A stretch of DNA of 53,957 nucleotides from Bacteroidales bacterium. Lineage in GTDB: Bacteria > Bacteroidota > Bacteroidia > Bacteroidales > JAGOPY01. The DNA is taken from positions 1 to 53,957 of the forward strand of contig JAHYJL010000002.1 of assembly GCA_019429045.1 (NCBI GenBank). Direction: 5' to 3'. Below, in pieces: positions 1-53,957 of this stretch. Both the position numbers and the translations under genes were made by a program. Within the stretch, counting starts at the first letter, position 1; every line of letters begins with the position of its first letter. The notes beneath the pieces were generated by a model, which was given only the letters and a program-made list of their open reading frames with translations, was not told the origin of the DNA and did no database searches.

Positions 1-489
1 ATGGATCATCAGGTCGAGAACCACGGGGACGTCAGTTCCCCTTGGGTTGAACTGTGCCAGGCGATGGGCTTCGATGAACATCGGATTGGTGATATATGGC
101 TGCACGGCCATGAAAGCGGGATTGAAGCGCTCTACGTGGCCCACCTGCACCTTCACCCCTGCTTCGTCGGCAAAGACCATGAGCTGGCGCGCCTCTTCCG
201 GTGTTGTGACAACAGGCTTTTCAATGAAAACATGCCTGGCTTTTTTCAGTGAGCGGGAAGCGCAATCAAAATGCGAAATTGTGGGGGTTACAATATCGAC
301 CACATCAACGGCATCAATCAGCTCGTCGATGCCGGGAAACCTGTGGATCCCAAACTCTTTCTCCACCCTTGCGGCCGTCTTCTCATCGGCATCATAAAAG
401 CCTTTCAGTTCATAATCCGGTATTTCACGAATACATTTCAGATGGATCTTACCGAGATGTCCGGCGCCTAAAACCCCAATTTTTAGCAT
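1..489 (-). CDS. Gfo/Idh/MocA family oxidoreductase, N-terminal 163 codons (3' end off-window)
   Basis: Not in the supplied track because it has no stop in the window. My reverse-strand translation from ATG 489-487 gives MLKIGVLGAGHLGKIHLKCIREIPDYELKGFYDADEKTAARVEKEFGIHRF...ARHVFIEKPVVTTPEEARQL. It has an N-terminal Rossmann GxGxxG and the family-typical EKP motif. The overlapping + strand ORFs (1..252, 47..397, 249..587) look like shadow frames. Confidence 0.8.
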   Translation of the reverse strand, partial: MLKIGVLGAGHLGKIHLKCIREIPDYELKGFYDADEKTAARVEKEFGIHRFPGIDELIDAVDVVDIVTPTISHFDCASRSLKKARHVFIEKPVVTTPEEARQLMVFADEAGVKVQVGHVERFNPAFMAVQPYITNPMFIEAHRLAQFNPRGTDVPVVLDLMIH

Positions 490-505
490 ATGGTCGATTT
501 TTGTG

Positions 506-513
506 CAAAAGTA
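506..513 (-). promoter_or_regulatory. candidate Bacteroidota -7 promoter box (TACTTTTG)
   Basis: Matches TAnnTTTG on the - strand, 16 nt upstream of ATG 489. Confidence 0.4.
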
Positions 514-619
514 GTCTTTTTGGCGTTAAAAAGATTGTCCGTCAATGCACCCGTTATAAGTCTGTTTTACTATTTTCGCTGTTTTGAACCACACAGATAA
601 TCATTGGAAATAAAAACAA

Positions 620-1270
620 GTGGAACAGGACAACTACCGGCACAAAGGACTGAGGAAGAGGCTCATCGATTCACTACGGGAAAAAGGGATTAAGGATGAA
701 AATGTTTTACGGGCCATGAACAAGGTTCCCCGGCATCTATTCCTGGATTCTTCTTTCCTCGAATTTGCCTACCAGGACAAGGCATTTCCCATCGGGTCGG
801 GGCAGACTATTTCGCAACCCTACACAGTTGCTTACCAGTCAGAACTTTTACAGGTGAAACCGGAAGAGAAGATACTGGAGATCGGCACCGGATCGGGCTA
901 TCAATCGTGTGTGCTGCTGGAGATGGGCGCTAAGGTTTACACAATCGAAAGGCAGAAACACCTGTACGAAAAGACAAAAGCCTTGCTTCCTCAGATCCGG
1001 TATTTTCCGAAAATGTTTTATGGGGATGGATACAAAGGGCTTCCGGCATTTGCGCCATTCGATAAGATCATCATCACAGCTGCCGCTGCTGATATCCCGA
1101 AGCCATTGCTTGATCAGCTGAAGCCCGGAGGGATCCTCGTCGTCCCTGTCGGCCCACCCGACCTACAGGTGATGGTCACTTTACATAAGAACAAGGAAGG
1201 AGAAATCGTCCGGACAGCGCACGACACCTTCCGTTTCGTACCTATGCTCGGCAACAAAGCGAAAGACTGA
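620..1270 (+). CDS. pcm: protein-L-isoaspartate O-methyltransferase
   Basis: 216 aa with a GTG start. It carries GQTISQPYTVA and the SAM-binding LEIGTGSGYQ motif, and the length is typical of Pcm. Confidence 0.9.
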   Translation: MEQDNYRHKGLRKRLIDSLREKGIKDENVLRAMNKVPRHLFLDSSFLEFAYQDKAFPIGSGQTISQPYTVAYQSELLQVKPEEKILEIGTGSGYQSCVLLEMGAKVYTIERQKHLYEKTKALLPQIRYFPKMFYGDGYKGLPAFAPFDKIIITAAAADIPKPLLDQLKPGGILVVPVGPPDLQVMVTLHKNKEGEIVRTAHDTFRFVPMLGNKAKD

Positions 1271-1283
1271 GAATGCACTTATT

Positions 1284-1381
1284 GTTTCGTGTTTCGTGTT
1301 TCGTGTTTCGTGTTTCGTGTTTCGTGTTTCGTGTTTCGTGTTTCGTGTTTCGTGTTTCGTGTTTCGTGTTTCGTGTTTTCT
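1284..1381 (+). repeat. tandem heptamer array (GTTTCGT)x13 perfect plus 1 degenerate copy (GTTTTCT)
   Basis: Counted directly: perfect copies at 1284+7k up to 1374. It lies between the pcm stop (1270) and the lipoprotein ATG (1450). Confidence 0.98.
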
Positions 1382-1449
1382 GTCTTCTAACTTCTTTTGC
1401 TTATCTTTACATCTTCAAACAAGAACATCAATTTAAAATTTTATCAACC

Positions 1450-2340
1450 ATGAAAAAAACACTTTTGTTTGCGCTTTCATTACTGATTTCTTCAGTGCTT
1501 TTCCTTTCGTCCTGCACCGATGATGACGAACCGCTAAATCAGCCTCCCACCATCAGTTTTGTGGCAGGAGCTAACTTTATATCAAGTAACGCTACTGTGA
1601 AAGTGAATCAACCTTTCATCGTAAAAATTCTGGCTGAAGCCAATACAGCTTCAGGTTCCAAAATTCAGTCGCTGAAAATCAGCCGTGTATTCAATATGCA
1701 GGCCTGGGACACTACTTTTGCGTATAATGATGCAACTTTCACACTTGAAGTGACCTTTACGGCCAATTCTCAAGTAGGTGTGGAGAGAATTACATTTGAA
1801 ATTACCGATAAGGCCGGCCAAAAAGCTTCAAAATTCCTTGACATCACTACAGAGCCGGATATCACTCCCATCGAGTATTTCTCCATGAAGATACTGGGAT
1901 CATACCAGAACCCAACCGGTAGTTCTTTTGCTTCCATCAACGGGAATGTCTATACCATGGCCCAGGCCTTTGCCAACCAGGCAATTATCGACTTCCTCTA
2001 TTGGTGGGGCGCATCTGCTTTAGCCACGATCGGAGCGCCTGATGATGAAAATGCAAATCTGGTTTATACCGGTGTTAACGGTTTGCCCAACTGGGCTATC
2101 AAAAATGCCACCCGTTTCAAAACTACCACTGTTACAGCGACTGAATTCGATGCGCTGGATGATGGCGCCTCGATTATCGATGCCGCCACCGGATCGGATC
2201 AGACACGCATAGGCTCCCTGGCTGTCGGCAACGTGATAGCCTTCAAGACGGTTACAGGAAAACATGGCCTGATCAAGGTGGTAAATATCAATGACGGCGC
2301 TGCCGGCGATATCACCATCGATGTTAAGGTGGAACTTTAG
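1450..2340 (+). CDS. hypothetical lipoprotein
   Basis: The track ORF 1273..2340 starts inside the GTTTCGT array, giving a FRVSC-repeat artefact. The in-frame ATG at 1450 gives MKKTLLFALSLLISSVLFLSSC, a lipoprotein signal peptide with a lipobox Cys. I recognise no family. Confidence 0.7.
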   Translation: MKKTLLFALSLLISSVLFLSSCTDDDEPLNQPPTISFVAGANFISSNATVKVNQPFIVKILAEANTASGSKIQSLKISRVFNMQAWDTTFAYNDATFTLEVTFTANSQVGVERITFEITDKAGQKASKFLDITTEPDITPIEYFSMKILGSYQNPTGSSFASINGNVYTMAQAFANQAIIDFLYWWGASALATIGAPDDENANLVYTGVNGLPNWAIKNATRFKTTTVTATEFDALDDGASIIDAATGSDQTRIGSLAVGNVIAFKTVTGKHGLIKVVNINDGAAGDITIDVKVEL

Positions 2341-2380
2341 CATTTTCGTTAATTTTTCGTTAATTACGGTTCTTTAAATA

Positions 2381-2435
2381 TTCATCTCCATCATTTTTGA
2401 TAATTTTGAAAAATGATGGAGATGAATTTTATTTT
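2381..2435 (+). promoter_or_regulatory. 18-bp perfect inverted repeat (stem-loop) plus T-tract overlapping the hydroxylase start codons
   Basis: The left arm 2381-2398 TTCATCTCCATCATTTTT is the exact reverse complement of the right arm 2409-2426 AAAAATGATGGAGATGAA. The loop is 2399-2408 GATAATTTTG, followed by TTTTATTTT (2427-2435). The right arm contains the ATGs at 2413, 2416 and 2422. Confidence 0.7.
2401..2408 (+). promoter_or_regulatory. candidate -7 box (TAATTTTG) in the loop of the 2381-2426 hairpin
   Basis: Matches TAnnTTTG, and its G lies 4 nt before ATG 2413. This would imply a leaderless or near-leaderless hydroxylase mRNA. Confidence 0.35.
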
Positions 2436-4158
2436 GGAGAAACTCCCCAGGCACCTGATGCAGCTGGTCATCGACCAGCCTTATAACAGTTACACTTCAC
2501 AGAATCATGCCGTCTGGCGGTACGTGATGCGGCAGAATGTCCGTTATCTGAGCAAGGTAGCCCATGGTTCATACATGGGCGGGTTAAAAAGGACAGGAAT
2601 CTCCATTGACAGTATCCCCCACATGTACGGAATGAACCGTATCCTGAAGGAGATCGGATGGGCAGCCGTGGCTGTGGACGGGTTCATTCCCCCTTCGGCA
2701 TTCATGGAGTTCCAGGCTTACAATGTCCTCGTCATTGCCGCCGATATCCGCCCGATTGACCAAATCGAATACACACCTGCACCCGATATCATTCACGAGG
2801 CGGCAGGCCATGCGCCCATCATAGCCGACCCTGAATATGCCGAATACCTGAAACTTTTCGGACAAATAGGATCCAAGGCTTTCTCTTCAGCCCGCGATTT
2901 TGAGATATACGAAGCCGTCCGCCACCTTTCAATCCTGAAAGCCAATCCCTATACTACACCTGATGCAATTGTGAACGCAGAAAAGGAGCTCGCTGAAGTT
3001 GAGGCTATCCAGGAAACGGCATCCGAGATGTCGCGCATCAGGAACCTTCACTGGTGGACCGTGGAATACGGCCTGATCGGTGATCTGAAAAGCCCTAAAA
3101 TATATGGCGCAGGCCTTCTTTCATCCATCGGGGAAAGTTATTCCTCCCTGCAGCCACTGGTCAAAAAGATACCCTACACGATCAAAGCCGCCGATTACAA
3201 TTTCGATATCACCACCCGGCAGCCACAGCTTTTCGTGACGCCCGATTTTCAGCATCTGACCGATGTGCTGCTCGAATTCGAGAAAACGATGGCATTGCAG
3301 ACCGGTGGCGTGGACGGAGTGATGAAAGCTATCGAATCAGGTTATACCGGGACCTGTGTTTATAGTTCGGGATTGCAGGTTTCAGGCACTTTCCAGGAAA
3401 TGATCATCCACCAGGAAACGCCCGTCTATATCAAAACCGAAGGGCCAACCCAGCTCTGCTTTGAAAACCTTCAACTGGAAGGCCACGGCAAGGATTACCA
3501 CAGCCATGGATTCAGTTCCCCTGTTGGAAAATTAAAAGATGTTGCCACTCCCCTGGAAATGCTGACCGATGGAGAACTGATGGACCTTGGCCTGGAAACC
3601 GGCAAAACTGTGATGCTTACCTTCGAATCGGGTGTGATTGTCAAAGGAAACCTGCAACGGATCTGGCGCAAAAATGGCCGTATCATTCTGTTGACTTTTA
3701 CAGATTGCACCGTAACATTCAGGGACAGGGTCCTTTTCAAACCTGAATGGGGAAACTTTGATATGGCTGTCGGTGAAAAGATCGTCTCGGCCTTTTCAGG
3801 GCCGGCCGATCCATATGCTTTCGAATTGGAATATCCCGTTCCGAAAGAAAAAACCCACAAAATTATTCACTCCCCCGATGCCATTCAGCTTCACAGCCTA
3901 TACCAGGCAGTCAGGGAAATTCGTGAAAACGGGGCCGGTCAGAAGAAATTACATGACATCTGGCCTCAATTGTGCAGCAAATACCCGGAAGAATGGCTCT
4001 TGCCTTTAGAGATTCTGGAAATTTCAGCCGAAGGATTCCAGTATGAAGGATTACAAAAAGAAGTCAGGGAATATCTGGATAAGAAAAAAGCGGCTGAACC
4101 GGGTTTAAAGACACTGATTGACAACGGTTATGCTGCAGTCTCAGGGTTAAATGAGTAG
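2413..4158 (+). CDS. aromatic amino acid hydroxylase (phenylalanine-4-hydroxylase-like) with a long C-terminal extension
   Basis: 581 aa. It has the iron-ligand motif PDIIHEAAGHAPIIADPEYAEYLKLFG (HExxGH) and WWTVEYGLI, as in biopterin-dependent hydroxylases. It sits beside the homogentisate pathway genes. Confidence 0.85.
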   Translation: MMEMNFILEKLPRHLMQLVIDQPYNSYTSQNHAVWRYVMRQNVRYLSKVAHGSYMGGLKRTGISIDSIPHMYGMNRILKEIGWAAVAVDGFIPPSAFMEFQAYNVLVIAADIRPIDQIEYTPAPDIIHEAAGHAPIIADPEYAEYLKLFGQIGSKAFSSARDFEIYEAVRHLSILKANPYTTPDAIVNAEKELAEVEAIQETASEMSRIRNLHWWTVEYGLIGDLKSPKIYGAGLLSSIGESYSSLQPLVKKIPYTIKAADYNFDITTRQPQLFVTPDFQHLTDVLLEFEKTMALQTGGVDGVMKAIESGYTGTCVYSSGLQVSGTFQEMIIHQETPVYIKTEGPTQLCFENLQLEGHGKDYHSHGFSSPVGKLKDVATPLEMLTDGELMDLGLETGKTVMLTFESGVIVKGNLQRIWRKNGRIILLTFTDCTVTFRDRVLFKPEWGNFDMAVGEKIVSAFSGPADPYAFELEYPVPKEKTHKIIHSPDAIQLHSLYQAVREIRENGAGQKKLHDIWPQLCSKYPEEWLLPLEILEISAEGFQYEGLQKEVREYLDKKKAAEPGLKTLIDNGYAAVSGLNE

Positions 4159-5019
4159 GATTTTCAGCGCTTCATAAACCTCTCCCCTGCTGATTAACTC
4201 TTTAGCCAGCAATTGCAAGGCGTGAGCTTTATCGCCTGATTGCAGCAGCCTGGCCACGTTTACCTGCTTTGCCATGTTGTCAATCTCTTCCCGGGAAGGC
4301 ATGACAGGAAGATTTCCCAGCAGCCCGAGATCATTTCCGGAAAGAATTTTACTCAATCTGACTTGTTCCGGCAATGCATCAACACCGATACCGATTGATG
4401 ACAGAGGTTTTTCCACCTTAAAAATCCCCTCTCCAAAGGCTTTGCAATACCAGTCCCGGCCCATTCTCCCGATGAGCCTGATCTTTTCCTGGTCAATCAA
4501 GCCGTCTTCAGCCAATACATCCTCACTGATGTGCATTAGCAATACTTCACAGATGACCAGGTTGGCTGCACCGCCACCCTGGCCTGTTTCAATAACATCG
4601 CGGACCCTGCATTCCAACTGCACCGGGGACTCCTTTACGCGGAAGGGTTTTACTTTCTCAGAAACCAGTTTCGTAAACCCGGCTTTTTCAAATTCATCAA
4701 CCCCACCGGGAAATTCCGAGCTGGCGAGGCTGGCCTGGTTGACCATTTCGTAAGTTACGACATTGATCACCACTTCAGGTACCACTTTCACATTTTCATA
4801 GGTATGCTTAGTGGTATTGTCTCGTCCGCGGCGGGAGGGGGAGAATATTAATGTTGTAGGATTGACCCCGAAAACATTAAAGAAACTGAATGGGGAAAGA
4901 TTGGGCCTCCCTTCGGCATCCACCGTGCTGGCAAAAGCGATCGGGCGGGGGCCGATACTCCCGAGGAGGAGCTGGTGTATGCGCTGAGTGGTTATATCTG
5001 AGGGGGAAAAGGAATGCAT
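4147..5019 (-). CDS. flavin reductase-like (FMN-binding split-barrel) family protein
   Basis: 290 aa. The N-terminal LLLGSIGPRPIAFASTVDAEGRPNLSPFSFFNVF is typical of the flavin reductase-like domain. It is the last gene of the co-directional hmgA-hppD-fahA block. Its 3' end overlaps the convergent hydroxylase by 12 nt. Confidence 0.8.
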   Translation of the reverse strand: MHSFSPSDITTQRIHQLLLGSIGPRPIAFASTVDAEGRPNLSPFSFFNVFGVNPTTLIFSPSRRGRDNTTKHTYENVKVVPEVVINVVTYEMVNQASLASSEFPGGVDEFEKAGFTKLVSEKVKPFRVKESPVQLECRVRDVIETGQGGGAANLVICEVLLMHISEDVLAEDGLIDQEKIRLIGRMGRDWYCKAFGEGIFKVEKPLSSIGIGVDALPEQVRLSKILSGNDLGLLGNLPVMPSREEIDNMAKQVNVARLLQSGDKAHALQLLAKELISRGEVYEALKILLI

Positions 5020-5026
5020 GGGGGAT

Positions 5027-5096
5027 AGTTTTGAGTTTTGAGTTTTGAGTTTTGAGTTTTGAGTTTTGAGTGTTGAGTGTTGAGTGTTGAGTTAAT
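5027..5096 (+). repeat. tandem heptamer array (AGTTTTG)x6 (AGTGTTG)x3 plus degenerate AGTTAAT
   Basis: Counted directly. It fills the fahA stop (5104) to flavin-reductase ATG (5019) spacer. On the sense (-) strand it reads (CAACACT)3(CAAAACT)6, which contains no G. Confidence 0.98.
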
Positions 5097-5103
5097 TTGA
5101 GAT

Positions 5104-6408
5104 TTAATCCTTGGGGGGCAAAATTATTGTGGTTGCTTCGCCGAAGCCGATGCGAAGGCCATTTTTTTCGGCCCGGCCCCGCATTATGACCGTATCGCCG
5201 TCGTGGAGGAATTTCCGCTCTGAGCCATCGGGCATCCGGATGGGTCTGGTGCCTTTCCAGGTAAGTTCCAGCATAGAACCGAAAGATCCTTCATCTGGTC
5301 CGCTGATCGTCCCGGATGCGCATATATCTCCTGTCCTGACGTTGCACCCGTTCACTGTATGATGCGCCAGTTGCTGGCACATGTTCCAGTACATATATTT
5401 GAAATTAGAACGGCATACTAACATAGCGTCTTTTCCAGAAACTTCATCGCGCTCCGGCAAGCGGCTAACGGCCGGCGGCTCAATCGCCACCTCCAGTTGA
5501 ATATCATAGTTCCTGGCGCCTTCGAACTTCAGGTAAGGCAACACTTCCGGATCCTGAACCGGTCCCTTCGCCCGGAAAGGTTCCAGCGCTTCCAGGGTAA
5601 CAATCCAGGGAGAAATCACCGAGCCGAAGTTTTTGCTCAGAAAAGGCCCCAGCGGAACATATTCCCATTTCTGGATATCCCGGGCTGACAAGTCGTTAAA
5701 TAACACTAATCCAAAGATATAATCCTCCGCATTTGAAGTACTGATTGAGGTGCCCAGATCGGTATTTCCACCTACGATAAATCCAATCTCCAACTCGAAA
5801 TCCAGTTGCTGCGTAGGGCCAAAATCGGGAAAAGATTTGTCGTCGGCTTTGGTTTGCCCTTTCGGGCGATGAATGGGAGTACCCGAGACAACGATTGATG
5901 AGGCACGGCCGTGATAGCCAACAGGTATGTGCTTCCAGTTCGGCAGCAGTGCATTGGCCGGATCGCGGAACATCCTGCCAACATTGGTGGCATGCTCCTC
6001 GCTGGAATAAAAATCTGTGTAGTCGCCTACCGAAACGGGCATTTGCATTTTCACCTCATGCACAGGATACAGGGCGTGGTTTTGCAGTGCAAGGTTTTCT
6101 TTGATCATGGGATTATCCGAAGCAAAAAGCGTCATGATCAGCTCCCTGACTTTACCTGTAACCGGTTTGCCCAGGGCGATGAAATCGTTCAGGATAGGTT
6201 GGTAAAAGACAGATAAATCATTGATCTCCAAGTCATCAAAGAAACCGTGATCAGCCAGGACCGAAAGGTCAACCACCGTGTTGCCAATCCGGGTAGCCGG
6301 CCTTGGGCTGTTTTCATTGTTACTAAAGATCCCGAACGGGATATTCTGCAACGGAAAATCATTCCCTGCAGGCACCCGAATCCAGCTATATCTTAAATCA
6401 TTTCCCAT
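5104..6408 (-). CDS. fahA: fumarylacetoacetase
   Basis: 434 aa with the N-terminal SWIRVPAGNDFPLQNIPFGIFS and a C-terminal FAH-fold region. It is adjacent to hppD and hmgA. Confidence 0.92.
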   Translation of the reverse strand: MGNDLRYSWIRVPAGNDFPLQNIPFGIFSNNENSPRPATRIGNTVVDLSVLADHGFFDDLEINDLSVFYQPILNDFIALGKPVTGKVRELIMTLFASDNPMIKENLALQNHALYPVHEVKMQMPVSVGDYTDFYSSEEHATNVGRMFRDPANALLPNWKHIPVGYHGRASSIVVSGTPIHRPKGQTKADDKSFPDFGPTQQLDFELEIGFIVGGNTDLGTSISTSNAEDYIFGLVLFNDLSARDIQKWEYVPLGPFLSKNFGSVISPWIVTLEALEPFRAKGPVQDPEVLPYLKFEGARNYDIQLEVAIEPPAVSRLPERDEVSGKDAMLVCRSNFKYMYWNMCQQLAHHTVNGCNVRTGDICASGTISGPDEGSFGSMLELTWKGTRPIRMPDGSERKFLHDGDTVIMRGRAEKNGLRIGFGEATTIILPPKD

Positions 6409-6410
6409 CC

Positions 6411-6445
6411 TAAATTCAAAATTATAAATTCTAAATTCTAGATTT
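6411..6445 (+). repeat. degenerate heptamer array TAAATTC AAAATTA TAAATTC TAAATTC TAGATTT
   Basis: Five period-7 units fill the hppD stop (6444-6446) to fahA ATG (6408) spacer. Confidence 0.8.
6417..6424 (-). promoter_or_regulatory. candidate -7 box (TAATTTTG) inside the 6411 array
   Basis: Matches TAnnTTTG on the - strand, 8 nt upstream of the fahA ATG 6408. It may be fortuitous given the AT-rich repeat. Confidence 0.25.
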
Positions 6446-7538
6446 AAAGCGTTCCCCTTTTTTCCTGTTCCCTTTCGATCGATTCAAACAACGCTTTGAA
6501 ATTACCTTTTCCAAATGATTTCGCCCCTTTGCGCTGAATGATCTCATAAAATACCGTGGGCCTGTCTTCAACCGGCTTGGTGAAGATCTGCAGCAAATAC
6601 CCCTCGTCATCCCTGTCGACCAATATATTAAGATCTTTCAGCGGCAGCAAGTCTTCGTCAATCTCCCCTACCCTGTCGAGCACATCATCATAATATGAAT
6701 CTGGAACATAGAGAAATTCCACGCCACGCCTTCGCAGCTCGCCAACGGTATTGATGATATTATCGGTGGCCATAGCGACATGCTGCACGCCCGGCCCCCG
6801 GTAATAATCAATATACTCTTCTATCTGCGACTTTTTCTTCCCCTCTGCCGGCTCATTCAAAGGAAATTTGATACGGTCGTTGCCATTGGCCATTACTTTC
6901 GACATCAATGCCGTATATTCGGTAGAGATGTCCTTGTCGTCGAATGAGATCAACTGCCTGAATCCCATCACATCGGCATAAAATTTTGCCCAAAGGTTCA
7001 TTTCGCCCCAGCCCACATTACCAACCATATGATCGACATATTTCATGCCAATGGGTTCGGTTTTATAGGCCGGTTGCCATTTGGTAAACCCGGGGAGGAA
7101 TGGGCCTTTGTAATCCTTGCGCTCGACAAAGATATGCACCGTTTCGCCGTAGGTATGAATACCTGATCTCACGACCCGCCCATGCTCATCCTGTTCGACA
7201 ACAGGCTGCAGATATGGTTTGGCCCCTCTTTTGACGGTTTCATTGAAAGCGCTGGTGGCATCATCCACCCACAACGCAACAACTTTAACCCCGTCGCCGT
7301 GCAATTTCACATGCTCTCCGATAGGAGAATCGGGGATTAGAGCGGTGGTGAAAACGAAGCGGATCTTATCCTGTACCAGGACATAGGAAGTTTTTTCCTT
7401 GTCGCCGGTCTCCAGTCCCTTGTAAGCCAGAGGCTGAAATCCGAAAGCTGTCCGGTAATAGTAAGCTGCCTGTTTGGCATTGCCAACGTAAAACTCTACG
7501 TAGTCGGTGCCATTGATGGGGAGGAAATCGTGAAACAT
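6444..7538 (-). CDS. hppD: 4-hydroxyphenylpyruvate dioxygenase
   Basis: 364 aa, with two VOC/glyoxalase-like halves and a C-terminal FGKGNFKALFESIE motif typical of HPPD. Confidence 0.93.
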   Translation of the reverse strand: MFHDFLPINGTDYVEFYVGNAKQAAYYYRTAFGFQPLAYKGLETGDKEKTSYVLVQDKIRFVFTTALIPDSPIGEHVKLHGDGVKVVALWVDDATSAFNETVKRGAKPYLQPVVEQDEHGRVVRSGIHTYGETVHIFVERKDYKGPFLPGFTKWQPAYKTEPIGMKYVDHMVGNVGWGEMNLWAKFYADVMGFRQLISFDDKDISTEYTALMSKVMANGNDRIKFPLNEPAEGKKKSQIEEYIDYYRGPGVQHVAMATDNIINTVGELRRRGVEFLYVPDSYYDDVLDRVGEIDEDLLPLKDLNILVDRDDEGYLLQIFTKPVEDRPTVFYEIIQRKGAKSFGKGNFKALFESIEREQEKRGTL

Positions 7539-7546
7539 ACCTTTAT

Positions 7547-7581
7547 AGTTTTGAGTTTTGAGTTTTGAGTTTTGAGTTTAT
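7547..7581 (+). repeat. tandem heptamer array (AGTTTTG)x4 plus degenerate AGTTTAT
   Basis: Counted directly. The unit is the same as in the 5027 array. It lies between the hmgA stop (7589) and the hppD ATG (7538). Confidence 0.97.
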
Positions 7582-7588
7582 TTGGGAT

Positions 7589-8749
7589 TTATCCATTTAG
7601 CCAGCTTTTAAAATAACCGGGATCTTCTATTTCAAGCGCAGCGCGGGTGATTTTCAGCGGCCGGAAGGTATCGACCATGACAGCGAGTTCCCGGGTCTCT
7701 TTCTGCCCGAGGCTTTTTTCCACTGTTCCGGGATGCGGTCCGTGCGGAATGCCAATCGGGTGCAGGGTGATCTGACCGCGCTCCACATGTTTGCGGCTCA
7801 TGAATTCGCCATCGACATAATACAGCACTTCATCCGAATCCACATTACTATGATTATAGGGAACGGGAATGGCCAGCGGATGATAATCGTACATCCTGGG
7901 CACAAAAGCACAGGTTACGAAATTATTCCCATCGAAAGTCTGATGCACGGGAGGAGGCTGGTGAATCCGGCCGGTAATCGGTTCAAAATCATGAATGGAT
8001 AATGCGTAAGGGTAATGATATCCATCCCATCCGATCGCATCAAAGGGGTGCGAGGCGTAATGATAAGGATACACCAGGTCCTGTTTTTTCACCATGACCA
8101 CAAAATCTCCCTTTTCGTCATGGGTTTCAAGCTCCTGCGGTTTACGGATATCCCTTTCATAATAAGGCGCATGTTCCAGCAGTTGTCCGGCATCGTTGAC
8201 GTACCGCTTTGGAAAACGGTAAGGACCAAAGGATTCAACAATAAACAACCGGTTATCCTTTGTCGAAAAATCGAGCCTGTATATTACTCCCCGGGGAATG
8301 ATCAGGTGGTCGCCATAGCGAAAAGGTATATTGCCGTAAATGGTCTTCAGCACTCCTTCGCCCTGGTGGACAAAGACCATTTCATGTCCGTCTGAATTTT
8401 TAAAGAAATGATCCCCTCCCCACTGTTCCGGCGCCGCGAGATGGATATATACGTCGTCGTTGACCAGCACAGCTTTGCGGCTCCTGATATAATCCCCTTC
8501 CGGTTTGACCTTAAATCCCTGGAAGCTACGATGCTGCATATTTTTCTCCAAGGCAATTTCCGGTGCAACTGAAAATGGTTCTTCAATTTCCCTGATTCTT
8601 GTCGGCGGATAATGGTGATACACCAGGGAATATTCGGCTGAAAAGCCTTCCGTTGACACAAGCTGCTCGGCATATAGGTTTCCGTCCGGCTTGCGAAATT
8701 GAATATGTCGCTTGGGAGGGATATCTCCCAGTTTATGATAATGTGGCAT
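7589..8749 (-). CDS. hmgA: homogentisate 1,2-dioxygenase
   Basis: 386 aa cupin-type dioxygenase (MPHYHKLGDIPPKRH...). Its length and its context upstream of hppD and fahA fit bacterial HmgA. Confidence 0.92.
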   Translation of the reverse strand: MPHYHKLGDIPPKRHIQFRKPDGNLYAEQLVSTEGFSAEYSLVYHHYPPTRIREIEEPFSVAPEIALEKNMQHRSFQGFKVKPEGDYIRSRKAVLVNDDVYIHLAAPEQWGGDHFFKNSDGHEMVFVHQGEGVLKTIYGNIPFRYGDHLIIPRGVIYRLDFSTKDNRLFIVESFGPYRFPKRYVNDAGQLLEHAPYYERDIRKPQELETHDEKGDFVVMVKKQDLVYPYHYASHPFDAIGWDGYHYPYALSIHDFEPITGRIHQPPPVHQTFDGNNFVTCAFVPRMYDYHPLAIPVPYNHSNVDSDEVLYYVDGEFMSRKHVERGQITLHPIGIPHGPHPGTVEKSLGQKETRELAVMVDTFRPLKITRAALEIEDPGYFKSWLNG

Positions 8750-8783
8750 AATATGTTATTTTAGTCCGACCTGGGAGACGATA

Positions 8784-9770
8784 TCATTCGATTCCGGCAA
8801 AATGCTTCATAAATTGTACCCGTTCATAGGCTGCAGGATTACTGGCCTCTTTATAACTGAGCATGCCGATAAAGTCACTGGTGGAATTGAACTGGTGCTT
8901 CGCCATCCATTCATCCATTTCCTTCAGCATTACCCCGATCTGCTCAAAACCTTTTTTATACAGCACACTGGCCACCTGTACCGCTTTGGCCCCGGCCAGC
9001 ATGAGTTTGATGGCCCCTGTGCCATCGTGAACCCCGGTTGATGCAGCAATATCACAGTGCACCTTATCCGAAAGCATGGCAACCCATCGCAACGGCAGGG
9101 ATATCTCCGCAGGAGTGCTGAAAACATTTGAAGAGGTCACCTCAAACTTATCGATATCGATATCGGGGGAAAAGAAACGGTTGAAGAGCACCAATCCTTT
9201 AATTCCGGTCCAGGAAAGCTGCAATGTCATGTTCGTCAGGCCTGAGAAATAATTGCTGATCTTGGCGGCAACCGGTATGCTCACCTGTTTCATGACCGCC
9301 TGGGTGATATCAAAGTAGACCTGCTCAAGTTGCTCCGCTTTACGCCGGGGATCGGAAGGCAGAACGAAGATATTCAGCTCCAGTGCATCAGCGCCGGCAT
9401 CCTGTATTTTTTTTGAAAATGTAACCCACTCCGAAGAAGAAACGCAATTAATGCTGGCAATAACCGGAATCTTCACTTTCTTTTTCGCATCCCGCATGAG
9501 ATTCAGGTATTTCTCAAGGTCGTTTTCCCGGGTATAATGGCTGATGTAATCAAGGGCTTCCGGATAGGCATTCAGATTATCGTCATGACCCATCGTCTTG
9601 TTAATGGCATAGCTGATCTGCTCTTCAAAAAGAGATTTTAATACTACCGCGCCGGCACCGCTTTCTTCAAGTTTTACAATATTATCAACGGAATTGGTAA
9701 GGCCTGAACTCCCTGCAATAATAGGATTTCTCAACACAAGACCCATAAAAAGGGTGGAAAGTTTGGACAT
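8784..9770 (-). CDS. dihydroorotate dehydrogenase-like (PyrD-family FMN TIM-barrel) protein
   Basis: 328 aa. LRNPIIAGSSGLTNS...GAGAVVLKSLFEEQI resembles class-1 DHOD-like proteins. A GGAGG lies 7 nt upstream of the ATG. Confidence 0.75.
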   Translation of the reverse strand: MSKLSTLFMGLVLRNPIIAGSSGLTNSVDNIVKLEESGAGAVVLKSLFEEQISYAINKTMGHDDNLNAYPEALDYISHYTRENDLEKYLNLMRDAKKKVKIPVIASINCVSSSEWVTFSKKIQDAGADALELNIFVLPSDPRRKAEQLEQVYFDITQAVMKQVSIPVAAKISNYFSGLTNMTLQLSWTGIKGLVLFNRFFSPDIDIDKFEVTSSNVFSTPAEISLPLRWVAMLSDKVHCDIAASTGVHDGTGAIKLMLAGAKAVQVASVLYKKGFEQIGVMLKEMDEWMAKHQFNSTSDFIGMLSYKEASNPAAYERVQFMKHFAGIE

Positions 9771-9840
9771 TTCGCCTCCTCTATTTAAATGTAAGATTCT
9801 CCGTCTGATTTGGATTGCAACATATCAATTTGAACAAAGG

Positions 9841-9848
9841 CAAATTTA
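9841..9848 (-). promoter_or_regulatory. candidate -7 box (TAAATTTG)
   Basis: Matches TAnnTTTG on the - strand, about 70 nt upstream of the DHOD-like ATG 9770. Confidence 0.4.
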
Positions 9849-9883
9849 AGGATAAATTTATTTCGGCAAAGCATCCGATCAAC

Positions 9884-11506
9884 TTAACCGATATTAAATT
9901 TTCGAAAAGTGTCTTCATCCTGCAACATCTCCACCGCCTGGTTAAATTCATTATCGATGACCAGCATAATCTGGTAATATGCATTGATATCCCATAAATT
10001 TCTGGCAATAAGCGCTTTAATCTGCGTTTTGATCAGCAATTGTGACACTTCCCAATCCTCCTTATTAAATTTAACCCCCTCTTCTTCAACTCTGGCCAGG
10101 AAACGCCTCAGAACTTCTCCTTCCGCCTGAAAGTCATCTTTGAACTGATCTACTGATTGATACTCTTCATGCAACCGGGTCCTGTTCTCCACAACATAAT
10201 CAAGCGTAAAGGAGTTGATCAGCCCCTTTCTCCGGATTTCGACGTAATAATCTGAAAACATGGTAGAATCCCACGGGATAAAAACATCAGGCATGATCCC
10301 TCCCCCACCGTAAACAGTTCTGCCTTTGATAGTGGAAAATTTCAAAGAATCAGGAAATGCAATGCTGTCGGCATAAATGAATTCACCACGCCGGTACCTG
10401 TCCCGCATATCACGGTAATATTCTTCTGATCCGTTTTCATAAGGTCTTTGAATGGATCTTCCGGAGGGGGTGAAATAACGGGCCGTGGTAAGCCGGATCA
10501 CCGATCCGTCGGGCAGGCTGAAAGGACGTTGGACCAGCCCTTTTCCAAAGGATCTACGGCCGATCACCAGTCCCCTGTCAAGATCCTGCACAGCCCCCGA
10601 TACAATTTCACTGGCAGAAGCAGAAGCTTCGTCGATGATAACGACCAGGCTTCCTCTCTTGAATGTTCCGGCAGGGGTTGCATAATAATTCTGTCGCAGA
10701 CTGTTAAGTCCCTCGGTATAAACGATCAGCTTACCCATATCAATAAATTCATCGGCCAGTTCAACGGCGATGTTTAAAAACCCGCCAGAATTACCCCTGA
10801 GGTCCAGGATCAGTTTGGACATACCCTGGCTTTTCAGGTTTTCAATGGCTACGGTAAATTCATCGATGGAAGTTTTAGAAAAGCGGTTCAAACGTATATA
10901 ACCTATTTCGGGGGCAGCTATAAAACTGGCATCGATAGAGTTAAGGGGTATCTTGTCCCTTTCTATTGTAAAATTCATCAAATCTGCTCTGCCTCTTCGG
11001 GCAATGGAAACATCAACCGTGGTTCCTTTCTTTCCCCTTAACCTTTCCATCACCCATTCATTGTTGATATCGCTTCCCGTTGCATTCTCCCCGTTGATCA
11101 CAACGATTTTATCTCCAGACAGAATACCCAGCTTTTCCGACGGGCCTCCCGGAACCGGGGAAATGACCAGGATTGTATCGTGATAAATCTGAAATGTCAC
11201 GCCGATGCCATCGAAACTACCTTCTAACGGTTCATTGGCTTTCCTGACATCTTCCTTTGAAATATATGAAGAATGAGGATCCAGATTTTTCAGGGATTTC
11301 ACAATGGCATCCGTGACAACTTCCTGCATATTGATGCTATCGACATAGGCCAGTTCGATGATCTGCATGGCTGCGATCAGTTTCTGAATTTCCTGCCTGC
11401 CGGTTACGCTTTGTCCATATGATCCGGTAACAGTAGAGAAAATGAAAAGCAATACAAGGATCAATACATTGATTCGGCTATTTCGAAAGATTTTCTGGTG
11501 AAGCAT
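9884..11506 (-). CDS. S41 family C-terminal processing peptidase
   Basis: 540 aa with a signal peptide and a PDZ-like segment (PGGPSEKLGILSGDKIVVING). It has LRGNSGGFL and DEASASASEI motifs of the tail-specific protease family. Confidence 0.88.
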   Translation of the reverse strand: MLHQKIFRNSRINVLILVLLFIFSTVTGSYGQSVTGRQEIQKLIAAMQIIELAYVDSINMQEVVTDAIVKSLKNLDPHSSYISKEDVRKANEPLEGSFDGIGVTFQIYHDTILVISPVPGGPSEKLGILSGDKIVVINGENATGSDINNEWVMERLRGKKGTTVDVSIARRGRADLMNFTIERDKIPLNSIDASFIAAPEIGYIRLNRFSKTSIDEFTVAIENLKSQGMSKLILDLRGNSGGFLNIAVELADEFIDMGKLIVYTEGLNSLRQNYYATPAGTFKRGSLVVIIDEASASASEIVSGAVQDLDRGLVIGRRSFGKGLVQRPFSLPDGSVIRLTTARYFTPSGRSIQRPYENGSEEYYRDMRDRYRRGEFIYADSIAFPDSLKFSTIKGRTVYGGGGIMPDVFIPWDSTMFSDYYVEIRRKGLINSFTLDYVVENRTRLHEEYQSVDQFKDDFQAEGEVLRRFLARVEEEGVKFNKEDWEVSQLLIKTQIKALIARNLWDINAYYQIMLVIDNEFNQAVEMLQDEDTFRKFNIG

Positions 11507-11559
11507 TTTGATCAGATTTTCAAATTATATATCAGGTGAATATAGAATAATTGCCAGTA

Positions 11560-13629
11560 TCAAAACTCAAGTAACCCGATACAAGCGTTATATATTTTTT
11601 CGGCATTCGGTAAAATAGCGTTCTCCAGTATCCTGTGAAATCCTACCGGTGTGAATTCAGAACCGACCCTTTTCACCGGGGCATCAAGGAATTCAAAAGC
11701 CTCAGCCGCGATCATGGCGGCAATCTCTGCGCCGAATCCTGAAAAAACCTTATCTTCATGCAAAACCAGCGCCCTGCCGGTCTTTTTCACCGTGGCCAGG
11801 ACTGCTTCTTTATCCAGCGGTATCAGCGACCTAAGGTCGATCACCTCGATGCTCTTCCCATTTTCGTTGAAGATCTGTTCTGCAACCTGCAGTGCCATAT
11901 GGGTTGTGTTGCCGTAGGTGATGATGCTGAGATCAGTCCCTTCCCTCCTGGTGCGTGCTTTGCCGAATGGCACCTCGAAATCATCCGGAATAACGGTTTC
12001 GGCAACCGGATCATTGTACAACGCTTTGGGTTCCATGAAGACGGTGGGACCTTTGGAGCGAATGCTGGTCCTGAGCAAACCGGCAGCGTCATCGGCGAAA
12101 GAGGGATAAACGATTCGGATGCCCGGAAAAGTGGAAAGTGCCCCCTCGATCGATTGCGAATGATACAAACCTCCTCCAATATACCCGCCTGAGGCGAGCC
12201 TGATTGTAACATTGGACGCAAACTGGCCATTCGTCCGCCAGTAATCATGGGTCATCTCGACGAATTGCTCCATTGCCGGCCAGAAGTAGTCGGCAAATTC
12301 AGCGCCCTCTATTACAATCCTTATCTTAGCGTCAAAACGGCTCATACCATTGGCAGTACCCACGATATAATCTTCGGCGATAGGGGCATTGAAAACCCTT
12401 TCCCGGCCAAATTCCTGCTGCATGCCTTTGGTAACATTGAACACCCCTCCTTTCTCTTTATTTGCCAAATCCTGCCCCCAGATAAAGGTATCCGGATTGT
12501 GCCTGAATTCCTGCTTCAGGGTTTTGTTCAACGCATGGATCAGTTTCTTCTTTTCTCCTTCTGAATGGTGAATACCATCGGGGTATTTAGCCGGCTGGTA
12601 TGCTTCGGGTAAAACATAATCATGAATGGAAGCGGGATCCGGATCGGGTAACATGATCACTTTCTTGTGCGCGGCTGAAATCGTCCGTTTGGCTTGTGCG
12701 TCCAGCTCTTCCAGCTCCGGTTCGGTAAAAATGCCGGAGTATATCAATCGTTTCCTGAATTTCTCAAGCGGGTCCTGGCTCCGGGCTTCGATGATCTCAT
12801 CATTATCACGGTAAAGTTCGTGCCGGTCCGAATTGGAATGGGAATGCATCCTGACGCAATGGGCATGCACGATCACCGGCTGACTGGTTTCCAGGACATG
12901 CTGCCTGGCAACATTCATGGCATTCATGCTGCTGAATACGTCGAGGCCGTTGCAATAGATGATCCGGAGATTCTTAAAGCCTTCGAAATTGGTTGCAGCA
13001 TAATAATTGGCGGTTTGGTCCTCTTTAGGCACCGAAATACCATAACCATTATCCTGGAATACAAAGATAATCGGCAGTAGCTCATTGCTGGCACCGTTAA
13101 TCGCCTCATAAACATATCCTTCTGAGGTCGAGGATTCTCCCTGGGAGCTGATGGCCACCCCGCCTGATTTGTAATATTTCATGGCTCTGGCCACACCAAC
13201 GGCATGCAGGGTGTGGTTACCCGTGGCTGAAGAAACGTTATGAATGTTCCATGCCGGTTTGGCAAAATGGTTCGACATATGCCGGCCGCCGCTGGCAACA
13301 TCATCCTTCTTCGACAGTCCGTTCAATATTATTTCCTCTACCGTCAACCCAGCTGAAATAGTAGTGAGCATATCCCTGTAGTAAGGAAAAAGATGATCCT
13401 TTTTACGGTCGAAAACCTGGCCGATGGCAAGCTGAATGCCGTCATGTCCGGCATACGGGGCATGGTATGACCATCCCAGCGCCTGTTTCAGGTAATTCGG
13501 GGCTTTATCGTCGATCTGCCTTCCCAGCGTCATCAAGGAATACCATTTTTTCAAGGTGTCCTTATCTGTCTGCTTGATGGTATACAACTTATCGCCTTTG
13601 TTAATCCTGAGCCTCTTATTTTGATACAT
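11560..13629 (-). CDS. 2-oxoacid dehydrogenase E1 component, fused alpha/beta subunits (TPP-dependent)
   Basis: 689 aa single ORF. The N-terminal half resembles E1 alpha (TPP-binding region). The C-terminal half resembles E1 beta, the transketolase-like pyrimidine-binding and C-terminal domains. Confidence 0.85.
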   Translation of the reverse strand: MYQNKRLRINKGDKLYTIKQTDKDTLKKWYSLMTLGRQIDDKAPNYLKQALGWSYHAPYAGHDGIQLAIGQVFDRKKDHLFPYYRDMLTTISAGLTVEEIILNGLSKKDDVASGGRHMSNHFAKPAWNIHNVSSATGNHTLHAVGVARAMKYYKSGGVAISSQGESSTSEGYVYEAINGASNELLPIIFVFQDNGYGISVPKEDQTANYYAATNFEGFKNLRIIYCNGLDVFSSMNAMNVARQHVLETSQPVIVHAHCVRMHSHSNSDRHELYRDNDEIIEARSQDPLEKFRKRLIYSGIFTEPELEELDAQAKRTISAAHKKVIMLPDPDPASIHDYVLPEAYQPAKYPDGIHHSEGEKKKLIHALNKTLKQEFRHNPDTFIWGQDLANKEKGGVFNVTKGMQQEFGRERVFNAPIAEDYIVGTANGMSRFDAKIRIVIEGAEFADYFWPAMEQFVEMTHDYWRTNGQFASNVTIRLASGGYIGGGLYHSQSIEGALSTFPGIRIVYPSFADDAAGLLRTSIRSKGPTVFMEPKALYNDPVAETVIPDDFEVPFGKARTRREGTDLSIITYGNTTHMALQVAEQIFNENGKSIEVIDLRSLIPLDKEAVLATVKKTGRALVLHEDKVFSGFGAEIAAMIAAEAFEFLDAPVKRVGSEFTPVGFHRILENAILPNAEKIYNACIGLLEF

Positions 13630-13682
13630 GATTTGTCTAATTTACACCAATTAGATAACAACCAGTGAATTGAAATGTTGTG

Positions 13683-13690
13683 CAAAATTA
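13683..13690 (-). promoter_or_regulatory. candidate -7 box (TAATTTTG)
   Basis: Matches TAnnTTTG on the - strand, 53 nt upstream of the E1 ATG 13629. Confidence 0.4.
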
Positions 13691-13765
13691 ACCATATTTA
13701 AGCATTATTTTGATATAATCTAAATATGGATTATTGATAAGTGAATTACTTATTATCAGAAAGAC

Positions 13766-14329
13766 TTACTTTCTGATCATTTCAAACTCGCCGTTTTCCA
13801 GAAGACGGATAATGGTGGAAGGTTTCGTTTTGATGATAACATCCCGGTTGAAATCAACGATATGGTCGACTTTTTCTTTTATTTCGCCGGATATCCTGCT
13901 GAATGAAATGGGCGCCGGTTCACCTGAAACATTGGCAGAAGTGGATACAATGGGTTTACCGAATCCCCTGATCATTTGCCTGCAAAAATCATCTTTAACG
14001 ATTCGGATCGCGATGGTCCCATCTTTGGCCACGACATTTTTGGCCAGGTTTATCGCATGAGGGTATATGATCGTCAGTGGCTCCTGGTAGCTTAAGATCA
14101 GGTCATATGCCACAGGCGGGACTTTTTTCACATAACCGGAAATCCTGTCTACATGGTCTAAAAGAACAATCAGGCTCTTGCTTTCATAACGATGCTTGAT
14201 CCGGTAGATCTTTTCCACCGGGCGTGCCAGGGTCGCATCACATCCTATTCCCCAAATGGTATCTGTCGGGTAAAGAATGATCTTTCCCTTTTTTAGAAAT
14301 TTTACCGCTTTTTTCAGTTCCTCATCCAT
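13766..14329 (-). CDS. tsaC: L-threonylcarbamoyladenylate synthase (YrdC/TsaC family)
   Basis: 187 aa. ILYPTDTIWGIGCDA and PIVSTSANVSGEP are YrdC-domain hallmarks. Confidence 0.85.
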   Translation of the reverse strand: MDEELKKAVKFLKKGKIILYPTDTIWGIGCDATLARPVEKIYRIKHRYESKSLIVLLDHVDRISGYVKKVPPVAYDLILSYQEPLTIIYPHAINLAKNVVAKDGTIAIRIVKDDFCRQMIRGFGKPIVSTSANVSGEPAPISFSRISGEIKEKVDHIVDFNRDVIIKTKPSTIIRLLENGEFEMIRK

Positions 14330-14340
14330 TTTCGATAAAC

Positions 14341-16293
14341 TTACCGGCGTTTAGCAGCTGGCGGGTTGTAACCTTTCTTTTTTGCCATATCCTCAAGCCT
14401 TTTCTGGAAACCTGATTTTTTAACCGGTTTCAGCTTATTTTCCTGGATCTGCCGGTGAAGTTTATCTTCATCAATGACCCACCTGAATGCATACATCTGG
14501 GCAAAAGTGATCAGGTTCACCAGCAAATAGTAATAACTCAGTCCGGAGGCATAATTGTTGAATATCCCCAGGAACATGATAGGCATGATGTACATCATCG
14601 TTTTCATACCAGGCATTTGCTGGCTCCCGGTAACCATCATTTTATTATTGAGATAGGTATAAAAGATAGTAGAGATGGTCATCAGCAGCGTAAATAGGCT
14701 CACATGATCCCCGTAAAACGGAATATTGAAAGGCAGGCTGAAAACGGAATCGTAAGATGAAAGGTCATCGGCCCACAGGAAAGCCTGTTGCCTCAACTCT
14801 ATCGAAGCGGGGAAAAACCGGAACAGTGCGATCAGTATAGGCATTTGCAACAGCACCGGGATACAGCCCGACATCGGGTTCACCCCTGCTTTCTTGTACA
14901 ATGCCATCACCGCCTGCTGCTTTTTCATGGCGTCTTCCTTTTTCGGGTATTTCTGGCTCAGCTCATCTACTTCAGGTTTCAGCAGGCGCATCTTGGCCGA
15001 TGAATGATAGGTTTTGTAAGCAACAGGGAACAGAACAATTTTAAGCAGTATGGTAAGCACCAAAATGACGATCCCGTAATTCCATCCGAAACTGCCCAGG
15101 AAATTAAATACGGGCAAAACGGCAAACCGGTTTATCCAATGCATCAGGAAGAAGCTCCAACCAAGGGGGATCTGCCTTTCCAGGTCCAGGTCATATTTGC
15201 GAAGGATATTGTACTTGTTAGGGCCAAAATAGAGCGACATGCCGATCGTTTCTTCCCTGCCCCCGGTAAACGGCACACCCACTTTGTAGTAAAGCGAACG
15301 CAGATAGCGATCGCTGGGGGGGGTTGGTGATGTCGAGACCCTCATCACAGGATCGACAAAATAATTATTGGCGATTAAAGCAGAAGAGAAGAATTGTTGT
15401 TTCAGGGATACCCATTTTAATTGCACCCTCAATGATTCCTCGTCATCTTTGCTTTCCGAAAGGTATTCAACTTTATCTTTATTGACCTTATAATAAATCG
15501 TAGGACCGTTATAGGGATCGATCCTTTTTTCCTGTTTTTGCAGGTCCGCGCTCCATTCAAAATCGATATAACCCCGGACGGCATCGATCGTTTTTTCCAG
15601 GTTAACAAAATTGACATCGAACCCGAGCATGTAATTATCACCATGGATAGTGAACAGGTATTCGATATACTGGTCACCTGCATGTAATGTATCATAGGAA
15701 GCGTATAAACGCAGCGCAAACCGGGCCGTTTGATCCCCTGTAACCCTGACGGTATCGCTGTTTTCCATAAAACCGTCAAACCAAACGGGTTGAAAGTAGA
15801 GATCGGCTGTGTTGATCGTCCGGTTATTGGCAAAAAAAGTAAATCCGAATAAATTGGTGTCTGAATCGATGAGCACCAGCGGCAATCCATCCCAGGTAAG
15901 ATAATCCTTCACTTCTACATAGGTAATCTTGCCGCCATGGCTGGAAAGCCCGATTTTTAAAAAATCGTTTTCAATGAAGAATTTTTTGGATTCACCGATG
16001 GCAGAGGTTCCAAATGCGCCGAACCGGTCCTGCAACTGGGTCATATCCGGCGATGCGGTCTCGCCTGCCGGTATCCTTGTCGGTTCCGACTGTATCCGTT
16101 CCTCTGCCAGTTTTGCCTGTTCGGACTGGGATGCGATGTAAAGGGAATCGCGCGTGCGCTGCAATACAAGGATGGAGTCCTGCTTGCGCTTCCTCTCCTC
16201 AAGCTCTTCTTTCGAAGGAGCCGTGATGAAATAGTAACCGATCAGAATGGCAAAGATCAGCAGGAATCCGATTATCGTTTGTTTATTGTCCAT
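14341..16293 (-). CDS. yidC: membrane protein insertase YidC
   Basis: 650 aa with a large periplasmic domain and a C-terminal 60-kDa insertase core (GCIPVLLQMPILIALF). The pyrG-yidC arrangement is classical for Bacteroidota. Confidence 0.93.
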   Translation of the reverse strand: MDNKQTIIGFLLIFAILIGYYFITAPSKEELEERKRKQDSILVLQRTRDSLYIASQSEQAKLAEERIQSEPTRIPAGETASPDMTQLQDRFGAFGTSAIGESKKFFIENDFLKIGLSSHGGKITYVEVKDYLTWDGLPLVLIDSDTNLFGFTFFANNRTINTADLYFQPVWFDGFMENSDTVRVTGDQTARFALRLYASYDTLHAGDQYIEYLFTIHGDNYMLGFDVNFVNLEKTIDAVRGYIDFEWSADLQKQEKRIDPYNGPTIYYKVNKDKVEYLSESKDDEESLRVQLKWVSLKQQFFSSALIANNYFVDPVMRVSTSPTPPSDRYLRSLYYKVGVPFTGGREETIGMSLYFGPNKYNILRKYDLDLERQIPLGWSFFLMHWINRFAVLPVFNFLGSFGWNYGIVILVLTILLKIVLFPVAYKTYHSSAKMRLLKPEVDELSQKYPKKEDAMKKQQAVMALYKKAGVNPMSGCIPVLLQMPILIALFRFFPASIELRQQAFLWADDLSSYDSVFSLPFNIPFYGDHVSLFTLLMTISTIFYTYLNNKMMVTGSQQMPGMKTMMYIMPIMFLGIFNNYASGLSYYYLLVNLITFAQMYAFRWVIDEDKLHRQIQENKLKPVKKSGFQKRLEDMAKKKGYNPPAAKRR

Positions 16294-16327
16294 CAGGGTT
16301 GTATATCAAATATTCTAAATACGGCGG

Positions 16328-16335
16328 CAAAGATA
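16328..16335 (-). promoter_or_regulatory. candidate -7 box (TATCTTTG)
   Basis: Matches TAnnTTTG on the - strand, 34 nt upstream of the yidC ATG 16293. Confidence 0.45.
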
Positions 16336-16370
16336 TATCAAATGCAAGGAATAAGGCATAGCAGGCAATG

Positions 16371-18011
<1,641 letters not shown>

Positions 18012-18032
18012 TTATACAGATAATATCATCTG

Positions 18033-19517
18033 TTAGTAGTAGGTGTACCATTGCACGCCGGCAATTAGCTTGGCCAGCCTGATCACCTGGATGGTGTAAC
18101 CGAATTCGTTGTCATACCATACATACAAAATGATGGATTTTCCATCGGCTGAAACCAGGGTGGCAGGCGCATCGAATATACCGGCACAACTGTCTCCAAT
18201 GAAGTCGGTAGAGACGGCTTCTGTGGAAGCGGAAAACCTGATCTGTTCGACGAGCCTTCCTTTCAGCGCCGCTTCCCGCAAAATCTCGATTACTTCTTCG
18301 ACTGAGATTGAACGCTTAATAGTAAGTGAAATTATCGCCAGGGAAACGTTGGGGATGGGCACCCTGACAGCATTGGCAGTCAGCTTCCCTTTAAGACTGG
18401 GGATTGCTTTTGCAGCAGCAGAAGCAGCGCCGGTCGATGTCAGCACCATATTGATAGGGGCCGAACGTCCCCGGCGGGGTTTGCGGTGGTAGTTATCGGT
18501 CAGGTTCTGGTCATTGGTGTATGCATGGATGGTTTCAATATGCCCCTTGTCTATACCCAACTTGTTTTCCAGTATGTGCAGCACCGGAACAATGGCGTTT
18601 GTTGTACAGGATGCAGCGGAATAGATCTTCTCCGAGCTGTAATCAATGGTGCTGTCATCATGATTGACGCCGTAAACGATATTCGGTACATCGCCTTTGG
18701 CCGGTGCCGTCAGGAGGACTTTACTGATGCCTTTCGCTTTTAAATGCCTGCCAAGGTCCTCCCGTTTTGTCCAGACGCCAGTGCTATCGATAAGCAACGC
18801 ATCTTGGATCCCTTCAGCCTCATAATCAATTTCTTCCGGGGAATTCGCGGCAATCATTTTCACTACATGTCCGTTGATGGTTAATGTTTTGTTCTCCACA
18901 TCTTCTGTCACAACGCCGCGGAAAGGCCCATGAATGGAGTCATTTTTAAATAGTGATGCGCGCTTGATGATCTCTTCCGCGGAATTGCCTCTTGTTACAA
19001 TCGCTTTGACATTCAGTTGGGTGCCATTGCCCTGGATGATCAGCTCGCGGGTCATCAACCTTCCGATCCGGCCAAAGCCGTAAATCACCACATCGACCGG
19101 TTTATCATAGTTTACCTTTTTACCTATAAGGTCTTTCAGCTTATCTTCCAGATATGCCCTTGCATCCGGATATTTATCCCTTTCCTGTGTCCATTCCCTG
19201 TTCAGCCGGCCAATATCTATCCTTGAAGGCGGAAGATCCATCATCATCAGCTCCCTGGATAGCATCACCGAATCCTGAATCCGTAATGCCTGTTTGATCA
19301 CGCTCAGTGAATGGGAGTGCTTTTTCAGGATCACACTGGACGAACGGTCGATGAGCTGGCTCTGGAATATGGTCAGCTCAATCGATTTATCATAATAGAG
19401 CTGTCCGACAAGATTCACAAACTCAAATCCTGATTTCTCATCATTTTTCCAGTTTTCCAGTGAATAGTCGTAATCCTGCTGGTTTTGATTCAATGAAGAA
19501 GGCTGTTGGTCAGGCAT
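18033..19517 (-). CDS. gap: glyceraldehyde-3-phosphate dehydrogenase, long form (about 494 aa)
   Basis: It has the catalytic AASCTTNAIVP and a Rossmann VVIYGFGRIGR preceded by an N-terminal extension of about 160 aa. I prefer ATG 19517 (MPDQQ...) to the track start 19598. The extra 27 codons (MVFLFFYFCYYCKCK) run into the rpoD terminator tail. Confidence 0.82.
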   Translation of the reverse strand: MPDQQPSSLNQNQQDYDYSLENWKNDEKSGFEFVNLVGQLYYDKSIELTIFQSQLIDRSSSVILKKHSHSLSVIKQALRIQDSVMLSRELMMMDLPPSRIDIGRLNREWTQERDKYPDARAYLEDKLKDLIGKKVNYDKPVDVVIYGFGRIGRLMTRELIIQGNGTQLNVKAIVTRGNSAEEIIKRASLFKNDSIHGPFRGVVTEDVENKTLTINGHVVKMIAANSPEEIDYEAEGIQDALLIDSTGVWTKREDLGRHLKAKGISKVLLTAPAKGDVPNIVYGVNHDDSTIDYSSEKIYSAASCTTNAIVPVLHILENKLGIDKGHIETIHAYTNDQNLTDNYHRKPRRGRSAPINMVLTSTGAASAAAKAIPSLKGKLTANAVRVPIPNVSLAIISLTIKRSISVEEVIEILREAALKGRLVEQIRFSASTEAVSTDFIGDSCAGIFDAPATLVSADGKSIILYVWYDNEFGYTIQVIRLAKLIAGVQWYTYY

Positions 19518-19577
19518 GGCAAATGTTTTTTGGATATTTGTTTGATTCAATAATTTACACTTGCAATAATAACAAAA

Positions 19578-19624
19578 ATAGAAAAACAAAAAGACCACCT
19601 TGCAAAAATGACAGGTGGTCTTTT
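19578..19624 (-). terminator. intrinsic terminator downstream of rpoD
   Basis: The - strand reads AAAAGACCACCT-GTCATTTTTGCA-AGGTGGTCTTTT followed by TGTTTTTC. This is a 12-bp stem (arms 19613-19624 and 19589-19600) plus a U-rich tail, 20 nt after the rpoD stop. Confidence 0.8.
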
Positions 19625-19644
19625 CTAAAAACCTATGAAGTATT

Positions 19645-20511
19645 TCATTCTCCCAGGTAAGCTTTAAGCAGCTTGCTCCGGGAGGTATGTTTCAGCCTGC
19701 GGATGGCCTTTTCTTTTATCTGCCTGACCCTTTCGCGGGTGAGATTGAATTTGGCGCCTATCTCATCCAGGGTTAAGCCGTGGTTCATGCCAATGCCATA
19801 GTAAAGGTTGATCACGTCGCGCTCTTTCTCGGTTAGGGTTGACAGGGAACGCTGAATTTCCTTGTTGAGCGATTCGCGCATCAGGTTGCTGTCGGTACGC
19901 GGTGTATCTTCCGAAACAAAAACATCGAGAAACCTGGTATCCTCATCTTCGGCAATGGGGGCATCCATGGAGACATACCGTGTGGTGATCTTCATGGCCT
20001 TATCGAGCTTATGTTCGGGGATATCAAGCTTTTTTGCCAGTTCATCGACCGACGGCGGACGCTCGAATTCCTGCTCCAGGCGCGAGGTGGCTTTTTTGAT
20101 CTTATTGAGTGAGCCCACCTGGTTGAGCGGCAGCCTGACAAGCCTTGACTGCTCGGCCAGGGCCTGCAGGATTGACTGCCGGATCCACCAGACAGCGTAA
20201 GAGATAAATTTAAAGCCTCGGGTTTCATCAAACCGCTGGGCCGCTTTAATCAGCCCCATGTTTCCTTCATTGATCAGGTCAGGTAAGCTGAGGCCCTGGT
20301 TTTGATATTGTTTGGCAACCGAAACCACAAACCTGAGGTTTGCCTTGACCAGTTTTTCCAGCGCCATATCATCACCCGATTTGATCCGTCTGGCCAGTTC
20401 AACCTCTTCCTCAGCCGTTATAAGCTCCTCCCTACCAATATCCTGCAAGTACTTATCCAGGGAAGCGGTTTCACGATTTGTTATCGATTTTGAAATCTTT
20501 AATTGCCTCAT
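19645..20511 (-). CDS. rpoD: RNA polymerase primary sigma factor (sigma-70 family, short Bacteroidota type)
   Basis: 288 aa. Regions 2-4 are present ([13 protein letters not shown]; [28 protein letters not shown]) and there is no region 1.1. Confidence 0.95.
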
Positions 20512-20593
20512 GGTAATATATTGTATTGTAACAGATAATCTTTAAAAGCCCTAAATATACGGAGAATATCTGCCTTTTGCAAGAGCAAACGGG

Positions 20594-20601
20594 CAAAGAT
20601 A
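20594..20601 (-). promoter_or_regulatory. candidate -7 box (TATCTTTG)
   Basis: Matches TAnnTTTG on the - strand, 82 nt upstream of the rpoD ATG 20511. Confidence 0.45.
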
Positions 20602-20642
20602 CGAAAAATTATGACTTATTTAGAATTTTTTTAAATAATTAG

Positions 20643-22121
20643 TTATAAAATGAACCCATAATTCATTCGCATTCCATTCGGATATATTCCTTCTATCCGG
20701 ATGATCCCGCTCCGTACATTTTTGAGTGCCTGGTTGACATCTTCTTTTGATCTTACCTTTACGCCATTGATTTCCTGGATGATAAATCCATTCTGCACTC
20801 CGCCTTTTTTCAGCATCCCGTCCTGAATATCGGTCACTTTAAGCCCATGGGTTAACCTGAGCTTGTTCATCTCCGATTGCGGAACAGCTTCCAGGGTTGC
20901 ACCCAGGTCTGACATGAAAAAATCGTCGGATTTTTTTGCCAGCCCTGTGTTACCATCCTGGTTTCTTAATTCAACATCCATTTGCTGGACCTTTCCATTG
21001 CGGTTTACAGTCACAGTGACAATATCACCCGGGTTTTGCTGCCCGATGATCTCCAGCAGTTCAGAGGTGGTTGTCACCGGTATATTGTTTATCCCGGTGA
21101 TCACATCCCCGGATTTGACCCCGGCCTGTTTTGCTCCGCCGTTACTGGTTAACGTCTCAATAAAAACGCCATTGAATACACTAAGATCTTTTTCCCTGGC
21201 CAGCGCAGAATTCACCTGCCGGATTGTCACACCAAGATATGCTCTTTGCACCATACCGTAATTTAACAGGTCGTCAGCCACTTTTCTGACAATATTAACT
21301 GGTATGGCAAATGAATAGCCGGTATAAGAACCTGTATTACTGGCGATGGCGGCATTGATTCCCACCAGTTCACCTTTCATATTGACCAGTGCTCCCCCGC
21401 TGTTACCCCTGTTCACGGCAGCATCCGTCTGTATAAAGGACTCGATGGATCCCTGAGATCCAAGGATGTTAATGTTCCGTGCTTTTGCGCTCACAATTCC
21501 GGCTGTGACCGTAGAAGTGAGGTTGAATGGATTTCCGACAGCCAGCACCCACTCCCCAATCTTCACTTCATCAGAATTACCAAATGTGAGATAAGGAAGA
21601 TTTTCTGCTTCAATTTTTACCAGGGCCAAATCAGTCGACGGGTCAGTGCCGATCAGCACCGCCTTGAACTCGCGACGGTCGTTCAGGATAACATCAATGT
21701 TATTGGCGCTCTCCACCACATGGTTGTTGGTTACAATATAACCGTCGTTAGAGATAATCACTCCTGAGCCAAACCCGGTATATACCTGGCTTCCGCTACC
21801 TCCGTAAGGATGTCCGAATAATTCTCTGAACGGACCGAAAAAGTCATCATACATGATCGTTTTCCGTGTGAACTCAGACCTGATATGAACAACCCCATGC
21901 ACCGTTTTTTCAGCAGCAGTGGTAAAGTCGGGCCCATTGAAGGGCATGACGGGTAAATATGTTGCAGGGATTATGCCCGGTCGAGTTGTATCTTGAAATG
22001 TGCTTCTGGCTTCGGATTCATCATCCTTTTCAGTGAAAAACACCATTTTCACACCCCAGGCAATAACCAACGTCAATGCAAGTACCGTCAGAAATTGAAT
22101 TGCTCTTTTCATACCTGTCAT
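20643..22121 (-). CDS. htrA: Do/HtrA family serine endopeptidase with PDZ domains
   Basis: 492 aa. The catalytic triad context is TNNHV, DLALVK and GNSGGALV, followed by two PDZ-like segments. An alternative ATG lies at 22112. Confidence 0.9.
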   Translation of the reverse strand: MTGMKRAIQFLTVLALTLVIAWGVKMVFFTEKDDESEARSTFQDTTRPGIIPATYLPVMPFNGPDFTTAAEKTVHGVVHIRSEFTRKTIMYDDFFGPFRELFGHPYGGSGSQVYTGFGSGVIISNDGYIVTNNHVVESANNIDVILNDRREFKAVLIGTDPSTDLALVKIEAENLPYLTFGNSDEVKIGEWVLAVGNPFNLTSTVTAGIVSAKARNINILGSQGSIESFIQTDAAVNRGNSGGALVNMKGELVGINAAIASNTGSYTGYSFAIPVNIVRKVADDLLNYGMVQRAYLGVTIRQVNSALAREKDLSVFNGVFIETLTSNGGAKQAGVKSGDVITGINNIPVTTTSELLEIIGQQNPGDIVTVTVNRNGKVQQMDVELRNQDGNTGLAKKSDDFFMSDLGATLEAVPQSEMNKLRLTHGLKVTDIQDGMLKKGGVQNGFIIQEINGVKVRSKEDVNQALKNVRSGIIRIEGIYPNGMRMNYGFIL

Positions 22122-22245
22122 AACATATAAGATTGAAAATTGTTTACTGATGTAATGCGGTAGAACGGGATATAAACCTCAAATAGTGTGCCTTTCCGAT
22201 GTTAAATAATGTTAAATGAAAGGGACTCCATCCCTGTTTTTATAG

Positions 22246-22253
22246 TATTTTTG
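22246..22253 (+). promoter_or_regulatory. candidate -7 box (TATTTTTG)
   Basis: Matches TAnnTTTG, 19 nt upstream of the dapF GTG 22273. Confidence 0.45.
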
Positions 22254-22272
22254 GAAGCTTAAAAATTTTCGG

Positions 22273-23058
22273 GTGACACTCAGGTTTTACAAATACCATG
22301 GCACAGGCAATGACTTCATCATGTTGGATACCAGGATGAATGGGATTGCATTACCTGACGGCAAGACCATCGGGAAACTATGCCACCGCCGCAACGGGAT
22401 CGGAGCCGACGGGCTCATTGTCCTAACGAACGTCAAAGGATATGATTTTGGCATGACCTATTTTAATAATGACGGCAGGGAAAGTACCATGTGCGGCAAC
22501 GGCGGAAGGTGCGCTGTGGCGCTGGCTGACCTTTTGTCACCCAGGGATACCCCCTTTAATTTTCTTGCGATTGACGGCGAGCATACCGGGATTGTCACAC
22601 GCAGGGAAGGTAATGTGTGCGAGGTTCGGCTGAAGATGATAGATGTAAAGGATTATCAGCACTTCGACGATGATTTTATGGCCGATACCGGGTCCCCGCA
22701 ACTGGTAAGATTTACCGGGAAAGAAACCGATATAGTCAAAGAAGGCCGGGCAATCCGTAACCAGGATCGGTTTCAGCCGGGAGGCATAAATGTTAATTTT
22801 GTCAGCGAAGAAATGGGCAAAATCTTTGTCAGAACCTATGAAAGAGGTGTGGAAGATGAAACGCTCTCCTGCGGAACAGGCGTTACAGCTTCGGCCCTTG
22901 CCTATGCATTGAGGAAAAAATTGACAGAAGGATTTGTCCCTGTGTCAACCAAAGGCGGGCAACTCAGGGTTTACTTCCGGCTTGAAGGAAACGTTTTCAG
23001 GGATATTTGGCTCGAAGGTCCTGCAGTTAAAGTTTTTGAAGGCATTGTGAAAATCTGA
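22273..23058 (+). CDS. dapF: diaminopimelate epimerase
   Basis: 261 aa with a GTG start. It has HGTGNDF and the two catalytic Cys motifs MCGNGGRC and SCGTG. Confidence 0.92.
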   Translation: MTLRFYKYHGTGNDFIMLDTRMNGIALPDGKTIGKLCHRRNGIGADGLIVLTNVKGYDFGMTYFNNDGRESTMCGNGGRCAVALADLLSPRDTPFNFLAIDGEHTGIVTRREGNVCEVRLKMIDVKDYQHFDDDFMADTGSPQLVRFTGKETDIVKEGRAIRNQDRFQPGGINVNFVSEEMGKIFVRTYERGVEDETLSCGTGVTASALAYALRKKLTEGFVPVSTKGGQLRVYFRLEGNVFRDIWLEGPAVKVFEGIVKI

Positions 23059-23097
23059 TCCACATTGGAAGAATCAGGATGAAGAATTTCAGTTGAT

Positions 23098-23634
23098 ATG
23101 AACGGAGCAAAAGTAAAATTACGGGCACTGGAGCCCGAAGACGTAGAAATCCTTTATCGCTGGGAGAATGACAGGTCGATATGGCACCTATCAACAACCA
23201 TCGTCCCGCTATCGCGTTTTGCACTGGAGCAATATGTCATAGGCTCAGGGCAGGATCTCTACACTTCCCGTCAGCTCAGGCTGATCATCGACTTGCTGAA
23301 ACCCATTAACGGCCTGCAAACCATCGGCTCCATCGACCTGTTCGAATTCGAGCCTACGCACCAGCGCGCCGGGGTTGGCATCCTGATCCTCAAAGAGTTC
23401 AGGGGAAAGGGATACGCTTCTGAAGCCCTGGAGCTGCTTATCAGTTATGCCTTTGAAACCCTTCAGCTCCACCAGCTTTTTTGCAACATTTCGCCTGAAA
23501 ATTCCGAAAGCAGCAGGCTATTCGAAAGTAAGGGCTTTCAGTATGTAGGGACAAAAAAGGAATGGAACCGCGTCAGGAACAATTGGCAGGATGAAAGTAT
23601 GTTCCAGCTGATCAACCATTCACACAAATCCTGA
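23098..23634 (+). CDS. GNAT family N-acetyltransferase (RimJ/RimL-like)
   Basis: 178 aa with an acetyl-CoA pocket motif QRAGVGILILKEFRGKGYASEA. Its stop abuts the next ATG at 23635. Confidence 0.85.
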   Translation: MNGAKVKLRALEPEDVEILYRWENDRSIWHLSTTIVPLSRFALEQYVIGSGQDLYTSRQLRLIIDLLKPINGLQTIGSIDLFEFEPTHQRAGVGILILKEFRGKGYASEALELLISYAFETLQLHQLFCNISPENSESSRLFESKGFQYVGTKKEWNRVRNNWQDESMFQLINHSHKS

Positions 23635-24714
23635 ATGATGGCGATTTCCGAAAAGCATCTCCGGGGGAAATCAGGTAAACCATTGTATCATAAGCTGATA
23701 CTTGGCATTTTAGTCTTAGCCATCTTCGGCGCCATCATCGTGGCCTTCCTGCTTTTCCAGGCAATGATGAAACCCAATGTATGGGCACCCGACGGACAAA
23801 GCGCATCGGTATTTATCCCGAAAGGATCGGGTTATGATGATGTCAGGCAAATATTGTATTCCCAGGGGCTGATCATTAACCGCAGGACCTTTGAATGGGT
23901 CGCTGAAAAAAAAGGATACCCGGATATGGTTAAGCCGGGGCATTATGTGATTGCGAACGGCCAGAACAATAACGAACTGGTGAACATGCTTCGTTCCGGT
24001 GCGCAAACCCCTGTCAGTGTAATCTTCAATAATATCAGAACGCTGGAGGAACTGGCCGGCAGGATTTCAATACAGATCGACGAAGACTCAATCTCACTTA
24101 TTGAATGCTGGCGCGACAGGGTATTCCTAAGTACACTCGAAACAACGCCAGAGATGGTTTCGGTTATCTTCATTCCCAACACCTATGAGTTTTGGTGGAC
24201 AACCGACGCTTATGGTTTCACCCAAAGAATGCACAGTGAGTTCAATAAATTCTGGAATGATCACCGGAGGCAAAAGGCTTCTGATGCTGGTCTGACGATT
24301 CCGGAAATCGTCGTCCTGGCATCCATTGTCGAAAAGGAATCTCAAAAAACAGATGAAAGGCCCGACATTGCAGGGGTTTACCTGAACAGGCTGCGCAAAG
24401 GCTGGCCCCTGCAGGCCGATCCGACACTGGTGTACGCCTGGGGTGACTTTGAGATCACCCGCGTGTTGAACAAGCACAAAGTGATAGATTCTCCTTATAA
24501 TACTTACAAACACAAAGGTTTGCCGCCAGGTCCGATCTGTATCCCCTCCATCTCTTCCATCGATGCGGCGCTGGATGCCCGCAAACATGATTACATGTTT
24601 TTCTGTGCCAGGGACGATATGTCGGGTTACCATGTCTTCGCCCGCACCCTGGCAGAACATAACCGGCATGCCAGAGCTTACCAGCGTTCACTGAACACCA
24701 GGAAGATCAAATAG
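23635..24714 (+). CDS. mltG: endolytic murein transglycosylase MltG (YceG-like)
   Basis: 359 aa with an N-terminal TM helix and the YceG core, including LASIVEKES (catalytic Glu) and YNTYKHKGLPPGPI. Confidence 0.9.
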   Translation: MMAISEKHLRGKSGKPLYHKLILGILVLAIFGAIIVAFLLFQAMMKPNVWAPDGQSASVFIPKGSGYDDVRQILYSQGLIINRRTFEWVAEKKGYPDMVKPGHYVIANGQNNNELVNMLRSGAQTPVSVIFNNIRTLEELAGRISIQIDEDSISLIECWRDRVFLSTLETTPEMVSVIFIPNTYEFWWTTDAYGFTQRMHSEFNKFWNDHRRQKASDAGLTIPEIVVLASIVEKESQKTDERPDIAGVYLNRLRKGWPLQADPTLVYAWGDFEITRVLNKHKVIDSPYNTYKHKGLPPGPICIPSISSIDAALDARKHDYMFFCARDDMSGYHVFARTLAEHNRHARAYQRSLNTRKIK

Positions 24715-24720
24715 AAGGGA

Positions 24721-25668
24721 ATGCCTAACGGATTAAAAAATATTACCGGTGTATTATTGTTCATCCTTTGGCCTGCTCTGTCCTGGTCAATTCCTCCTGA
24801 TTCAATTCAAAATACGGATACCAATCACACCGCATATTCACCAAATTATAGAGCAAGACTTATCGGGGTATCCGTAACTGCCGGGGCATTGTATGCCGGC
24901 AGCATGGCAGGTCTCTACCACTTATGGTATGCCGGTTATCCCCAGTCGTCTTTTCATTTCTTCAACGATTGTAACGAATGGATGCTGATGGATAAAGCAG
25001 GCCATGTCACCTCGTCTTACTGGGTTGGCCGAATCGGTTACGAAAGCCTTCGCTGGAGCGGAGTAGAAAACAAAAAGGCGATCTGGTATGGCGGAACCTG
25101 GGGGCTGATTTACCTTACCACCGTTGAGATTTTTGACGGGTTCTCGGCAGAATGGGGCTTTTCCGGATGCGATATGGCCGCTAACGTGCTTGGCACAGGC
25201 CTTTTCATCGGGCAGCAATTGCTCTGGGACCGCCAGCCGCTCACCATCAAATTCTCAACACACTCCACAGAATATGCCGGCTACAGGCCGGATCTGCTGG
25301 GAGAGAATTTCATCCAGCAATTATTGAAGGATTACAACGGGCAAACCTACTGGCTTTCACTGAACCTTGCATCGCTTATGCCAAAAAACAGCCGTTTCCC
25401 GAAATGGCTGAATTTTTCTTTCGGATACGGCGCCGATGGGATGTTGGGGGCCACATCCAATCCTACCGAATATCTGGGAGAGCCATTGCCCTATTTTGAA
25501 AGATATTCACAATATTACCTCTCCCTTGATATCGACCCGACTAAAATAAAAACCAATAACGAAACCGTAAGATTTTTATTGAACATGATCGGGTTCATCA
25601 AATTACCGTTTCCTGCGCTGGAATTTAACAGGGTGGATAAGTTGAGATGGCATTGGATGTATTTTTGA
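24721..25668 (+). CDS. DUF2279-like hypothetical envelope protein
   Basis: 315 aa with a signal-like N-terminus. The motif MDKAGHVTSSYWVG resembles the DKxxH core I associate with DUF2279. The family assignment is from memory only. Confidence 0.55.
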   Translation: MPNGLKNITGVLLFILWPALSWSIPPDSIQNTDTNHTAYSPNYRARLIGVSVTAGALYAGSMAGLYHLWYAGYPQSSFHFFNDCNEWMLMDKAGHVTSSYWVGRIGYESLRWSGVENKKAIWYGGTWGLIYLTTVEIFDGFSAEWGFSGCDMAANVLGTGLFIGQQLLWDRQPLTIKFSTHSTEYAGYRPDLLGENFIQQLLKDYNGQTYWLSLNLASLMPKNSRFPKWLNFSFGYGADGMLGATSNPTEYLGEPLPYFERYSQYYLSLDIDPTKIKTNNETVRFLLNMIGFIKLPFPALEFNRVDKLRWHWMYF

Positions 25669-25695
25669 GTAGATAGAAAATAGAATATACAGGAT

Positions 25696-26415
25696 TTATT
25701 TTTGCTCCGTATTATCCAACCGGGAGACCAGCTTTCCTTCAACATATTCTTCCCTCACTTCGAGCTCTCCCAGGTCACTCAAATAAACCCAGGGACCATG
25801 CTTCTTCCCGTGAAGATAAGTACCCGAAATCTCAACGCCTCCTTTCAGGTGATACACCACATATAATCCTTCCAGCAGGTCATCCACACAATTGGCCTTC
25901 TTTTTTAACTTCCCATCGGTAAAATATTGTACCCACGGACCATTCTTAAGATTATTGCCATAGGTAATCTCTTCCGCCACGAGACCATCGGGGTAATAGG
26001 TCTTCCAGACTTCTTCCCTTGAATGATTTATGTAATGTTCCTCGGCCGAAAGGGTGCCATCTTCTTCATTATAGTATAGCCAGGTGCTGTCCTTCTGCTG
26101 GTTGACATACTTACCCTGTGCCATCAGCCTGCCGTTGGGGTGGAAATTTTTCATATAGGTAACCCGGCCGCTATCAAGCTGGTTGACAATGGCCTTTGTC
26201 TTGCCGTTGGAATAATAGTAGGTAAATTCCCCGGTGGGTTTGCCATTCACATATTCCCCTGTAAATTTCAGGTTGCCGTCACCGTCATATACCCGCCAGA
26301 ATCCCTGCCTTCTTCCCTGTAAATCAACTTTATTAATATGACTTTCGGTAATTTCCTGGCAAAAGGCCATTCCTGCCAGCAGGCAAATAAATCCGGTTAA
26401 AATCAGGTTCTTCAT
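25696..26415 (-). CDS. MORN-variant repeat protein (YwqK-like), secreted
   Basis: 239 aa with a signal peptide. It has repeated G-x-W/Y-x-Y-Y-x-NG-x-L/K units (GEFTYYYSNGKTK, GPWVQYFTDGKLK, HGPWVYLSDLGEL). Confidence 0.7.
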   Translation of the reverse strand: MKNLILTGFICLLAGMAFCQEITESHINKVDLQGRRQGFWRVYDGDGNLKFTGEYVNGKPTGEFTYYYSNGKTKAIVNQLDSGRVTYMKNFHPNGRLMAQGKYVNQQKDSTWLYYNEEDGTLSAEEHYINHSREEVWKTYYPDGLVAEEITYGNNLKNGPWVQYFTDGKLKKKANCVDDLLEGLYVVYHLKGGVEISGTYLHGKKHGPWVYLSDLGELEVREEYVEGKLVSRLDNTEQK

Positions 26416-26431
26416 GAATAAAACAATTGGT

Positions 26432-26439
26432 TACTTTTG
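26432..26439 (+). promoter_or_regulatory. candidate -7 box (TACTTTTG)
   Basis: Matches TAnnTTTG, 42 nt upstream of the recR ATG 26482. Confidence 0.4.
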
Positions 26440-26481
26440 CTGAAAACGTAAAAATACTTCTTTTAGCATAATCCACAGCGG

Positions 26482-27102
26482 ATGGTATATTCGTCAAAGT
26501 TACTCGAAAACGCGGTCAATGAGCTGGCCAGGCTGCCCGGTATCGGCAGAAAGACTGCTTTACGCCTGGCTTTGCATTTAATCAGGCAGGAGGAGGCCAA
26601 TGTAGAATCCTTCAGCCAGGCAATTTTAAAGATGAAGCAGGAGATTAAGCGTTGCCATGTTTGCCATAATATTTCCGACACGGAACGCTGCGAGATCTGC
26701 GCCAATCCCAAGCGCGACCACGCTACCGTATGCGTAGTGCAGGATATCCGGGACGTCATGGCTATTGAAAATACCGGCCAGTTTCATGGCGCCTATCACG
26801 TTCTGGGAGGAATTATTTCACCTGTCGACGGTATCGGGCCGGAAGATCTCACCATTGCATCCCTCATCTCCAGGGCAGAAACAGGCGATCTGAAAGAGAT
26901 CATCCTGGCTTTACCTACGACCATTGAAGGCGATACGACCAATTTCTACCTGTCACAAAAACTGAAAGATACTGGGATATTGCTTACTACCATTAGCCGG
27001 GGGATACCGATCGGCGATGACATCGAATACGCCGATGAGATCACCCTGGGGCGCTCGATCCTCAACAGAATCCCGTTTGACACAGGGAACCTGCAAAACT
27101 GA
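26482..27102 (+). CDS. recR: recombination protein RecR
   Basis: 206 aa. It has the HhH motif [16 protein letters not shown], the zinc finger [16 protein letters not shown] and a Toprim domain. Confidence 0.95.
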
Positions 27103-27121
27103 CAAACCTTGCCGCTACGAC

Positions 27122-27358
27122 TCAGGAATGGCCCGACTCAAACAGTTCGAGCTGGTTGGCCGTCACATAGAAATCTTCCGGAACACCGTTCACATATTGG
27201 AGCCTGGGTTTGAGCAACTTCTTGATCAACTTGTTGGGCGTGGTTTTCCGGGCGTGGCAATAGTTCAGCAATGAATCATGCTGACCTGTGGTCAGTTTTA
27301 GCTTGATGATGCGGTAGCGGACTTTTTTCCTCTTTTTTCTCCTGGTTTTTACAGGCAT
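27122..27358 (-). CDS. small basic hypothetical protein, possible ribbon-helix-helix fold
   Basis: The track ORF is 27122..27394, and I prefer the internal ATG at 27358. The product is MPVKTRRKKRKKVRYRIIKLKLTTGQHDSLLNYCHARKTTPNKLIKKLL... It has a Lys/Arg-rich N-terminus followed by a beta-alpha-alpha-like pattern. I recognise no family. Confidence 0.45.
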   Translation of the reverse strand: MPVKTRRKKRKKVRYRIIKLKLTTGQHDSLLNYCHARKTTPNKLIKKLLKPRLQYVNGVPEDFYVTANQLELFESGHS

Positions 27359-27424
27359 ATTGCAAGATTTGGTTCGAAAATATGGATAAATCAATGCCTT
27401 ACAATTCTGTGGCCATAAAATTTA

Positions 27425-28801
27425 TTAACAGGTCCATGCTGAAATGTCACCGATAAGGGCCTTTGCAAACTTTTCAGCCTCTTCCATGGAAGTTGATTCG
27501 GCATAGATCCGCATGATCGGCTCGGTATTCGACTGGCGCAGATGGACCCATCCGTTTTCAAAGTCGATCCGCAAGCCGTCGGTTTCATTCAAAGGGTAAG
27601 ATTGGTATTTTGATTTGATGTGGTCAAAAAGTTCTATAAGGTCAACACCGGTTTTGATGGTCACTTTGTTTTTTGAAATATGATAATCCGGGTAGGTCTT
27701 GCGTAAAGCGGCGCACGACATTCCGCTCAGGGCCAGGTGCGACAGGAACAGGGCGGTGCCAACCAGTGCATCCCTTCCAAAGTGCAGCTCGGGAAAGATC
27801 ACCCCTCCGTTCCCTTCCCCTCCGATCACAGCCTGTTTAGCCTTCATCATAGCCACCACATTCACCTCGCCCACGGCGGAGGTATAATAGATTCCGTCAT
27901 ATTTTTCGGTGATATCCTTCAGCGCCCTGGAAGAGGAAAGGTTTGAAACGCTGTTTCCCGGCTTCTCTTTCAGCACATAATCGGCCACTGACACCAGGGT
28001 GTATTCTTCACCAAAAAACCCACCGTTTTCCATGACGATAGCGAGCCTATCCACATCGGGATCGACGGCAAAGCCAACATCGGCTTTATTTTTCACCACG
28101 GCTTGTGACAGTTCTGAAAGGTTTTCGGGCAGCGGCTCAGGGTTATGGGTGAATTTCCCGTCGGGTTTGGCGTTGAGTTTGATAACCTGGCTTACTTCCA
28201 GCGCGTCCAGCAGCATAGGCAATGCAATTCCTCCTACGGAATTAACAGCATCGAAAACCACTTTTAACCGGGCATTGCGAATGGCACTGGTATTGACCAG
28301 GGGCAATTCAAGGATTTTCCGGATATGCTGTTCCAGCCAGGTATAGTCGCGGCTGTAGCGGCCCAGGCTGCCAGTCTCAACATATTCAAAATCATTATTT
28401 TCAGCCAGGTCAAGGATCATCTGCCCTTCTTCCGCAGAAAGAAATTCCCCTTTCTCATTCAGAAGCTTCAGTGCGTTCCATTGTCCCGGGTTGTGGCTGG
28501 CAGTGATGATGATCCCCCCGTCGGCACCAATTCCGGGCACGGCGATCTCCACTGTTGGTGTGGCAGCCAGGCCCAGGTCGATCACATCGGCTCCGCTCCC
28601 CAGCAAGGCGCCGCTGACCAGATTGAACATCATCTTTCCCGAAACGCGTGCATCCCGGCCAATAACAATTTTTATCCGTTTTCTGCCTGTCCGGACTTTC
28701 TGGAATGCCCCGTAAGCCAAGCTGTACCTGATGATTTCCGGCGGTGTAAGACCGGTGCCGATAATCCCCCTGATCCCTGAAATGGATTTAATTAACGTCA
28801 T
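27425..28801 (-). CDS. glmM: phosphoglucosamine mutase (alpha-D-phosphohexomutase family)
   Basis: It has the active-site loop TASHNPGQWNALK and the Mg-binding GFAVDPDVDR. ATG 28801 (MTLIKSISGIRG) is preferred to the track start 28858, because a TAnnTTTG box lies at 28825-28818. Confidence 0.88.
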   Translation of the reverse strand: MTLIKSISGIRGIIGTGLTPPEIIRYSLAYGAFQKVRTGRKRIKIVIGRDARVSGKMMFNLVSGALLGSGADVIDLGLAATPTVEIAVPGIGADGGIIITASHNPGQWNALKLLNEKGEFLSAEEGQMILDLAENNDFEYVETGSLGRYSRDYTWLEQHIRKILELPLVNTSAIRNARLKVVFDAVNSVGGIALPMLLDALEVSQVIKLNAKPDGKFTHNPEPLPENLSELSQAVVKNKADVGFAVDPDVDRLAIVMENGGFFGEEYTLVSVADYVLKEKPGNSVSNLSSSRALKDITEKYDGIYYTSAVGEVNVVAMMKAKQAVIGGEGNGGVIFPELHFGRDALVGTALFLSHLALSGMSCAALRKTYPDYHISKNKVTIKTGVDLIELFDHIKSKYQSYPLNETDGLRIDFENGWVHLRQSNTEPIMRIYAESTSMEEAEKFAKALIGDISAWTC

Positions 28802-28817
28802 GCGGAATTGTTTTTGG

Positions 28818-28825
28818 CAAAAATA
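28818..28825 (-). promoter_or_regulatory. candidate -7 box (TATTTTTG)
   Basis: Matches TAnnTTTG on the - strand, 16 nt upstream of the glmM ATG 28801. It lies inside the longer track ORF, which argues for the shorter start. Confidence 0.45.
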
Positions 28826-28910
28826 GACAAACATAAAGACTCCCGCCATCTTGTTCATTATTTTCAGCAGTGATGCAAAAAGAACATCCCATACTGCTTC
28901 TCTTTTTTAC

Positions 28911-28918
28911 TAATTTTG
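28911..28918 (+). promoter_or_regulatory. candidate -7 box (TAATTTTG)
   Basis: Matches TAnnTTTG, 30 nt upstream of the TPR gene ATG 28949. Confidence 0.45.
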
Positions 28919-28948
28919 CCGGTCATATCTTGAGAAGATTACCATTTC

Positions 28949-30355
28949 ATGGATTCACCATTCGAATATAACGACACCGATATCAAAGCGCTGGTCGACC
29001 GCTTCGAAGACATGCTGAAGTCGAACAACAGCTATTTCTTCGATGTGGAAGATTTTGAAGACATCATTGATTATTACCTCGACGTGCAGAACATCAGCAA
29101 ATCGAAGAAAGCCATCGAAATGGCAGAGGCGCAGCATCCCGGCACTTCGGTGTTTCTCATCCGGAAAGCCAAATATCTGGTCATTGCCAATAATCCGGCC
29201 AGGGCTTTGTCATTGCTTGGCGACATCGAGAAGATCGACCCCGCCAACGGAGAGCTATATTTGATCAAGGGCAACATTTACAGCAGGCTTAAAAAATACA
29301 AGGAAGCGATCCGGGAATACAACAAGGCCATTGAGTATGCCGGCGACCTCGAGGAGGTTTACACCAATATTGCCTACGAATATGAAAATGCCGGCGATTA
29401 CAAGCAGGCGGTGCATTTCCTGAAAAAACTGCTTGAAATATATCCCGACAACGATTCCGCCCTGTTCGAACTTTCGTTCTGTTACGAGATCATGAACGAC
29501 CTGGACGGGTCCATTGAATTTCTCAATGTGTTTGTCGATAAGCACCCATACAATAAGATAGCCTGGTTCAACCTTGGAGTGGCATACAACAATCTCGAAC
29601 TGTTCGAGAACGCCATCCAGGCTTACGAGTTCGCCATCGCTATCGACGATACTTTTTCGTCGGCCTATTTCAACCTCGGCAACGCTTACGCCAACCTTGG
29701 CGAATTCCGGCTGGCCATCAAAAACTACCAGGAGACCTTTCAATACGAAGACCCACAGCCGATCACCCATTACTACATCGGCGAGTGTTATGAAAAGCTC
29801 GATCTTTTCAAGGAAGCAATAGAATATTACAATCTGGCTGTCAAGGCCGACCCGGAAATGGCCGATGGCTGGATGGGACTGGGTGTTTGCTACGATGAGC
29901 TGGGCCAGCAGGAGATGGCTGTCACTTGCATGGACAAAGCGCTGGGAATTGAAACCGACAACGCTGAATTCTGGTACATTTACGGCGATATGAAATACAA
30001 AATGGGCGACCTGGCATCCGCCACCCAGGCTTTTGAACGGGTTAGCGCCATCGATCCCACGCACCCCGATATCTGGCTCGACCTGTCTGATCTCTATATC
30101 GAGACAGGTGACCTGGTCAAGGCATACGAGGTGATCGAAGAGGGCGTTTACCAGCAGGCTTCCAATGCTTCGCTTTTATACCGGATGGCCGGCATGCTCA
30201 TGAAACAGGGCCGGCAGGAAGAAGCCCTGCTGACGCTGTCCAAAGGGCTTGAAACAGGGTATGATAAGCTGCATGAATTGTTTGAGTTTGTCCCGCAATC
30301 GGAGCAGAACGAAGATGTCCGGAAACTGATCCAGACCTTCACCAGTAAAAAGTGA
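28949..30355 (+). CDS. tetratricopeptide repeat protein
   Basis: 468 aa with successive 34-aa TPR units (AIEYYNLAVKADPEMADGW, AIQAYEFAIAIDDTFSSAYFNLGNAY and others). Confidence 0.85.
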   Translation: MDSPFEYNDTDIKALVDRFEDMLKSNNSYFFDVEDFEDIIDYYLDVQNISKSKKAIEMAEAQHPGTSVFLIRKAKYLVIANNPARALSLLGDIEKIDPANGELYLIKGNIYSRLKKYKEAIREYNKAIEYAGDLEEVYTNIAYEYENAGDYKQAVHFLKKLLEIYPDNDSALFELSFCYEIMNDLDGSIEFLNVFVDKHPYNKIAWFNLGVAYNNLELFENAIQAYEFAIAIDDTFSSAYFNLGNAYANLGEFRLAIKNYQETFQYEDPQPITHYYIGECYEKLDLFKEAIEYYNLAVKADPEMADGWMGLGVCYDELGQQEMAVTCMDKALGIETDNAEFWYIYGDMKYKMGDLASATQAFERVSAIDPTHPDIWLDLSDLYIETGDLVKAYEVIEEGVYQQASNASLLYRMAGMLMKQGRQEEALLTLSKGLETGYDKLHELFEFVPQSEQNEDVRKLIQTFTSKK

Positions 30356-30386
30356 TTCCGTTACCTTAATACCAAAAGAGAATCTG

Positions 30387-31310
30387 ATGAAAGAACAAAT
30401 CGGACTGGTGCTGAAAGGGATTGCCATGGGCACCGCCAATGTCATCCCCGGCGTCTCCGGTGGTACTATCGCACTCATTACCGGGATTTTCGAGCGACTG
30501 ATCAATTCACTCAAATCGTTCAATCTGAAGGCATTAAGGTTATTATTCCAGGGGAAGGTCAAGGAATTCCTGCAATACACCGATTTCTGGTTCCTCACCC
30601 TGGTCCTGGCAGGAGTGCTTGTCGCTGTGGTCACCCTCGCAAGGCTGTTCGACTTCCTGTTCACCCACTACCCGGTTTACATCTGGGCCTATTTTTTCGG
30701 ACTGGTGCTGGCATCGGTTTACTTTGTCGGAAAAACGGTTGAACGGTGGAACATACCGGTGATTATCACGTTAATCATCGGTGCGGCGATTGCGGTGGTT
30801 GTTACTTTTCTGAACCCGGCGGCAGGGAACGACGGCGTGCTTTACGTGATGCTCTGTGGCGCCATCGCAGTCTGCAGCATGATCCTGCCCGGGCTGTCCG
30901 GTTCATTTGTCCTGTTCATCATGGGCAACTACAAGCTGGTGGCTATTGACGCCATCAACGACAGGGATTTACGGATCCTTATCCCTTTCTTTATCGGCGC
31001 CGGGATCGGTTTGCTGGCATTTTCACACCTGCTGTCATGGATCCTCAAAAAATTCAGGGATGAAACCATTTCCTTACTTACCGGATTTATTCTGGGTTCC
31101 GTCAGCATACTTTGGCCATGGCAACACAAGATTCATTTACTCGACCCGGCTGGTAATGAAATTCTGAAGAACGGACAACCGGTGGTGATCGATTACCAAC
31201 GGTACATTCCCGAAGCCTTCACCCTTGAAACGGTTATAGCCATAGGCCTGATCCTGGTTGGCATCTTAAGTATCTGGGCTGTGGAGAGAACGGCCGAAAA
31301 AAAGAGCTGA
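30387..31310 (+). CDS. DUF368 family polytopic membrane protein
   Basis: 307 aa. The duplicated motif PGVSGGTIALITG / PGLSGSFVLFIMG is typical of DUF368. Confidence 0.85.
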   Translation: MKEQIGLVLKGIAMGTANVIPGVSGGTIALITGIFERLINSLKSFNLKALRLLFQGKVKEFLQYTDFWFLTLVLAGVLVAVVTLARLFDFLFTHYPVYIWAYFFGLVLASVYFVGKTVERWNIPVIITLIIGAAIAVVVTFLNPAAGNDGVLYVMLCGAIAVCSMILPGLSGSFVLFIMGNYKLVAIDAINDRDLRILIPFFIGAGIGLLAFSHLLSWILKKFRDETISLLTGFILGSVSILWPWQHKIHLLDPAGNEILKNGQPVVIDYQRYIPEAFTLETVIAIGLILVGILSIWAVERTAEKKS

Positions 31311-31311
31311 G

Positions 31312-32061
31312 ATGCGCACTTACGGCATCATTGGCAACCCTCTCTCACACTCCAGGTCGAAAACATATTTTGAGAAGAAGTTCAGGGAAGAAAATCTGGA
31401 AGATTGCCGGTATGAAAACTACCCGCTTCATGATATTTCTGAATTACCAGGCCTGATATCGCGTGAATCCACCCTACGAGGAATTAATGTTACTATACCT
31501 TACAAGGAGTCGGTCCTGCGCTATATCAACCGGCCGGACCCGGTAGCGTCTGAGATCGGGGCGGCGAACGTGCTGAAGATCAACAGGGATGGGGGCAAAG
31601 TATTCATAGAGGGCTATAACACTGACATGCCGGCGTTCAGGGACACCTTGCAGCCGATGCTCAAAAGGGATCACCAACGGGCGCTGGTACTGGGATCAGG
31701 CGGTGCATCCCGGGCCGTTGTTTTCGCTCTCAAAGCGCTGGGGATCGATTATTCCATTGTATCCAGGTCCCCGCAACCAAATCAGCTATCGTATGCCATG
31801 CTAAATTATGAGGTGATCCAAAGCCACCCGGTGATCATCAATGCCACACCTGTTGGTATGTTCCCCGATACAGCGCGCTTCCCGGAGATACCATACGATG
31901 CCATCACCGGCGATCATCTTTTATACGACCTGGTTTATAATCCGCAGGAAACAATATTCCTCAGAAAAGGAGCCACCCGGGGCGCCATGGTAAAGAACGG
32001 CCTGGAGATGCTTAACCGGCAGGCGGAGATGGGGTGGGAAATCTGGAATTATTTTTTTTAA
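31312..32061 (+). CDS. aroE: shikimate dehydrogenase
   Basis: 249 aa. It has GINVTIPYKE and the NADP Rossmann VLGSGGASRAV. Confidence 0.88.
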   Translation: MRTYGIIGNPLSHSRSKTYFEKKFREENLEDCRYENYPLHDISELPGLISRESTLRGINVTIPYKESVLRYINRPDPVASEIGAANVLKINRDGGKVFIEGYNTDMPAFRDTLQPMLKRDHQRALVLGSGGASRAVVFALKALGIDYSIVSRSPQPNQLSYAMLNYEVIQSHPVIINATPVGMFPDTARFPEIPYDAITGDHLLYDLVYNPQETIFLRKGATRGAMVKNGLEMLNRQAEMGWEIWNYFF

Positions 32062-32096
32062 TTCCTTCATCCGGCAAATTTATGGGATATTTTTCT

Positions 32097-32104
32097 TATA
32101 TTTG
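32097..32104 (+). promoter_or_regulatory. candidate -7 box (TATATTTG)
   Basis: Matches TAnnTTTG, 25 nt upstream of the usp ATG 32130. Confidence 0.45.
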
Positions 32105-32129
32105 ATCTATCACACGAAACATTCATCAC

Positions 32130-33002
32130 ATGAAAAAGATATTGGTCCCTGTCGATTTCTCAAACCATACGGCTACTTCAATAAGGTATGCCCGGAATAT
32201 TGCCCGGGTTACCGGGTCGGAAATAATCCTGTTCCATTCATTCTTCGACCAGATCTATTTTTCCAACGGAGGCTTTTCAACGGGGTTTGAATCGGGCATG
32301 ATGCTGACCGACCAGATTATCCGTGATTTTTACCGGCAAAAAGAGGAAGGGCTTCAGAAACTGGCGGACGAACTGATTACCGGTTCCGGTGAGAAAGGCG
32401 ATGCCGGCATAAAGGTGTCAACTAAAACAGAAAGCGGTGATCCGGAGGTGCAGATCATGCAGACGATCGGACAGGTCAATCCCGACCTGATCGTCATGGG
32501 ATCGGGTGGAATGGGAAAGAAAAGCCTTCTGTCCGGTTCTATAGCCCGGAAGATCATGAACAACGCTGAAACTCCTGTCATTGCTGTGCCGGAGCTGAAT
32601 GTTATGCCCACTATCGGCCATGTGGCCTACATGACCAACTTCGATAACGGCGACATTATGGCCATCCGGAGAATCCAATCGGTGCTGGCCGGCTTTCCTC
32701 TCAATATCCATTGCCTGCATCTCTGCCAGCAGGGAGAAAATGAGGAAGCAGCGATACAATTACAAAAGCTTGCCGGCAGTAAGGAGTTGAAGAAAATGAA
32801 ATCTCCCGTTAGTTTTCAATTGCTGGACGCGGAAGATATGCGGGTAGCACTGAAGAATTTCATTGCCTCAAACCACATTAGCCTCATCGCTTTTATCCCG
32901 CATAAGCGCAATGTTATAAAAAATCTTCTTTACCAGGGACTTACAAAAGAGGACCTATTCCTGACACAGACCCCTGTCATGGCTATACAACCAGGCGAAT
33001 AA
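32130..33002 (+). CDS. universal stress protein, tandem Usp domains
   Basis: 290 aa. It has MKKILVPVDFS, an ATP-binding-like GSGGMGKKSLLSGS and a second Usp-like half. Confidence 0.82.
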   Translation: MKKILVPVDFSNHTATSIRYARNIARVTGSEIILFHSFFDQIYFSNGGFSTGFESGMMLTDQIIRDFYRQKEEGLQKLADELITGSGEKGDAGIKVSTKTESGDPEVQIMQTIGQVNPDLIVMGSGGMGKKSLLSGSIARKIMNNAETPVIAVPELNVMPTIGHVAYMTNFDNGDIMAIRRIQSVLAGFPLNIHCLHLCQQGENEEAAIQLQKLAGSKELKKMKSPVSFQLLDAEDMRVALKNFIASNHISLIAFIPHKRNVIKNLLYQGLTKEDLFLTQTPVMAIQPGE

Positions 33003-33016
33003 ACCGGATAAACTGC

Positions 33017-34261
33017 ATGATGCCCACCCTGCAAAACCACTCCGAAATCACCATTATCGGTGCCGGGCCCGCCGGTATCACGGCAGCACTGGCACTGGGG
33101 AAAAAAGGCATTCCGTGTATGCTGATAGACCAGGATTATTTCCCCAGGGAAAAGATCTGTGGCGACGGGTTGAGCGGGAAAGTAGTCAGCACACTGAATA
33201 AAATCGATCCCGAATACGCCCGGCAACTGTACCAAACCGGCATGGCCACCGATTCCTGGTCAGTGCGGTTCTACGCTCCTTCCTCAAAAATGGCCGAAAT
33301 TGATTTTCGCCCTTCCAATCAATCCATTCCACCGGGGTTTGTATGTAAAAGGGCCGGTTTCGACAATTTCCTTCTCGAAAAAGCAATCAATCTCCCGTTA
33401 GTTACGTTTCATCCAGGCATCGAGGTAAAAAAAATTTCCAGGAGCATGGAGAATTTGCTGCTTGAAGATATTAACGGGACCTGGAAAATGACAACAAACC
33501 TCTTGCTGATAGCCTGCGGGGCTAACCGGAACCTTATCGGCACGTTCGATCCGGCTTATCCTGGCATTGAGAACGAAGGAATTGGCATCAGGGCATACTT
33601 TAAAAACGTCAGCGGCTGCAGCGCCCGGAACGCCATCGAAATCCATTTCCTCCGGGAACTGCTACCATGGTACTTGTGGATATTCCCCTTCAATAACCAT
33701 TCAGCCAACGTCGGTCTGGCATTGCCTGTCCGGCTGGCCAGGAAACAAGACATGAGCCTGAAAAGGTTGCTTTTTCATCTCATCGAAAAATACCCCTACC
33801 TGAAAGCAAGGTTCTCCGGTGCGGAAATGCTGGGAAAGCCGGCAGCACAAAGGTTGCCTTTTTATACCGGAGCGTTTCCAATCGCCGGTGACCGGTATAT
33901 GCTGCTGGGCGATGCCGCCCGCCTGATCGATCCTTTCACAGGGGAAGGAATTGGAAATGCGATGGTTAGCGGGATGGTCGCCGCTGATGTAGCTGCTCTC
34001 TGTTACCAAAAAAAGGATTACAGTACAAATGCCAGCCAACATTATCATGAAAAAGTATACCAGAAATTGAAACATGATCTCGATATTGGCTTGCGCCTGC
34101 ATCAACTGGCAATAAATCCCCGACTGCTTAACATGGTGATCGGTCGCGCCTCGAAAAGCCTTAAAATCAGAAATTTACTCACAGAAATGCTTTATGATAC
34201 CAACACCAAAGGCAAGCTCAGGAACAGGCTTTTTCATCTCAAAGTATTTCTGAGGCTGTAA
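33017..34261 (+). CDS. FAD-dependent oxidoreductase, geranylgeranyl reductase family
   Basis: 414 aa. It has the dinucleotide motif ITIIGAGPAGITAA, KICGDGLS and GDAARLIDPFTGEGIGNAM. Confidence 0.8.
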   Translation: MMPTLQNHSEITIIGAGPAGITAALALGKKGIPCMLIDQDYFPREKICGDGLSGKVVSTLNKIDPEYARQLYQTGMATDSWSVRFYAPSSKMAEIDFRPSNQSIPPGFVCKRAGFDNFLLEKAINLPLVTFHPGIEVKKISRSMENLLLEDINGTWKMTTNLLLIACGANRNLIGTFDPAYPGIENEGIGIRAYFKNVSGCSARNAIEIHFLRELLPWYLWIFPFNNHSANVGLALPVRLARKQDMSLKRLLFHLIEKYPYLKARFSGAEMLGKPAAQRLPFYTGAFPIAGDRYMLLGDAARLIDPFTGEGIGNAMVSGMVAADVAALCYQKKDYSTNASQHYHEKVYQKLKHDLDIGLRLHQLAINPRLLNMVIGRASKSLKIRNLLTEMLYDTNTKGKLRNRLFHLKVFLRL

Positions 34262-34320
34262 TATCAATGATTTATTAATTTCGTGATTTGTATTTTCGCG
34301 AATTCATTTAACTCTTTTGG

Positions 34321-36291
34321 ATGAAACTATCGGTCGTCATTGTCAACTATAATGTGAAGTACTTCCTGGAACAGTGCCTGAATTCGGTCAGGCGGGCAAG
34401 CGAGGGATTGCAGGTGGAGGTTTTTGTGGTTGACAATAATTCGGTGGACGGATCCTGCGAGATGGTCAGAGAAAAATTTCCGGAAGTAATCCAAATTGAA
34501 AACAAGGAAAATCTCGGGTTTTCCAAAGCCAATAACCAGGCTATCCTCCAATCGAAAGGGGAATACGTCCTGCTGCTGAATCCTGATACGGTGGTGGAGG
34601 ATGACACTTTCTCCAAGGTGCTGGAATTTATGGACAACCATCCAGATGCCGGTGGCCTTGGGGTGAAGATGATCGACGGGAAAGGGACATTCCTGCCGGA
34701 ATCCAAGCGGGGTCTTCCCACACCGGATGTCGCCTTCTACAAAATATTCGGCCTGTCGAAGTTCTTTCCCCGCTCCAAAATCTTCGGTAAATACCACCTG
34801 GGATACCTGCCGCAAGACGATATCAATCCAGTTGATGTACTTTCAGGGGCATTTATGTTGTTGCGAAGAGAAACGCTGGATAAAACCGGCCTGCTCGACG
34901 AGACATTCTTTATGTACGGAGAAGATATTGACCTGTCGTACAGGATTTTAAAAGCAGGCTATAAAAATTACTATTTCCCTGGCACCCGGATCATTCACTA
35001 CAAAGGGGAGAGCACCAAAAAGGGAAGCATCAACTATGTTTTTCTCTTCTACAATGCCATGATCATTTTCGCCCGGAAGCATTTCACCCACCGGCGCGCC
35101 AGGATACTCGCCCTGCTGATCCGTATCGCCATCTATTTCAGGGCTTCGCTGGCCATCGTCAGCCGTTTCCTGTCAAAGGCCATCATGCCGCTGCTGGACG
35201 CCATCCTGATTTACGGGGGATTGTTTTTCATCATCAACTACTGGGAGGAAAGGGTCATTTTTCCCGAAGGCGGTGGTTACCCGCCCGGGTTTTTCACCCT
35301 CGCCGTCCCGGGCTATATCCTCATTTGGCTTCTCTCCTGCTATTTCAGCAGCACTTACGACAGGCCGGTTAAGATTGGAAAGATTTTCAGGGGAATCTCA
35401 GTAGGTACGGTCATCATTTTGGTTGCCTATGCCCTGCTGCCTGAGCATCTCAGGTTTTCCCGCGCCATCATTTTGCTGGGCGCTGTCTGGGCTGTCTTGG
35501 CCATGGCGGGACTGCGGATATTTTCAAACCTTGTCAAATCGGGCCATTTCGGATTCGATGCGGTGAAAGACAGGCGCTTTGTGATCATCGGCGACCTGGC
35601 GGAGGCAAAACGGGTCAGGGACCTGTTGCAGAATTCCTACCGGAACCCGGGATTTATCGGAATGGTTGCGGTTAACGCCGGTGAACATAAAAGCGATGAA
35701 TTGATCGGATCGCTGCCGCAAATCAAAGAGATCATCAAAGTCTACCGGATAGACGAGATCATTTTCTGCTCGAAAAGCATGACACACCAGGCGATCATCG
35801 ACCAGATGTCCGATCTGCAGGACCTGCAGGTCGATTACAAGATCGCACCCGAAGACAGCCTCTCCATTATCGGCAGCAATTCGATCAATACGGCCGGAGA
35901 CCTCTATACCGTGAATATCAATGCAATCACCAATGTCGAGAACCTGCGGAACAAACGGTTGCTGGATCTGGCCGTTTCGCTGGGGGCATTGATAATGCTA
36001 CCCGTTCTCCTCTTCCTGGTCCAGTCTCTGCCGGGACTGTTGCGGAATATCCTGCGTGTTCTTTTCGGCTGCCGAAGCTGGGTGGGATATGTCTCCGACG
36101 GAGCCGACCCTACCGACCGCTTGCCCCACATCCGAAAAGGGATATTGAACCCGATGGATGCTTTTGGCGATGACGTGATCTCCGATGAGATCCGGCAACA
36201 GCTGAATGTTATCTATACCCGGGATTATAGCATCCGGAACGATCTCAACATCATCCTGAAAGGCATCCGGAATCTGGGCCGGAAAAACTGA
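34321..36291 (+). CDS. family-2 glycosyltransferase fused to a membrane and degenerate sugar-transferase-like C-terminal module
   Basis: 656 aa. The N-terminal GT2 has LSVVIVNYN, DNNSVDGS, LLNPDT and YGEDIDLS. Then come about 5 TM helices, a Rossmann-like FVIIGD segment and KRLLDLAVSLGALIMLPVLLF, the start of a bacterial sugar-transferase domain. I cannot see the usual KFRTM-type core. Confidence 0.78.
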   Translation: MKLSVVIVNYNVKYFLEQCLNSVRRASEGLQVEVFVVDNNSVDGSCEMVREKFPEVIQIENKENLGFSKANNQAILQSKGEYVLLLNPDTVVEDDTFSKVLEFMDNHPDAGGLGVKMIDGKGTFLPESKRGLPTPDVAFYKIFGLSKFFPRSKIFGKYHLGYLPQDDINPVDVLSGAFMLLRRETLDKTGLLDETFFMYGEDIDLSYRILKAGYKNYYFPGTRIIHYKGESTKKGSINYVFLFYNAMIIFARKHFTHRRARILALLIRIAIYFRASLAIVSRFLSKAIMPLLDAILIYGGLFFIINYWEERVIFPEGGGYPPGFFTLAVPGYILIWLLSCYFSSTYDRPVKIGKIFRGISVGTVIILVAYALLPEHLRFSRAIILLGAVWAVLAMAGLRIFSNLVKSGHFGFDAVKDRRFVIIGDLAEAKRVRDLLQNSYRNPGFIGMVAVNAGEHKSDELIGSLPQIKEIIKVYRIDEIIFCSKSMTHQAIIDQMSDLQDLQVDYKIAPEDSLSIIGSNSINTAGDLYTVNINAITNVENLRNKRLLDLAVSLGALIMLPVLLFLVQSLPGLLRNILRVLFGCRSWVGYVSDGADPTDRLPHIRKGILNPMDAFGDDVISDEIRQQLNVIYTRDYSIRNDLNIILKGIRNLGRKN

Positions 36292-36335
36292 TCCCTGACG
36301 AACAAAACCACCCCTGACAGTGTTAATTAAATGCG

Positions 36336-36343
36336 TATTTTTG
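36336..36343 (+). promoter_or_regulatory. candidate -7 box (TATTTTTG)
   Basis: Matches TAnnTTTG, 49 nt upstream of the E2 ATG 36393. Confidence 0.45.
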
Positions 36344-36392
36344 CAGACTATTCCGTAAACTGGAATCAGTCGTCAAGGTTAAATAAACTGTT

Positions 36393-37697
36393 ATGGCCAC
36401 ATTTGATATCGTGATGCCCAAACTGGGCGAAAGCATTATTGAGGCAACCATCACCAAATGGCTGAAGGCTGCCGGCGACCAGGTCAATGAAGATGATGCG
36501 CTGGCGGAGATCGCCACCGACAAAGTTGATTCCGAAATTCCTTCCCCTGTGGAAGGCGTTGTAAAAGAGCTTTTTTTCAAAGAGGGTGATATTGTGCCAG
36601 TCGGAAAGGTCATTGCTGTCATTGACCTGGGCGGAGAGGCAGCCACACAGGAAATAAAGGAAGAGGAAAAAGATGCGGAACCGGTAAAAGAAGAGAAACC
36701 GGCAGAAAAAGAAGCAAAACCCGCCCCGGCTGCCCCGGCGAAAGAAAGTGATGAAGCTTATGCTGGCGACAGGTTTTATTCCCCACTGGTAAAAAATATA
36801 GCCGAAAAGGAGAATATATCGTTGCAGGAACTGGACAAGGTTCCGGGAAGCGGCAAAGACGGCCGGCTCACGAAGCAGGACCTGCTTGATTATCTGCAAA
36901 ACAGGCCCTCTGAAGAAGCGGCTCCGGAAAAATCGGTTGCAGCCAAAGCGGTCCCATCCTTTGAAGCGCCGAAAGTGACCACGGAAAGCGGTGATGAGAT
37001 CTATGAGATGGACCGCATGCGAAAGCTCATCGCCGACCATATGGTGATGTCGAAGCAGGTTTCCCCGCATGTTACCTCATTCATTGATGTCGATGTCACG
37101 GCCATCGTCAACTGGCGGGAAAAGAACAAAGATGCCTTCTTCGACCGCGAAAAGGAAAAACTCACCTACACGCACATTTTCATAGAGGCCGCCGCGCAGA
37201 TATTGAAGGAATTCCCGCGTGTGAACGCTTCTGTAGACGGAATGAATATCATCCACAGGAAAAAAATCAATATCGGCATGGCAACGGCCCTGCCCAACGG
37301 TAACCTGATCGTTCCTGTGATTCGCAATGCGGATCAGAAAAACCTGCTAGGTATTATTAAAGACGTGAACGACCTGGCCAACCGGGCCCGGAAGAACAGT
37401 TTGCTACCGGACGAGATCCAGGGAGGCACCTTTACAGTGACCAACTTCGGCACATTCGACAGCCTCACGGGCACTCCCATCATAAACCAGCCGCAGGTCG
37501 CCATCCTGGGCATCGGGGCCATCCGCAAAAAACCGGTAGTCATCGAAACAACCCAGGGCGACGTGATTGGCATACGACACATCATGATCCTGTCCCTGGC
37601 CTATGACCACCGCATGGTCGACGGCGCTCTCGGCGGCATGTACCTGAAAAGAATGAAGGAAATGCTGGAAGATTGGGATTCGGATAGGAAGATATAG
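36393..37697 (+). CDS. 2-oxoacid dehydrogenase E2 component (dihydrolipoamide acyltransferase)
   Basis: 434 aa. It has a lipoyl domain (EIATDKVDSEIPSP), an Ala/Pro/Glu-rich linker, an E3-binding segment and the catalytic LAYDHRMVDG. Confidence 0.9.
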   Translation: MATFDIVMPKLGESIIEATITKWLKAAGDQVNEDDALAEIATDKVDSEIPSPVEGVVKELFFKEGDIVPVGKVIAVIDLGGEAATQEIKEEEKDAEPVKEEKPAEKEAKPAPAAPAKESDEAYAGDRFYSPLVKNIAEKENISLQELDKVPGSGKDGRLTKQDLLDYLQNRPSEEAAPEKSVAAKAVPSFEAPKVTTESGDEIYEMDRMRKLIADHMVMSKQVSPHVTSFIDVDVTAIVNWREKNKDAFFDREKEKLTYTHIFIEAAAQILKEFPRVNASVDGMNIIHRKKINIGMATALPNGNLIVPVIRNADQKNLLGIIKDVNDLANRARKNSLLPDEIQGGTFTVTNFGTFDSLTGTPIINQPQVAILGIGAIRKKPVVIETTQGDVIGIRHIMILSLAYDHRMVDGALGGMYLKRMKEMLEDWDSDRKI

Positions 37698-37699
37698 AA

Positions 37700-37755
37700 G
37701 TTTCTTGTTTCTTGTTTCTTGTTTCTTGTTTCTTGTTTCTTGTTTCTTGTTTCAA
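37700..37755 (+). repeat. tandem heptamer array (GTTTCTT)x7 plus degenerate GTTTCAA
   Basis: Counted directly. It begins 3 nt after the E2 stop (37697). It is the exact reverse complement of the 40304 array unit. Confidence 0.98.
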
Positions 37756-37770
37756 ATTCCGGATTAATCC

Positions 37771-37798
37771 AACATTCAAAATTCAACATTCAACATCA
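37771..37798 (+). repeat. degenerate heptamer array AACATTC AAAATTC AACATTC AACATCA
   Basis: Four period-7 units. The last base is the A of the exonuclease ATG (37798). The array contains no G. Confidence 0.8.
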
Positions 37799-38601
37799 TG
37801 CAACTATCCCTCACCCGCCCGCTCGCCATTTTTGACCTGGAGACTACCGGGACCAACGTCGCCACAGACCGCATCGTGGAAATATCAGTGATCAAATTAA
37901 TGCCCGACGGGTCGAAAGAGGCGCTGAACCAGCGGATCAACCCCGGCATGCCGATTCCGAATGAAGCCACCCTGATCCATGGAATTACAGACCTTGACGT
38001 GAAAGAGAGCCCTTCCTTCAATGATTTTGCCCCAAAACTGAATGATTTTCTCGAAAATGCCGATCTGTCGGGATACAACGCGATCAAATTCGATATACCA
38101 TTGCTTGTTGAAGAGTTTTTAAGAGCAGGGATAGATTTTTCCCTGATGGACCGGCACGTGGTCGATGTGCAGAACATCTTCCATAAAATGGAACCCCGGA
38201 CCCTGAAAGCCGCTTATAAATTCTATTGCGGTAGGATTTTAGAAATGGCCCACTCGGCTGAAGCGGACGCTATGGCAACCTATGAAGTTCTCCTTGCCCA
38301 GCTTGACTTTTACCATGACCAGGAATATACCGATCCCGACGGCATGGTCAGTAAACCGGTGAAGAATGATGTGAAGGCGCTGAGTGATTTTTCCTATTAC
38401 ACCCGCAATGTCGATCTTGTCGGGCATATCGTTTTCAATGAGAAACAGCAGGAAGTGCTGAACTTCGGGAAATACAAAGGCCAGTCGGTAGAGCAGATCT
38501 TTACCAAAGAGCCTTCGTATTACGACTGGATGATGAAAAGTCAGTTTCCCCTTTCGACCAAGCGGGTTATACAGGCGATCTGGAAGAGAAGCAGGAAATG
38601 A
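37798..38601 (+). CDS. DnaQ-like 3'-5' exonuclease (DEDDh) domain protein
   Basis: 267 aa. The motifs are ExoI AIFDLETTG, ExoII YNAIKFDIPLL and ExoIII HSAEADAMAT. Confidence 0.85.
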   Translation: MQLSLTRPLAIFDLETTGTNVATDRIVEISVIKLMPDGSKEALNQRINPGMPIPNEATLIHGITDLDVKESPSFNDFAPKLNDFLENADLSGYNAIKFDIPLLVEEFLRAGIDFSLMDRHVVDVQNIFHKMEPRTLKAAYKFYCGRILEMAHSAEADAMATYEVLLAQLDFYHDQEYTDPDGMVSKPVKNDVKALSDFSYYTRNVDLVGHIVFNEKQQEVLNFGKYKGQSVEQIFTKEPSYYDWMMKSQFPLSTKRVIQAIWKRSRK

Positions 38602-38636
38602 AATTTTGAATTTTAAGTTTTGAATTTTAAATTTTG
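38602..38636 (+). repeat. degenerate heptamer array AATTTTG AATTTTA AGTTTTG AATTTTA AATTTTG
   Basis: Five period-7 units exactly fill the gap between the exonuclease stop (38601) and the first ATG of the ALDH gene (38637). Confidence 0.85.
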
Positions 38637-40259
38637 ATGGGGATGGTAAACACATCTATCTTTCCACCAATGGAACAGATACCGGAGAAGTTCCGGTTAA
38701 GGCACCGGGTGGTGCAGAAGGAGTATCTTATCAACGGCCGTTTGGTGAAATGGGACGGGCGGCTGCAGGAGGTTTATTCGCCGGTATGTATCAAGGCTGA
38801 AAATGGCAGTATCTCCCCTTACCTGATCGGGGAATATCCGATGCTGAAGGCGAAGGAATCGCTGGAGGCGCTGGATTCTGCAGTCGCTGCTTACGATCAT
38901 GGCAGGGGGACATGGCCGACGATGTCGTTAGAACAGCGGATTGCCCACCTGGAGAAGTTCACCTTACGGATGAAAGAGCACCGGGAAGAGGTAATCAACC
39001 TGCTGATGTGGGAGATTGGCAAAACTTTGACCGATTCGGCGAAAGAGTTTGACCGGACTGTCGAGTATATCCGTGATACGATAGAGGCGCTCAAAGAGCT
39101 TGACCGGGTTTCCTCCCGGTTTCAGATCCACCAGGGGATCATCGGCCAGATCCGCCGGGCGCCGCTGGGCGTGGTGCTTTGCATGGGCCCTTTCAACTAT
39201 CCCCTCAATGAAACCTTCACCACCTTGATCCCCGCCCTGATCATGGGCAATACGGTCATTTTCAAGCCTCCCAAATACGGTGTTCTGCTGCATCAACCCT
39301 TGCTTACGGCATTCCGCGACTCTTTCCCGCCGGGCGTTATCAATACGGTTTACGGCGATGGCCCTGAAGTGATCGGCCCGCTGATGGAATCGGGGAAGAT
39401 CGACGTGCTGGCATTTATCGGCACCAGCCGGGTAGCCGGCATCCTGAAAAAGCAGCACCCTAGTCCGCACCGCTTGCGCAGCGTTCTCGGGCTGGAAGCA
39501 AAAAATCCCGCCATCGTTCTGCCCGGCGCCGATCTCGACCTGGCCGTCAGCGAATGCATCCTGGGAAGCCTCTCATATAACGGGCAGCGATGCACCGCGC
39601 TGAAGATCATTTTTGTACATGAATCGATTGCGGAAGAATTCATCCGCAGAATGGCTGAAGGAATATCTTCTCTTAAAATAGGCATGCCGTGGGATGAGAA
39701 AGTACAGATCACCCCCCTGCCAGAAGAAGGCAAAACAGATTACCTGGCAAGACTGGTCAACGATGCCGTTTCCAAAGGGGCTAAGGTGGTGAATGCAGGC
39801 GGTGGAGAAAGCCATCATACCTTCTTCTCCCCCGCCCTGCTCTATCCTGTCAATGGATCTATGAAAGTCTGGACGGAAGAGCAATTTGGCCCGGTGGTGC
39901 CGGTAGCCCCGTTTAAAGATATCGCCGAACCCCTGGAATATGTAACAAACTCCAACTATGGCCAGCAGATCAGCATTTTCGGCAAAGAATCGGATACAAT
40001 TGCAAAACTCATCGATCCGCTGGTGAACCAGGTCTGCCGCCTGAACATCAACAGCCAGTGCCAGCGAGGGCCCGACACCTTCCCCTTCACCGGGCGGAAA
40101 GATTCCGCCGAAGGGACACTGTCGGTTTCCGATGCCCTGCGCGTTTTCTCCATCCGCAGCCTCGTCGCCGCCAAAAGCACCGACCAGAACAAACAGATCA
40201 TTACAACCATTGTCAAGGAAGATAAATCGAATTTCCTGTCGACGGATTTCATTTTCTGA
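38637..40259 (+). CDS. aldehyde dehydrogenase family protein, non-phosphorylating NADP-dependent GAPDH (GapN)-like
   Basis: About 540 aa with ALDH motifs (FKPPKYG, LGLEAKNP, catalytic GQRCTA, EEQFGPV). The track start 38634 is TTG, and the first ATG (38637) directly abuts the heptamer array. An alternative ATG lies at 38670. Confidence 0.82.
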   Translation: MGMVNTSIFPPMEQIPEKFRLRHRVVQKEYLINGRLVKWDGRLQEVYSPVCIKAENGSISPYLIGEYPMLKAKESLEALDSAVAAYDHGRGTWPTMSLEQRIAHLEKFTLRMKEHREEVINLLMWEIGKTLTDSAKEFDRTVEYIRDTIEALKELDRVSSRFQIHQGIIGQIRRAPLGVVLCMGPFNYPLNETFTTLIPALIMGNTVIFKPPKYGVLLHQPLLTAFRDSFPPGVINTVYGDGPEVIGPLMESGKIDVLAFIGTSRVAGILKKQHPSPHRLRSVLGLEAKNPAIVLPGADLDLAVSECILGSLSYNGQRCTALKIIFVHESIAEEFIRRMAEGISSLKIGMPWDEKVQITPLPEEGKTDYLARLVNDAVSKGAKVVNAGGGESHHTFFSPALLYPVNGSMKVWTEEQFGPVVPVAPFKDIAEPLEYVTNSNYGQQISIFGKESDTIAKLIDPLVNQVCRLNINSQCQRGPDTFPFTGRKDSAEGTLSVSDALRVFSIRSLVAAKSTDQNKQIITTIVKEDKSNFLSTDFIF

Positions 40260-40303
40260 TGCATTGGTTGTAATTCGTTATAATTTTATGGATTTCAATT
40301 CTT

Positions 40304-40415
40304 GAAACAAGAAACAAGAAACAAGAAACAAGAAACAAGAAACAAGAAACAAGAAACAAGAAACAAGAAACAAGAAACAAGAAACAAGAAACAAGAAACA
40401 AGAAACAAGAAACAA
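40304..40415 (+). repeat. tandem heptamer array (GAAACAA)x16 perfect
   Basis: Counted directly: copies at 40304+7k up to 40409. The final A of copy 16 is the A of the FAH-family ATG (40415). Confidence 0.98.
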
Positions 40416-41029
40416 TGAAAATCATCTGCATCGGACGAAATTACGTTGAGCATGCCAAAGAGCTGAAAAATCCGCTTCCGAAAAATCCGGTCTTCTTCCT
40501 GAAACCTGAAACGGCGCTGCTTACGGATAATCAACCTTTTCCTTATCCCAGCTTTTCAAGAGATGTTCACTACGAAACCGAACTGGTGCTGAAAATCAGC
40601 CAAACGGGAAAGTCGATTCCCGAATCGGTTGCCTGTGATTACTTCGACCGGATCGGGCTGGGAATTGATTTCACGGCCCGCGATCTGCAGCAAAAGTGCA
40701 AGGAAAAAGGCCTTCCGTGGGAAATTGCCAAAGGGTTTGATCATTCAGCGCCCGTTAGCAAAGTATTTCTGGCTAAATCATCTTTCCCTGATCTGAATAA
40801 TATTCGCTTCCACCTGCTGTTGAATGGTAAAAAGGTACAGGAAGGTAACGCGCGGGATATGATCTTCTCTTTTGAAACGATCATCGCTTACATTTCAAAG
40901 TTTATAACCCTGACACCCGGCGACCTGATCTTCACCGGAACACCCGCCGGCGTTGGCCCGGTAAAAGCAGGCGACAGACTGGAAGGATACATCGAAGACA
41001 AACCAATGATCAGTTGCCAGGTAACATGA
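40415..41029 (+). CDS. fumarylacetoacetate hydrolase (FAH) family protein, short single-domain type
   Basis: 204 aa. MKIICIGRNYVEHAKEL...ETELV...GDLIFTGTPAGVGP is the typical FAHD/HpcE-like fold. Confidence 0.88.
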   Translation: MKIICIGRNYVEHAKELKNPLPKNPVFFLKPETALLTDNQPFPYPSFSRDVHYETELVLKISQTGKSIPESVACDYFDRIGLGIDFTARDLQQKCKEKGLPWEIAKGFDHSAPVSKVFLAKSSFPDLNNIRFHLLLNGKKVQEGNARDMIFSFETIIAYISKFITLTPGDLIFTGTPAGVGPVKAGDRLEGYIEDKPMISCQVT

Positions 41030-42843
41030 AGCCAGGTCGCCAGAAAAAAGGTTTCCTATGGGTTTTTTTGAGCCTTTCATCCCTGGTTTGGATTTACATT
41101 ATTTTACGGGCATGGAAAGTGCAATTCAATATTGATGAAGCGGCCACTTTTTTCATGTATGTCCAAAATGGCAGGTTTTTACCACCCGAAGCAACCATTG
41201 ACGCCAATAACCACCTCTTCAATTCTTTCCTCACCCGGATCAGTTATCATATCTTTGGTTCCATTCCCTTTGCTTTGCGATTGCCGAACGTATTGGCGGC
41301 ATTGATATATTTCTTCTTTATTTACCGGCTATCACTCCTTCTTAAGACCGGAACATCCCGTTATTTGTTCATTATTCTGTCTTTTGGAACACATTTCATC
41401 ATCGAATTTTTTGGATACAGCCGCGGGTATGGATTATCCCTTGCATTTCTCACAGGGGCTGTGTATTATTTACTGAAAGCCAGCCACACCCCGAAACTTA
41501 ATCATATTGTTAAAGCCTTGATCTTAAACATCCTGGCCGTTGCGTCAAACCTTAACCTGGTCTTTACAGGACTTTCTATTCCCATGCTCCTCCTTTTTTT
41601 CCTTCTTTACCACAAATACTCTTTTCAGCGAAAAAGTATCATCCCTGGCATACTGTTCATTGTCTTATTGAGTGTCCCAGCATTTTTTTTCCTGATCCGG
41701 CAATCCCTGGTGATCAAATCGGCATCGGGTTATTATTATGGATCTGATGAAGGATATTTCCCCGTAACGGTGGAATCGCTCAGCCTGATGATAACCGGCC
41801 TGCGAAACAGTGCATTTGCTTACTATTCCATTCTGCTGATATCTATCCTGGTGATTTTCATTTTCATACAATGGATCAGAAGCAAGGAACAAGTGTCAAA
41901 ATACTTATTGCCATTGACATTCCTGGCTCTTCTTTTAGTAAACTGGATCGGTTCGTCAGCGATCAATGTATTGATGAAAGTGAATTTCCAGGAAGACCGG
42001 GCGGCTATCCACTTGTTACCTTTGTTTTACAGTTTCATTGCTTTTCACTTTGATCACGTCCCAAAGAAATATAAGAAATATTGGGTCTTATTAATCATCC
42101 CTTTGCTGTTTATTCCAATACATTCTTTAAAAAAAATCAGTCTGCATGATTCAATTTACGGCCATTCACAGCAAGTGCCTGCGGATTTCTTCTTTTACAT
42201 CCGGGAAAAAGCAGACGAAAATAAGTATCCTCCCGTTGTTTCAGCTTATCAAATCAAAAGACAACCATGGGCGTTTATGAATATTCACAATGGCGGCATG
42301 TTAAATCCGCTGTATGTGACCGATCAACAATGGTATTACGCTGATTATATCATATTCGGCGATTTGATTGATGCCAGGCTGGAAGATCAGTACCGGGCCA
42401 TAATGGAGGATAAGCGCACAAAAAGCATATTGTATGGCAGAAAAAGCGAACCGGTTACCCGGGTCTTGTATGAGATCGAAATCCCGGAAATTTACGAGGG
42501 CCAGGTTTTATATCACAAGATCTTTGAGACAGATGCCGATACGTTAGCCGGCCGGGAACTGATACTTCTCATCAATATGAAGATAGAAAGCCCGGCCAGG
42601 CCTTTTGAGGCGGTCATTGCAGCGGAAGTGCTTGACCTGAACCGGAACATACTGACCTATGAAGCCATCAACCTGGATCAGCTACGACCTTTATGGGATG
42701 GAACTGAAGAAATAAGGCATGTGATCGTGATAGGCGAGGTTCCCCGTGAAGCGCATAAGTTGCTGATGTATGTCTGGAATAAGCGGGAAGTGCCCTTCCG
42801 GTATGAAAATGCCAATGTGAGTGTCGTATCAGTCTGGAATTGA
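41026..42843 (+). CDS. polytopic membrane protein, GT-C (ArnT/PMT-like) glycosyltransferase fold suspected
   Basis: About 605 aa with at least 10 predicted TM helices. A DE-type first-loop motif (FNIDEAATFFMY) is followed by RLPNVLAALIYFFFIY, and there is a soluble tail of about 230 aa. ATG 41026 makes an ATGA overlap with the upstream stop. The track start 41014 is TTG. Confidence 0.55.
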   Translation: MKPGRQKKGFLWVFLSLSSLVWIYIILRAWKVQFNIDEAATFFMYVQNGRFLPPEATIDANNHLFNSFLTRISYHIFGSIPFALRLPNVLAALIYFFFIYRLSLLLKTGTSRYLFIILSFGTHFIIEFFGYSRGYGLSLAFLTGAVYYLLKASHTPKLNHIVKALILNILAVASNLNLVFTGLSIPMLLLFFLLYHKYSFQRKSIIPGILFIVLLSVPAFFFLIRQSLVIKSASGYYYGSDEGYFPVTVESLSLMITGLRNSAFAYYSILLISILVIFIFIQWIRSKEQVSKYLLPLTFLALLLVNWIGSSAINVLMKVNFQEDRAAIHLLPLFYSFIAFHFDHVPKKYKKYWVLLIIPLLFIPIHSLKKISLHDSIYGHSQQVPADFFFYIREKADENKYPPVVSAYQIKRQPWAFMNIHNGGMLNPLYVTDQQWYYADYIIFGDLIDARLEDQYRAIMEDKRTKSILYGRKSEPVTRVLYEIEIPEIYEGQVLYHKIFETDADTLAGRELILLINMKIESPARPFEAVIAAEVLDLNRNILTYEAINLDQLRPLWDGTEEIRHVIVIGEVPREAHKLLMYVWNKREVPFRYENANVSVVSVWN

Positions 42844-42857
42844 TATCCGGATATTTT

Positions 42858-43148
42858 TCACAGCAGGATCACTTCATCGATCACCTGGCCTCCGGCCTCT
42901 TCATTCAGTTTATCCGCAATCAGTGTGCGGGAGTAGGAAAGCTCATTCTTCAGCGCGGGAGAGTCGATTCTGACAAATAGCCGGCTATTTTTGATATAGA
43001 GATCCTTTGTATGCCGGGCGATCATCTGGCCTACCACCTTTTCCCAGGAATGAAGGACTTTTACCTCGTTCAGTTTCCCTTCCAGGCGATAGGTCTCGAT
43101 CATCTCCCGGATTACGTCGCCAATGGGCCGGTCACTTGTAATTTTCAT
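42858..43148 (-). CDS. DUF721 domain protein (recF-associated)
   Basis: 96 aa. It lies immediately downstream of recF and overlaps it by 17 nt, the usual position of DUF721 genes. Confidence 0.72.
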   Translation of the reverse strand: MKITSDRPIGDVIREMIETYRLEGKLNEVKVLHSWEKVVGQMIARHTKDLYIKNSRLFVRIDSPALKNELSYSRTLIADKLNEEAGGQVIDEVILL

Positions 43149-44250
43149 TTAATAATGTGTTTCCGTTGGAAATTTCAAAGATACGATGATCGGTCTTTAC
43201 GACTTCAAATAACTTCTCAATCCTGCTCCGCTGTGTGTCGGTGATGAACACCTGGCCGAAACTGTTCTCGCTCACCAGGCTGATGATCTGGTGGACCCGT
43301 TTATCATCCAGTTTGTCAAAAATATCATCGAAGAGCAGTATGGGCTTGAATCCCTTGATGTTGCGCGTATATTCGAACTGGGCCAGCTTAACGGCAATGA
43401 TAAAGGACTTCTGCTGCCCCTGCGAGCCGAATTTCTTCAGCGGATGACCGGAGATCACCAATTCCAGGTCGTCCTTGTGAATTCCCTGTGTCGTAAAACG
43501 TACCGCCCTGTCGCGATCCACCGTAACTGCCAGCAACTGATCCAGTTCCCTATCGAATAACTGGGAAACATACTGCAACCCGACCTCTTCCTTTCCTTGT
43601 GAGATAAACTCGTAATAATGCTGAAAAACCGGCGCAAATTCCACCAGGAAAGCCGTCCTTTTTTCAAAGATCCGATGGCCATATTCGGCCAGTTGCATGT
43701 CCCAGATCGACAATAATTCCTGGCTGAACCGTCGCGTATCTGCAAATTGTTTCAAAAGTGCGTTGCGCTGGGCCAGGGCTTTATTGTAGCTGATGAGATC
43801 ATCGAGATAGGCCCGGTCGAACTGCGAAATGACCCCATCCAGGTATTTCCGCCTGACCTCGCTGCCTGCATTGATCAGGTCGCGGTCGTACGGCGATACC
43901 ATCACCAGGGGAAATAAACCGATATGGTCGGCCAGTCGGTCGTATTCTTTCTGATTGATTTTAAATACCTTGCGCTGATTGACTTTCTGGATACAGGAGA
44001 CCAGGTCAGGCACATCGCCATTCTTCATAAAAGTGCCGTGTATACTGAAAAAATCCTCACCGTGCCTCACATTCTGAATATCGACCGGGTTAAAGGCACT
44101 TTTGCAGAAAGAGAGATAGTGAACAGCGTCCAGAAGGTTGGTTTTCCCCGAGCCGTTATCCCCGATAAAGCAATTTATTTTGTCTGAAAATTCCAGTGAG
44201 ACTTCCCGGTAATTCTTGAAGTTCGACAGTGTCAGCTTTTGCAAGTACAT
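43132..44250 (-). CDS. recF: DNA replication and repair protein RecF
   Basis: 372 aa. It has Walker A GDNGSGKTNLLDA, the signature GSQGQQKS and Walker B ILLFDDIFDKLD. Confidence 0.93.
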   Translation of the reverse strand: MYLQKLTLSNFKNYREVSLEFSDKINCFIGDNGSGKTNLLDAVHYLSFCKSAFNPVDIQNVRHGEDFFSIHGTFMKNGDVPDLVSCIQKVNQRKVFKINQKEYDRLADHIGLFPLVMVSPYDRDLINAGSEVRRKYLDGVISQFDRAYLDDLISYNKALAQRNALLKQFADTRRFSQELLSIWDMQLAEYGHRIFEKRTAFLVEFAPVFQHYYEFISQGKEEVGLQYVSQLFDRELDQLLAVTVDRDRAVRFTTQGIHKDDLELVISGHPLKKFGSQGQQKSFIIAVKLAQFEYTRNIKGFKPILLFDDIFDKLDDKRVHQIISLVSENSFGQVFITDTQRSRIEKLFEVVKTDHRIFEISNGNTLLNENYK

Positions 44251-44257
44251 TGTAATT

Positions 44258-44292
44258 GTTTCTGGTTTCTGGTTTCTGGTTTCTGGTTCTAA
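44258..44292 (+). repeat. tandem heptamer array (GTTTCTG)x4 plus degenerate GTTCTAA
   Basis: Counted directly. It lies 7 nt upstream of the recF ATG (44250) in the sense direction. On the sense (-) strand it reads (CAGAAAC)4. Confidence 0.95.
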
Positions 44293-44328
44293 GCTTTATT
44301 TTATTACTATTTGAAATGAAATAAATCA

Positions 44329-44356
44329 AGAAACTAGAAACAAGAAACTAGAAAGA
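44329..44356 (+). repeat. heptamer array AGAAACT AGAAACA AGAAACT AGAAAGA, inverted relative to the 44258 array
   Basis: Counted directly. Its reverse complement matches GTTTCT-N in 6 of 7 positions. It lies 22 nt downstream of the PorQ-like gene stop (44378). Confidence 0.9.
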
Positions 44357-44377
44357 AAGCAAAGGTATAAATTTTCC

Positions 44378-45451
44378 TCAGTCACCCACAGTCTGCTGCT
44401 TCCTGGCAAAACCGTCCAGGTTAACCATGACAGTAATGTGATTGGGGCTGCCGACGAGGTGATAGGAGGAGCGGGCGTAGCTGAAGTGAAATTGTGAAAC
44501 CCGTAAACCGATACCCCAGGAGAATCCGACCAGGGAGAGCTTATCGGGGACCTTCATCTCCTGGCGGCGCAGGTAGTTATAACCCAGCCTGAGACTCAGT
44601 GATTTTGCAATGATCACTTCGCCGCCCAGGACAACATGACGCATGAGATTGTCAGCAAATTCATCGATCCCGCTGATCTTATCGGGTTCGCTGATGAAAC
44701 CACCGCCATTGGTAGGATCGGGTGGAATCTCATACCGCAGGTTCCATCGCTGAAGTTGTGTGAGCAATACCGATACCCGGAAAGGAATGTGGGTAAAGCG
44801 CTTGGAAATGCCGGCCTGTATCTCAAAAGGCAATGGCTCATGGTTCCCCGACTGATAGGCAACGATCTGGTAACCAATGTTTCTAAATAGAAGAGAAGCC
44901 GTAAAGTTCTCATCCTTGCTGAAATAAGAACCGGCCACATCTACCGCCATCCCGAAAGAATTATAAGACTCCAGGTGTGAATAGATGAATTTCAGGTTGG
45001 ATCCTACCGCCAAGCGGGGTGTCAGCATCCGGCCCCAGCCGATATTCAGGGCATATTCCCCGGCGCTGAAAGTCCCATATTGAACCCCGGCCGCATCGGC
45101 TTCCTGGAACTTGCCATAATTGATATATTGCATCGTTCCGACAAAGCTTCCCGCCTTATTGAAAGTCTTGGAATATTGTGCAAATCCGTAATTAATATCG
45201 GAAAAATAATCGACAACGCTCAGGCCCATCTGGTTGTGCATGTTCTCATTGATCAATGACGGATTGGCCAGCGTGAGGGTAATATCGTCATCATTGATTG
45301 CCAGAAAATTACCACCCAGAGATGCGATCCTGGCTGAATTCGGCAGATTCAGAAACTGGTATGTTCCCCTCCCGCCCGACTGTGCAAGCGCACTGCCGGT
45401 AATCACCAGGAGTATTGCTAATAATAGTAAAGTCGATAAAGTATTTCTCAC
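44378..45451 (-). CDS. outer-membrane beta-barrel protein, PorQ/PorV-like (type IX secretion associated)
   Basis: 357 aa with a GTG start and a signal peptide. The N-terminal YQFLNLPNSARIASLGG resembles the conserved plug motif I recall for PorQ/PorV family barrels. It has alternating beta-strand patterns and an aromatic-rich C-terminus. The specific family is unverified. Confidence 0.5.
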   Translation of the reverse strand: MRNTLSTLLLLAILLVITGSALAQSGGRGTYQFLNLPNSARIASLGGNFLAINDDDITLTLANPSLINENMHNQMGLSVVDYFSDINYGFAQYSKTFNKAGSFVGTMQYINYGKFQEADAAGVQYGTFSAGEYALNIGWGRMLTPRLAVGSNLKFIYSHLESYNSFGMAVDVAGSYFSKDENFTASLLFRNIGYQIVAYQSGNHEPLPFEIQAGISKRFTHIPFRVSVLLTQLQRWNLRYEIPPDPTNGGGFISEPDKISGIDEFADNLMRHVVLGGEVIIAKSLSLRLGYNYLRRQEMKVPDKLSLVGFSWGIGLRVSQFHFSYARSSYHLVGSPNHITVMVNLDGFARKQQTVGD

Positions 45452-45554
45452 CCGTCCGGTTTTAGCGTTTATTGATTTGCTAACGAAAATAGCAGTTTAA
45501 TATTTTATTTTCTCAATAATAACTGTTCGATTGTTCAGTTGTTATAACAATTTC

Positions 45555-45589
45555 CGACTAACGACTAACGACTAACGACTATCGACTAC
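45555..45589 (+). repeat. tandem heptamer array (CGACTAA)x3 CGACTAT CGACTAC
   Basis: Counted directly. It ends 1 nt from the aconitase stop codon (45591-45593). Confidence 0.95.
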
Positions 45590-45590
45590 C

Positions 45591-47846
45591 TCACTCTCTC
45601 ATCAGATTCAGCGCTGCTCCTGCCCGGAACCAATCAATCTGCTTTTCGTTGTAAGAATGGTTCACCGGAATAGATTCGGTATTGTCATCCTGGTGATGCA
45701 GCACGACTGTCAGCGGTTGGCCGGGCGCCATTTCGGTCAGCCCGGTGATATCGATCACATCATCCTCTCTGATCTTCAGGTAATCAGCCGGATCGGCAAA
45801 TGTAAGCGCCAGCATTCCCTGCTTTTTCAGGTTCGTTTCGTGTATCCGGGCGAAGGAACGTACCAGCACCGCCCTGACGTTCATAAAGCGCGGTTCCATG
45901 GCGGCATGCTCACGCGAAGATCCTTCCCCGTAATTTTCATCCCCGACAACGATAGAACCGACGCCGGACTTCTTATAATGTCTCGCAGTGGCAGGCACTT
46001 CACCATATTCACCGGTAAGCTGGTTTTTTACCAGATTGGTTTTCCCGTTGTAATCGTTCACCGCCCCGATGAGCAGGTTGTTTGAAATATTGTCGAGATG
46101 GCCGCGGTATTTCAACCACGGGCCGGCCATGCTGATATGATCGGTGGTGCATTTGCCGCGCGCTTTGATCAGCAGGCGAAGCCCTTTCAGGTCAGTGCCC
46201 TCCCACGCCGGGAAGGGCTTGAGCAATTGCAGCCGGTCGGACCTTGGATCCACGATCACTTCCACGCTGCTGCTGTCCATAGCAGGCGCCTGATAGCCCG
46301 CATCGCCCACCGCAAAACCGCGGGGCGGAAAATCAAGACCGGTCGGTTCTGCCAACCTGACCTGCTCCCCATCTTCATTGACCAGCGTATCGGTCATGGG
46401 GTTGAATTTCAGCGTGCCGGCAATGGCATATGCCGTTACAATTTCCGGCGAGGCGACAAAGCCATGCGTGTTGGGGTTACCGTCGTTTCGCTTGGCAAAG
46501 TTGCGGTTGAAGGAGGTCATGATGGAATTTTTCTCCTGTTTGTCGGCATTGTGGCGTGCCCACTGGCCGATGCAGGGGCCACAGGCATTGGCCAGCACCA
46601 CCCCGCCGATCTGCTCGAAGATATCGAGCAGTCCATCCCTTTCGGCGGTGTACCTGACCGTTTCCGAGCCCGGGGTAATGGTGAATTCCGACCTGGCTTT
46701 CAATTTTTTATCCAGCGCCAGCTTAGCCACCGATGCGGCACGTGTGATATCTTCGTAAGACGAATTCGTACAGGAACCGATCAGCCCTACTTCCAGCTTG
46801 TCTGGCCAACCATTCTTCTCTACCGCTTTGGCAAACTCCGAAACCGGTGTAGCCAGGTCGGGTGTGAATGGGCCGTTGATATGGGGCTCCAGCTCACTCA
46901 GGTTGATCTCGATCACCTGGTCAAAATATTTTTCAGGAAGCTGGTACACTTCCGCATCGCCGGTCAGGTGCACCTTTACCTGGTTGGCTGCATCAGCCAC
47001 CTCTGCCCTGCCGGTTCCCCGCAGGTACTGTTCCATTTTGCCGTCATACCCGAACAATGAAGTCGTGGCACCGATCTCGGCGCCCATATTGCAGATGGTC
47101 CCTTTACCGGTGCAGGAGATCTCCAGCGCACCCGGTCCGAAGTATTCAAGGATATAACCGGTACCTCCCTTAACGGTAAGGATGCCTGCCACTTTCAGGA
47201 TCACGTCCTTGGGGGATGACCAGCCGCTCAGCTTTCCGGTAAGTTTCACCCCGATCAGTTTCGGGAACTTCAGCTCCCAGGGCATCCCGGCCATTACGTC
47301 CACCGCGTCGGCGCCGCCTACGCCGATGGCCACCATTCCCAATCCACCTGCATTAACTGTATGCGAGTCGGTGCCGATCATCATCCCACCCGGAAAAGCA
47401 TAATTTTCTAAAACCACCTGGTGGATGATCCCTGCACCCGGTTTCCAGAAACCGATGCCGTATTTATTGCTGACAGAAGAAAGAAAATCAAATACCTCCC
47501 GGTTGGCATCCAGTGCCACCTCAAGGTCTTTTTTTGCACCTATCTTAGCCTGAATGAGATGATCACAATGCACGGTACTGGGCACGGCCGCCTTGTTCCG
47601 GCCCGCCTGCATGAACTGCAGCAGCGCCATCTGTGCCGTAGCATCTTGCATGGCCACCCGGTCGGGATCAAAGTTTACGTAATTATCTCCCCTTTTATAG
47701 GGCCCGGGTCCGTTCTCTTCTGATAAATGGGCATATAAAATCTTCTCTGTCAGTGTAAGCGGGCGGCCAAGCAGCTTGCGGGCCTGTTCAATCTTTTCTT
47801 CCAGTCCTGCATATACACGGCGGATCATGTCGGGATCGAAAACCAT
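45591..47846 (-). CDS. acnA: aconitate hydratase (mitochondrial-type, 751 aa)
   Basis: It has Fe-S ligand motifs GSCTNSS and [10 protein letters not shown], plus IGTDSHT and a C-terminal swivel domain. Confidence 0.95.
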
Positions 47847-47855
47847 ATTTGTTAG

Positions 47856-47916
47856 TGTTGAGGTTTAAGGGTTAAGGTTTAAGTTGAGGTTTAAGTTTTA
47901 AGTGTTAAGGTATAAG
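47856..47916 (+). repeat. degenerate heptamer array, GTTTAAG-like, about 8-9 units with one register slip
   Basis: It reads GTGTTGAG GTTTAAG GGTTAAG GTTTAAG TTGAG GTTTAAG TTTTAAG TGTTAAG GTATAAG. It starts 10 nt upstream of the aconitase ATG (47846) in the sense direction. Confidence 0.8.
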
Positions 47917-47931
47917 TGGATTTTTGATTTG

Positions 47932-47939
47932 CAAAAGTA
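47932..47939 (-). promoter_or_regulatory. candidate -7 box (TACTTTTG)
   Basis: Matches TAnnTTTG on the - strand, 85 nt upstream of the aconitase ATG 47846. This would place the 47856-47916 array inside the 5' UTR. Confidence 0.4.
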
Positions 47940-48093
47940 GGGATTTTCCGGTTTAAAGGTTATTAATACGCTTGGGTTTTCAAATATATGGAGGAGGAAT
48001 TTTTAATCTGTCAATACCTGGCTCGCCAATAATGGCAATTTATTTTTATTCTAAATAAAATGCCGTTTTAACCTTTATTAACATCCACAAATA

Positions 48094-48101
48094 TAGATTT
48101 G
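48094..48101 (+). promoter_or_regulatory. candidate -7 box (TAGATTTG)
   Basis: Matches TAnnTTTG, 29 nt upstream of ATG 48131. It supports that start over TTG 48110. Confidence 0.4.
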
Positions 48102-48130
48102 GATTAATTTTGAATGATATTCAGATTATT

Positions 48131-48907
48131 ATGATCAGGTCTCTGCTGTTTTCCCTGTTTACAGCGATGGCGTTTGGCACTTTCTCTCAGAATTATCCTG
48201 CAGATAGGATCTTGGTATCAGGTGATGTCAAAAACATGGAAGGAACACCGGTTTCATATATTCATGTCCTTAACAAGACAAGGAATGAAGGCTCGGTCGG
48301 GGATTATTACGGGCGGTTCTCTATTTCAGTATTTCCTGGGGACACATTGGGGATCTCTTGTGTTTCCTTTCAAGATGCATTGGTGGAGATCCCTTCAGGT
48401 TTTCTACTTTTTCGCTACCACTTATCCATTATTTTAATTGAGGACACAATCGATCTGAAAGAAGTAGTGATTTACCCATGGCCAGCAACAATTGAAAAAC
48501 TGAAAGAAGAAGTGCTGAAACTCGAAATCCGTGATCCGGTAAGTGAAAATATTACTCCCTACCTGCCTACATCGACAGAATTGAGAACGTTAGCGCATCC
48601 AGTTGGAGTCATAATTTCAATGCCCGGTCCTTTTTCGCTTATTTATGACCATTACAGCAAAGAAGCCAGGCGGAAAAAGGCTTATGCCAAAGCGCTTAAC
48701 GAGGAAAAAGCATCAAAAAAGTATAATACTAAGATTATTTCCAGAATTACTGGAATAAATAACGATAATGAAATTGCAAGATTTATCAAGTTTTGCTCCC
48801 TGGAAATCCCATTCATCCTAAATGCGACTGAATATCAACTATATTCTGCAATTCTCGAATGTTTTAATGAATACTGTGAAATTTATCCTGATTTGCTATT
48901 GCACTGA
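48131..48907 (+). CDS. hypothetical secreted protein with carboxypeptidase-regulatory-like N-terminal domain
   Basis: The track start 48110 is TTG. ATG 48131 gives the signal peptide MIRSLLFSLFTAMAFGTFSQ. The segment ILVSGDVKNMEGTPVSYIHVLN...GRFSISVFPGDTL resembles a CarboxypepD_reg-like beta-sandwich. Confidence 0.5.
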   Translation: MIRSLLFSLFTAMAFGTFSQNYPADRILVSGDVKNMEGTPVSYIHVLNKTRNEGSVGDYYGRFSISVFPGDTLGISCVSFQDALVEIPSGFLLFRYHLSIILIEDTIDLKEVVIYPWPATIEKLKEEVLKLEIRDPVSENITPYLPTSTELRTLAHPVGVIISMPGPFSLIYDHYSKEARRKKAYAKALNEEKASKKYNTKIISRITGINNDNEIARFIKFCSLEIPFILNATEYQLYSAILECFNEYCEIYPDLLLH

Positions 48908-48957
48908 ATTACCATTCAATGCTTAAAACATTTCTGTCATTTAATCGTTTTAAGAGC

Positions 48958-50229
48958 ATGAGAATATATATTGTTTCTATAATTTTATTGTTTTCCCTAC
49001 CATTTGCCAGGCAGGTCTCAGCTGCCTACCTGCTGATCCCTATGGACGACACTCAGAAGAACCATTTGAAAGCATATGGCATCGCTTACTGGGCGCTGAC
49101 GCACGATGTGGAGATTTACTGGCTGCTCAATTACCGGGGGGGCAGTTACATGTTTCAGCACAACAAAACCTTTGAAAATGAATGTATCATCCGCGGGGTG
49201 AGCTACCAGGTCATTGCCGATGTGCAATCCTCGGCCATCCTGCGTGAAATCGCAGACCCACAGGTCAATATGGACGCGGTGAAACTGCACAAAGCGCCTA
49301 AAATTGCCGTTTATTCCCCAAAAAATAAACTTCCCTGGGATGATGCCGTTACCCTCGTGCTGACCTACGCTGAAATTCCTTATGATCTTATATATGACAC
49401 TGAAGTGATTGAAGGGCGATTGCCGCTGTATGACTGGCTGCACCTTCACCACGAGGATTTTACCGGACAATATGGTAAGTTCTGGTTTGCTTACCGCAAT
49501 CATCCCTGGTACCAGGAGGATGTCAGGACTAACGAAGAGACCGCCCGAATGCTTGGCTTCTCCAAGGTATGTGAAATGAAGCTGGAAGTTTCAAAGAGGA
49601 TCAGGGAATACGTTTCCGGAGGCGGCTATCTGTTTGCCATGTGCTCGGCACCTGATAGTTATGATGTCGCTCTTTCAGCAGATGGGGTTGATATCTGCGA
49701 TATCATGTTTGATGGGGATCCAATGGACCCGGATGCACAATCGAAGCTGAATTATCATAATTGCTTTGCCTTTACCGATTTTATCATCAGTACGAACCCA
49801 TACGAATATGAAATTTCATCGATTGATGTAACTACAACCAGGCCCAAGCATCTGAAAGAAGGAAATGATTTTTTCACCTTGTTCGAGTTCTCAGCTAAAT
49901 GGGACCCCATTCCAACCATGCTATGCCAGAACCATACACAGGTAATCAGGGGATTCATGGGCCAGACAACAGCATTCAACAAAGACCAGGTCAAAAGCAA
50001 AGTGCTGGTAATGGGGGAAAACAAACCGGCCAATGAAGTGAAATATATCCACGGCGAGTTCGGCAAAGGGTTCTGGACTTTTTACGGAGGGCATGATCCC
50101 GAAGATTATTCTCATCTGGTGGGGGACCCGCCCACTGAACTGGACCTGTACCCTAATTCACCGGGTTATCGCCTGATATTGAACAACATCCTTTTCCCGG
50201 CTGCAAGGCAGCAGAAGAGGAAGACTTGA
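48958..50229 (+). CDS. conserved hypothetical secreted protein
   Basis: The ORF is 48919..50229. ATG 48958 gives the signal peptide MRIYIVSIILLFSLPFARQVSA. The internal GGGYLFAMCSAPD resembles a nucleophile elbow of the class-I glutamine amidotransferase / DJ-1 fold, a weak pattern-only match. Confidence 0.55.
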   Translation: MRIYIVSIILLFSLPFARQVSAAYLLIPMDDTQKNHLKAYGIAYWALTHDVEIYWLLNYRGGSYMFQHNKTFENECIIRGVSYQVIADVQSSAILREIADPQVNMDAVKLHKAPKIAVYSPKNKLPWDDAVTLVLTYAEIPYDLIYDTEVIEGRLPLYDWLHLHHEDFTGQYGKFWFAYRNHPWYQEDVRTNEETARMLGFSKVCEMKLEVSKRIREYVSGGGYLFAMCSAPDSYDVALSADGVDICDIMFDGDPMDPDAQSKLNYHNCFAFTDFIISTNPYEYEISSIDVTTTRPKHLKEGNDFFTLFEFSAKWDPIPTMLCQNHTQVIRGFMGQTTAFNKDQVKSKVLVMGENKPANEVKYIHGEFGKGFWTFYGGHDPEDYSHLVGDPPTELDLYPNSPGYRLILNNILFPAARQQKRKT

Positions 50230-50260
50230 GGGGCATGGGGGCATGGGGGCATGGAGGCGG
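50230..50260 (+). repeat. G-rich octamer array (GGGGCATG)x3 followed by GAGGCGGG
   Basis: Counted directly. It lies between convergent genes that end at 50229 and 50267. It contains four G-runs of at least 3. Confidence 0.95.
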
Positions 50261-50266
50261 GACAAT

Positions 50267-51097
50267 CTATTTTATATATTCAAAAAACTGGTTGTTGTCG
50301 AAATAGAAATAGAACTGGTTGTAACAGCCATTTTCATTTAAATAATCGATATCTCCCGTGGGGATTTTCGCCGCAGGAACGGTAATCTGGCTTAGGCCGC
50401 CTGACATCCAGAAACATTCCACATGATTGATCAATGGTTCCTGAATCGTTAAAGTAAATGCATAACCGTCGGTCGAAGTTCCAGCCGCTGAGCCACTGAC
50501 CAGGAATACATCATCTTCATAGATGGCCGGTGTGGCTGAGCCCTCTTCCCATACAAGCACAAATTCGGCTGTCATCTGAAATCCAAGTGTTTTGGCTGTA
50601 TCCGGCATCATGATGTTGGCTGAAGTAGTTTTCATTGAATATTCAACTTTATTCTGCGAATTAAAACCCAGGTTTTCAATTTCTATGGTGGCTTCGGTTA
50701 AAAAATCATCCACGAAAAGACTGTCGGTTGTGATATACGCTTTCACCCCATTGTTAAAAACCACGCCTGTAAATTCAGCAAGAAATGATCCCCTCCTGAA
50801 CTTATTATCTCCACACAAACGGTTGACAACACCATAACTGAATTTCATGGTATTTTGAGATTGATTGTAAACCACATCGCAAAAATCTATATAGGCATAC
50901 CCAGTTTCATGGACCAGCGTATCATGAATTCCTTTTAAAAATGCATTCACAATTTCAAACAAGGCATCTTCAGCCCTTATGTAATCTTTCGCGGTTAAAA
51001 CATTGGGATTGAAATCTATCTCGGAAGACTGGTCCTTGCAGGAATAGGTTCCAAAGATAAATGGATACAGCAGGATGATATATAACAGCTTTTTCAA
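50267..51097 (-). CDS. hypothetical lipoprotein
   Basis: 276 aa with an apparent TTG start (no in-frame ATG upstream). MKKLLYIILLYPFIFGTYSC is a lipoprotein signal with a lipobox Cys. It is co-directional with folA 22 nt upstream. Confidence 0.6.
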   Translation of the reverse strand: MKKLLYIILLYPFIFGTYSCKDQSSEIDFNPNVLTAKDYIRAEDALFEIVNAFLKGIHDTLVHETGYAYIDFCDVVYNQSQNTMKFSYGVVNRLCGDNKFRRGSFLAEFTGVVFNNGVKAYITTDSLFVDDFLTEATIEIENLGFNSQNKVEYSMKTTSANIMMPDTAKTLGFQMTAEFVLVWEEGSATPAIYEDDVFLVSGSAAGTSTDGYAFTLTIQEPLINHVECFWMSGGLSQITVPAAKIPTGDIDYLNENGCYNQFYFYFDNNQFFEYIK

Positions 51098-51119
51098 AAT
51101 CTTTACAATTTCCTGTTTA

Positions 51120-51629
51120 TTAACTGTCTAAATTAATTTTTATTTTCTCATAAACCAAAAAAGAATAGGAGAAATCGACCGTTTGGTCATTCTCATGATC
51201 TTCCCGTTCGATCAGTTTCCATTGACTGAAGTCAATTTCCGGGAAAAAAGTATCGGCTTCAAAATCCTTATGGACCATTGTCAGGTAGAGCTTGGTTGCA
51301 TAAGGCATGAATTGCCGGTAAACGGAACCGCCGCCGATGATAAAACTCTCGTCATCTTCGTTGCAATAGCTTAGCGCCTCCGGAATTGAATTGACAGTAA
51401 TGCACCCTTCAAATTTTTCGTTCACGTCATCGGTAATCACAATATTTCTGCGGTTTGGCAGCGGCCTGAGCGGCAATGATTCATAGGTGAGCTTGCCCAT
51501 GATCACCTGTTTGCCGGAAGTGATCTTTTTAAATCGTTTCAGGTCATCCGATATATGCCATAACAATTGGTTATTGATCCCGATGGCATAATTAGGGGTA
51601 ATGGCCACAATGATGGATATCTTCTTCAT
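51120..51629 (-). CDS. folA: dihydrofolate reductase
   Basis: 169 aa. It has [33 protein letters not shown] and FIIGGGSVY. Its ATG overlaps the thyA stop (ATGA). Confidence 0.92.
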
Positions 51630-52420
51630 ACCGATATTTCTCCTTTGATATGCGGGTGGGATTGATAATTCTCCAGTTTGAAATCTTCATAAATAAAATC
51701 GAAGATACTTTTTCTTTCAGGGTTAAGGATCATTTGGGGTAAGGGGAATGGGGTCCGGCTAAGTTGAAGTTTCACCTGGTCAATATGGTTCAGGTAGATA
51801 TGCGCATCGCCAAGTGTATGAATAAATTCGCCGGGATTAAGCCCGGTTACCTGCGCCATCATCATGGTCAGCAGGGCATAGGAGGCGATATTGAACGGCA
51901 CGCCGAGGAAAATATCACAACTTCTTTGGTAGAGCTGGCAGGAGAGCCTGCCATCTGCGACATAAAACTGAAAGAGCAGGTGACAGGGGGGCAGCGCCAT
52001 CCGGTCGAGTTCCCCGACATTCCATGCGCTGACGATATGCCGCCTGGAGTCAGGATTAGTTTTAATAGAAGCAATGACATTGGATATCTGGTCAATCTTC
52101 CGACCGTCAGGTGTGGGCCAGGAGCGCCACTGGTAGCCGTAAATGTGGCCGAGGTCGCCGTTCCCATCCGCCCATTCATCCCAGATGGTCACATTGTTGT
52201 CGTGCAGGTATTTCAGGTTTGTATCCCCCTTCAGGAACCACAATAATTCATGGATGATCGAGCGCAGATGCAACTTTTTAGTGGTCATGACAGGGAATCC
52301 CTGTTCGAGATCAAACCGCATCTGGTATCCGAACACGCTGATAGTTCCGGTACCGGTCCGGTCCGGCTTCTCAACGCCGGTCTTCAAAACATGTTCCAAT
52401 AAATCCAGATATTGCTTCAT
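51626..52420 (-). CDS. thyA: thymidylate synthase
   Basis: 264 aa. It has DRTGTGT, the catalytic [12 protein letters not shown] and [16 protein letters not shown]. Confidence 0.97.
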
Positions 52421-52438
52421 GATCGTTTACGTTATCCG

Positions 52439-53857
52439 TCAGGAGAAGAGCATGCCGATGATGGTTGCAGACAACAGGGACGCCATCCCTCCTCCCAGCA
52501 ATGCTTTAAAACCGAGCCTCGACAGGTTGAGCTTCTGCCCGGGTGCAAGAGCGCCGATGCCCCCCAGCAAAATGCCGACTGAACCCACATTGGCAAAGCC
52601 ACAGAGCATGTAGGTCACCATGATGATCGATTTCTGCTCAGTAAAAACACCGGCTGTAAGAAGGTCTCTCAGGCTGATGTAGGCGATCATTTCATTCAGG
52701 ATGATCTTTTCACCGAACAACTGCCCCACAAGGGTAATATCCGCCCCGCTGACACCGAGCAGCCAGGTCAGTGGCGCCAGTGCATAGCCCAGCATGAACT
52801 GCATGCTTAAATGTGCATATTGCCCGCCCGAAACGGCCACAATGAATTGGTTAAGGGTAGTCCAGTCGCCCACCTTCATCAGGATGAAATTGACCAGGTA
52901 AACAAAAGCAATGAACACGATCAACATGGCGGCGACATTGACGGCCAGCCGTATCCCCTGCCCTGTCCCGTTGGCAATGGCATCCAGGATGTTAGAGCCT
53001 ACCTTGTCTTTGGTGATACTGATCTCGCTAATGATTGGGTCCGTTTGCGGAACCAGCAGTTTGGCCATCACGATAGCGCCCGGGGCGGCCATCACAGAAG
53101 CCGTGATCAGGTGCTTGGCAAAGAGCAGTTTCCCCTGCGGGTCCTCTCCTCCCAGCAAGCCTATATACACCGCCAGTACCCCGCCGGCGATGGTCGCCAT
53201 CCCTCCTACCATCACCAGCATGATCTCCGACTTATTCATTTTCTCAAGGTACTCCTTGATCAGCAATGGAGATTCGGTCTGGCCCAGGAAAATGTTGCTC
53301 GCCGCCGATAGGCTCTCAGCCCCACTGACACGCAGCGCTTTTGTGAGTAGCCAGGCCAGCCCATAGACCACCTTTTGTATTATACCATAATAAAATAAAA
53401 CACTGGTAAGCGCCGAAAAGAAAATGATCGTGGGGAGAATGCGAAAGGCAAAATTGATCAGGCCGACCTCCATCTGATTGGAAACGAATGATTTGAATAG
53501 AAAATCGCTCCCGGCATTGGAAGAGTCCAGCACCTTGATGAATATCTTCCCGACAAATTCAAAGAAGTACATCACCATCGGGACCTTCAATACCGCCAGG
53601 GCAATCACTACCTGTATGGCCAGTCCGATCAATATGGTCCGCCACCGGATGGCTTTGCGGTTGGAGCTTAAAAAGTAACCCAGGCCGATCAGCACGGCAA
53701 TTCCCAGCAGACCGCGCATGATATTCACCATGTTAATGCCATTATTGGCCACATTGGCTGCGGCGTGCGAGGCAGGAGTAGCCTGCCCGGGTGCAACAAA
53801 TGGCAGAACCAGGAATACGAGTGCGATAAGTATTTTGACAAGTAATCTGTAATGCAT
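52439..53857 (-). CDS. nupC: NupC/NupG-type concentrative nucleoside (CNT) transporter
   Basis: 472 aa polytopic protein. It has FIFGxx-type N-terminal helices, GQTESPLLIKEYL and a C-terminal CGFANVGSVGI motif typical of CNT transporters. Confidence 0.88.
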   Translation of the reverse strand: MHYRLLVKILIALVFLVLPFVAPGQATPASHAAANVANNGINMVNIMRGLLGIAVLIGLGYFLSSNRKAIRWRTILIGLAIQVVIALAVLKVPMVMYFFEFVGKIFIKVLDSSNAGSDFLFKSFVSNQMEVGLINFAFRILPTIIFFSALTSVLFYYGIIQKVVYGLAWLLTKALRVSGAESLSAASNIFLGQTESPLLIKEYLEKMNKSEIMLVMVGGMATIAGGVLAVYIGLLGGEDPQGKLLFAKHLITASVMAAPGAIVMAKLLVPQTDPIISEISITKDKVGSNILDAIANGTGQGIRLAVNVAAMLIVFIAFVYLVNFILMKVGDWTTLNQFIVAVSGGQYAHLSMQFMLGYALAPLTWLLGVSGADITLVGQLFGEKIILNEMIAYISLRDLLTAGVFTEQKSIIMVTYMLCGFANVGSVGILLGGIGALAPGQKLNLSRLGFKALLGGGMASLLSATIIGMLFS

Positions 53858-53957
53858 CTACCGTTTCTTTCTCTTGCTGATTTCATCCCTGATCATGGAC
53901 GCCCTTTCATACTCCTCATTATCGACAGCTTTTTGCAGCATCTCCTCCAACTCGGCA
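53858..53957 (-). CDS. C-terminal 32 codons of a UVR-domain protein (5' part off-window)
   Basis: My reverse-strand translation reads AELEEMLQKAVDNEEYERASMIRDEISKRKKR*, a UVR-type helical hairpin. The TAG stop at 53860-53858 abuts the nupC ATG. The parent family cannot be determined from this fragment; a bifunctional nuclease or other UVR-tailed protein is possible. Confidence 0.5.
   Translation of the reverse strand, partial: AELEEMLQKAVDNEEYERASMIRDEISKRKKR

Follow-up and report, generated by a model that had tools for sequence, protein, structure and literature searches.

Seven-base tandem repeats densely fill the intergenic DNA of an uncultured Bacteroidales contig

Background

Dispersed heptanucleotide repeats termed STRR are said to have been reported from cyanobacteria by Mazel in 1990; like the arrays analysed here, they are intergenic tandem heptamers near promoters and start codons. 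Another type of 7-bp repeat, located upstream of the hmw genes of Haemophilus influenzae, forms phase-variable contingency loci, which are hypervariable both from strain to strain and within a strain, and are tied to surface or virulence genes. The REP/BIME elements of enterobacteria are likewise small and abundant in intercistronic and 3' regions; however, our arrays have no conserved palindrome, are mostly non-palindromic, and consist of a tandem repeat instead of a dispersed unit.

A close counterpart is the LSSR5-11 class of long simple-sequence repeats, whose units measure 5-11 nt (Mrázek, Guo & Shah, PNAS 2007), and which, as summarised in PMC4679880 and PMC4692102, agrees with the present arrays in its short head-to-tail units extending far beyond chance length, in the prevalence of heptamers, in the mostly intergenic location of units that are not multiples of three, and in its patchy distribution among lineages; it was put down to a propensity for expansion through polymerase slippage, not to a specific function. 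Compared with that summary, our arrays are very dense (about 22-48 per 100 kb locally, in uncultured Bacteroidales), and a start/stop strand polarity as well as in-frame arrays in enzyme loops are added. Heptamers are also the commonest among the long repeats of many bacteria, and Xanthomonas arrays occupy the same junctions in sister species, where they vary in length and sequence and at times form inverted pairs (PMC4692102). The GGGAATC repeats of Xanthomonas and the GGGGA(T/C)T repeats of Nostoc (Rehm et al. 2015, PMC4692102) resemble ours in including hairpin-capable inverted pairs and in being unrelated to particular gene functions, but their units are G-rich and form G-quadruplexes, whereas here they are A/T-rich, with G-tracts solely in the period-8 GGGGCATG array. 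Experimental effects of Nostoc heptamer repeats on recF/recO transcription or translation were described by Pradhan et al. (preprint, 10.1101/2022.06.06.494920), and recF in the 53,957-nt stretch of DNA analysed here (the window) is also array-associated, its leader being built of arrays. In contrast, STRR and Nostoc repeats belong to another phylum, and the STRR1-3 unit sequences are absent here.

Heptamer arrays before start codons are known in Beggiatoaceae, cyanobacteria, and five Bacteroidetes (PMC4679880). In Flexibacter litoralis, MacGregor (2015, PMC4679880) located them 1-43 nt before the start codon, and Paludibacter, Gramella, Aequorivita, and Elizabethkingia likewise had arrays. 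A function in translation was put forward in that work, as was, for TAACTGA repeats, a post-transcriptional regulon acting via a binding protein; the original prediction, which knew of no precedent in Bacteroidota, was mistaken on this point. As here, TAACTGA repeats are intergenic, lie a few nt upstream of the starts of unrelated genes, housekeeping ones included, and occasionally occur within ORFs or reversed just past stop codons; they are mostly in one orientation, their host genomes are poor in Shine-Dalgarno sites, and the Gramella and Aequorivita spacers that contain them hold other heptamer units too (PMC4679880). Unlike this single-unit family, our arrays comprise many units, with at least two families per genome and up to 16.6 copies, and are as numerous beside stops as beside starts; the TAACTGA unit itself was not found in them. 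Furthermore, mRNA structure modulates translation initiation in Bacteroidetes, where spurious AUGs close to starts are avoided (PMC6847099).

Results

Seven-base repeats densely fill the intergenic DNA of this uncultured Bacteroidales contig, which derives from a metagenome and was detected in one sample. Tandem Repeats Finder (TRF) recovered all 13 arrays of the original prediction, 12 of period 7 and one of period 8 (Table 1), compared with about 0.1 expected by chance (100 second-order Markov shuffles of the window averaged 0.08 period-7 arrays, with at most 2). As had been claimed, none lies within a confident CDS: all 13 fall into the ~5 % of the window outside long ORFs (binomial p = 1e-17). 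Re-measurement also bore out the distances to start codons, with eight window arrays ending within 0-14 nt of one, while a stop codon, not a start codon, adjoins five of the 13.

Table 1 Tandem arrays and -7-like motifs of the window
Position	Strand	Unit or motif	Basis	On mRNA strand	Setting	Distance to start	Predicted fold
1283..1378	+	(TGTTTCG)x13.7	TRF, 100% match	G/T-rich	stop-proximal; 12 nt after PCMT stop (1270), before lipoprotein-gene start (1450)	71 nt	
5027..5093	-	AGTTTTG x9.6	TRF	(CAACACT)x3 then (CAAAACT)x6, G-free	84-nt spacer, FAH stop (5104) to flavin-reductase start (5019)	7 nt	MFE 0 kcal/mol
6410..6448	-	CTAAATT x5.7, degenerate	TRF, 78% match	AATTTAG-type	spacer, HPPD stop (6444) to FAH start (6408)	1 nt	weak A/U hairpin, MFE -9.9 kcal/mol, z = -2.0
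7547..7579	-	AGTTTTG x4.7	TRF	(CAAAACT)x4.7, G-free	between HgmA stop (7589) and HPPD start (7538)	8 nt	
37700..37753	+	(GTTTCTT)x7.7, perfect	TRF		stop-proximal; 2 nt past E2 acyltransferase stop		
37766..37797	+	CAACATT/CAAAATT x~4	TRF (CAACATT x3.9)	G-free	abuts ATG (37798) of ExoX-like exonuclease gene	0-1 nt	
38601..38637	+	AATTTTG-type x5.1	TRF		ExoX stop codon to aldehyde dehydrogenase ATG (38637)	overlaps ATG	hairpin
40304..40420	+	(GAAACAA)x16.6	TRF		enters ATG (40415) of FAA-hydrolase-family gene	overlaps ATG	
44258..44288	-	GTTTCTG x4.4	TRF	(CAGAAAC)x4.4	upstream of recF ATG (44250)	7 nt	3' arm of recF-leader hairpin, MFE -25.4 kcal/mol, z = -1.8
44327..44354	-	AGAAACT x3.7	TRF	AGTTTCT/TGTTTCT x~4	23 nt past upstream gene's stop		5' arm of same hairpin
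44360..44367	-	TACCTTTG, fits TAnnTTTG	motif scan		just upstream of both recF-leader arrays		
45555..45588	-	CGACTAA x4.9	TRF	(TTAGTCG)x4.9, G-containing	stop-proximal; 2 nt past aconitase stop (45591)		
47854..47918	-	AGGTTTA x8.3, degenerate	TRF	AAMMCTY x~8-9, G-free	upstream of aconitase ATG (47846)	7-14 nt	MFE -2.6 kcal/mol
47932..47939	-	TACTTTTG, -7-like promoter motif	consensus match only		directly upstream of aconitase leader array		
50230..50258	+	(GGGGCATG)x3.6, period 8	TRF		between convergent gene ends 50229 and 50267		

Two JGI ORF calls were rejected: a 355-aa ORF running through the 1283..1378 array is an artefact, since alignment with 298-300-aa orthologues fixes the lipoprotein start at 1450, and a 38-aa ORF across the 40304..40420 array is spurious.

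Although several unit sequences occur, as noted originally, they are not independent but form two related families, GTTTCNN and AGTTTTG-like, and 16 unit pairs in the window are at most one mismatch apart (2.8-5.1 expected, P < 0.0005). The units at 37700 and 40304 are reverse complements, as are, but for one mismatch, those at 44258 and 44327, and the 5027 and 7547 arrays have a unit and a degenerate 5' edge (18/20 nt) in common. The -7 promoter motif of Bacteroidota has the consensus TAnnTTTG; with the match TACCTTTG upstream of them, both recF-leader arrays would fall within the recF 5' UTR. Nearly all of the predicted aconitase 5' UTR would be the 47854..47918 array.

Period-7 arrays reach a density of 22 per 100 kb in the window, of 48 in its closest relatives as judged from the ExoX-like protein, and of 22 in HPPD relatives; the density is 4.2 among relatives further away and 1.2 among diverse bacteria. 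The enrichment is lineage-specific, and period 7 is dominant but not exclusive. Periods 6, 7, 8, and 9 are represented by 5, 51, 16, and 8 arrays in 0.9 Mb of relatives, which sustains the proposed shared generating tendency at a period of about 7; the period does not always stay 7, however, as one orthologous array has period 7 in some genomes and 8 in another. Array-bearing junctions are kept over ~10-20 % protein divergence. Depending on the genome, the unit at the HPPD-FAH junction is ATTTAGA, AGTGTTG, ATTGAAA, AATGTTG, or TTTAGTG, and that at the HgmA-HPPD junction AAACTCA, AATTTCA, or the period-8 AAATTTTC; orthologues of the 37766..37797 array are present in relatives L082, L084, and L086. 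Such orthologous positions with gradual unit drift point to vertical inheritance. Several unit families occur per genome, with each orientation relative to transcription represented, and in relative L163 the AATTTCA unit recurs in four separate spacers. Arrays are also found in frame in relatives, namely in loops of FAH and HgmA and in the inter-domain linker of E2.

The arrays were originally regarded as built-in leaders or spacers, but they are dispensable: FAH and flavin reductase are separated by 84 nt of array-bearing spacer in the window, overlap as TAAATG with zero spacer in L162, and have a 72-nt array-less spacer between them in L166. Spacers with arrays are also far longer than those without (median 92-118 versus 30-35 nt), which marks the arrays as additions. 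Nor did the suggested tuning by copy number find support, as four arrays showed no copy-number variation in three independent samples (tracts of 100 % identity). Like hmw-type repeats, ours are intergenic 7-bp tandems upstream of genes, and their copy number, and with it expression, could in principle shift by slippage; in contrast to contingency loci, they accompany housekeeping genes, and these four are invariant.

Positions relative to genes were surveyed in the window and its relatives, which together comprise about 1 Mb of metagenome fragments with heuristically called ORFs. There, 30 arrays are stop-proximal, 22 start-proximal, and 21 distant from both, which, together with the in-frame arrays, contradicts a restriction to start codons. 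Forty-two arrays lie at most 10 nt from a coding end (25.5 under random placement), and this holds for stops and starts alike. On the mRNA strand, start-proximal arrays have C>G in 18 cases and G>C in four, and 14 of 22 are G-free, start positions beside G-free arrays depending partly on a trimming rule; stop-proximal arrays have G>C in 24 cases and C>G in three, and none of the 30 is G-free (Fisher p = 1e-6), although baseline sequence after stops is C>G. The A/C-rich, G-poor character assigned to leader-side arrays is real, but it is near the leader baseline of the clade, in which G makes up 12 % and 44 % of 7-mers are G-free, compared with 64 % of start-proximal arrays. Start-codon triplets occur in 5/22 start-proximal arrays on the sense strand versus 15/22 on the antisense strand. 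Over -40..+20, array-led initiation regions have a median predicted minimum free energy (MFE) of -2.6 kcal/mol versus -5.4 for 484 others (p = 1.6e-4), in line with the unstructured leaders once envisaged; that description fails for the leader-side arrays 6410 and 38601 and for the 44258/44327 pair, for which hairpins are predicted.

Inverted complements account for 6 of 19 adjacent array pairs, and the composite (CAGTYGA)n-(AWTCAAC)n was found twice, in an intergenic spacer of L086 and within FAH of L165. Hairpin-type pairs also occur in relatives L146 and L157; together with the 44258/44327 pair, they could affect mRNA stability or processing in a REP/BIME-like manner.

Discussion

We consider it probable that the arrays are slippage-driven heptanucleotide LSSR5-11 in weakly constrained DNA, filtered by Shine-Dalgarno-independent initiation. 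Loops as large as ~7 nt evade MutS-type mismatch repair. Units of ~7 nt would duplicate and expand via slipped-strand mispairing at replication, and 7 nt is, in Mrázek's suggestion as relayed by PMC4679880 and PMC4692102, the length of DNA held by the polymerase. Concerted evolution at a fixed junction then keeps the arrays and turns them over, the unit drifting and at times changing in length, as is seen in orthologous spacers. Low-constraint DNA gathers arrays, be it intercistronic spacers, 5' and 3' UTRs, or in-frame loops and linkers, and they reach as far as the coding boundaries.

A strand-specific selection filter may act on these arrays. Those surviving on the start side tend to be G-free on the mRNA strand, with few AUG/GUG/UUG and little pairing, which would fit the structure-sensitive, Shine-Dalgarno-independent initiation of Bacteroidia; start-side arrays would thereby act as unstructured leaders. 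Stop-side arrays always contain G and are C-poor, perhaps partly because they form the complementary arm of hairpin pairs.

Neutral filler alone leaves unexplained that stop-proximal arrays are never G-free against their C>G baseline, that few unit families are present per genome, in both orientations, and that arrays survive the usual bacterial deletion bias. The weaker folding of start-side arrays than of ordinary leaders would suit positive selection too.

Could the arrays instead be selected cis-elements that furnish internal cistrons with A/C-rich, unstructured leaders or spacers and whose slippage-dependent copy number tunes the downstream gene? We regard this as possible but unlikely. 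Eight window arrays do finish close to start codons, but stop-proximal arrays are no fewer than start-proximal ones and some lie within coding sequences. The start-proximal arrays are mostly G-free and their start triplets are concentrated on the antisense strand, yet the G-free share exceeds the leader baseline only modestly; and the weaker folding of array-led initiation regions is set against the hairpins predicted in the recF and FAH leaders. While the same junctions keep arrays across diverged proteins, orthologous junctions function array-less or spacer-less, and the arrays are additions. Heptamer repeats are reported to alter recF/recO expression in Nostoc (preprint, 10.1101/2022.06.06.494920), but the three samples reveal no copy-number difference.

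It is improbable that the arrays are multimeric sites for a lineage-specific nucleic-acid-binding protein, with ~7 nt per monomer and a post-transcriptional regulon as outcome, for which a cold-shock or S1-like RNA-binding protein or a nucleoid protein would be candidates. Bacillus subtilis CspB, as cited in PMC4679880, binds heptamer repeats with one protein per heptamer, and units are related within genomes, as in the two window families and the four L163 spacers; however, several families coexist in both orientations relative to transcription, units drift freely among close relatives and may pass from period 7 to 8, coding sequences also hold arrays, and no candidate binding protein was found within the window.

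The inverted pairs, the recurrence of one unit at several loci, the common edge of the 5027 and 7547 spacers, and the twice-found composite would be expected of a small non-autonomous mobile or hairpin element (MITE- or REP/BIME-like) with heptamer-repeat arms that inserts at gene boundaries. Still, we judge this highly improbable, as the majority of arrays are single, the 13 window arrays have no termini, flanks, or target duplications in common, Rfam gives no family match, and the arrays' orthologous positions and drifting units speak for vertical inheritance. That the arrays are an artefact of short-read metagenome assembly is practically negligible: although the window is one contig from one sample and the copy numbers of long perfect arrays, e.g. 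the 117-bp one, are unverifiable, orthologous junctions carry arrays in independent JGI, ENA, Logan, and NCBI assemblies.

Conclusions

As a whole, the original interpretation is partly supported. The heptamer arrays are best read as members of the class already known from the work of Mrázek, MacGregor, and Rehm, and, as part of the best explanation, heptanucleotide repeats have proliferated within one uncultured Bacteroidales lineage. The unstructured-leader behaviour of the arrays would be a result of tolerance, not the cause of their existence.

Tandem arrays of the window and their setting

All 13 arrays of the original prediction, 12 with period 7 and one with period 8, were recovered by Tandem Repeats Finder (TRF) at the same positions, with 3.6 to 16.6 copies per array and six of them 100% perfect, whereas shuffling the window 100 times with a second-order Markov model yielded 0.08 period-7 arrays on average. 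The claims that no array lies in coding sequence and that many closely precede a start codon also held: 13/13 fall within the 5% of the window outside long ORFs (binomial p = 1e-17), the stated distances from start codons were correct, and the sole doubtful start, at 1450, was upheld by alignment with orthologues of 298-300 aa. The unit sequences indeed differ between loci, but they are not unrelated, as they form two families present in both orientations (see the table), with 16 unit pairs at most one mismatch apart versus 2.8-5.1 expected (P < 0.0005). Array 5027 is itself composed of blocks of variant units, six copies of AGTTTTG followed by three of AGTGTTG.

Two pairs of arrays within the window are related in further ways. 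The two CAAAACT arrays have a common degenerate 5' edge, TAAATCYCAAATWAACTCAA, which lies at 5094-5103 and 7580-7588, directly after stop codons when read in the mRNA sense, and matches in 18/20 nt; this suggests that ectopic conversion or copying made paralogues of the two spacers, which are 2.5 kb from each other in the same operon. Furthermore, the GTTTCTT array at 37700-37753 corresponds to the GAAACAA array at 40304-40420 on the other strand, and the two bracket the exonuclease (ExoX-like) and aldehyde dehydrogenase (ALDH) genes in inverted orientation; with 54 bp and 117 bp, they would in principle be long enough to promote inversion via homologous recombination.

The window carries ordinary housekeeping genes: those for PCMT and a lipoprotein; a homogentisate pathway cluster with an aromatic-amino-acid-hydroxylase-like gene, flavin reductase, fumarylacetoacetase (FAH), 4-hydroxyphenylpyruvate dioxygenase (HPPD) and homogentisate dioxygenase (HgmA); 2-oxoacid dehydrogenase E1 and E2 (acyltransferase), the ExoX-like exonuclease and ALDH; and RecF, DciA and aconitase. 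The nearest HPPD homologues are metagenomic (79-91% identity), several of them "Bacteroidales bacterium" MAGs by NCBI naming, and a motif scan of the window found 50 matches versus 34.5 expected to TAnnTTTG, the Bacteroidota -7 promoter motif, many in spacers and correctly oriented. Given these homologues and the motif excess, assignment of the window to Bacteroidota is reasonable. A promoter inside the arrays was considered and rejected, as the TAGTTTTG matches at 5026 and 7546 are antisense, lie at array edges and are probably incidental. Neither Rfam covariance models at gathering thresholds nor a tRNA and tmRNA gene scan, both over the whole window, gave any match, and three window proteins that were looked up matched only their source contig (JGI Ga0369713_1000365, sample 3300033232; 53,997 bp), nearly all of which the window covers.

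Two other noncoding stretches were observed. At 2343-2365, an 11-nt direct repeat, TTTTCGTTAAT, occurs twice and is followed by a -7-like motif, TAATTTTG, at 2401-2408, only 5 nt upstream of the start codon at 2413 of a 581-aa gene with a Biopterin_H domain; repeat and motif may represent a putative operator and promoter giving a nearly leaderless transcript of this gene. The 322-nt gap between annotated genes at 27103-27424 contains nothing but 12-nt repeats and, on the minus strand, a 90-aa ORF that starts with TTG (27122-27394).

The arrays also disturb annotation, causing N-terminal extensions and spurious small ORFs. The JGI call lengthens the lipoprotein ORF by 59 codons upstream through a TGTTTCG array (1273-1449; MHLLFRVSCFVFRVSC...), although orthologues place the true start at 1450, and a called 38-aa ORF over the GAAACAA array (40302-40418) is an array-caused artefact. 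Likely, the arrays are also a source of assembly and copy-number errors in MAGs.

Arrays in relatives and other bacteria

For comparison, metagenomes were queried with the ExoX-like protein (80 loci, 0.9 Mb in total) and with HPPD homologues (five further loci). A contig scan with ALDH returned matches of only 63-71% from unrelated phyla without synteny, and these loci (L001-L080) were reused as a control of diverse bacteria. Period-7 arrays per 100 kb numbered 22 in the window, 48 in the five closest ExoX relatives, 22 in the HPPD relatives, 4.2 in ExoX relatives at 57-67% identity, and 1.2 in 1.3 Mb of diverse bacteria. Counts in relatives for periods 6, 7, 8 and 9 were 5, 51, 16 and 8, so that the claimed common period of seven is the commonest but not an exclusive one, and 65/80 arrays were intergenic (p = 4e-50). 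This is a real and strongly lineage-specific phenomenon, with period 7 at its centre. Clusters of period-7 arrays were also seen in Syntrophus and Syntrophorhabdus MAG loci of the control set (L010:5320-6158; L054:1247-2071, 12872-12902); thus, dense heptamer arrays are not confined to Bacteroidota.

Orthologous junctions retain arrays while their units change. At the E2-ExoX, ExoX-ALDH, HgmA-HPPD and HPPD-FAH junctions, nearly all close relatives possess an array, whose unit varies by genome (see the table), and this turnover is concerted evolution of a resident array. Since junction arrays differ between genomes, including one of period-8 units grading into 7-mers, there is no fixed ruler for the period. 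Between FAH and flavin reductase, the window has an array spacer of 84 nt, the genes of L162 overlap (TAAATG), and L166 has 72 nt of spacer with no array; the arrays are dispensable. Median co-directional spacers measure 92-118 nt with arrays versus 30-35 nt without.

Copy number could be compared in one relative found in three samples (JGI, Logan and ENA; L163, L164 and L165) with identical HPPD protein and contigs 100% identical outside an apparently recombined tract of about 1.5 kb. The proposed copy-number variation between strains was not observed: the four arrays in identical tracts, a small sample from a relative of the window organism, had the same copy number in 3/3 samples. The difference in copy number among close strains that marks phase-variable contingency loci was therefore not seen at these four arrays, which is limited evidence against contingency-type hypervariability. 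Between L163 and L165, which come from different samples, the tract of about 1.5 kb (L165:2600-4100) has 85-97% identity and spans the HPPD 3' end, the spacer and most of FAH; it looks like a homologous-recombination import in which the arrays were swapped too. All three contigs in addition carry a 116-aa 23S_rRNA_IVP / four-helix-bundle gene (PF05635) inserted between HgmA and HPPD (L163:9572-9922). On either side of it lies an array, the two in inverted orientation: TGAAATT-type units follow the HgmA stop, and AATTTCA precedes the HPPD start. The window, L162 and L166 lack the insertion.

In relatives, period-7 and period-8 arrays also occur in frame within conserved enzymes (see the table) and, being in frame inside enzymes, these cannot be leaders. 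The FAH hypervariable loop is missing in L166 and present but degenerate in the window FAH (5104-6408, minus strand). Peptides encoded by enzyme-loop arrays show a 7-aa periodicity, for instance KTQNSELKTQNS, and the four loci with arrays in the E2 linker belong to more distant relatives (the orthologous E2 of the window lies at 36393-37697). These genic arrays show that the repeats colonise any tolerant sequence.

Array unit families of the window, arrays inside genes, and units at orthologous junctions; L-numbers denote loci of relatives
Feature	Locus	Coordinates	Unit	Remark
GTTTCNN unit family	window	1283, 37700, 40304, 44258, 44327	GTTTCNN	array starts
AGTTTTG-like unit family	window	5027, 7547, 37766, 38601, 6410	AGTTTTG-like	array starts
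FAH hypervariable loop	L162	12088-12121	AAACCCG	
FAH hypervariable loop	L163	12083-12140	GTCAGCG + GACAATC	
FAH hypervariable loop	L165	3941-4010	CAGTTGA + ATTCAAC	
HgmA loop	L163	8618-8651		not in window
HgmA loop	L166	9092-9126		not in window
E2 flexible inter-domain linker	L099	474-503		
E2 flexible inter-domain linker	L113	7201-7227		
E2 flexible inter-domain linker	L119	1305-1355		
E2 flexible inter-domain linker	L148	9174-9260		
HPPD to FAH junction	window		ATTTAGA	
HPPD to FAH junction	L162		AGTGTTG	
HPPD to FAH junction	L163		ATTGAAA	
HPPD to FAH junction	L165		AATGTTG	
HPPD to FAH junction	L166		TTTAGTG	degenerate
HgmA to HPPD junction	window		AAACTCA	
HgmA to HPPD junction	L162, L163		AATTTCA	
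HgmA to HPPD junction	L166		AAATTTTC	period 8, grading into 7-mers

Position, polarity and folding of the arrays

Arrays lie close to coding boundaries, at stops and starts alike, with 42/68 at most 10 nt away versus 25.5 expected by random placement within their own spacers. Composition was scored on the mRNA strand for arrays within 30 nt of a boundary; with starts of relatives taken from a heuristic ORF caller that trims starts to the nearest start codon past an array and leaves stops unaffected, start-proximal arrays had C>G in 18 and G>C in four cases, were G-free in 14/22, and contained any ATG, GTG or TTG in only 5/22. Stop-proximal arrays showed the opposite polarity (G>C in 24, C>G in three, G-free in 0/30; Fisher p = 1e-6). 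Leaders in these genomes, however, have a baseline of 12% G, and 44% of their 7-mers are G-free compared with 64% of start-proximal arrays; the G-poverty on the start side is thus only modestly above this baseline, and we rejected G-free leaders as an array-specific property. The stop-side bias, in contrast, opposes the C>G baseline. A rule of A>T near starts and T>A near stops was discarded as well: it described the window (6:1 and 5:1) but failed in relatives (12:14 and 13:24), where the C/G polarity holds instead.

Adjacent arrays are inverted complements in 6/19 pairs, including 44327/44258 of the window, and such hairpin pairs could account for part of the stop-side bias, as the upstream arm has to pair with a G-free downstream arm. 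As for the rest, one possibility is that Rho is kept from loading on untranslated RNA rich in C and poor in G.

The prediction that array leaders are unstructured was upheld, though not for every array. Minimum free energies (MFE) predicted for the G-free start-side arrays 5027, 7547, 40304 and 47854 were 0 to -4 kcal/mol, essentially unstructured, and over the window and relatives the median MFE of the initiation region was -2.6 kcal/mol for 25 array-led genes versus -5.4 kcal/mol for 484 others (p = 1.6e-4), or 0.0 versus -2.1 for the upstream 40 nt alone (p = 5e-6). Arrays 6410 and 38601, however, are predicted to form weak A/U hairpins, and the 44327/44258 pair a hairpin of -25.4 kcal/mol in the predicted recF leader. 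Initiation in Bacteroidia makes no use of Shine-Dalgarno pairing; mRNA structure and adenines upstream tune it, and AUG triplets close to starts are avoided (PMC6847099). Low leader structure fits this mode.

Discussion

Repeats of this kind have been encountered before. As cited in PMC4679880 and PMC4692102, Mrázek et al. (2007) described long repeats of 5-11-nt units in scattered lineages, with heptamers commonest, and proposed a general expansion tendency, possibly related to how long a stretch of DNA the polymerase holds. The arrays studied here share the characteristics of these long simple-sequence repeats (LSSR5-11), namely head-to-tail copies of a short unit beyond chance length (by TRF and shuffles), units that are not multiples of three mostly outside coding sequence with genic exceptions in frame, a predominance of period 7, and a density that drops with phylogenetic distance. 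In Xanthomonas, heptamer arrays between the same genes of sister species differ in length and sequence, and some form inverted pairs (Rehm et al. 2015; PMC4692102). The view that such arrays were undescribed in Bacteroidota is contradicted by MacGregor (2015; PMC4679880), who reported TAACTGA arrays a few nt before start codons in Beggiatoaceae, cyanobacteria and five Bacteroidetes, including the Bacteroidales member Paludibacter, with further heptamers within the same spacers, and proposed translational regulation. Heptamer repeats are also reported to affect recF and recO expression in Nostoc (preprint, 10.1101/2022.06.06.494920).

TAACTGA arrays stand in forward orientation directly before start codons; in the window, 8/13 arrays lie 0-14 nt from a start, and overall we counted 30 stop-proximal and 22 start-proximal arrays. 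Tandem TAACTGA itself was absent from the window and all related loci scanned, and no array unit matched STRR1-3, GGGAATC, GGGGATT or the hmw unit. The STRR units of heterocystous cyanobacteria are CCCCAGT (STRR1), TTGGTCA (STRR2) and CAACAGT (STRR3). Unlike in that system, none of these is present in tandem, and the nearest HPPD homologues reside in Bacteroidales MAGs. The window arrays therefore belong to a known class but, with no named unit sequence present, not to its named families, and no new kind of element is revealed.

On balance, the arrays are probably best explained by a lineage-specific proliferation of slippage-generated heptanucleotide repeats that are filtered strand-specifically. 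Replication slippage would generate and expand the units, the repeats would fill low-constraint sequence, and strand-specific selection near start and stop codons would filter them, so that start-side arrays would act as unstructured, start-codon-free leaders as a by-product. The variant-unit blocks of array 5027 and the concerted unit drift at orthologous junctions are sequence traces compatible with slippage.

The original prediction held instead that start-side arrays serve as unstructured leaders whose copy number tunes expression. The low predicted folding of array-led initiation regions agrees with its first part, but adaptive tuning accounts for only part of the array distribution, and we consider it unlikely. 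Still less probable is a broader reading, in which selection has made the arrays a cis-regulatory grammar for the Shine-Dalgarno-less operons of this Bacteroidales lineage: directly before start codons, G-free arrays would offer the ribosome, or a heptamer-reading protein, a standby or landing platform; G-containing, C-poor post-stop arrays would serve as insulators or as partners in hairpins, for instance through resistance to Rho loading or control of mRNA processing; a trans-acting factor and the unit families would evolve together; and cistron stoichiometry would be set by array length. A heptamer-binding factor as such is a minor and very improbable explanation. A mobile hairpin element is likewise a minor possibility, and a slightly less probable one: copies of MITE or REP-like elements share conserved terminal or palindromic sequence, with target-site duplications in the case of MITEs, whereas the arrays are inverted complements in only 6/19 adjacent pairs and their flanks have no common termini (BLAST of 40-nt flanks of all arrays returned trivial overlaps only).

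To our knowledge, the density of heptanucleotide repeats seen here is among the highest local concentrations known, and 22-48 per 100 kb in an assumed genome of roughly 4 Mb amounts to the order of a thousand arrays. By analogy with other Bacteroidia, ribosomes of the uncultured host clade are expected to ignore Shine-Dalgarno sequences. The start/stop polarity, the persistence of arrays at junctions where their units turn over, and their spread in frame into enzyme loops go beyond those parts of the literature on such repeats that we consulted and are of moderate interest. Together they constitute a useful natural dataset, both on which sequence features can stand next to start and stop codons where initiation is independent of Shine-Dalgarno sites, and on what makes units of about 7 nt the preferred ones for slippage in bacteria.

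Follow-up and report, generated by a model that had tools for sequence, protein, structure and literature searches.

Complementary heptanucleotide arrays flanking an exonuclease and aldehyde dehydrogenase gene pair belong to a lineage-wide set of intergenic microsatellites in uncultured Bacteroidales

Intergenic heptamer repeats next to start codons are a kind of element that has already been described, and the function of such repeats in bacteria, whether the STRR of cyanobacteria (which are heptamer repeats) or those of Beggiatoaceae and some Bacteroidetes, is a long-standing question. Where repeats are complementary to each other, two further systems come to mind. In the RNase III stems of rRNA operons, complementary segments lying kilobases apart on one transcript bracket the intervening sequence and form a long helix, and invertible switches such as the Bacteroides capsule promoters, fim and hin are bounded by inverted repeats.

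Heptamer repeats just upstream of start codons have been reported from hosts that include Bacteroidetes; in Flexibacter litoralis one repeat set lies in reverse orientation just past a stop codon, and close relatives are without the repeats (PMC4679880). Among the long simple sequence repeats (SSRs) of prokaryotes, heptanucleotides are the commonest long class, according to the summary of Mrazek et al. 2007 given in PMC4679880. The heptamer repeats of Nostoc are situated near start codons or promoters, that of recF included, and near recF/recO starts (bioRxiv 10.1101/2022.06.06.494920). In Haemophilus influenzae, the (ATCTTTC)n repeat in the 5'-UTR of hmw1A/hmw2A is part of a hairpin processed by RNase III, and both the processing and the repeat number set expression (PMC12721329).

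The array pair and the genes it brackets

We analysed a 53,957-nt stretch of DNA from a Bacteroidales bacterium (GCA_019429045.1, JAHYJL010000002.1:1-53957), hereafter the window. The locus under study carries four plus-strand genes: a 2-oxoacid dehydrogenase E2 with lipoyl, E3-binding and catalytic domains (36393..37697), a DEDD 3'-5' exonuclease with RNase_T and ExoX-like C-terminal domains (exo), an Aldedh-family aldehyde dehydrogenase (ALDH) and, downstream of the latter, a FAH-family hydrolase (40415..41029). The best solved relatives of the ALDH are GapN enzymes, and it reached no NCBIfam equivalog cut-off. A scan of genome contigs with the ALDH yielded homologues of 63-71% from unrelated phyla and no others; none was syntenic, and heptamer arrays were almost lacking.

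An earlier, sequence-only reading of the window had drawn attention to two perfect complementary heptamer arrays around exo and ALDH. Both are present, the first being longer than had been claimed (37700-37753 rather than ending at 37748). This trailer array, (GTTTCTT)7.7 on the plus strand, is 54 nt long, begins 2 nt past the stop codon of E2 and reads U-rich in the mRNA sense. Its partner is the 112-nt, A-rich leader array (GAAACAA)16 at 40304..40415 (plus strand), which adjoins and overlaps the FAH start codon, such that its last A is the A of the ATG. Taking a tandem repeat as a 7-nt unit in at least three head-to-tail copies, the arrays hold 7.7 and 16 perfect copies, numbers that are uncertain as the source is a short-read metagenome contig. 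The stretch 37700-37748 is indeed the reverse complement of 49-nt registers within 40304-40415, exactly so in nine of them. At 100% identity, the longest inverted repeat measures 56 nt (37700-37755 versus 40302-40357); it extends beyond the 54-nt array because the inner edges, GTTTCAA and TTGAAAC, match as well. The gene order and arrays at these spacers recur in independent assemblies of the relatives L167, L171, L165, L166 and L083, so the pair is not a mis-assembly.

As the same reading held, the pair encloses exactly two genes, exo (37798..38601) and ALDH (38637..40259), each with a small leader array of its own. The exo leader array (37766..37797, plus strand) consists of about four CAACATT/CAAAATT units, is G-free, ends at the exo ATG and is kept as a CAAAATT-type array in species B, C and D and in L082, L084 and L086. 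The exo trailer, which is also the ALDH leader (38602..38637, plus strand), has about five AATTTTG/AATTTTA/AGTTTTG units. The consensus units of these two inner arrays, CAAAATT and AATTTTG, are themselves mutually complementary, and in species B their arms form a 25-nt perfect inverted repeat, variant unit included. There was no Rfam match anywhere in the window, and a peptide-coding role for the arrays was rejected, the 38-aa ORF called inside the A-rich array being an artefact of a stop-free repeat.

Heptamer arrays across the lineage

What the sequence-only reading had missed is that the pair exemplifies a microsatellite system found throughout the lineage. The operon spacers of this uncultured Bacteroidales lineage are filled with heptanucleotide microsatellites: the window holds eight perfect period-7 arrays versus none for periods 4-6 and 9-13, and in about 207 kb sampled from the lineage they number 14.6 and 20.7 per 100 kb, compared with 0.9 and 0.2 in other lineages. 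Period-7 arrays are 15-20 times denser than in related and unrelated lineages, and other periods show no enrichment.

The arrays follow a positional rule. Those after stop codons (trailers) are T/G-rich in mRNA sense, whereas those before start codons (leaders) are A/C-rich and almost G-free; A-T skew differs between the two classes (P = 1.8e-5), as does C-G skew (P = 1.3e-5), statistics drawn from few independent arrays and from orthologues that are not independent. Leaders are separated from the ATG by 0-14 nt and, read in gene sense, show their A/C-rich composition on either strand. Orientation driven by the replication strand was rejected, as array orientation follows the gene strand for genes on both strands.

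Further arrays of the window are of the same kind. On the plus strand, the trailer (TGTTTCG)13.7 (1283..1378) starts 12 nt past the PCMT stop codon and has the unit seen in the E2 trailer of species B and C. On the minus strand (units in gene sense), the leader (CAAAACT)6 + (CAACACT)3 (5027..5093) lies 7 nt before a flavin-reductase ATG and has a unit in common with the leader (CAAAACT)4.7 (7547..7579) of an HPPD-like gene; the trailer (TTAGTCG)4.9 (45555..45588) begins 2 nt past the aconitase stop codon; and the G-free, CTTAAAC-type aconitase leader (47854..47918), conserved in L162, L163, L164 and L171, is downstream of TAnnTTTG motifs at 47932 and 47981. The minus-strand recF leader (CAGAAAC)4.4 (44258..44288) is complementary to a neighbouring array, (GTTTCTA/GTTTCTT)3.7 (44329..44354, minus strand, also in gene sense), with which it forms a predicted hairpin (z = -3.8) in a window-specific 127-nt spacer that measures only 5 nt in species B and D. 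A GTTTC/GAAAC core occurs in five window arrays. The genes near arrays are housekeeping or metabolic (E2, exonuclease, ALDH, FAH, recF, aconitase), and no association with contingency (surface or virulence) genes was found among them. In protein searches, the exonuclease had no match above 81% identity, whereas aconitase and E2 have relatives at 90-94%; many exo matches are on contigs of 0.9-1.3 kb, the flanking arrays apparently being points at which assemblies break.

The arrays are also hypervariable. Between strains L167 and L171, which are 99-100% identical in nucleotide sequence, the FAH leader (unit AAGAACC) has 9 versus 14 units, the E2 trailer 5 versus 6 and the exo trailer 5 versus 4, and such differences between near-identical strains are slippage-type behaviour; L164 has at least 8 copies of the same FAH leader unit. 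Between species, whole arrays are gained and lost and unit sequences turn over. The E2 trailer unit is GTTTCTT, GTTTCGT, GTTCCGT, GGTTCTT, AATTTTG, AAAGTGC or GTCGACA, with the second to fourth of these in 3-7 copies in species B, C and D, and the FAH leader unit is AAGAAAC, AAGAACC or CCAATAM, the array being absent elsewhere with a spacer of 4 nt. Moreover, nearby spacers have unit families in common, some in direct and some in inverted orientation. Neighbouring spacers carry direct copies of the same units or modules in L166, L165 and L083 and at the window arrays at 5027 and 7547, and in L166 whole composite spacer modules, non-repeat junctions included, are common to three spacers; RNA pairing cannot account for such direct-orientation copies. 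Inverted sharing outside the focal pair is found in the recF spacer of the window and at the exo leader and trailer of species B and L086.

Against this background, we scored the orthologous pair in relatives. In the window, trailer and leader are complementary at 7/7 unit positions; in the sister species B at 5-6/7, with a U-C mismatch in every unit; and in lineage D possibly again at 7/7 through a different unit (GGTTCTT:AAGAACC), on two separate contigs from two samples. The scoring covers lineages other than species C, whose contigs (L162, L163, L168, L169) end before the FAH leader. In L166, one of three more distant relatives, a portion of the ALDH-FAH spacer matches the E2 trailer, though the match is weak and partial (83%) and built on another unit. 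In the other two, L083 and L165, the FAH leader array is absent and the ALDH-FAH spacer is 4 nt. The proposal that relatives keep complementary arrays even as the unit changes may hold for lineage D in the closest clade, is approximated in species B and fails in L083 and L165, each of which has one array of the pair without the other, an outcome that the earlier reading had itself named as counting against it. In the closest clade, three species-level lineages retain complementarity between precisely these two spacers. Different substitutions may have re-established it, C>A in the leader of the window and T>G in the trailer of lineage D, and on these sequences its persistence fits selection for pairing and gene conversion equally well.

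Explanations for the complementarity

To the following account we give about an even chance of being right as a whole: the pair are ordinary members of the lineage-specific, hypervariable intergenic heptanucleotide microsatellites in the spacers of co-directional genes, and not a programmed inversion switch, with any RNA duplex being unselected or at most weakly selected. Shared unit families would explain the complementarity, which is more likely to be their by-product than to serve as a DNA switch. The two arrays, (GTTTCTT)n and (GAAACAA)n, would be complementary through membership of one unit family (GKTTCNT / ANGAAMC), which DNA-level copying or conversion between nearby spacers, as the sharing patterns suggest, would have placed at two spacers; the position-dependent strand rule would then force the trailer and leader copies into opposite orientations. 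The leader array probably persists as a G-poor, A-rich, AUG-free and structure-free leader suited to Shine-Dalgarno-independent initiation in Bacteroidia; in Bacteroidetes, little secondary structure, an A at -3 and avoidance of AUG tune initiation (PMC6847099). If the complementarity is such a by-product, microsatellites can build 50-bp inverted repeats and potential dsRNA in essential operons without apparent harm, which would also account for short-read assemblies fragmenting at such genes.

The strongest competitor, possible though on balance unlikely, is a functional long-range RNA duplex, in which the U-rich E2 trailer would pair with the A-rich FAH leader on an E2-exo-ALDH-FAH(-unknown) mRNA, sequestering the FAH initiation region and/or creating an RNase III site that splits the operon mRNA. 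The stem length would be tunable by microsatellite slippage, and in species B the exo leader would pair with the exo trailer as well. It is plausible, as the sequence-only reading supposed, that both arrays sit on one transcript. A putative Bacteroidetes-type -7 promoter motif, TATTTTTG (36336..36343, plus strand), lies upstream of E2; it is the sole plus-strand TAnnTTTG match in 36.3-41.2 kb, and there is none on either strand between 36343 and 41250 (TAnnTTTG matches number 50 versus 34.5 +/- 5 expected). No terminator-like site occurs in the spacers, and ALDH and FAH are 4 nt apart in two relatives, features with which co-transcription from E2 to FAH is plausible. Scans for sigma-70 promoters and intrinsic terminators gave no enrichment over shuffles; a hairpin with a T-run that is terminator-like by consensus match only (42832..42852, plus strand), after a 605-aa unknown gene, is the likely operon end.

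In prediction the proposed duplex does form: the minimum-free-energy fold of 37650-40470 contains a 54-bp helix, the duplex energy is -87 to -95 kcal/mol versus -20 +/- 4 in shuffled controls, and neither array by itself has any predicted structure. The species B duplex is predicted at -37 to -46 kcal/mol, and both of its nested complementary pairs enter the predicted minimum-free-energy fold; a lineage-D composite, with its different unit, gives -46 versus -7 +/- 3. The partial match of L166, from yet another unit, points the same way, and the hmw repeat, one arm of a hairpin cut by RNase III, offers a precedent (PMC12721329). However, L083 and L165, without a FAH leader array, indicate that the operon functions without the duplex, the species B helix is interrupted in each unit by its U-C mismatch, and the lineage D case is pieced together from two contigs of different samples. 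As each array shows just two variants at the critical position, two matches and one mismatch in three lineages are at chance level. Direct, non-pairing unit sharing is at least equally common, and only about 1/9 of same-spacer trailer-leader pairs, with spacers read by eye, are complementary, a proportion on which same-spacer hairpins were also rejected as a general translational-coupling device. Finally, with arms of unequal length (54 versus 112 nt) and 2.55 kb between them, pairing would be disfavoured by co-transcriptional folding and by translation. Were RNA pairing nonetheless correct, it would represent a new regulation of internal cistrons in bacteria lacking Shine-Dalgarno recognition.

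A broader version of RNA pairing, which we regard as doubtful, would have trailer and leader arrays of one family act as the matched arms of kilobase-scale nested mRNA helices. These would partition polycistronic transcripts and gate Shine-Dalgarno-independent initiation at internal cistrons, e.g., by RNase III cleavage or leader sequestration, with helix length and register reset by slippage and complementarity kept by compensatory unit replacement. Such a system would amount to a microsatellite-encoded, evolvable RNA-structure rheostat on housekeeping operons.

Pure coincidence, in which two independent arrays happen to be complementary, is improbable. It would be helped by units being drawn from a compositionally restricted pool, as T/G-rich trailers and A/C-rich leaders are complementary by default, and 8% of arbitrary trailer x leader unit pairs come within one mismatch of complementarity. 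However, when units are sampled at the base compositions observed in trailers and leaders, the probability of an exact complement is 0.0026 per pair, so that about 35 trailer x leader pairs in the window yield about 0.09 expected exact complements versus 2 observed (Poisson P ~0.004, a hand estimate); the pair is therefore not a compositional accident. Exact mutual complementarity of the trailer and leader unit pools is likewise 1.7% versus 0.26% under the composition-only null. Coincidence would also have to cover the match reaching into the variant edge unit GTTTCAA/TTGAAAC and the near-complementarity of the same positional pair in the sister species.

Inversion of the exo-ALDH segment by RecA-dependent recombination between the 54-56 bp perfect inverted repeats, as a switch or a recurrent rearrangement, had been raised by the sequence-only reading and is highly improbable. 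The length of identity exceeds the roughly 25 bp usually quoted as the minimal homology for RecA-dependent recombination in E. coli, but the order and orientation E2>exo>ALDH>FAH are constant in all eight syntenic loci with ALDH and about 50 without it. As that reading noted, no recombinase gene is nearby: neither Pfam/NCBIfam scans, which covered most genes of the window, nor the JGI gene calls, which cover 27.8-48.6 kb, included an invertase, integrase or transposase. With no TAnnTTTG on either strand within the segment, inversion would silence both genes, placing them antisense to the sole recognisable promoter. The species B arrays, 5-6/7 identical, provide no recombination substrate, and copy-number flux would keep altering the arms. 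A TIR-bounded mobile cassette or MITE was also rejected: exo is ancestral at its position, lying between E2 and FAH in about 70 loci, and only the ALDH, lineage-specific in its place between exo and FAH and probably acquired horizontally, is an insertion, one that the arrays do not bound by itself.

Comparison with known systems

Like the invertible switches, the locus has inverted repeats flanking a segment (56 nt, 100%). In contrast to them, it has no site-specific recombinase nearby, no promoter or gene fragment inside and no inverted form among syntenic relatives, and the repeats enclose whole genes. The rRNA stems are conserved with covariation over large distances, whereas the present pair is limited to a few close species and made of unstable microsatellites. 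The hmw system (PMC12721329) is alike in the RNA-duplex model only, in that a transcribed leader heptamer SSR would be one arm of a long dsRNA. There the structure is a local hairpin with a non-repeat, G-rich partner arm at a phase-variable adhesin gene; in the present locus another array, at a distance of 2.55 kb, would serve as the partner, and the predicted pairing concerns metabolic or housekeeping genes. The long SSRs and STRR agree with these arrays in their period-7 excess, non-coding location, sporadic phylogenetic distribution and proposed slippage origin; their descriptions apparently mention neither complementary pairs nor a strand composition that depends on position, both of which are seen here.

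The closest parallel is provided by the TAACTGA-type repeats of Beggiatoaceae, cyanobacteria and a few Bacteroidetes (MacGregor 2015, PMC4679880). They too are intergenic tandem heptamers, mostly a few nt before start codons in a 'forward' orientation; the downstream genes are housekeeping, Shine-Dalgarno sites are rare and close relatives have short, repeat-less spacers. Long arrays occur in Gramella and Aequorivita beside other heptamer repeats. Whereas one unit dominates a genome in those hosts, the uncultured Bacteroidales studied here have many units that turn over between species. They also have opposite-orientation trailer/leader pairs of one family and unit sharing between neighbouring spacers, both absent from the TAACTGA-type account (PMC4679880). 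With its many units, a clear position-strand rule and evidence of unit exchange between spacers, this lineage is an unusually rich and tractable case.

The complementary arrays and their lineage

The gene for a 2-oxoacid dehydrogenase E2 (36393-37697) is followed, 2 nt past its stop codon, by a perfect array of 7.7 copies of GTTTCTT (array 1, 37700-37753), and the FAH-family gene (40415-41029) is preceded by 16 perfect copies of GAAACAA (array 2, 40304-40415), the final A of which is the A of the FAH ATG. Below, an array just after a stop codon is termed a trailer and one just before a start codon a leader. Between the two lie a gene for an RNase_T/ExoX-C exonuclease (exo, 37798-38601) and one for an aldehyde dehydrogenase (ALDH, 38637-40259), whose best solved relatives are GapN enzymes and which reaches no NCBIfam equivalog threshold. 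The reverse complement of 37700-37748 matches array 2 in nine registers, and the longest perfect inverted repeat extends to 56 nt (37700-37755 vs. 40302-40357) owing to a further match between the inner edge units, GTTTCAA and TTGAAAC. The sequence-only reading had thus described the arrays and the two bracketed genes correctly, save for a slight amendment to the extent of array 1. The window corresponds to JGI metagenome contig Ga0369713_1000365. A 38-aa ORF of the source annotation at 40302-40418 (12505-12621 in L081, the fetched locus matching the window) lies wholly inside the stop-free (GAAACAA)16 and is an artefact.

The two arrays belong to a system of heptamer arrays found throughout the lineage. 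Counting perfect arrays of at least 20 nt, the window contains eight with a period of 7 and none with a period of 4-6 or 9-13; TRF recovers about a dozen heptamer arrays, all intergenic and clustered at 1-8 kb and 37-48 kb. The orthologous loci of relatives were fetched via homologues of the exonuclease, aconitase and E2. Per 100 kb, the closest clade has 14.6 perfect heptamer arrays of at least three copies and the wider ALDH-containing clade 20.7 (the lineage being sampled over about 207 kb only), as against 0.9 in 75 more distant loci with exonuclease synteny and 0.2 in 80 loci from other phyla; a comparable enrichment was seen for no other repeat period in these sets. The source is an uncultured member of the Bacteroidales, placed to order level through the names that database sources give. 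The closest named homologues of aconitase and E2 (90-93% identity) come from entries labelled 'MAG: Bacteroidales bacterium', the window encodes a T9SS PorQ equivalog, and the Bacteroidetes -7 motif TAnnTTTG has 50 matches in it vs. 34.5 +/- 5 expected, lying upstream of many genes.

Many close exonuclease homologues (P0124, P0125, P0127, P0128 and others) stand alone on contigs of 0.9-1.3 kb, and the contig of one relative's locus, L164, stops within its FAH leader array. Heptamer arrays seem to be where short-read assemblies of this lineage break, which hides such loci from gene-context surveys. At a convergent gene end (window 50230-50258) there is a G-rich 8-mer array, (GGGGCATG)3.6, that could perhaps fold into a G-quadruplex. 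At the orthologous position, two relatives have a heptamer array of about six copies, CGTAGGG in gene sense (L162 8458-8503; L163 7095-7136). Window 2413-8749 carries a gene cluster for the breakdown of aromatic amino acids and tyrosine (biopterin-dependent hydroxylase, flavin reductase, fumarylacetoacetase, HPPD-like dioxygenase and HgmA-like protein), two genes of which are preceded by identical CAAAACT leader arrays. A mechanical ORF at 1273-2340 reads through a (TGTTTCG)13.7 array; its true start is likely the ATG at 1450, before a signal-peptide-like MKKTLLFALSLL.

Strand preference and turnover of the arrays

We oriented the arrays in the spacers of nine loci to the sense of the adjacent gene. 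Leaders, which end 0-14 nt before the start codon, have more A than T and are almost without G (e.g., CAAAACT, CAAAATT, CTTAAAC, TAACCAT, CCAATAA, AAGAACC and GAAACAA), whereas trailers, which start 0-23 nt past the stop codon, have more T than A and more G than C, convergent gene ends included (e.g., GTTTCTT, GTTTCGT, AATTTTG, GAGTTCT, TTAGTCG and GGTATTG). Leaders and trailers are distinct in both A-T skew (P = 1.8e-5) and C-G skew (P = 1.3e-5; Mann-Whitney tests with orthologous arrays counted once, independence still being imperfect). The rule is valid for genes on both strands and therefore tracks transcription, not replication. The usual order within a spacer is stop codon, T/G-rich array, A/C-rich array, ATG. 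Ribosomes of Bacteroidia do not use Shine-Dalgarno pairing; initiation is favored by weak structure and an A at -3, and AUG is avoided near starts (PMC6847099). (GAAACAA)16 has a predicted self-structure of zero and an A at -3. The G-free, A-rich leader arrays fit these preferences, and we infer that they may be used for initiation.

The closest relatives form four species-level lineages with a mutual nucleotide identity of 88-92%: A (the window), B (L167, L162 and L171), C (L168, L169 and L163) and D (L170 and L164). Two B strains with genes 99-100% identical differ in the FAH leader (9 vs. 14 units), the E2 trailer (5 vs. 6) and the exo trailer (5 vs. 4), which is the behavior of microsatellite slippage, copy numbers from short-read contigs being uncertain. 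In alignments across species the array positions stay put while the units differ. The E2 trailer unit is GTTTCTT in A, GTTTCGT/GTTTCTT in B, GTTTCGT/GTTCCGT in C and GGTTCTT in D, and AATTTTG (L165), AAAGTGC (L083) and GTCGACA (L086) in more distant relatives. The FAH leader unit is AAGAAAC in A, AAGAACC in B and L164, CCAATAA/CCAATAC in 27 copies in L166 and TAATGAC-type in L085, while L083 and L165 have no FAH leader array and an ALDH-FAH gap of 4 nt. The porQ-recF spacer (44251-44377) measures 127 nt in the window vs. 5 nt in B and D, so entire array-bearing spacers arise de novo. Two heptamer arrays complementary to each other, an AT-rich loop and a promoter-like TAcCTTTG (44360-44367, minus strand) make up its extra DNA, which is predicted to fold into a hairpin within a new recF 5'-UTR (fold z = -3.8).

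Unit sharing and the origin of the complementarity

Neighboring spacers share units directly in several loci: the window leaders at 5027 and 7547 are both CAAAACT, the L083 exo and ALDH leaders both TAACCAT-type, and L165 has AATTTTG/AGTTCTG in the trailers of both E2 and exo. L166 has CCAATAA arrays and composite modules in three successive spacers of E2-exo-ALDH-FAH (6155-6338, 7143-7339 and 8945-9253), in which an 11-mer array, TAATGACTACT, is joined by a CCAAATT-type stretch and by CCAATAA/CCAATAC arrays with as many as 27 copies. These shared modules take in non-repeat junctions, which indicates probable copying of whole spacer segments at the DNA level. Elsewhere in L166, 11321-11429 and 12489-12632 have in common a G/C-rich palindromic element (CCCCCTCCCC...GGGGGAGGGG...GGGGTAGGGG), REP- or MITE-like, which is absent from the window.

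Sharing also occurs in inverted form. The exo leader and exo trailer have complementary consensus units in A, form a 25-nt perfect inverted repeat in B that includes the variant unit CAACATT/AATGTTG, and match over 34 nt at 88% in L086; the E2 trailer/FAH leader pair and the recF spacer hairpin arrays are further instances. The GTTTC/GAAAC core recurs in five window arrays (1283, 37700, 40304, 44258 and 44329), with the GTTTC strand in mRNA sense in all three trailers and the GAAAC strand in both leaders. We give about an even chance to the complementarity being a by-product of microsatellite unit exchange between spacers: at the DNA level, slippage-driven microsatellites would pass units from one spacer to another close by, and the position-dependent strand preference would filter the exchanged units. 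We favor this by-product reading because one process covers direct and inverted sharing, turnover, gain and loss, whereas selection for RNA pairing accounts for inverted sharing only.

The serious rival is a functional long-range mRNA duplex, to which we assign a clearly smaller, though real, probability. Promoter and terminator motifs and gene spacing make E2-to-FAH co-transcription plausible: the only plus-strand TAnnTTTG at 36.3-41.2 kb is at 36336, upstream of E2, the operon spacers have no terminator-like sites, one such site lies past the 605-aa protein gene (42832-42852), and the 4-nt ALDH-FAH gap of L083 and L165 counts in the same direction. The predicted inter-array duplex has an energy of -87 kcal/mol when only the arrays are considered and of -95 with the whole spacers, vs. 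-20 +/- 4 for shuffles, and is present in the minimum-free-energy fold of 37650-40470 in a register reaching the ATG. Moreover, the RNase III-processed heptamer-SSR hairpin of H. influenzae hmw, experimentally established, provides a precedent (PMC12721329), and the complementarity of the two spacers persists in the closest clade. The comparison with relatives gives a mixed picture. In D, the E2 trailer (GGTTCTT)3 on L170 and at least eight copies of AAGAACC in the FAH leader on L164 are exact complements differing from the window's unit, albeit on two contigs from two sister samples. In B, where each pair lies on a single contig, 5-6 of the 7 positions in each unit match between the trailer (GTTTCKT) and the complement of the leader (AAGAACC), and the duplex energy (-37 to -46 kcal/mol) is only modestly beyond shuffles; the fold model still pairs these two arrays, and the exo leader with the exo trailer as well, as nested stems. 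More distant relatives have no such pairing save a weak match in L166 (83% over 24 nt, overall duplex energy no better than shuffles), and L083 and L165, with only one of the two arrays, are relatives of the kind that the sequence-only reading named as counting against its proposal. At face value, different changes would have taken A and D each from a B-like state back to perfect pairing. This match-mismatch-match series is what chance would give with only two variants per array at the critical position, and gene conversion between inverted arrays predicts a pattern identical to selection on RNA.

Pure coincidence and DNA inversion are minor readings. Coincidence we consider improbable: among 180 trailer x leader unit pairs exact complements make up 1.7% vs. 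0.26% from the same base compositions, and pairs with at most one mismatch 8.3% vs. 3.6%; all three exact complements involve the E2-to-FAH operon, and the window has two exact pairs vs. ~0.09 expected (P ~0.004, a hand estimate). Perfect complementarity is therefore no compositional accident and reflects shared unit families.

Inversion of the bracketed segment is the least credible reading. Searching window proteins against all fetched loci with tblastn revealed the ancestral order GT2-E2-exo-FAH-DciA(-)-RecF(-) in ~70 loci, with exo directly followed by FAH in ~50 related loci (L086-L161), including L086 (exo identity 77%), which is without ALDH. Insertion of ALDH between exo and FAH is confined to the window's clade; the nearest ALDH homologues (63-71%) are from Phycisphaerae, Syntrophus, Acidobacteriota and other MAGs, suggesting horizontal acquisition. 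With ALDH inserted and exo ancestral in place, the two bracketed genes therefore have no common history as a unit. A 605-aa protein gene (41026-42843) overlaps the FAH stop codon by 4 nt, and its product matches nothing in Pfam or NCBIfam. The gene occurs in A, B, D, L083 and L165 but not in L085, L166 or the contig carrying protein P0122, which makes it the second variable insertion of the operon. In the fetched loci exo is never inverted relative to E2, and exo, ALDH and FAH share a strand in 8/8 ALDH-carrying relatives; the bracketed segment has no TAnnTTTG on either strand, the arms in B are only 5-6/7 identical, and the window genes that were scanned included no invertase, integrase or transposase, as the sequence-only reading had noted of recombinases nearby. 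A rare RecA-dependent event between the 54-bp repeats is conceivable in the window's own population, but with no sign of a switch we regard inversion as very improbable.

Relation to known heptamer repeats

Among the long SSRs of prokaryotes, heptanucleotides form the commonest class, according to Mrazek 2007 as cited in PMC4679880. Intergenic heptamer direct repeats immediately 5' of start codons are known from Beggiatoaceae, cyanobacteria and five Bacteroidetes, with housekeeping genes downstream, close relatives without repeats, one set in reverse orientation directly past a stop codon and a suggested role in translational regulation (PMC4679880). In Nostoc, heptamer repeats near the recF and recO starts influence expression (bioRxiv 10.1101/2022.06.06.494920). 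Four features were not found in the published accounts compared here: a diversity of units within a single lineage, a statistical strand rule that sets trailers apart from leaders, unit exchange between neighboring spacers and the resulting kb-scale complementary array pairs. The window arrays share every testable defining feature of the published intergenic repeats and belong to this already described kind, to which they add some new descriptive features.
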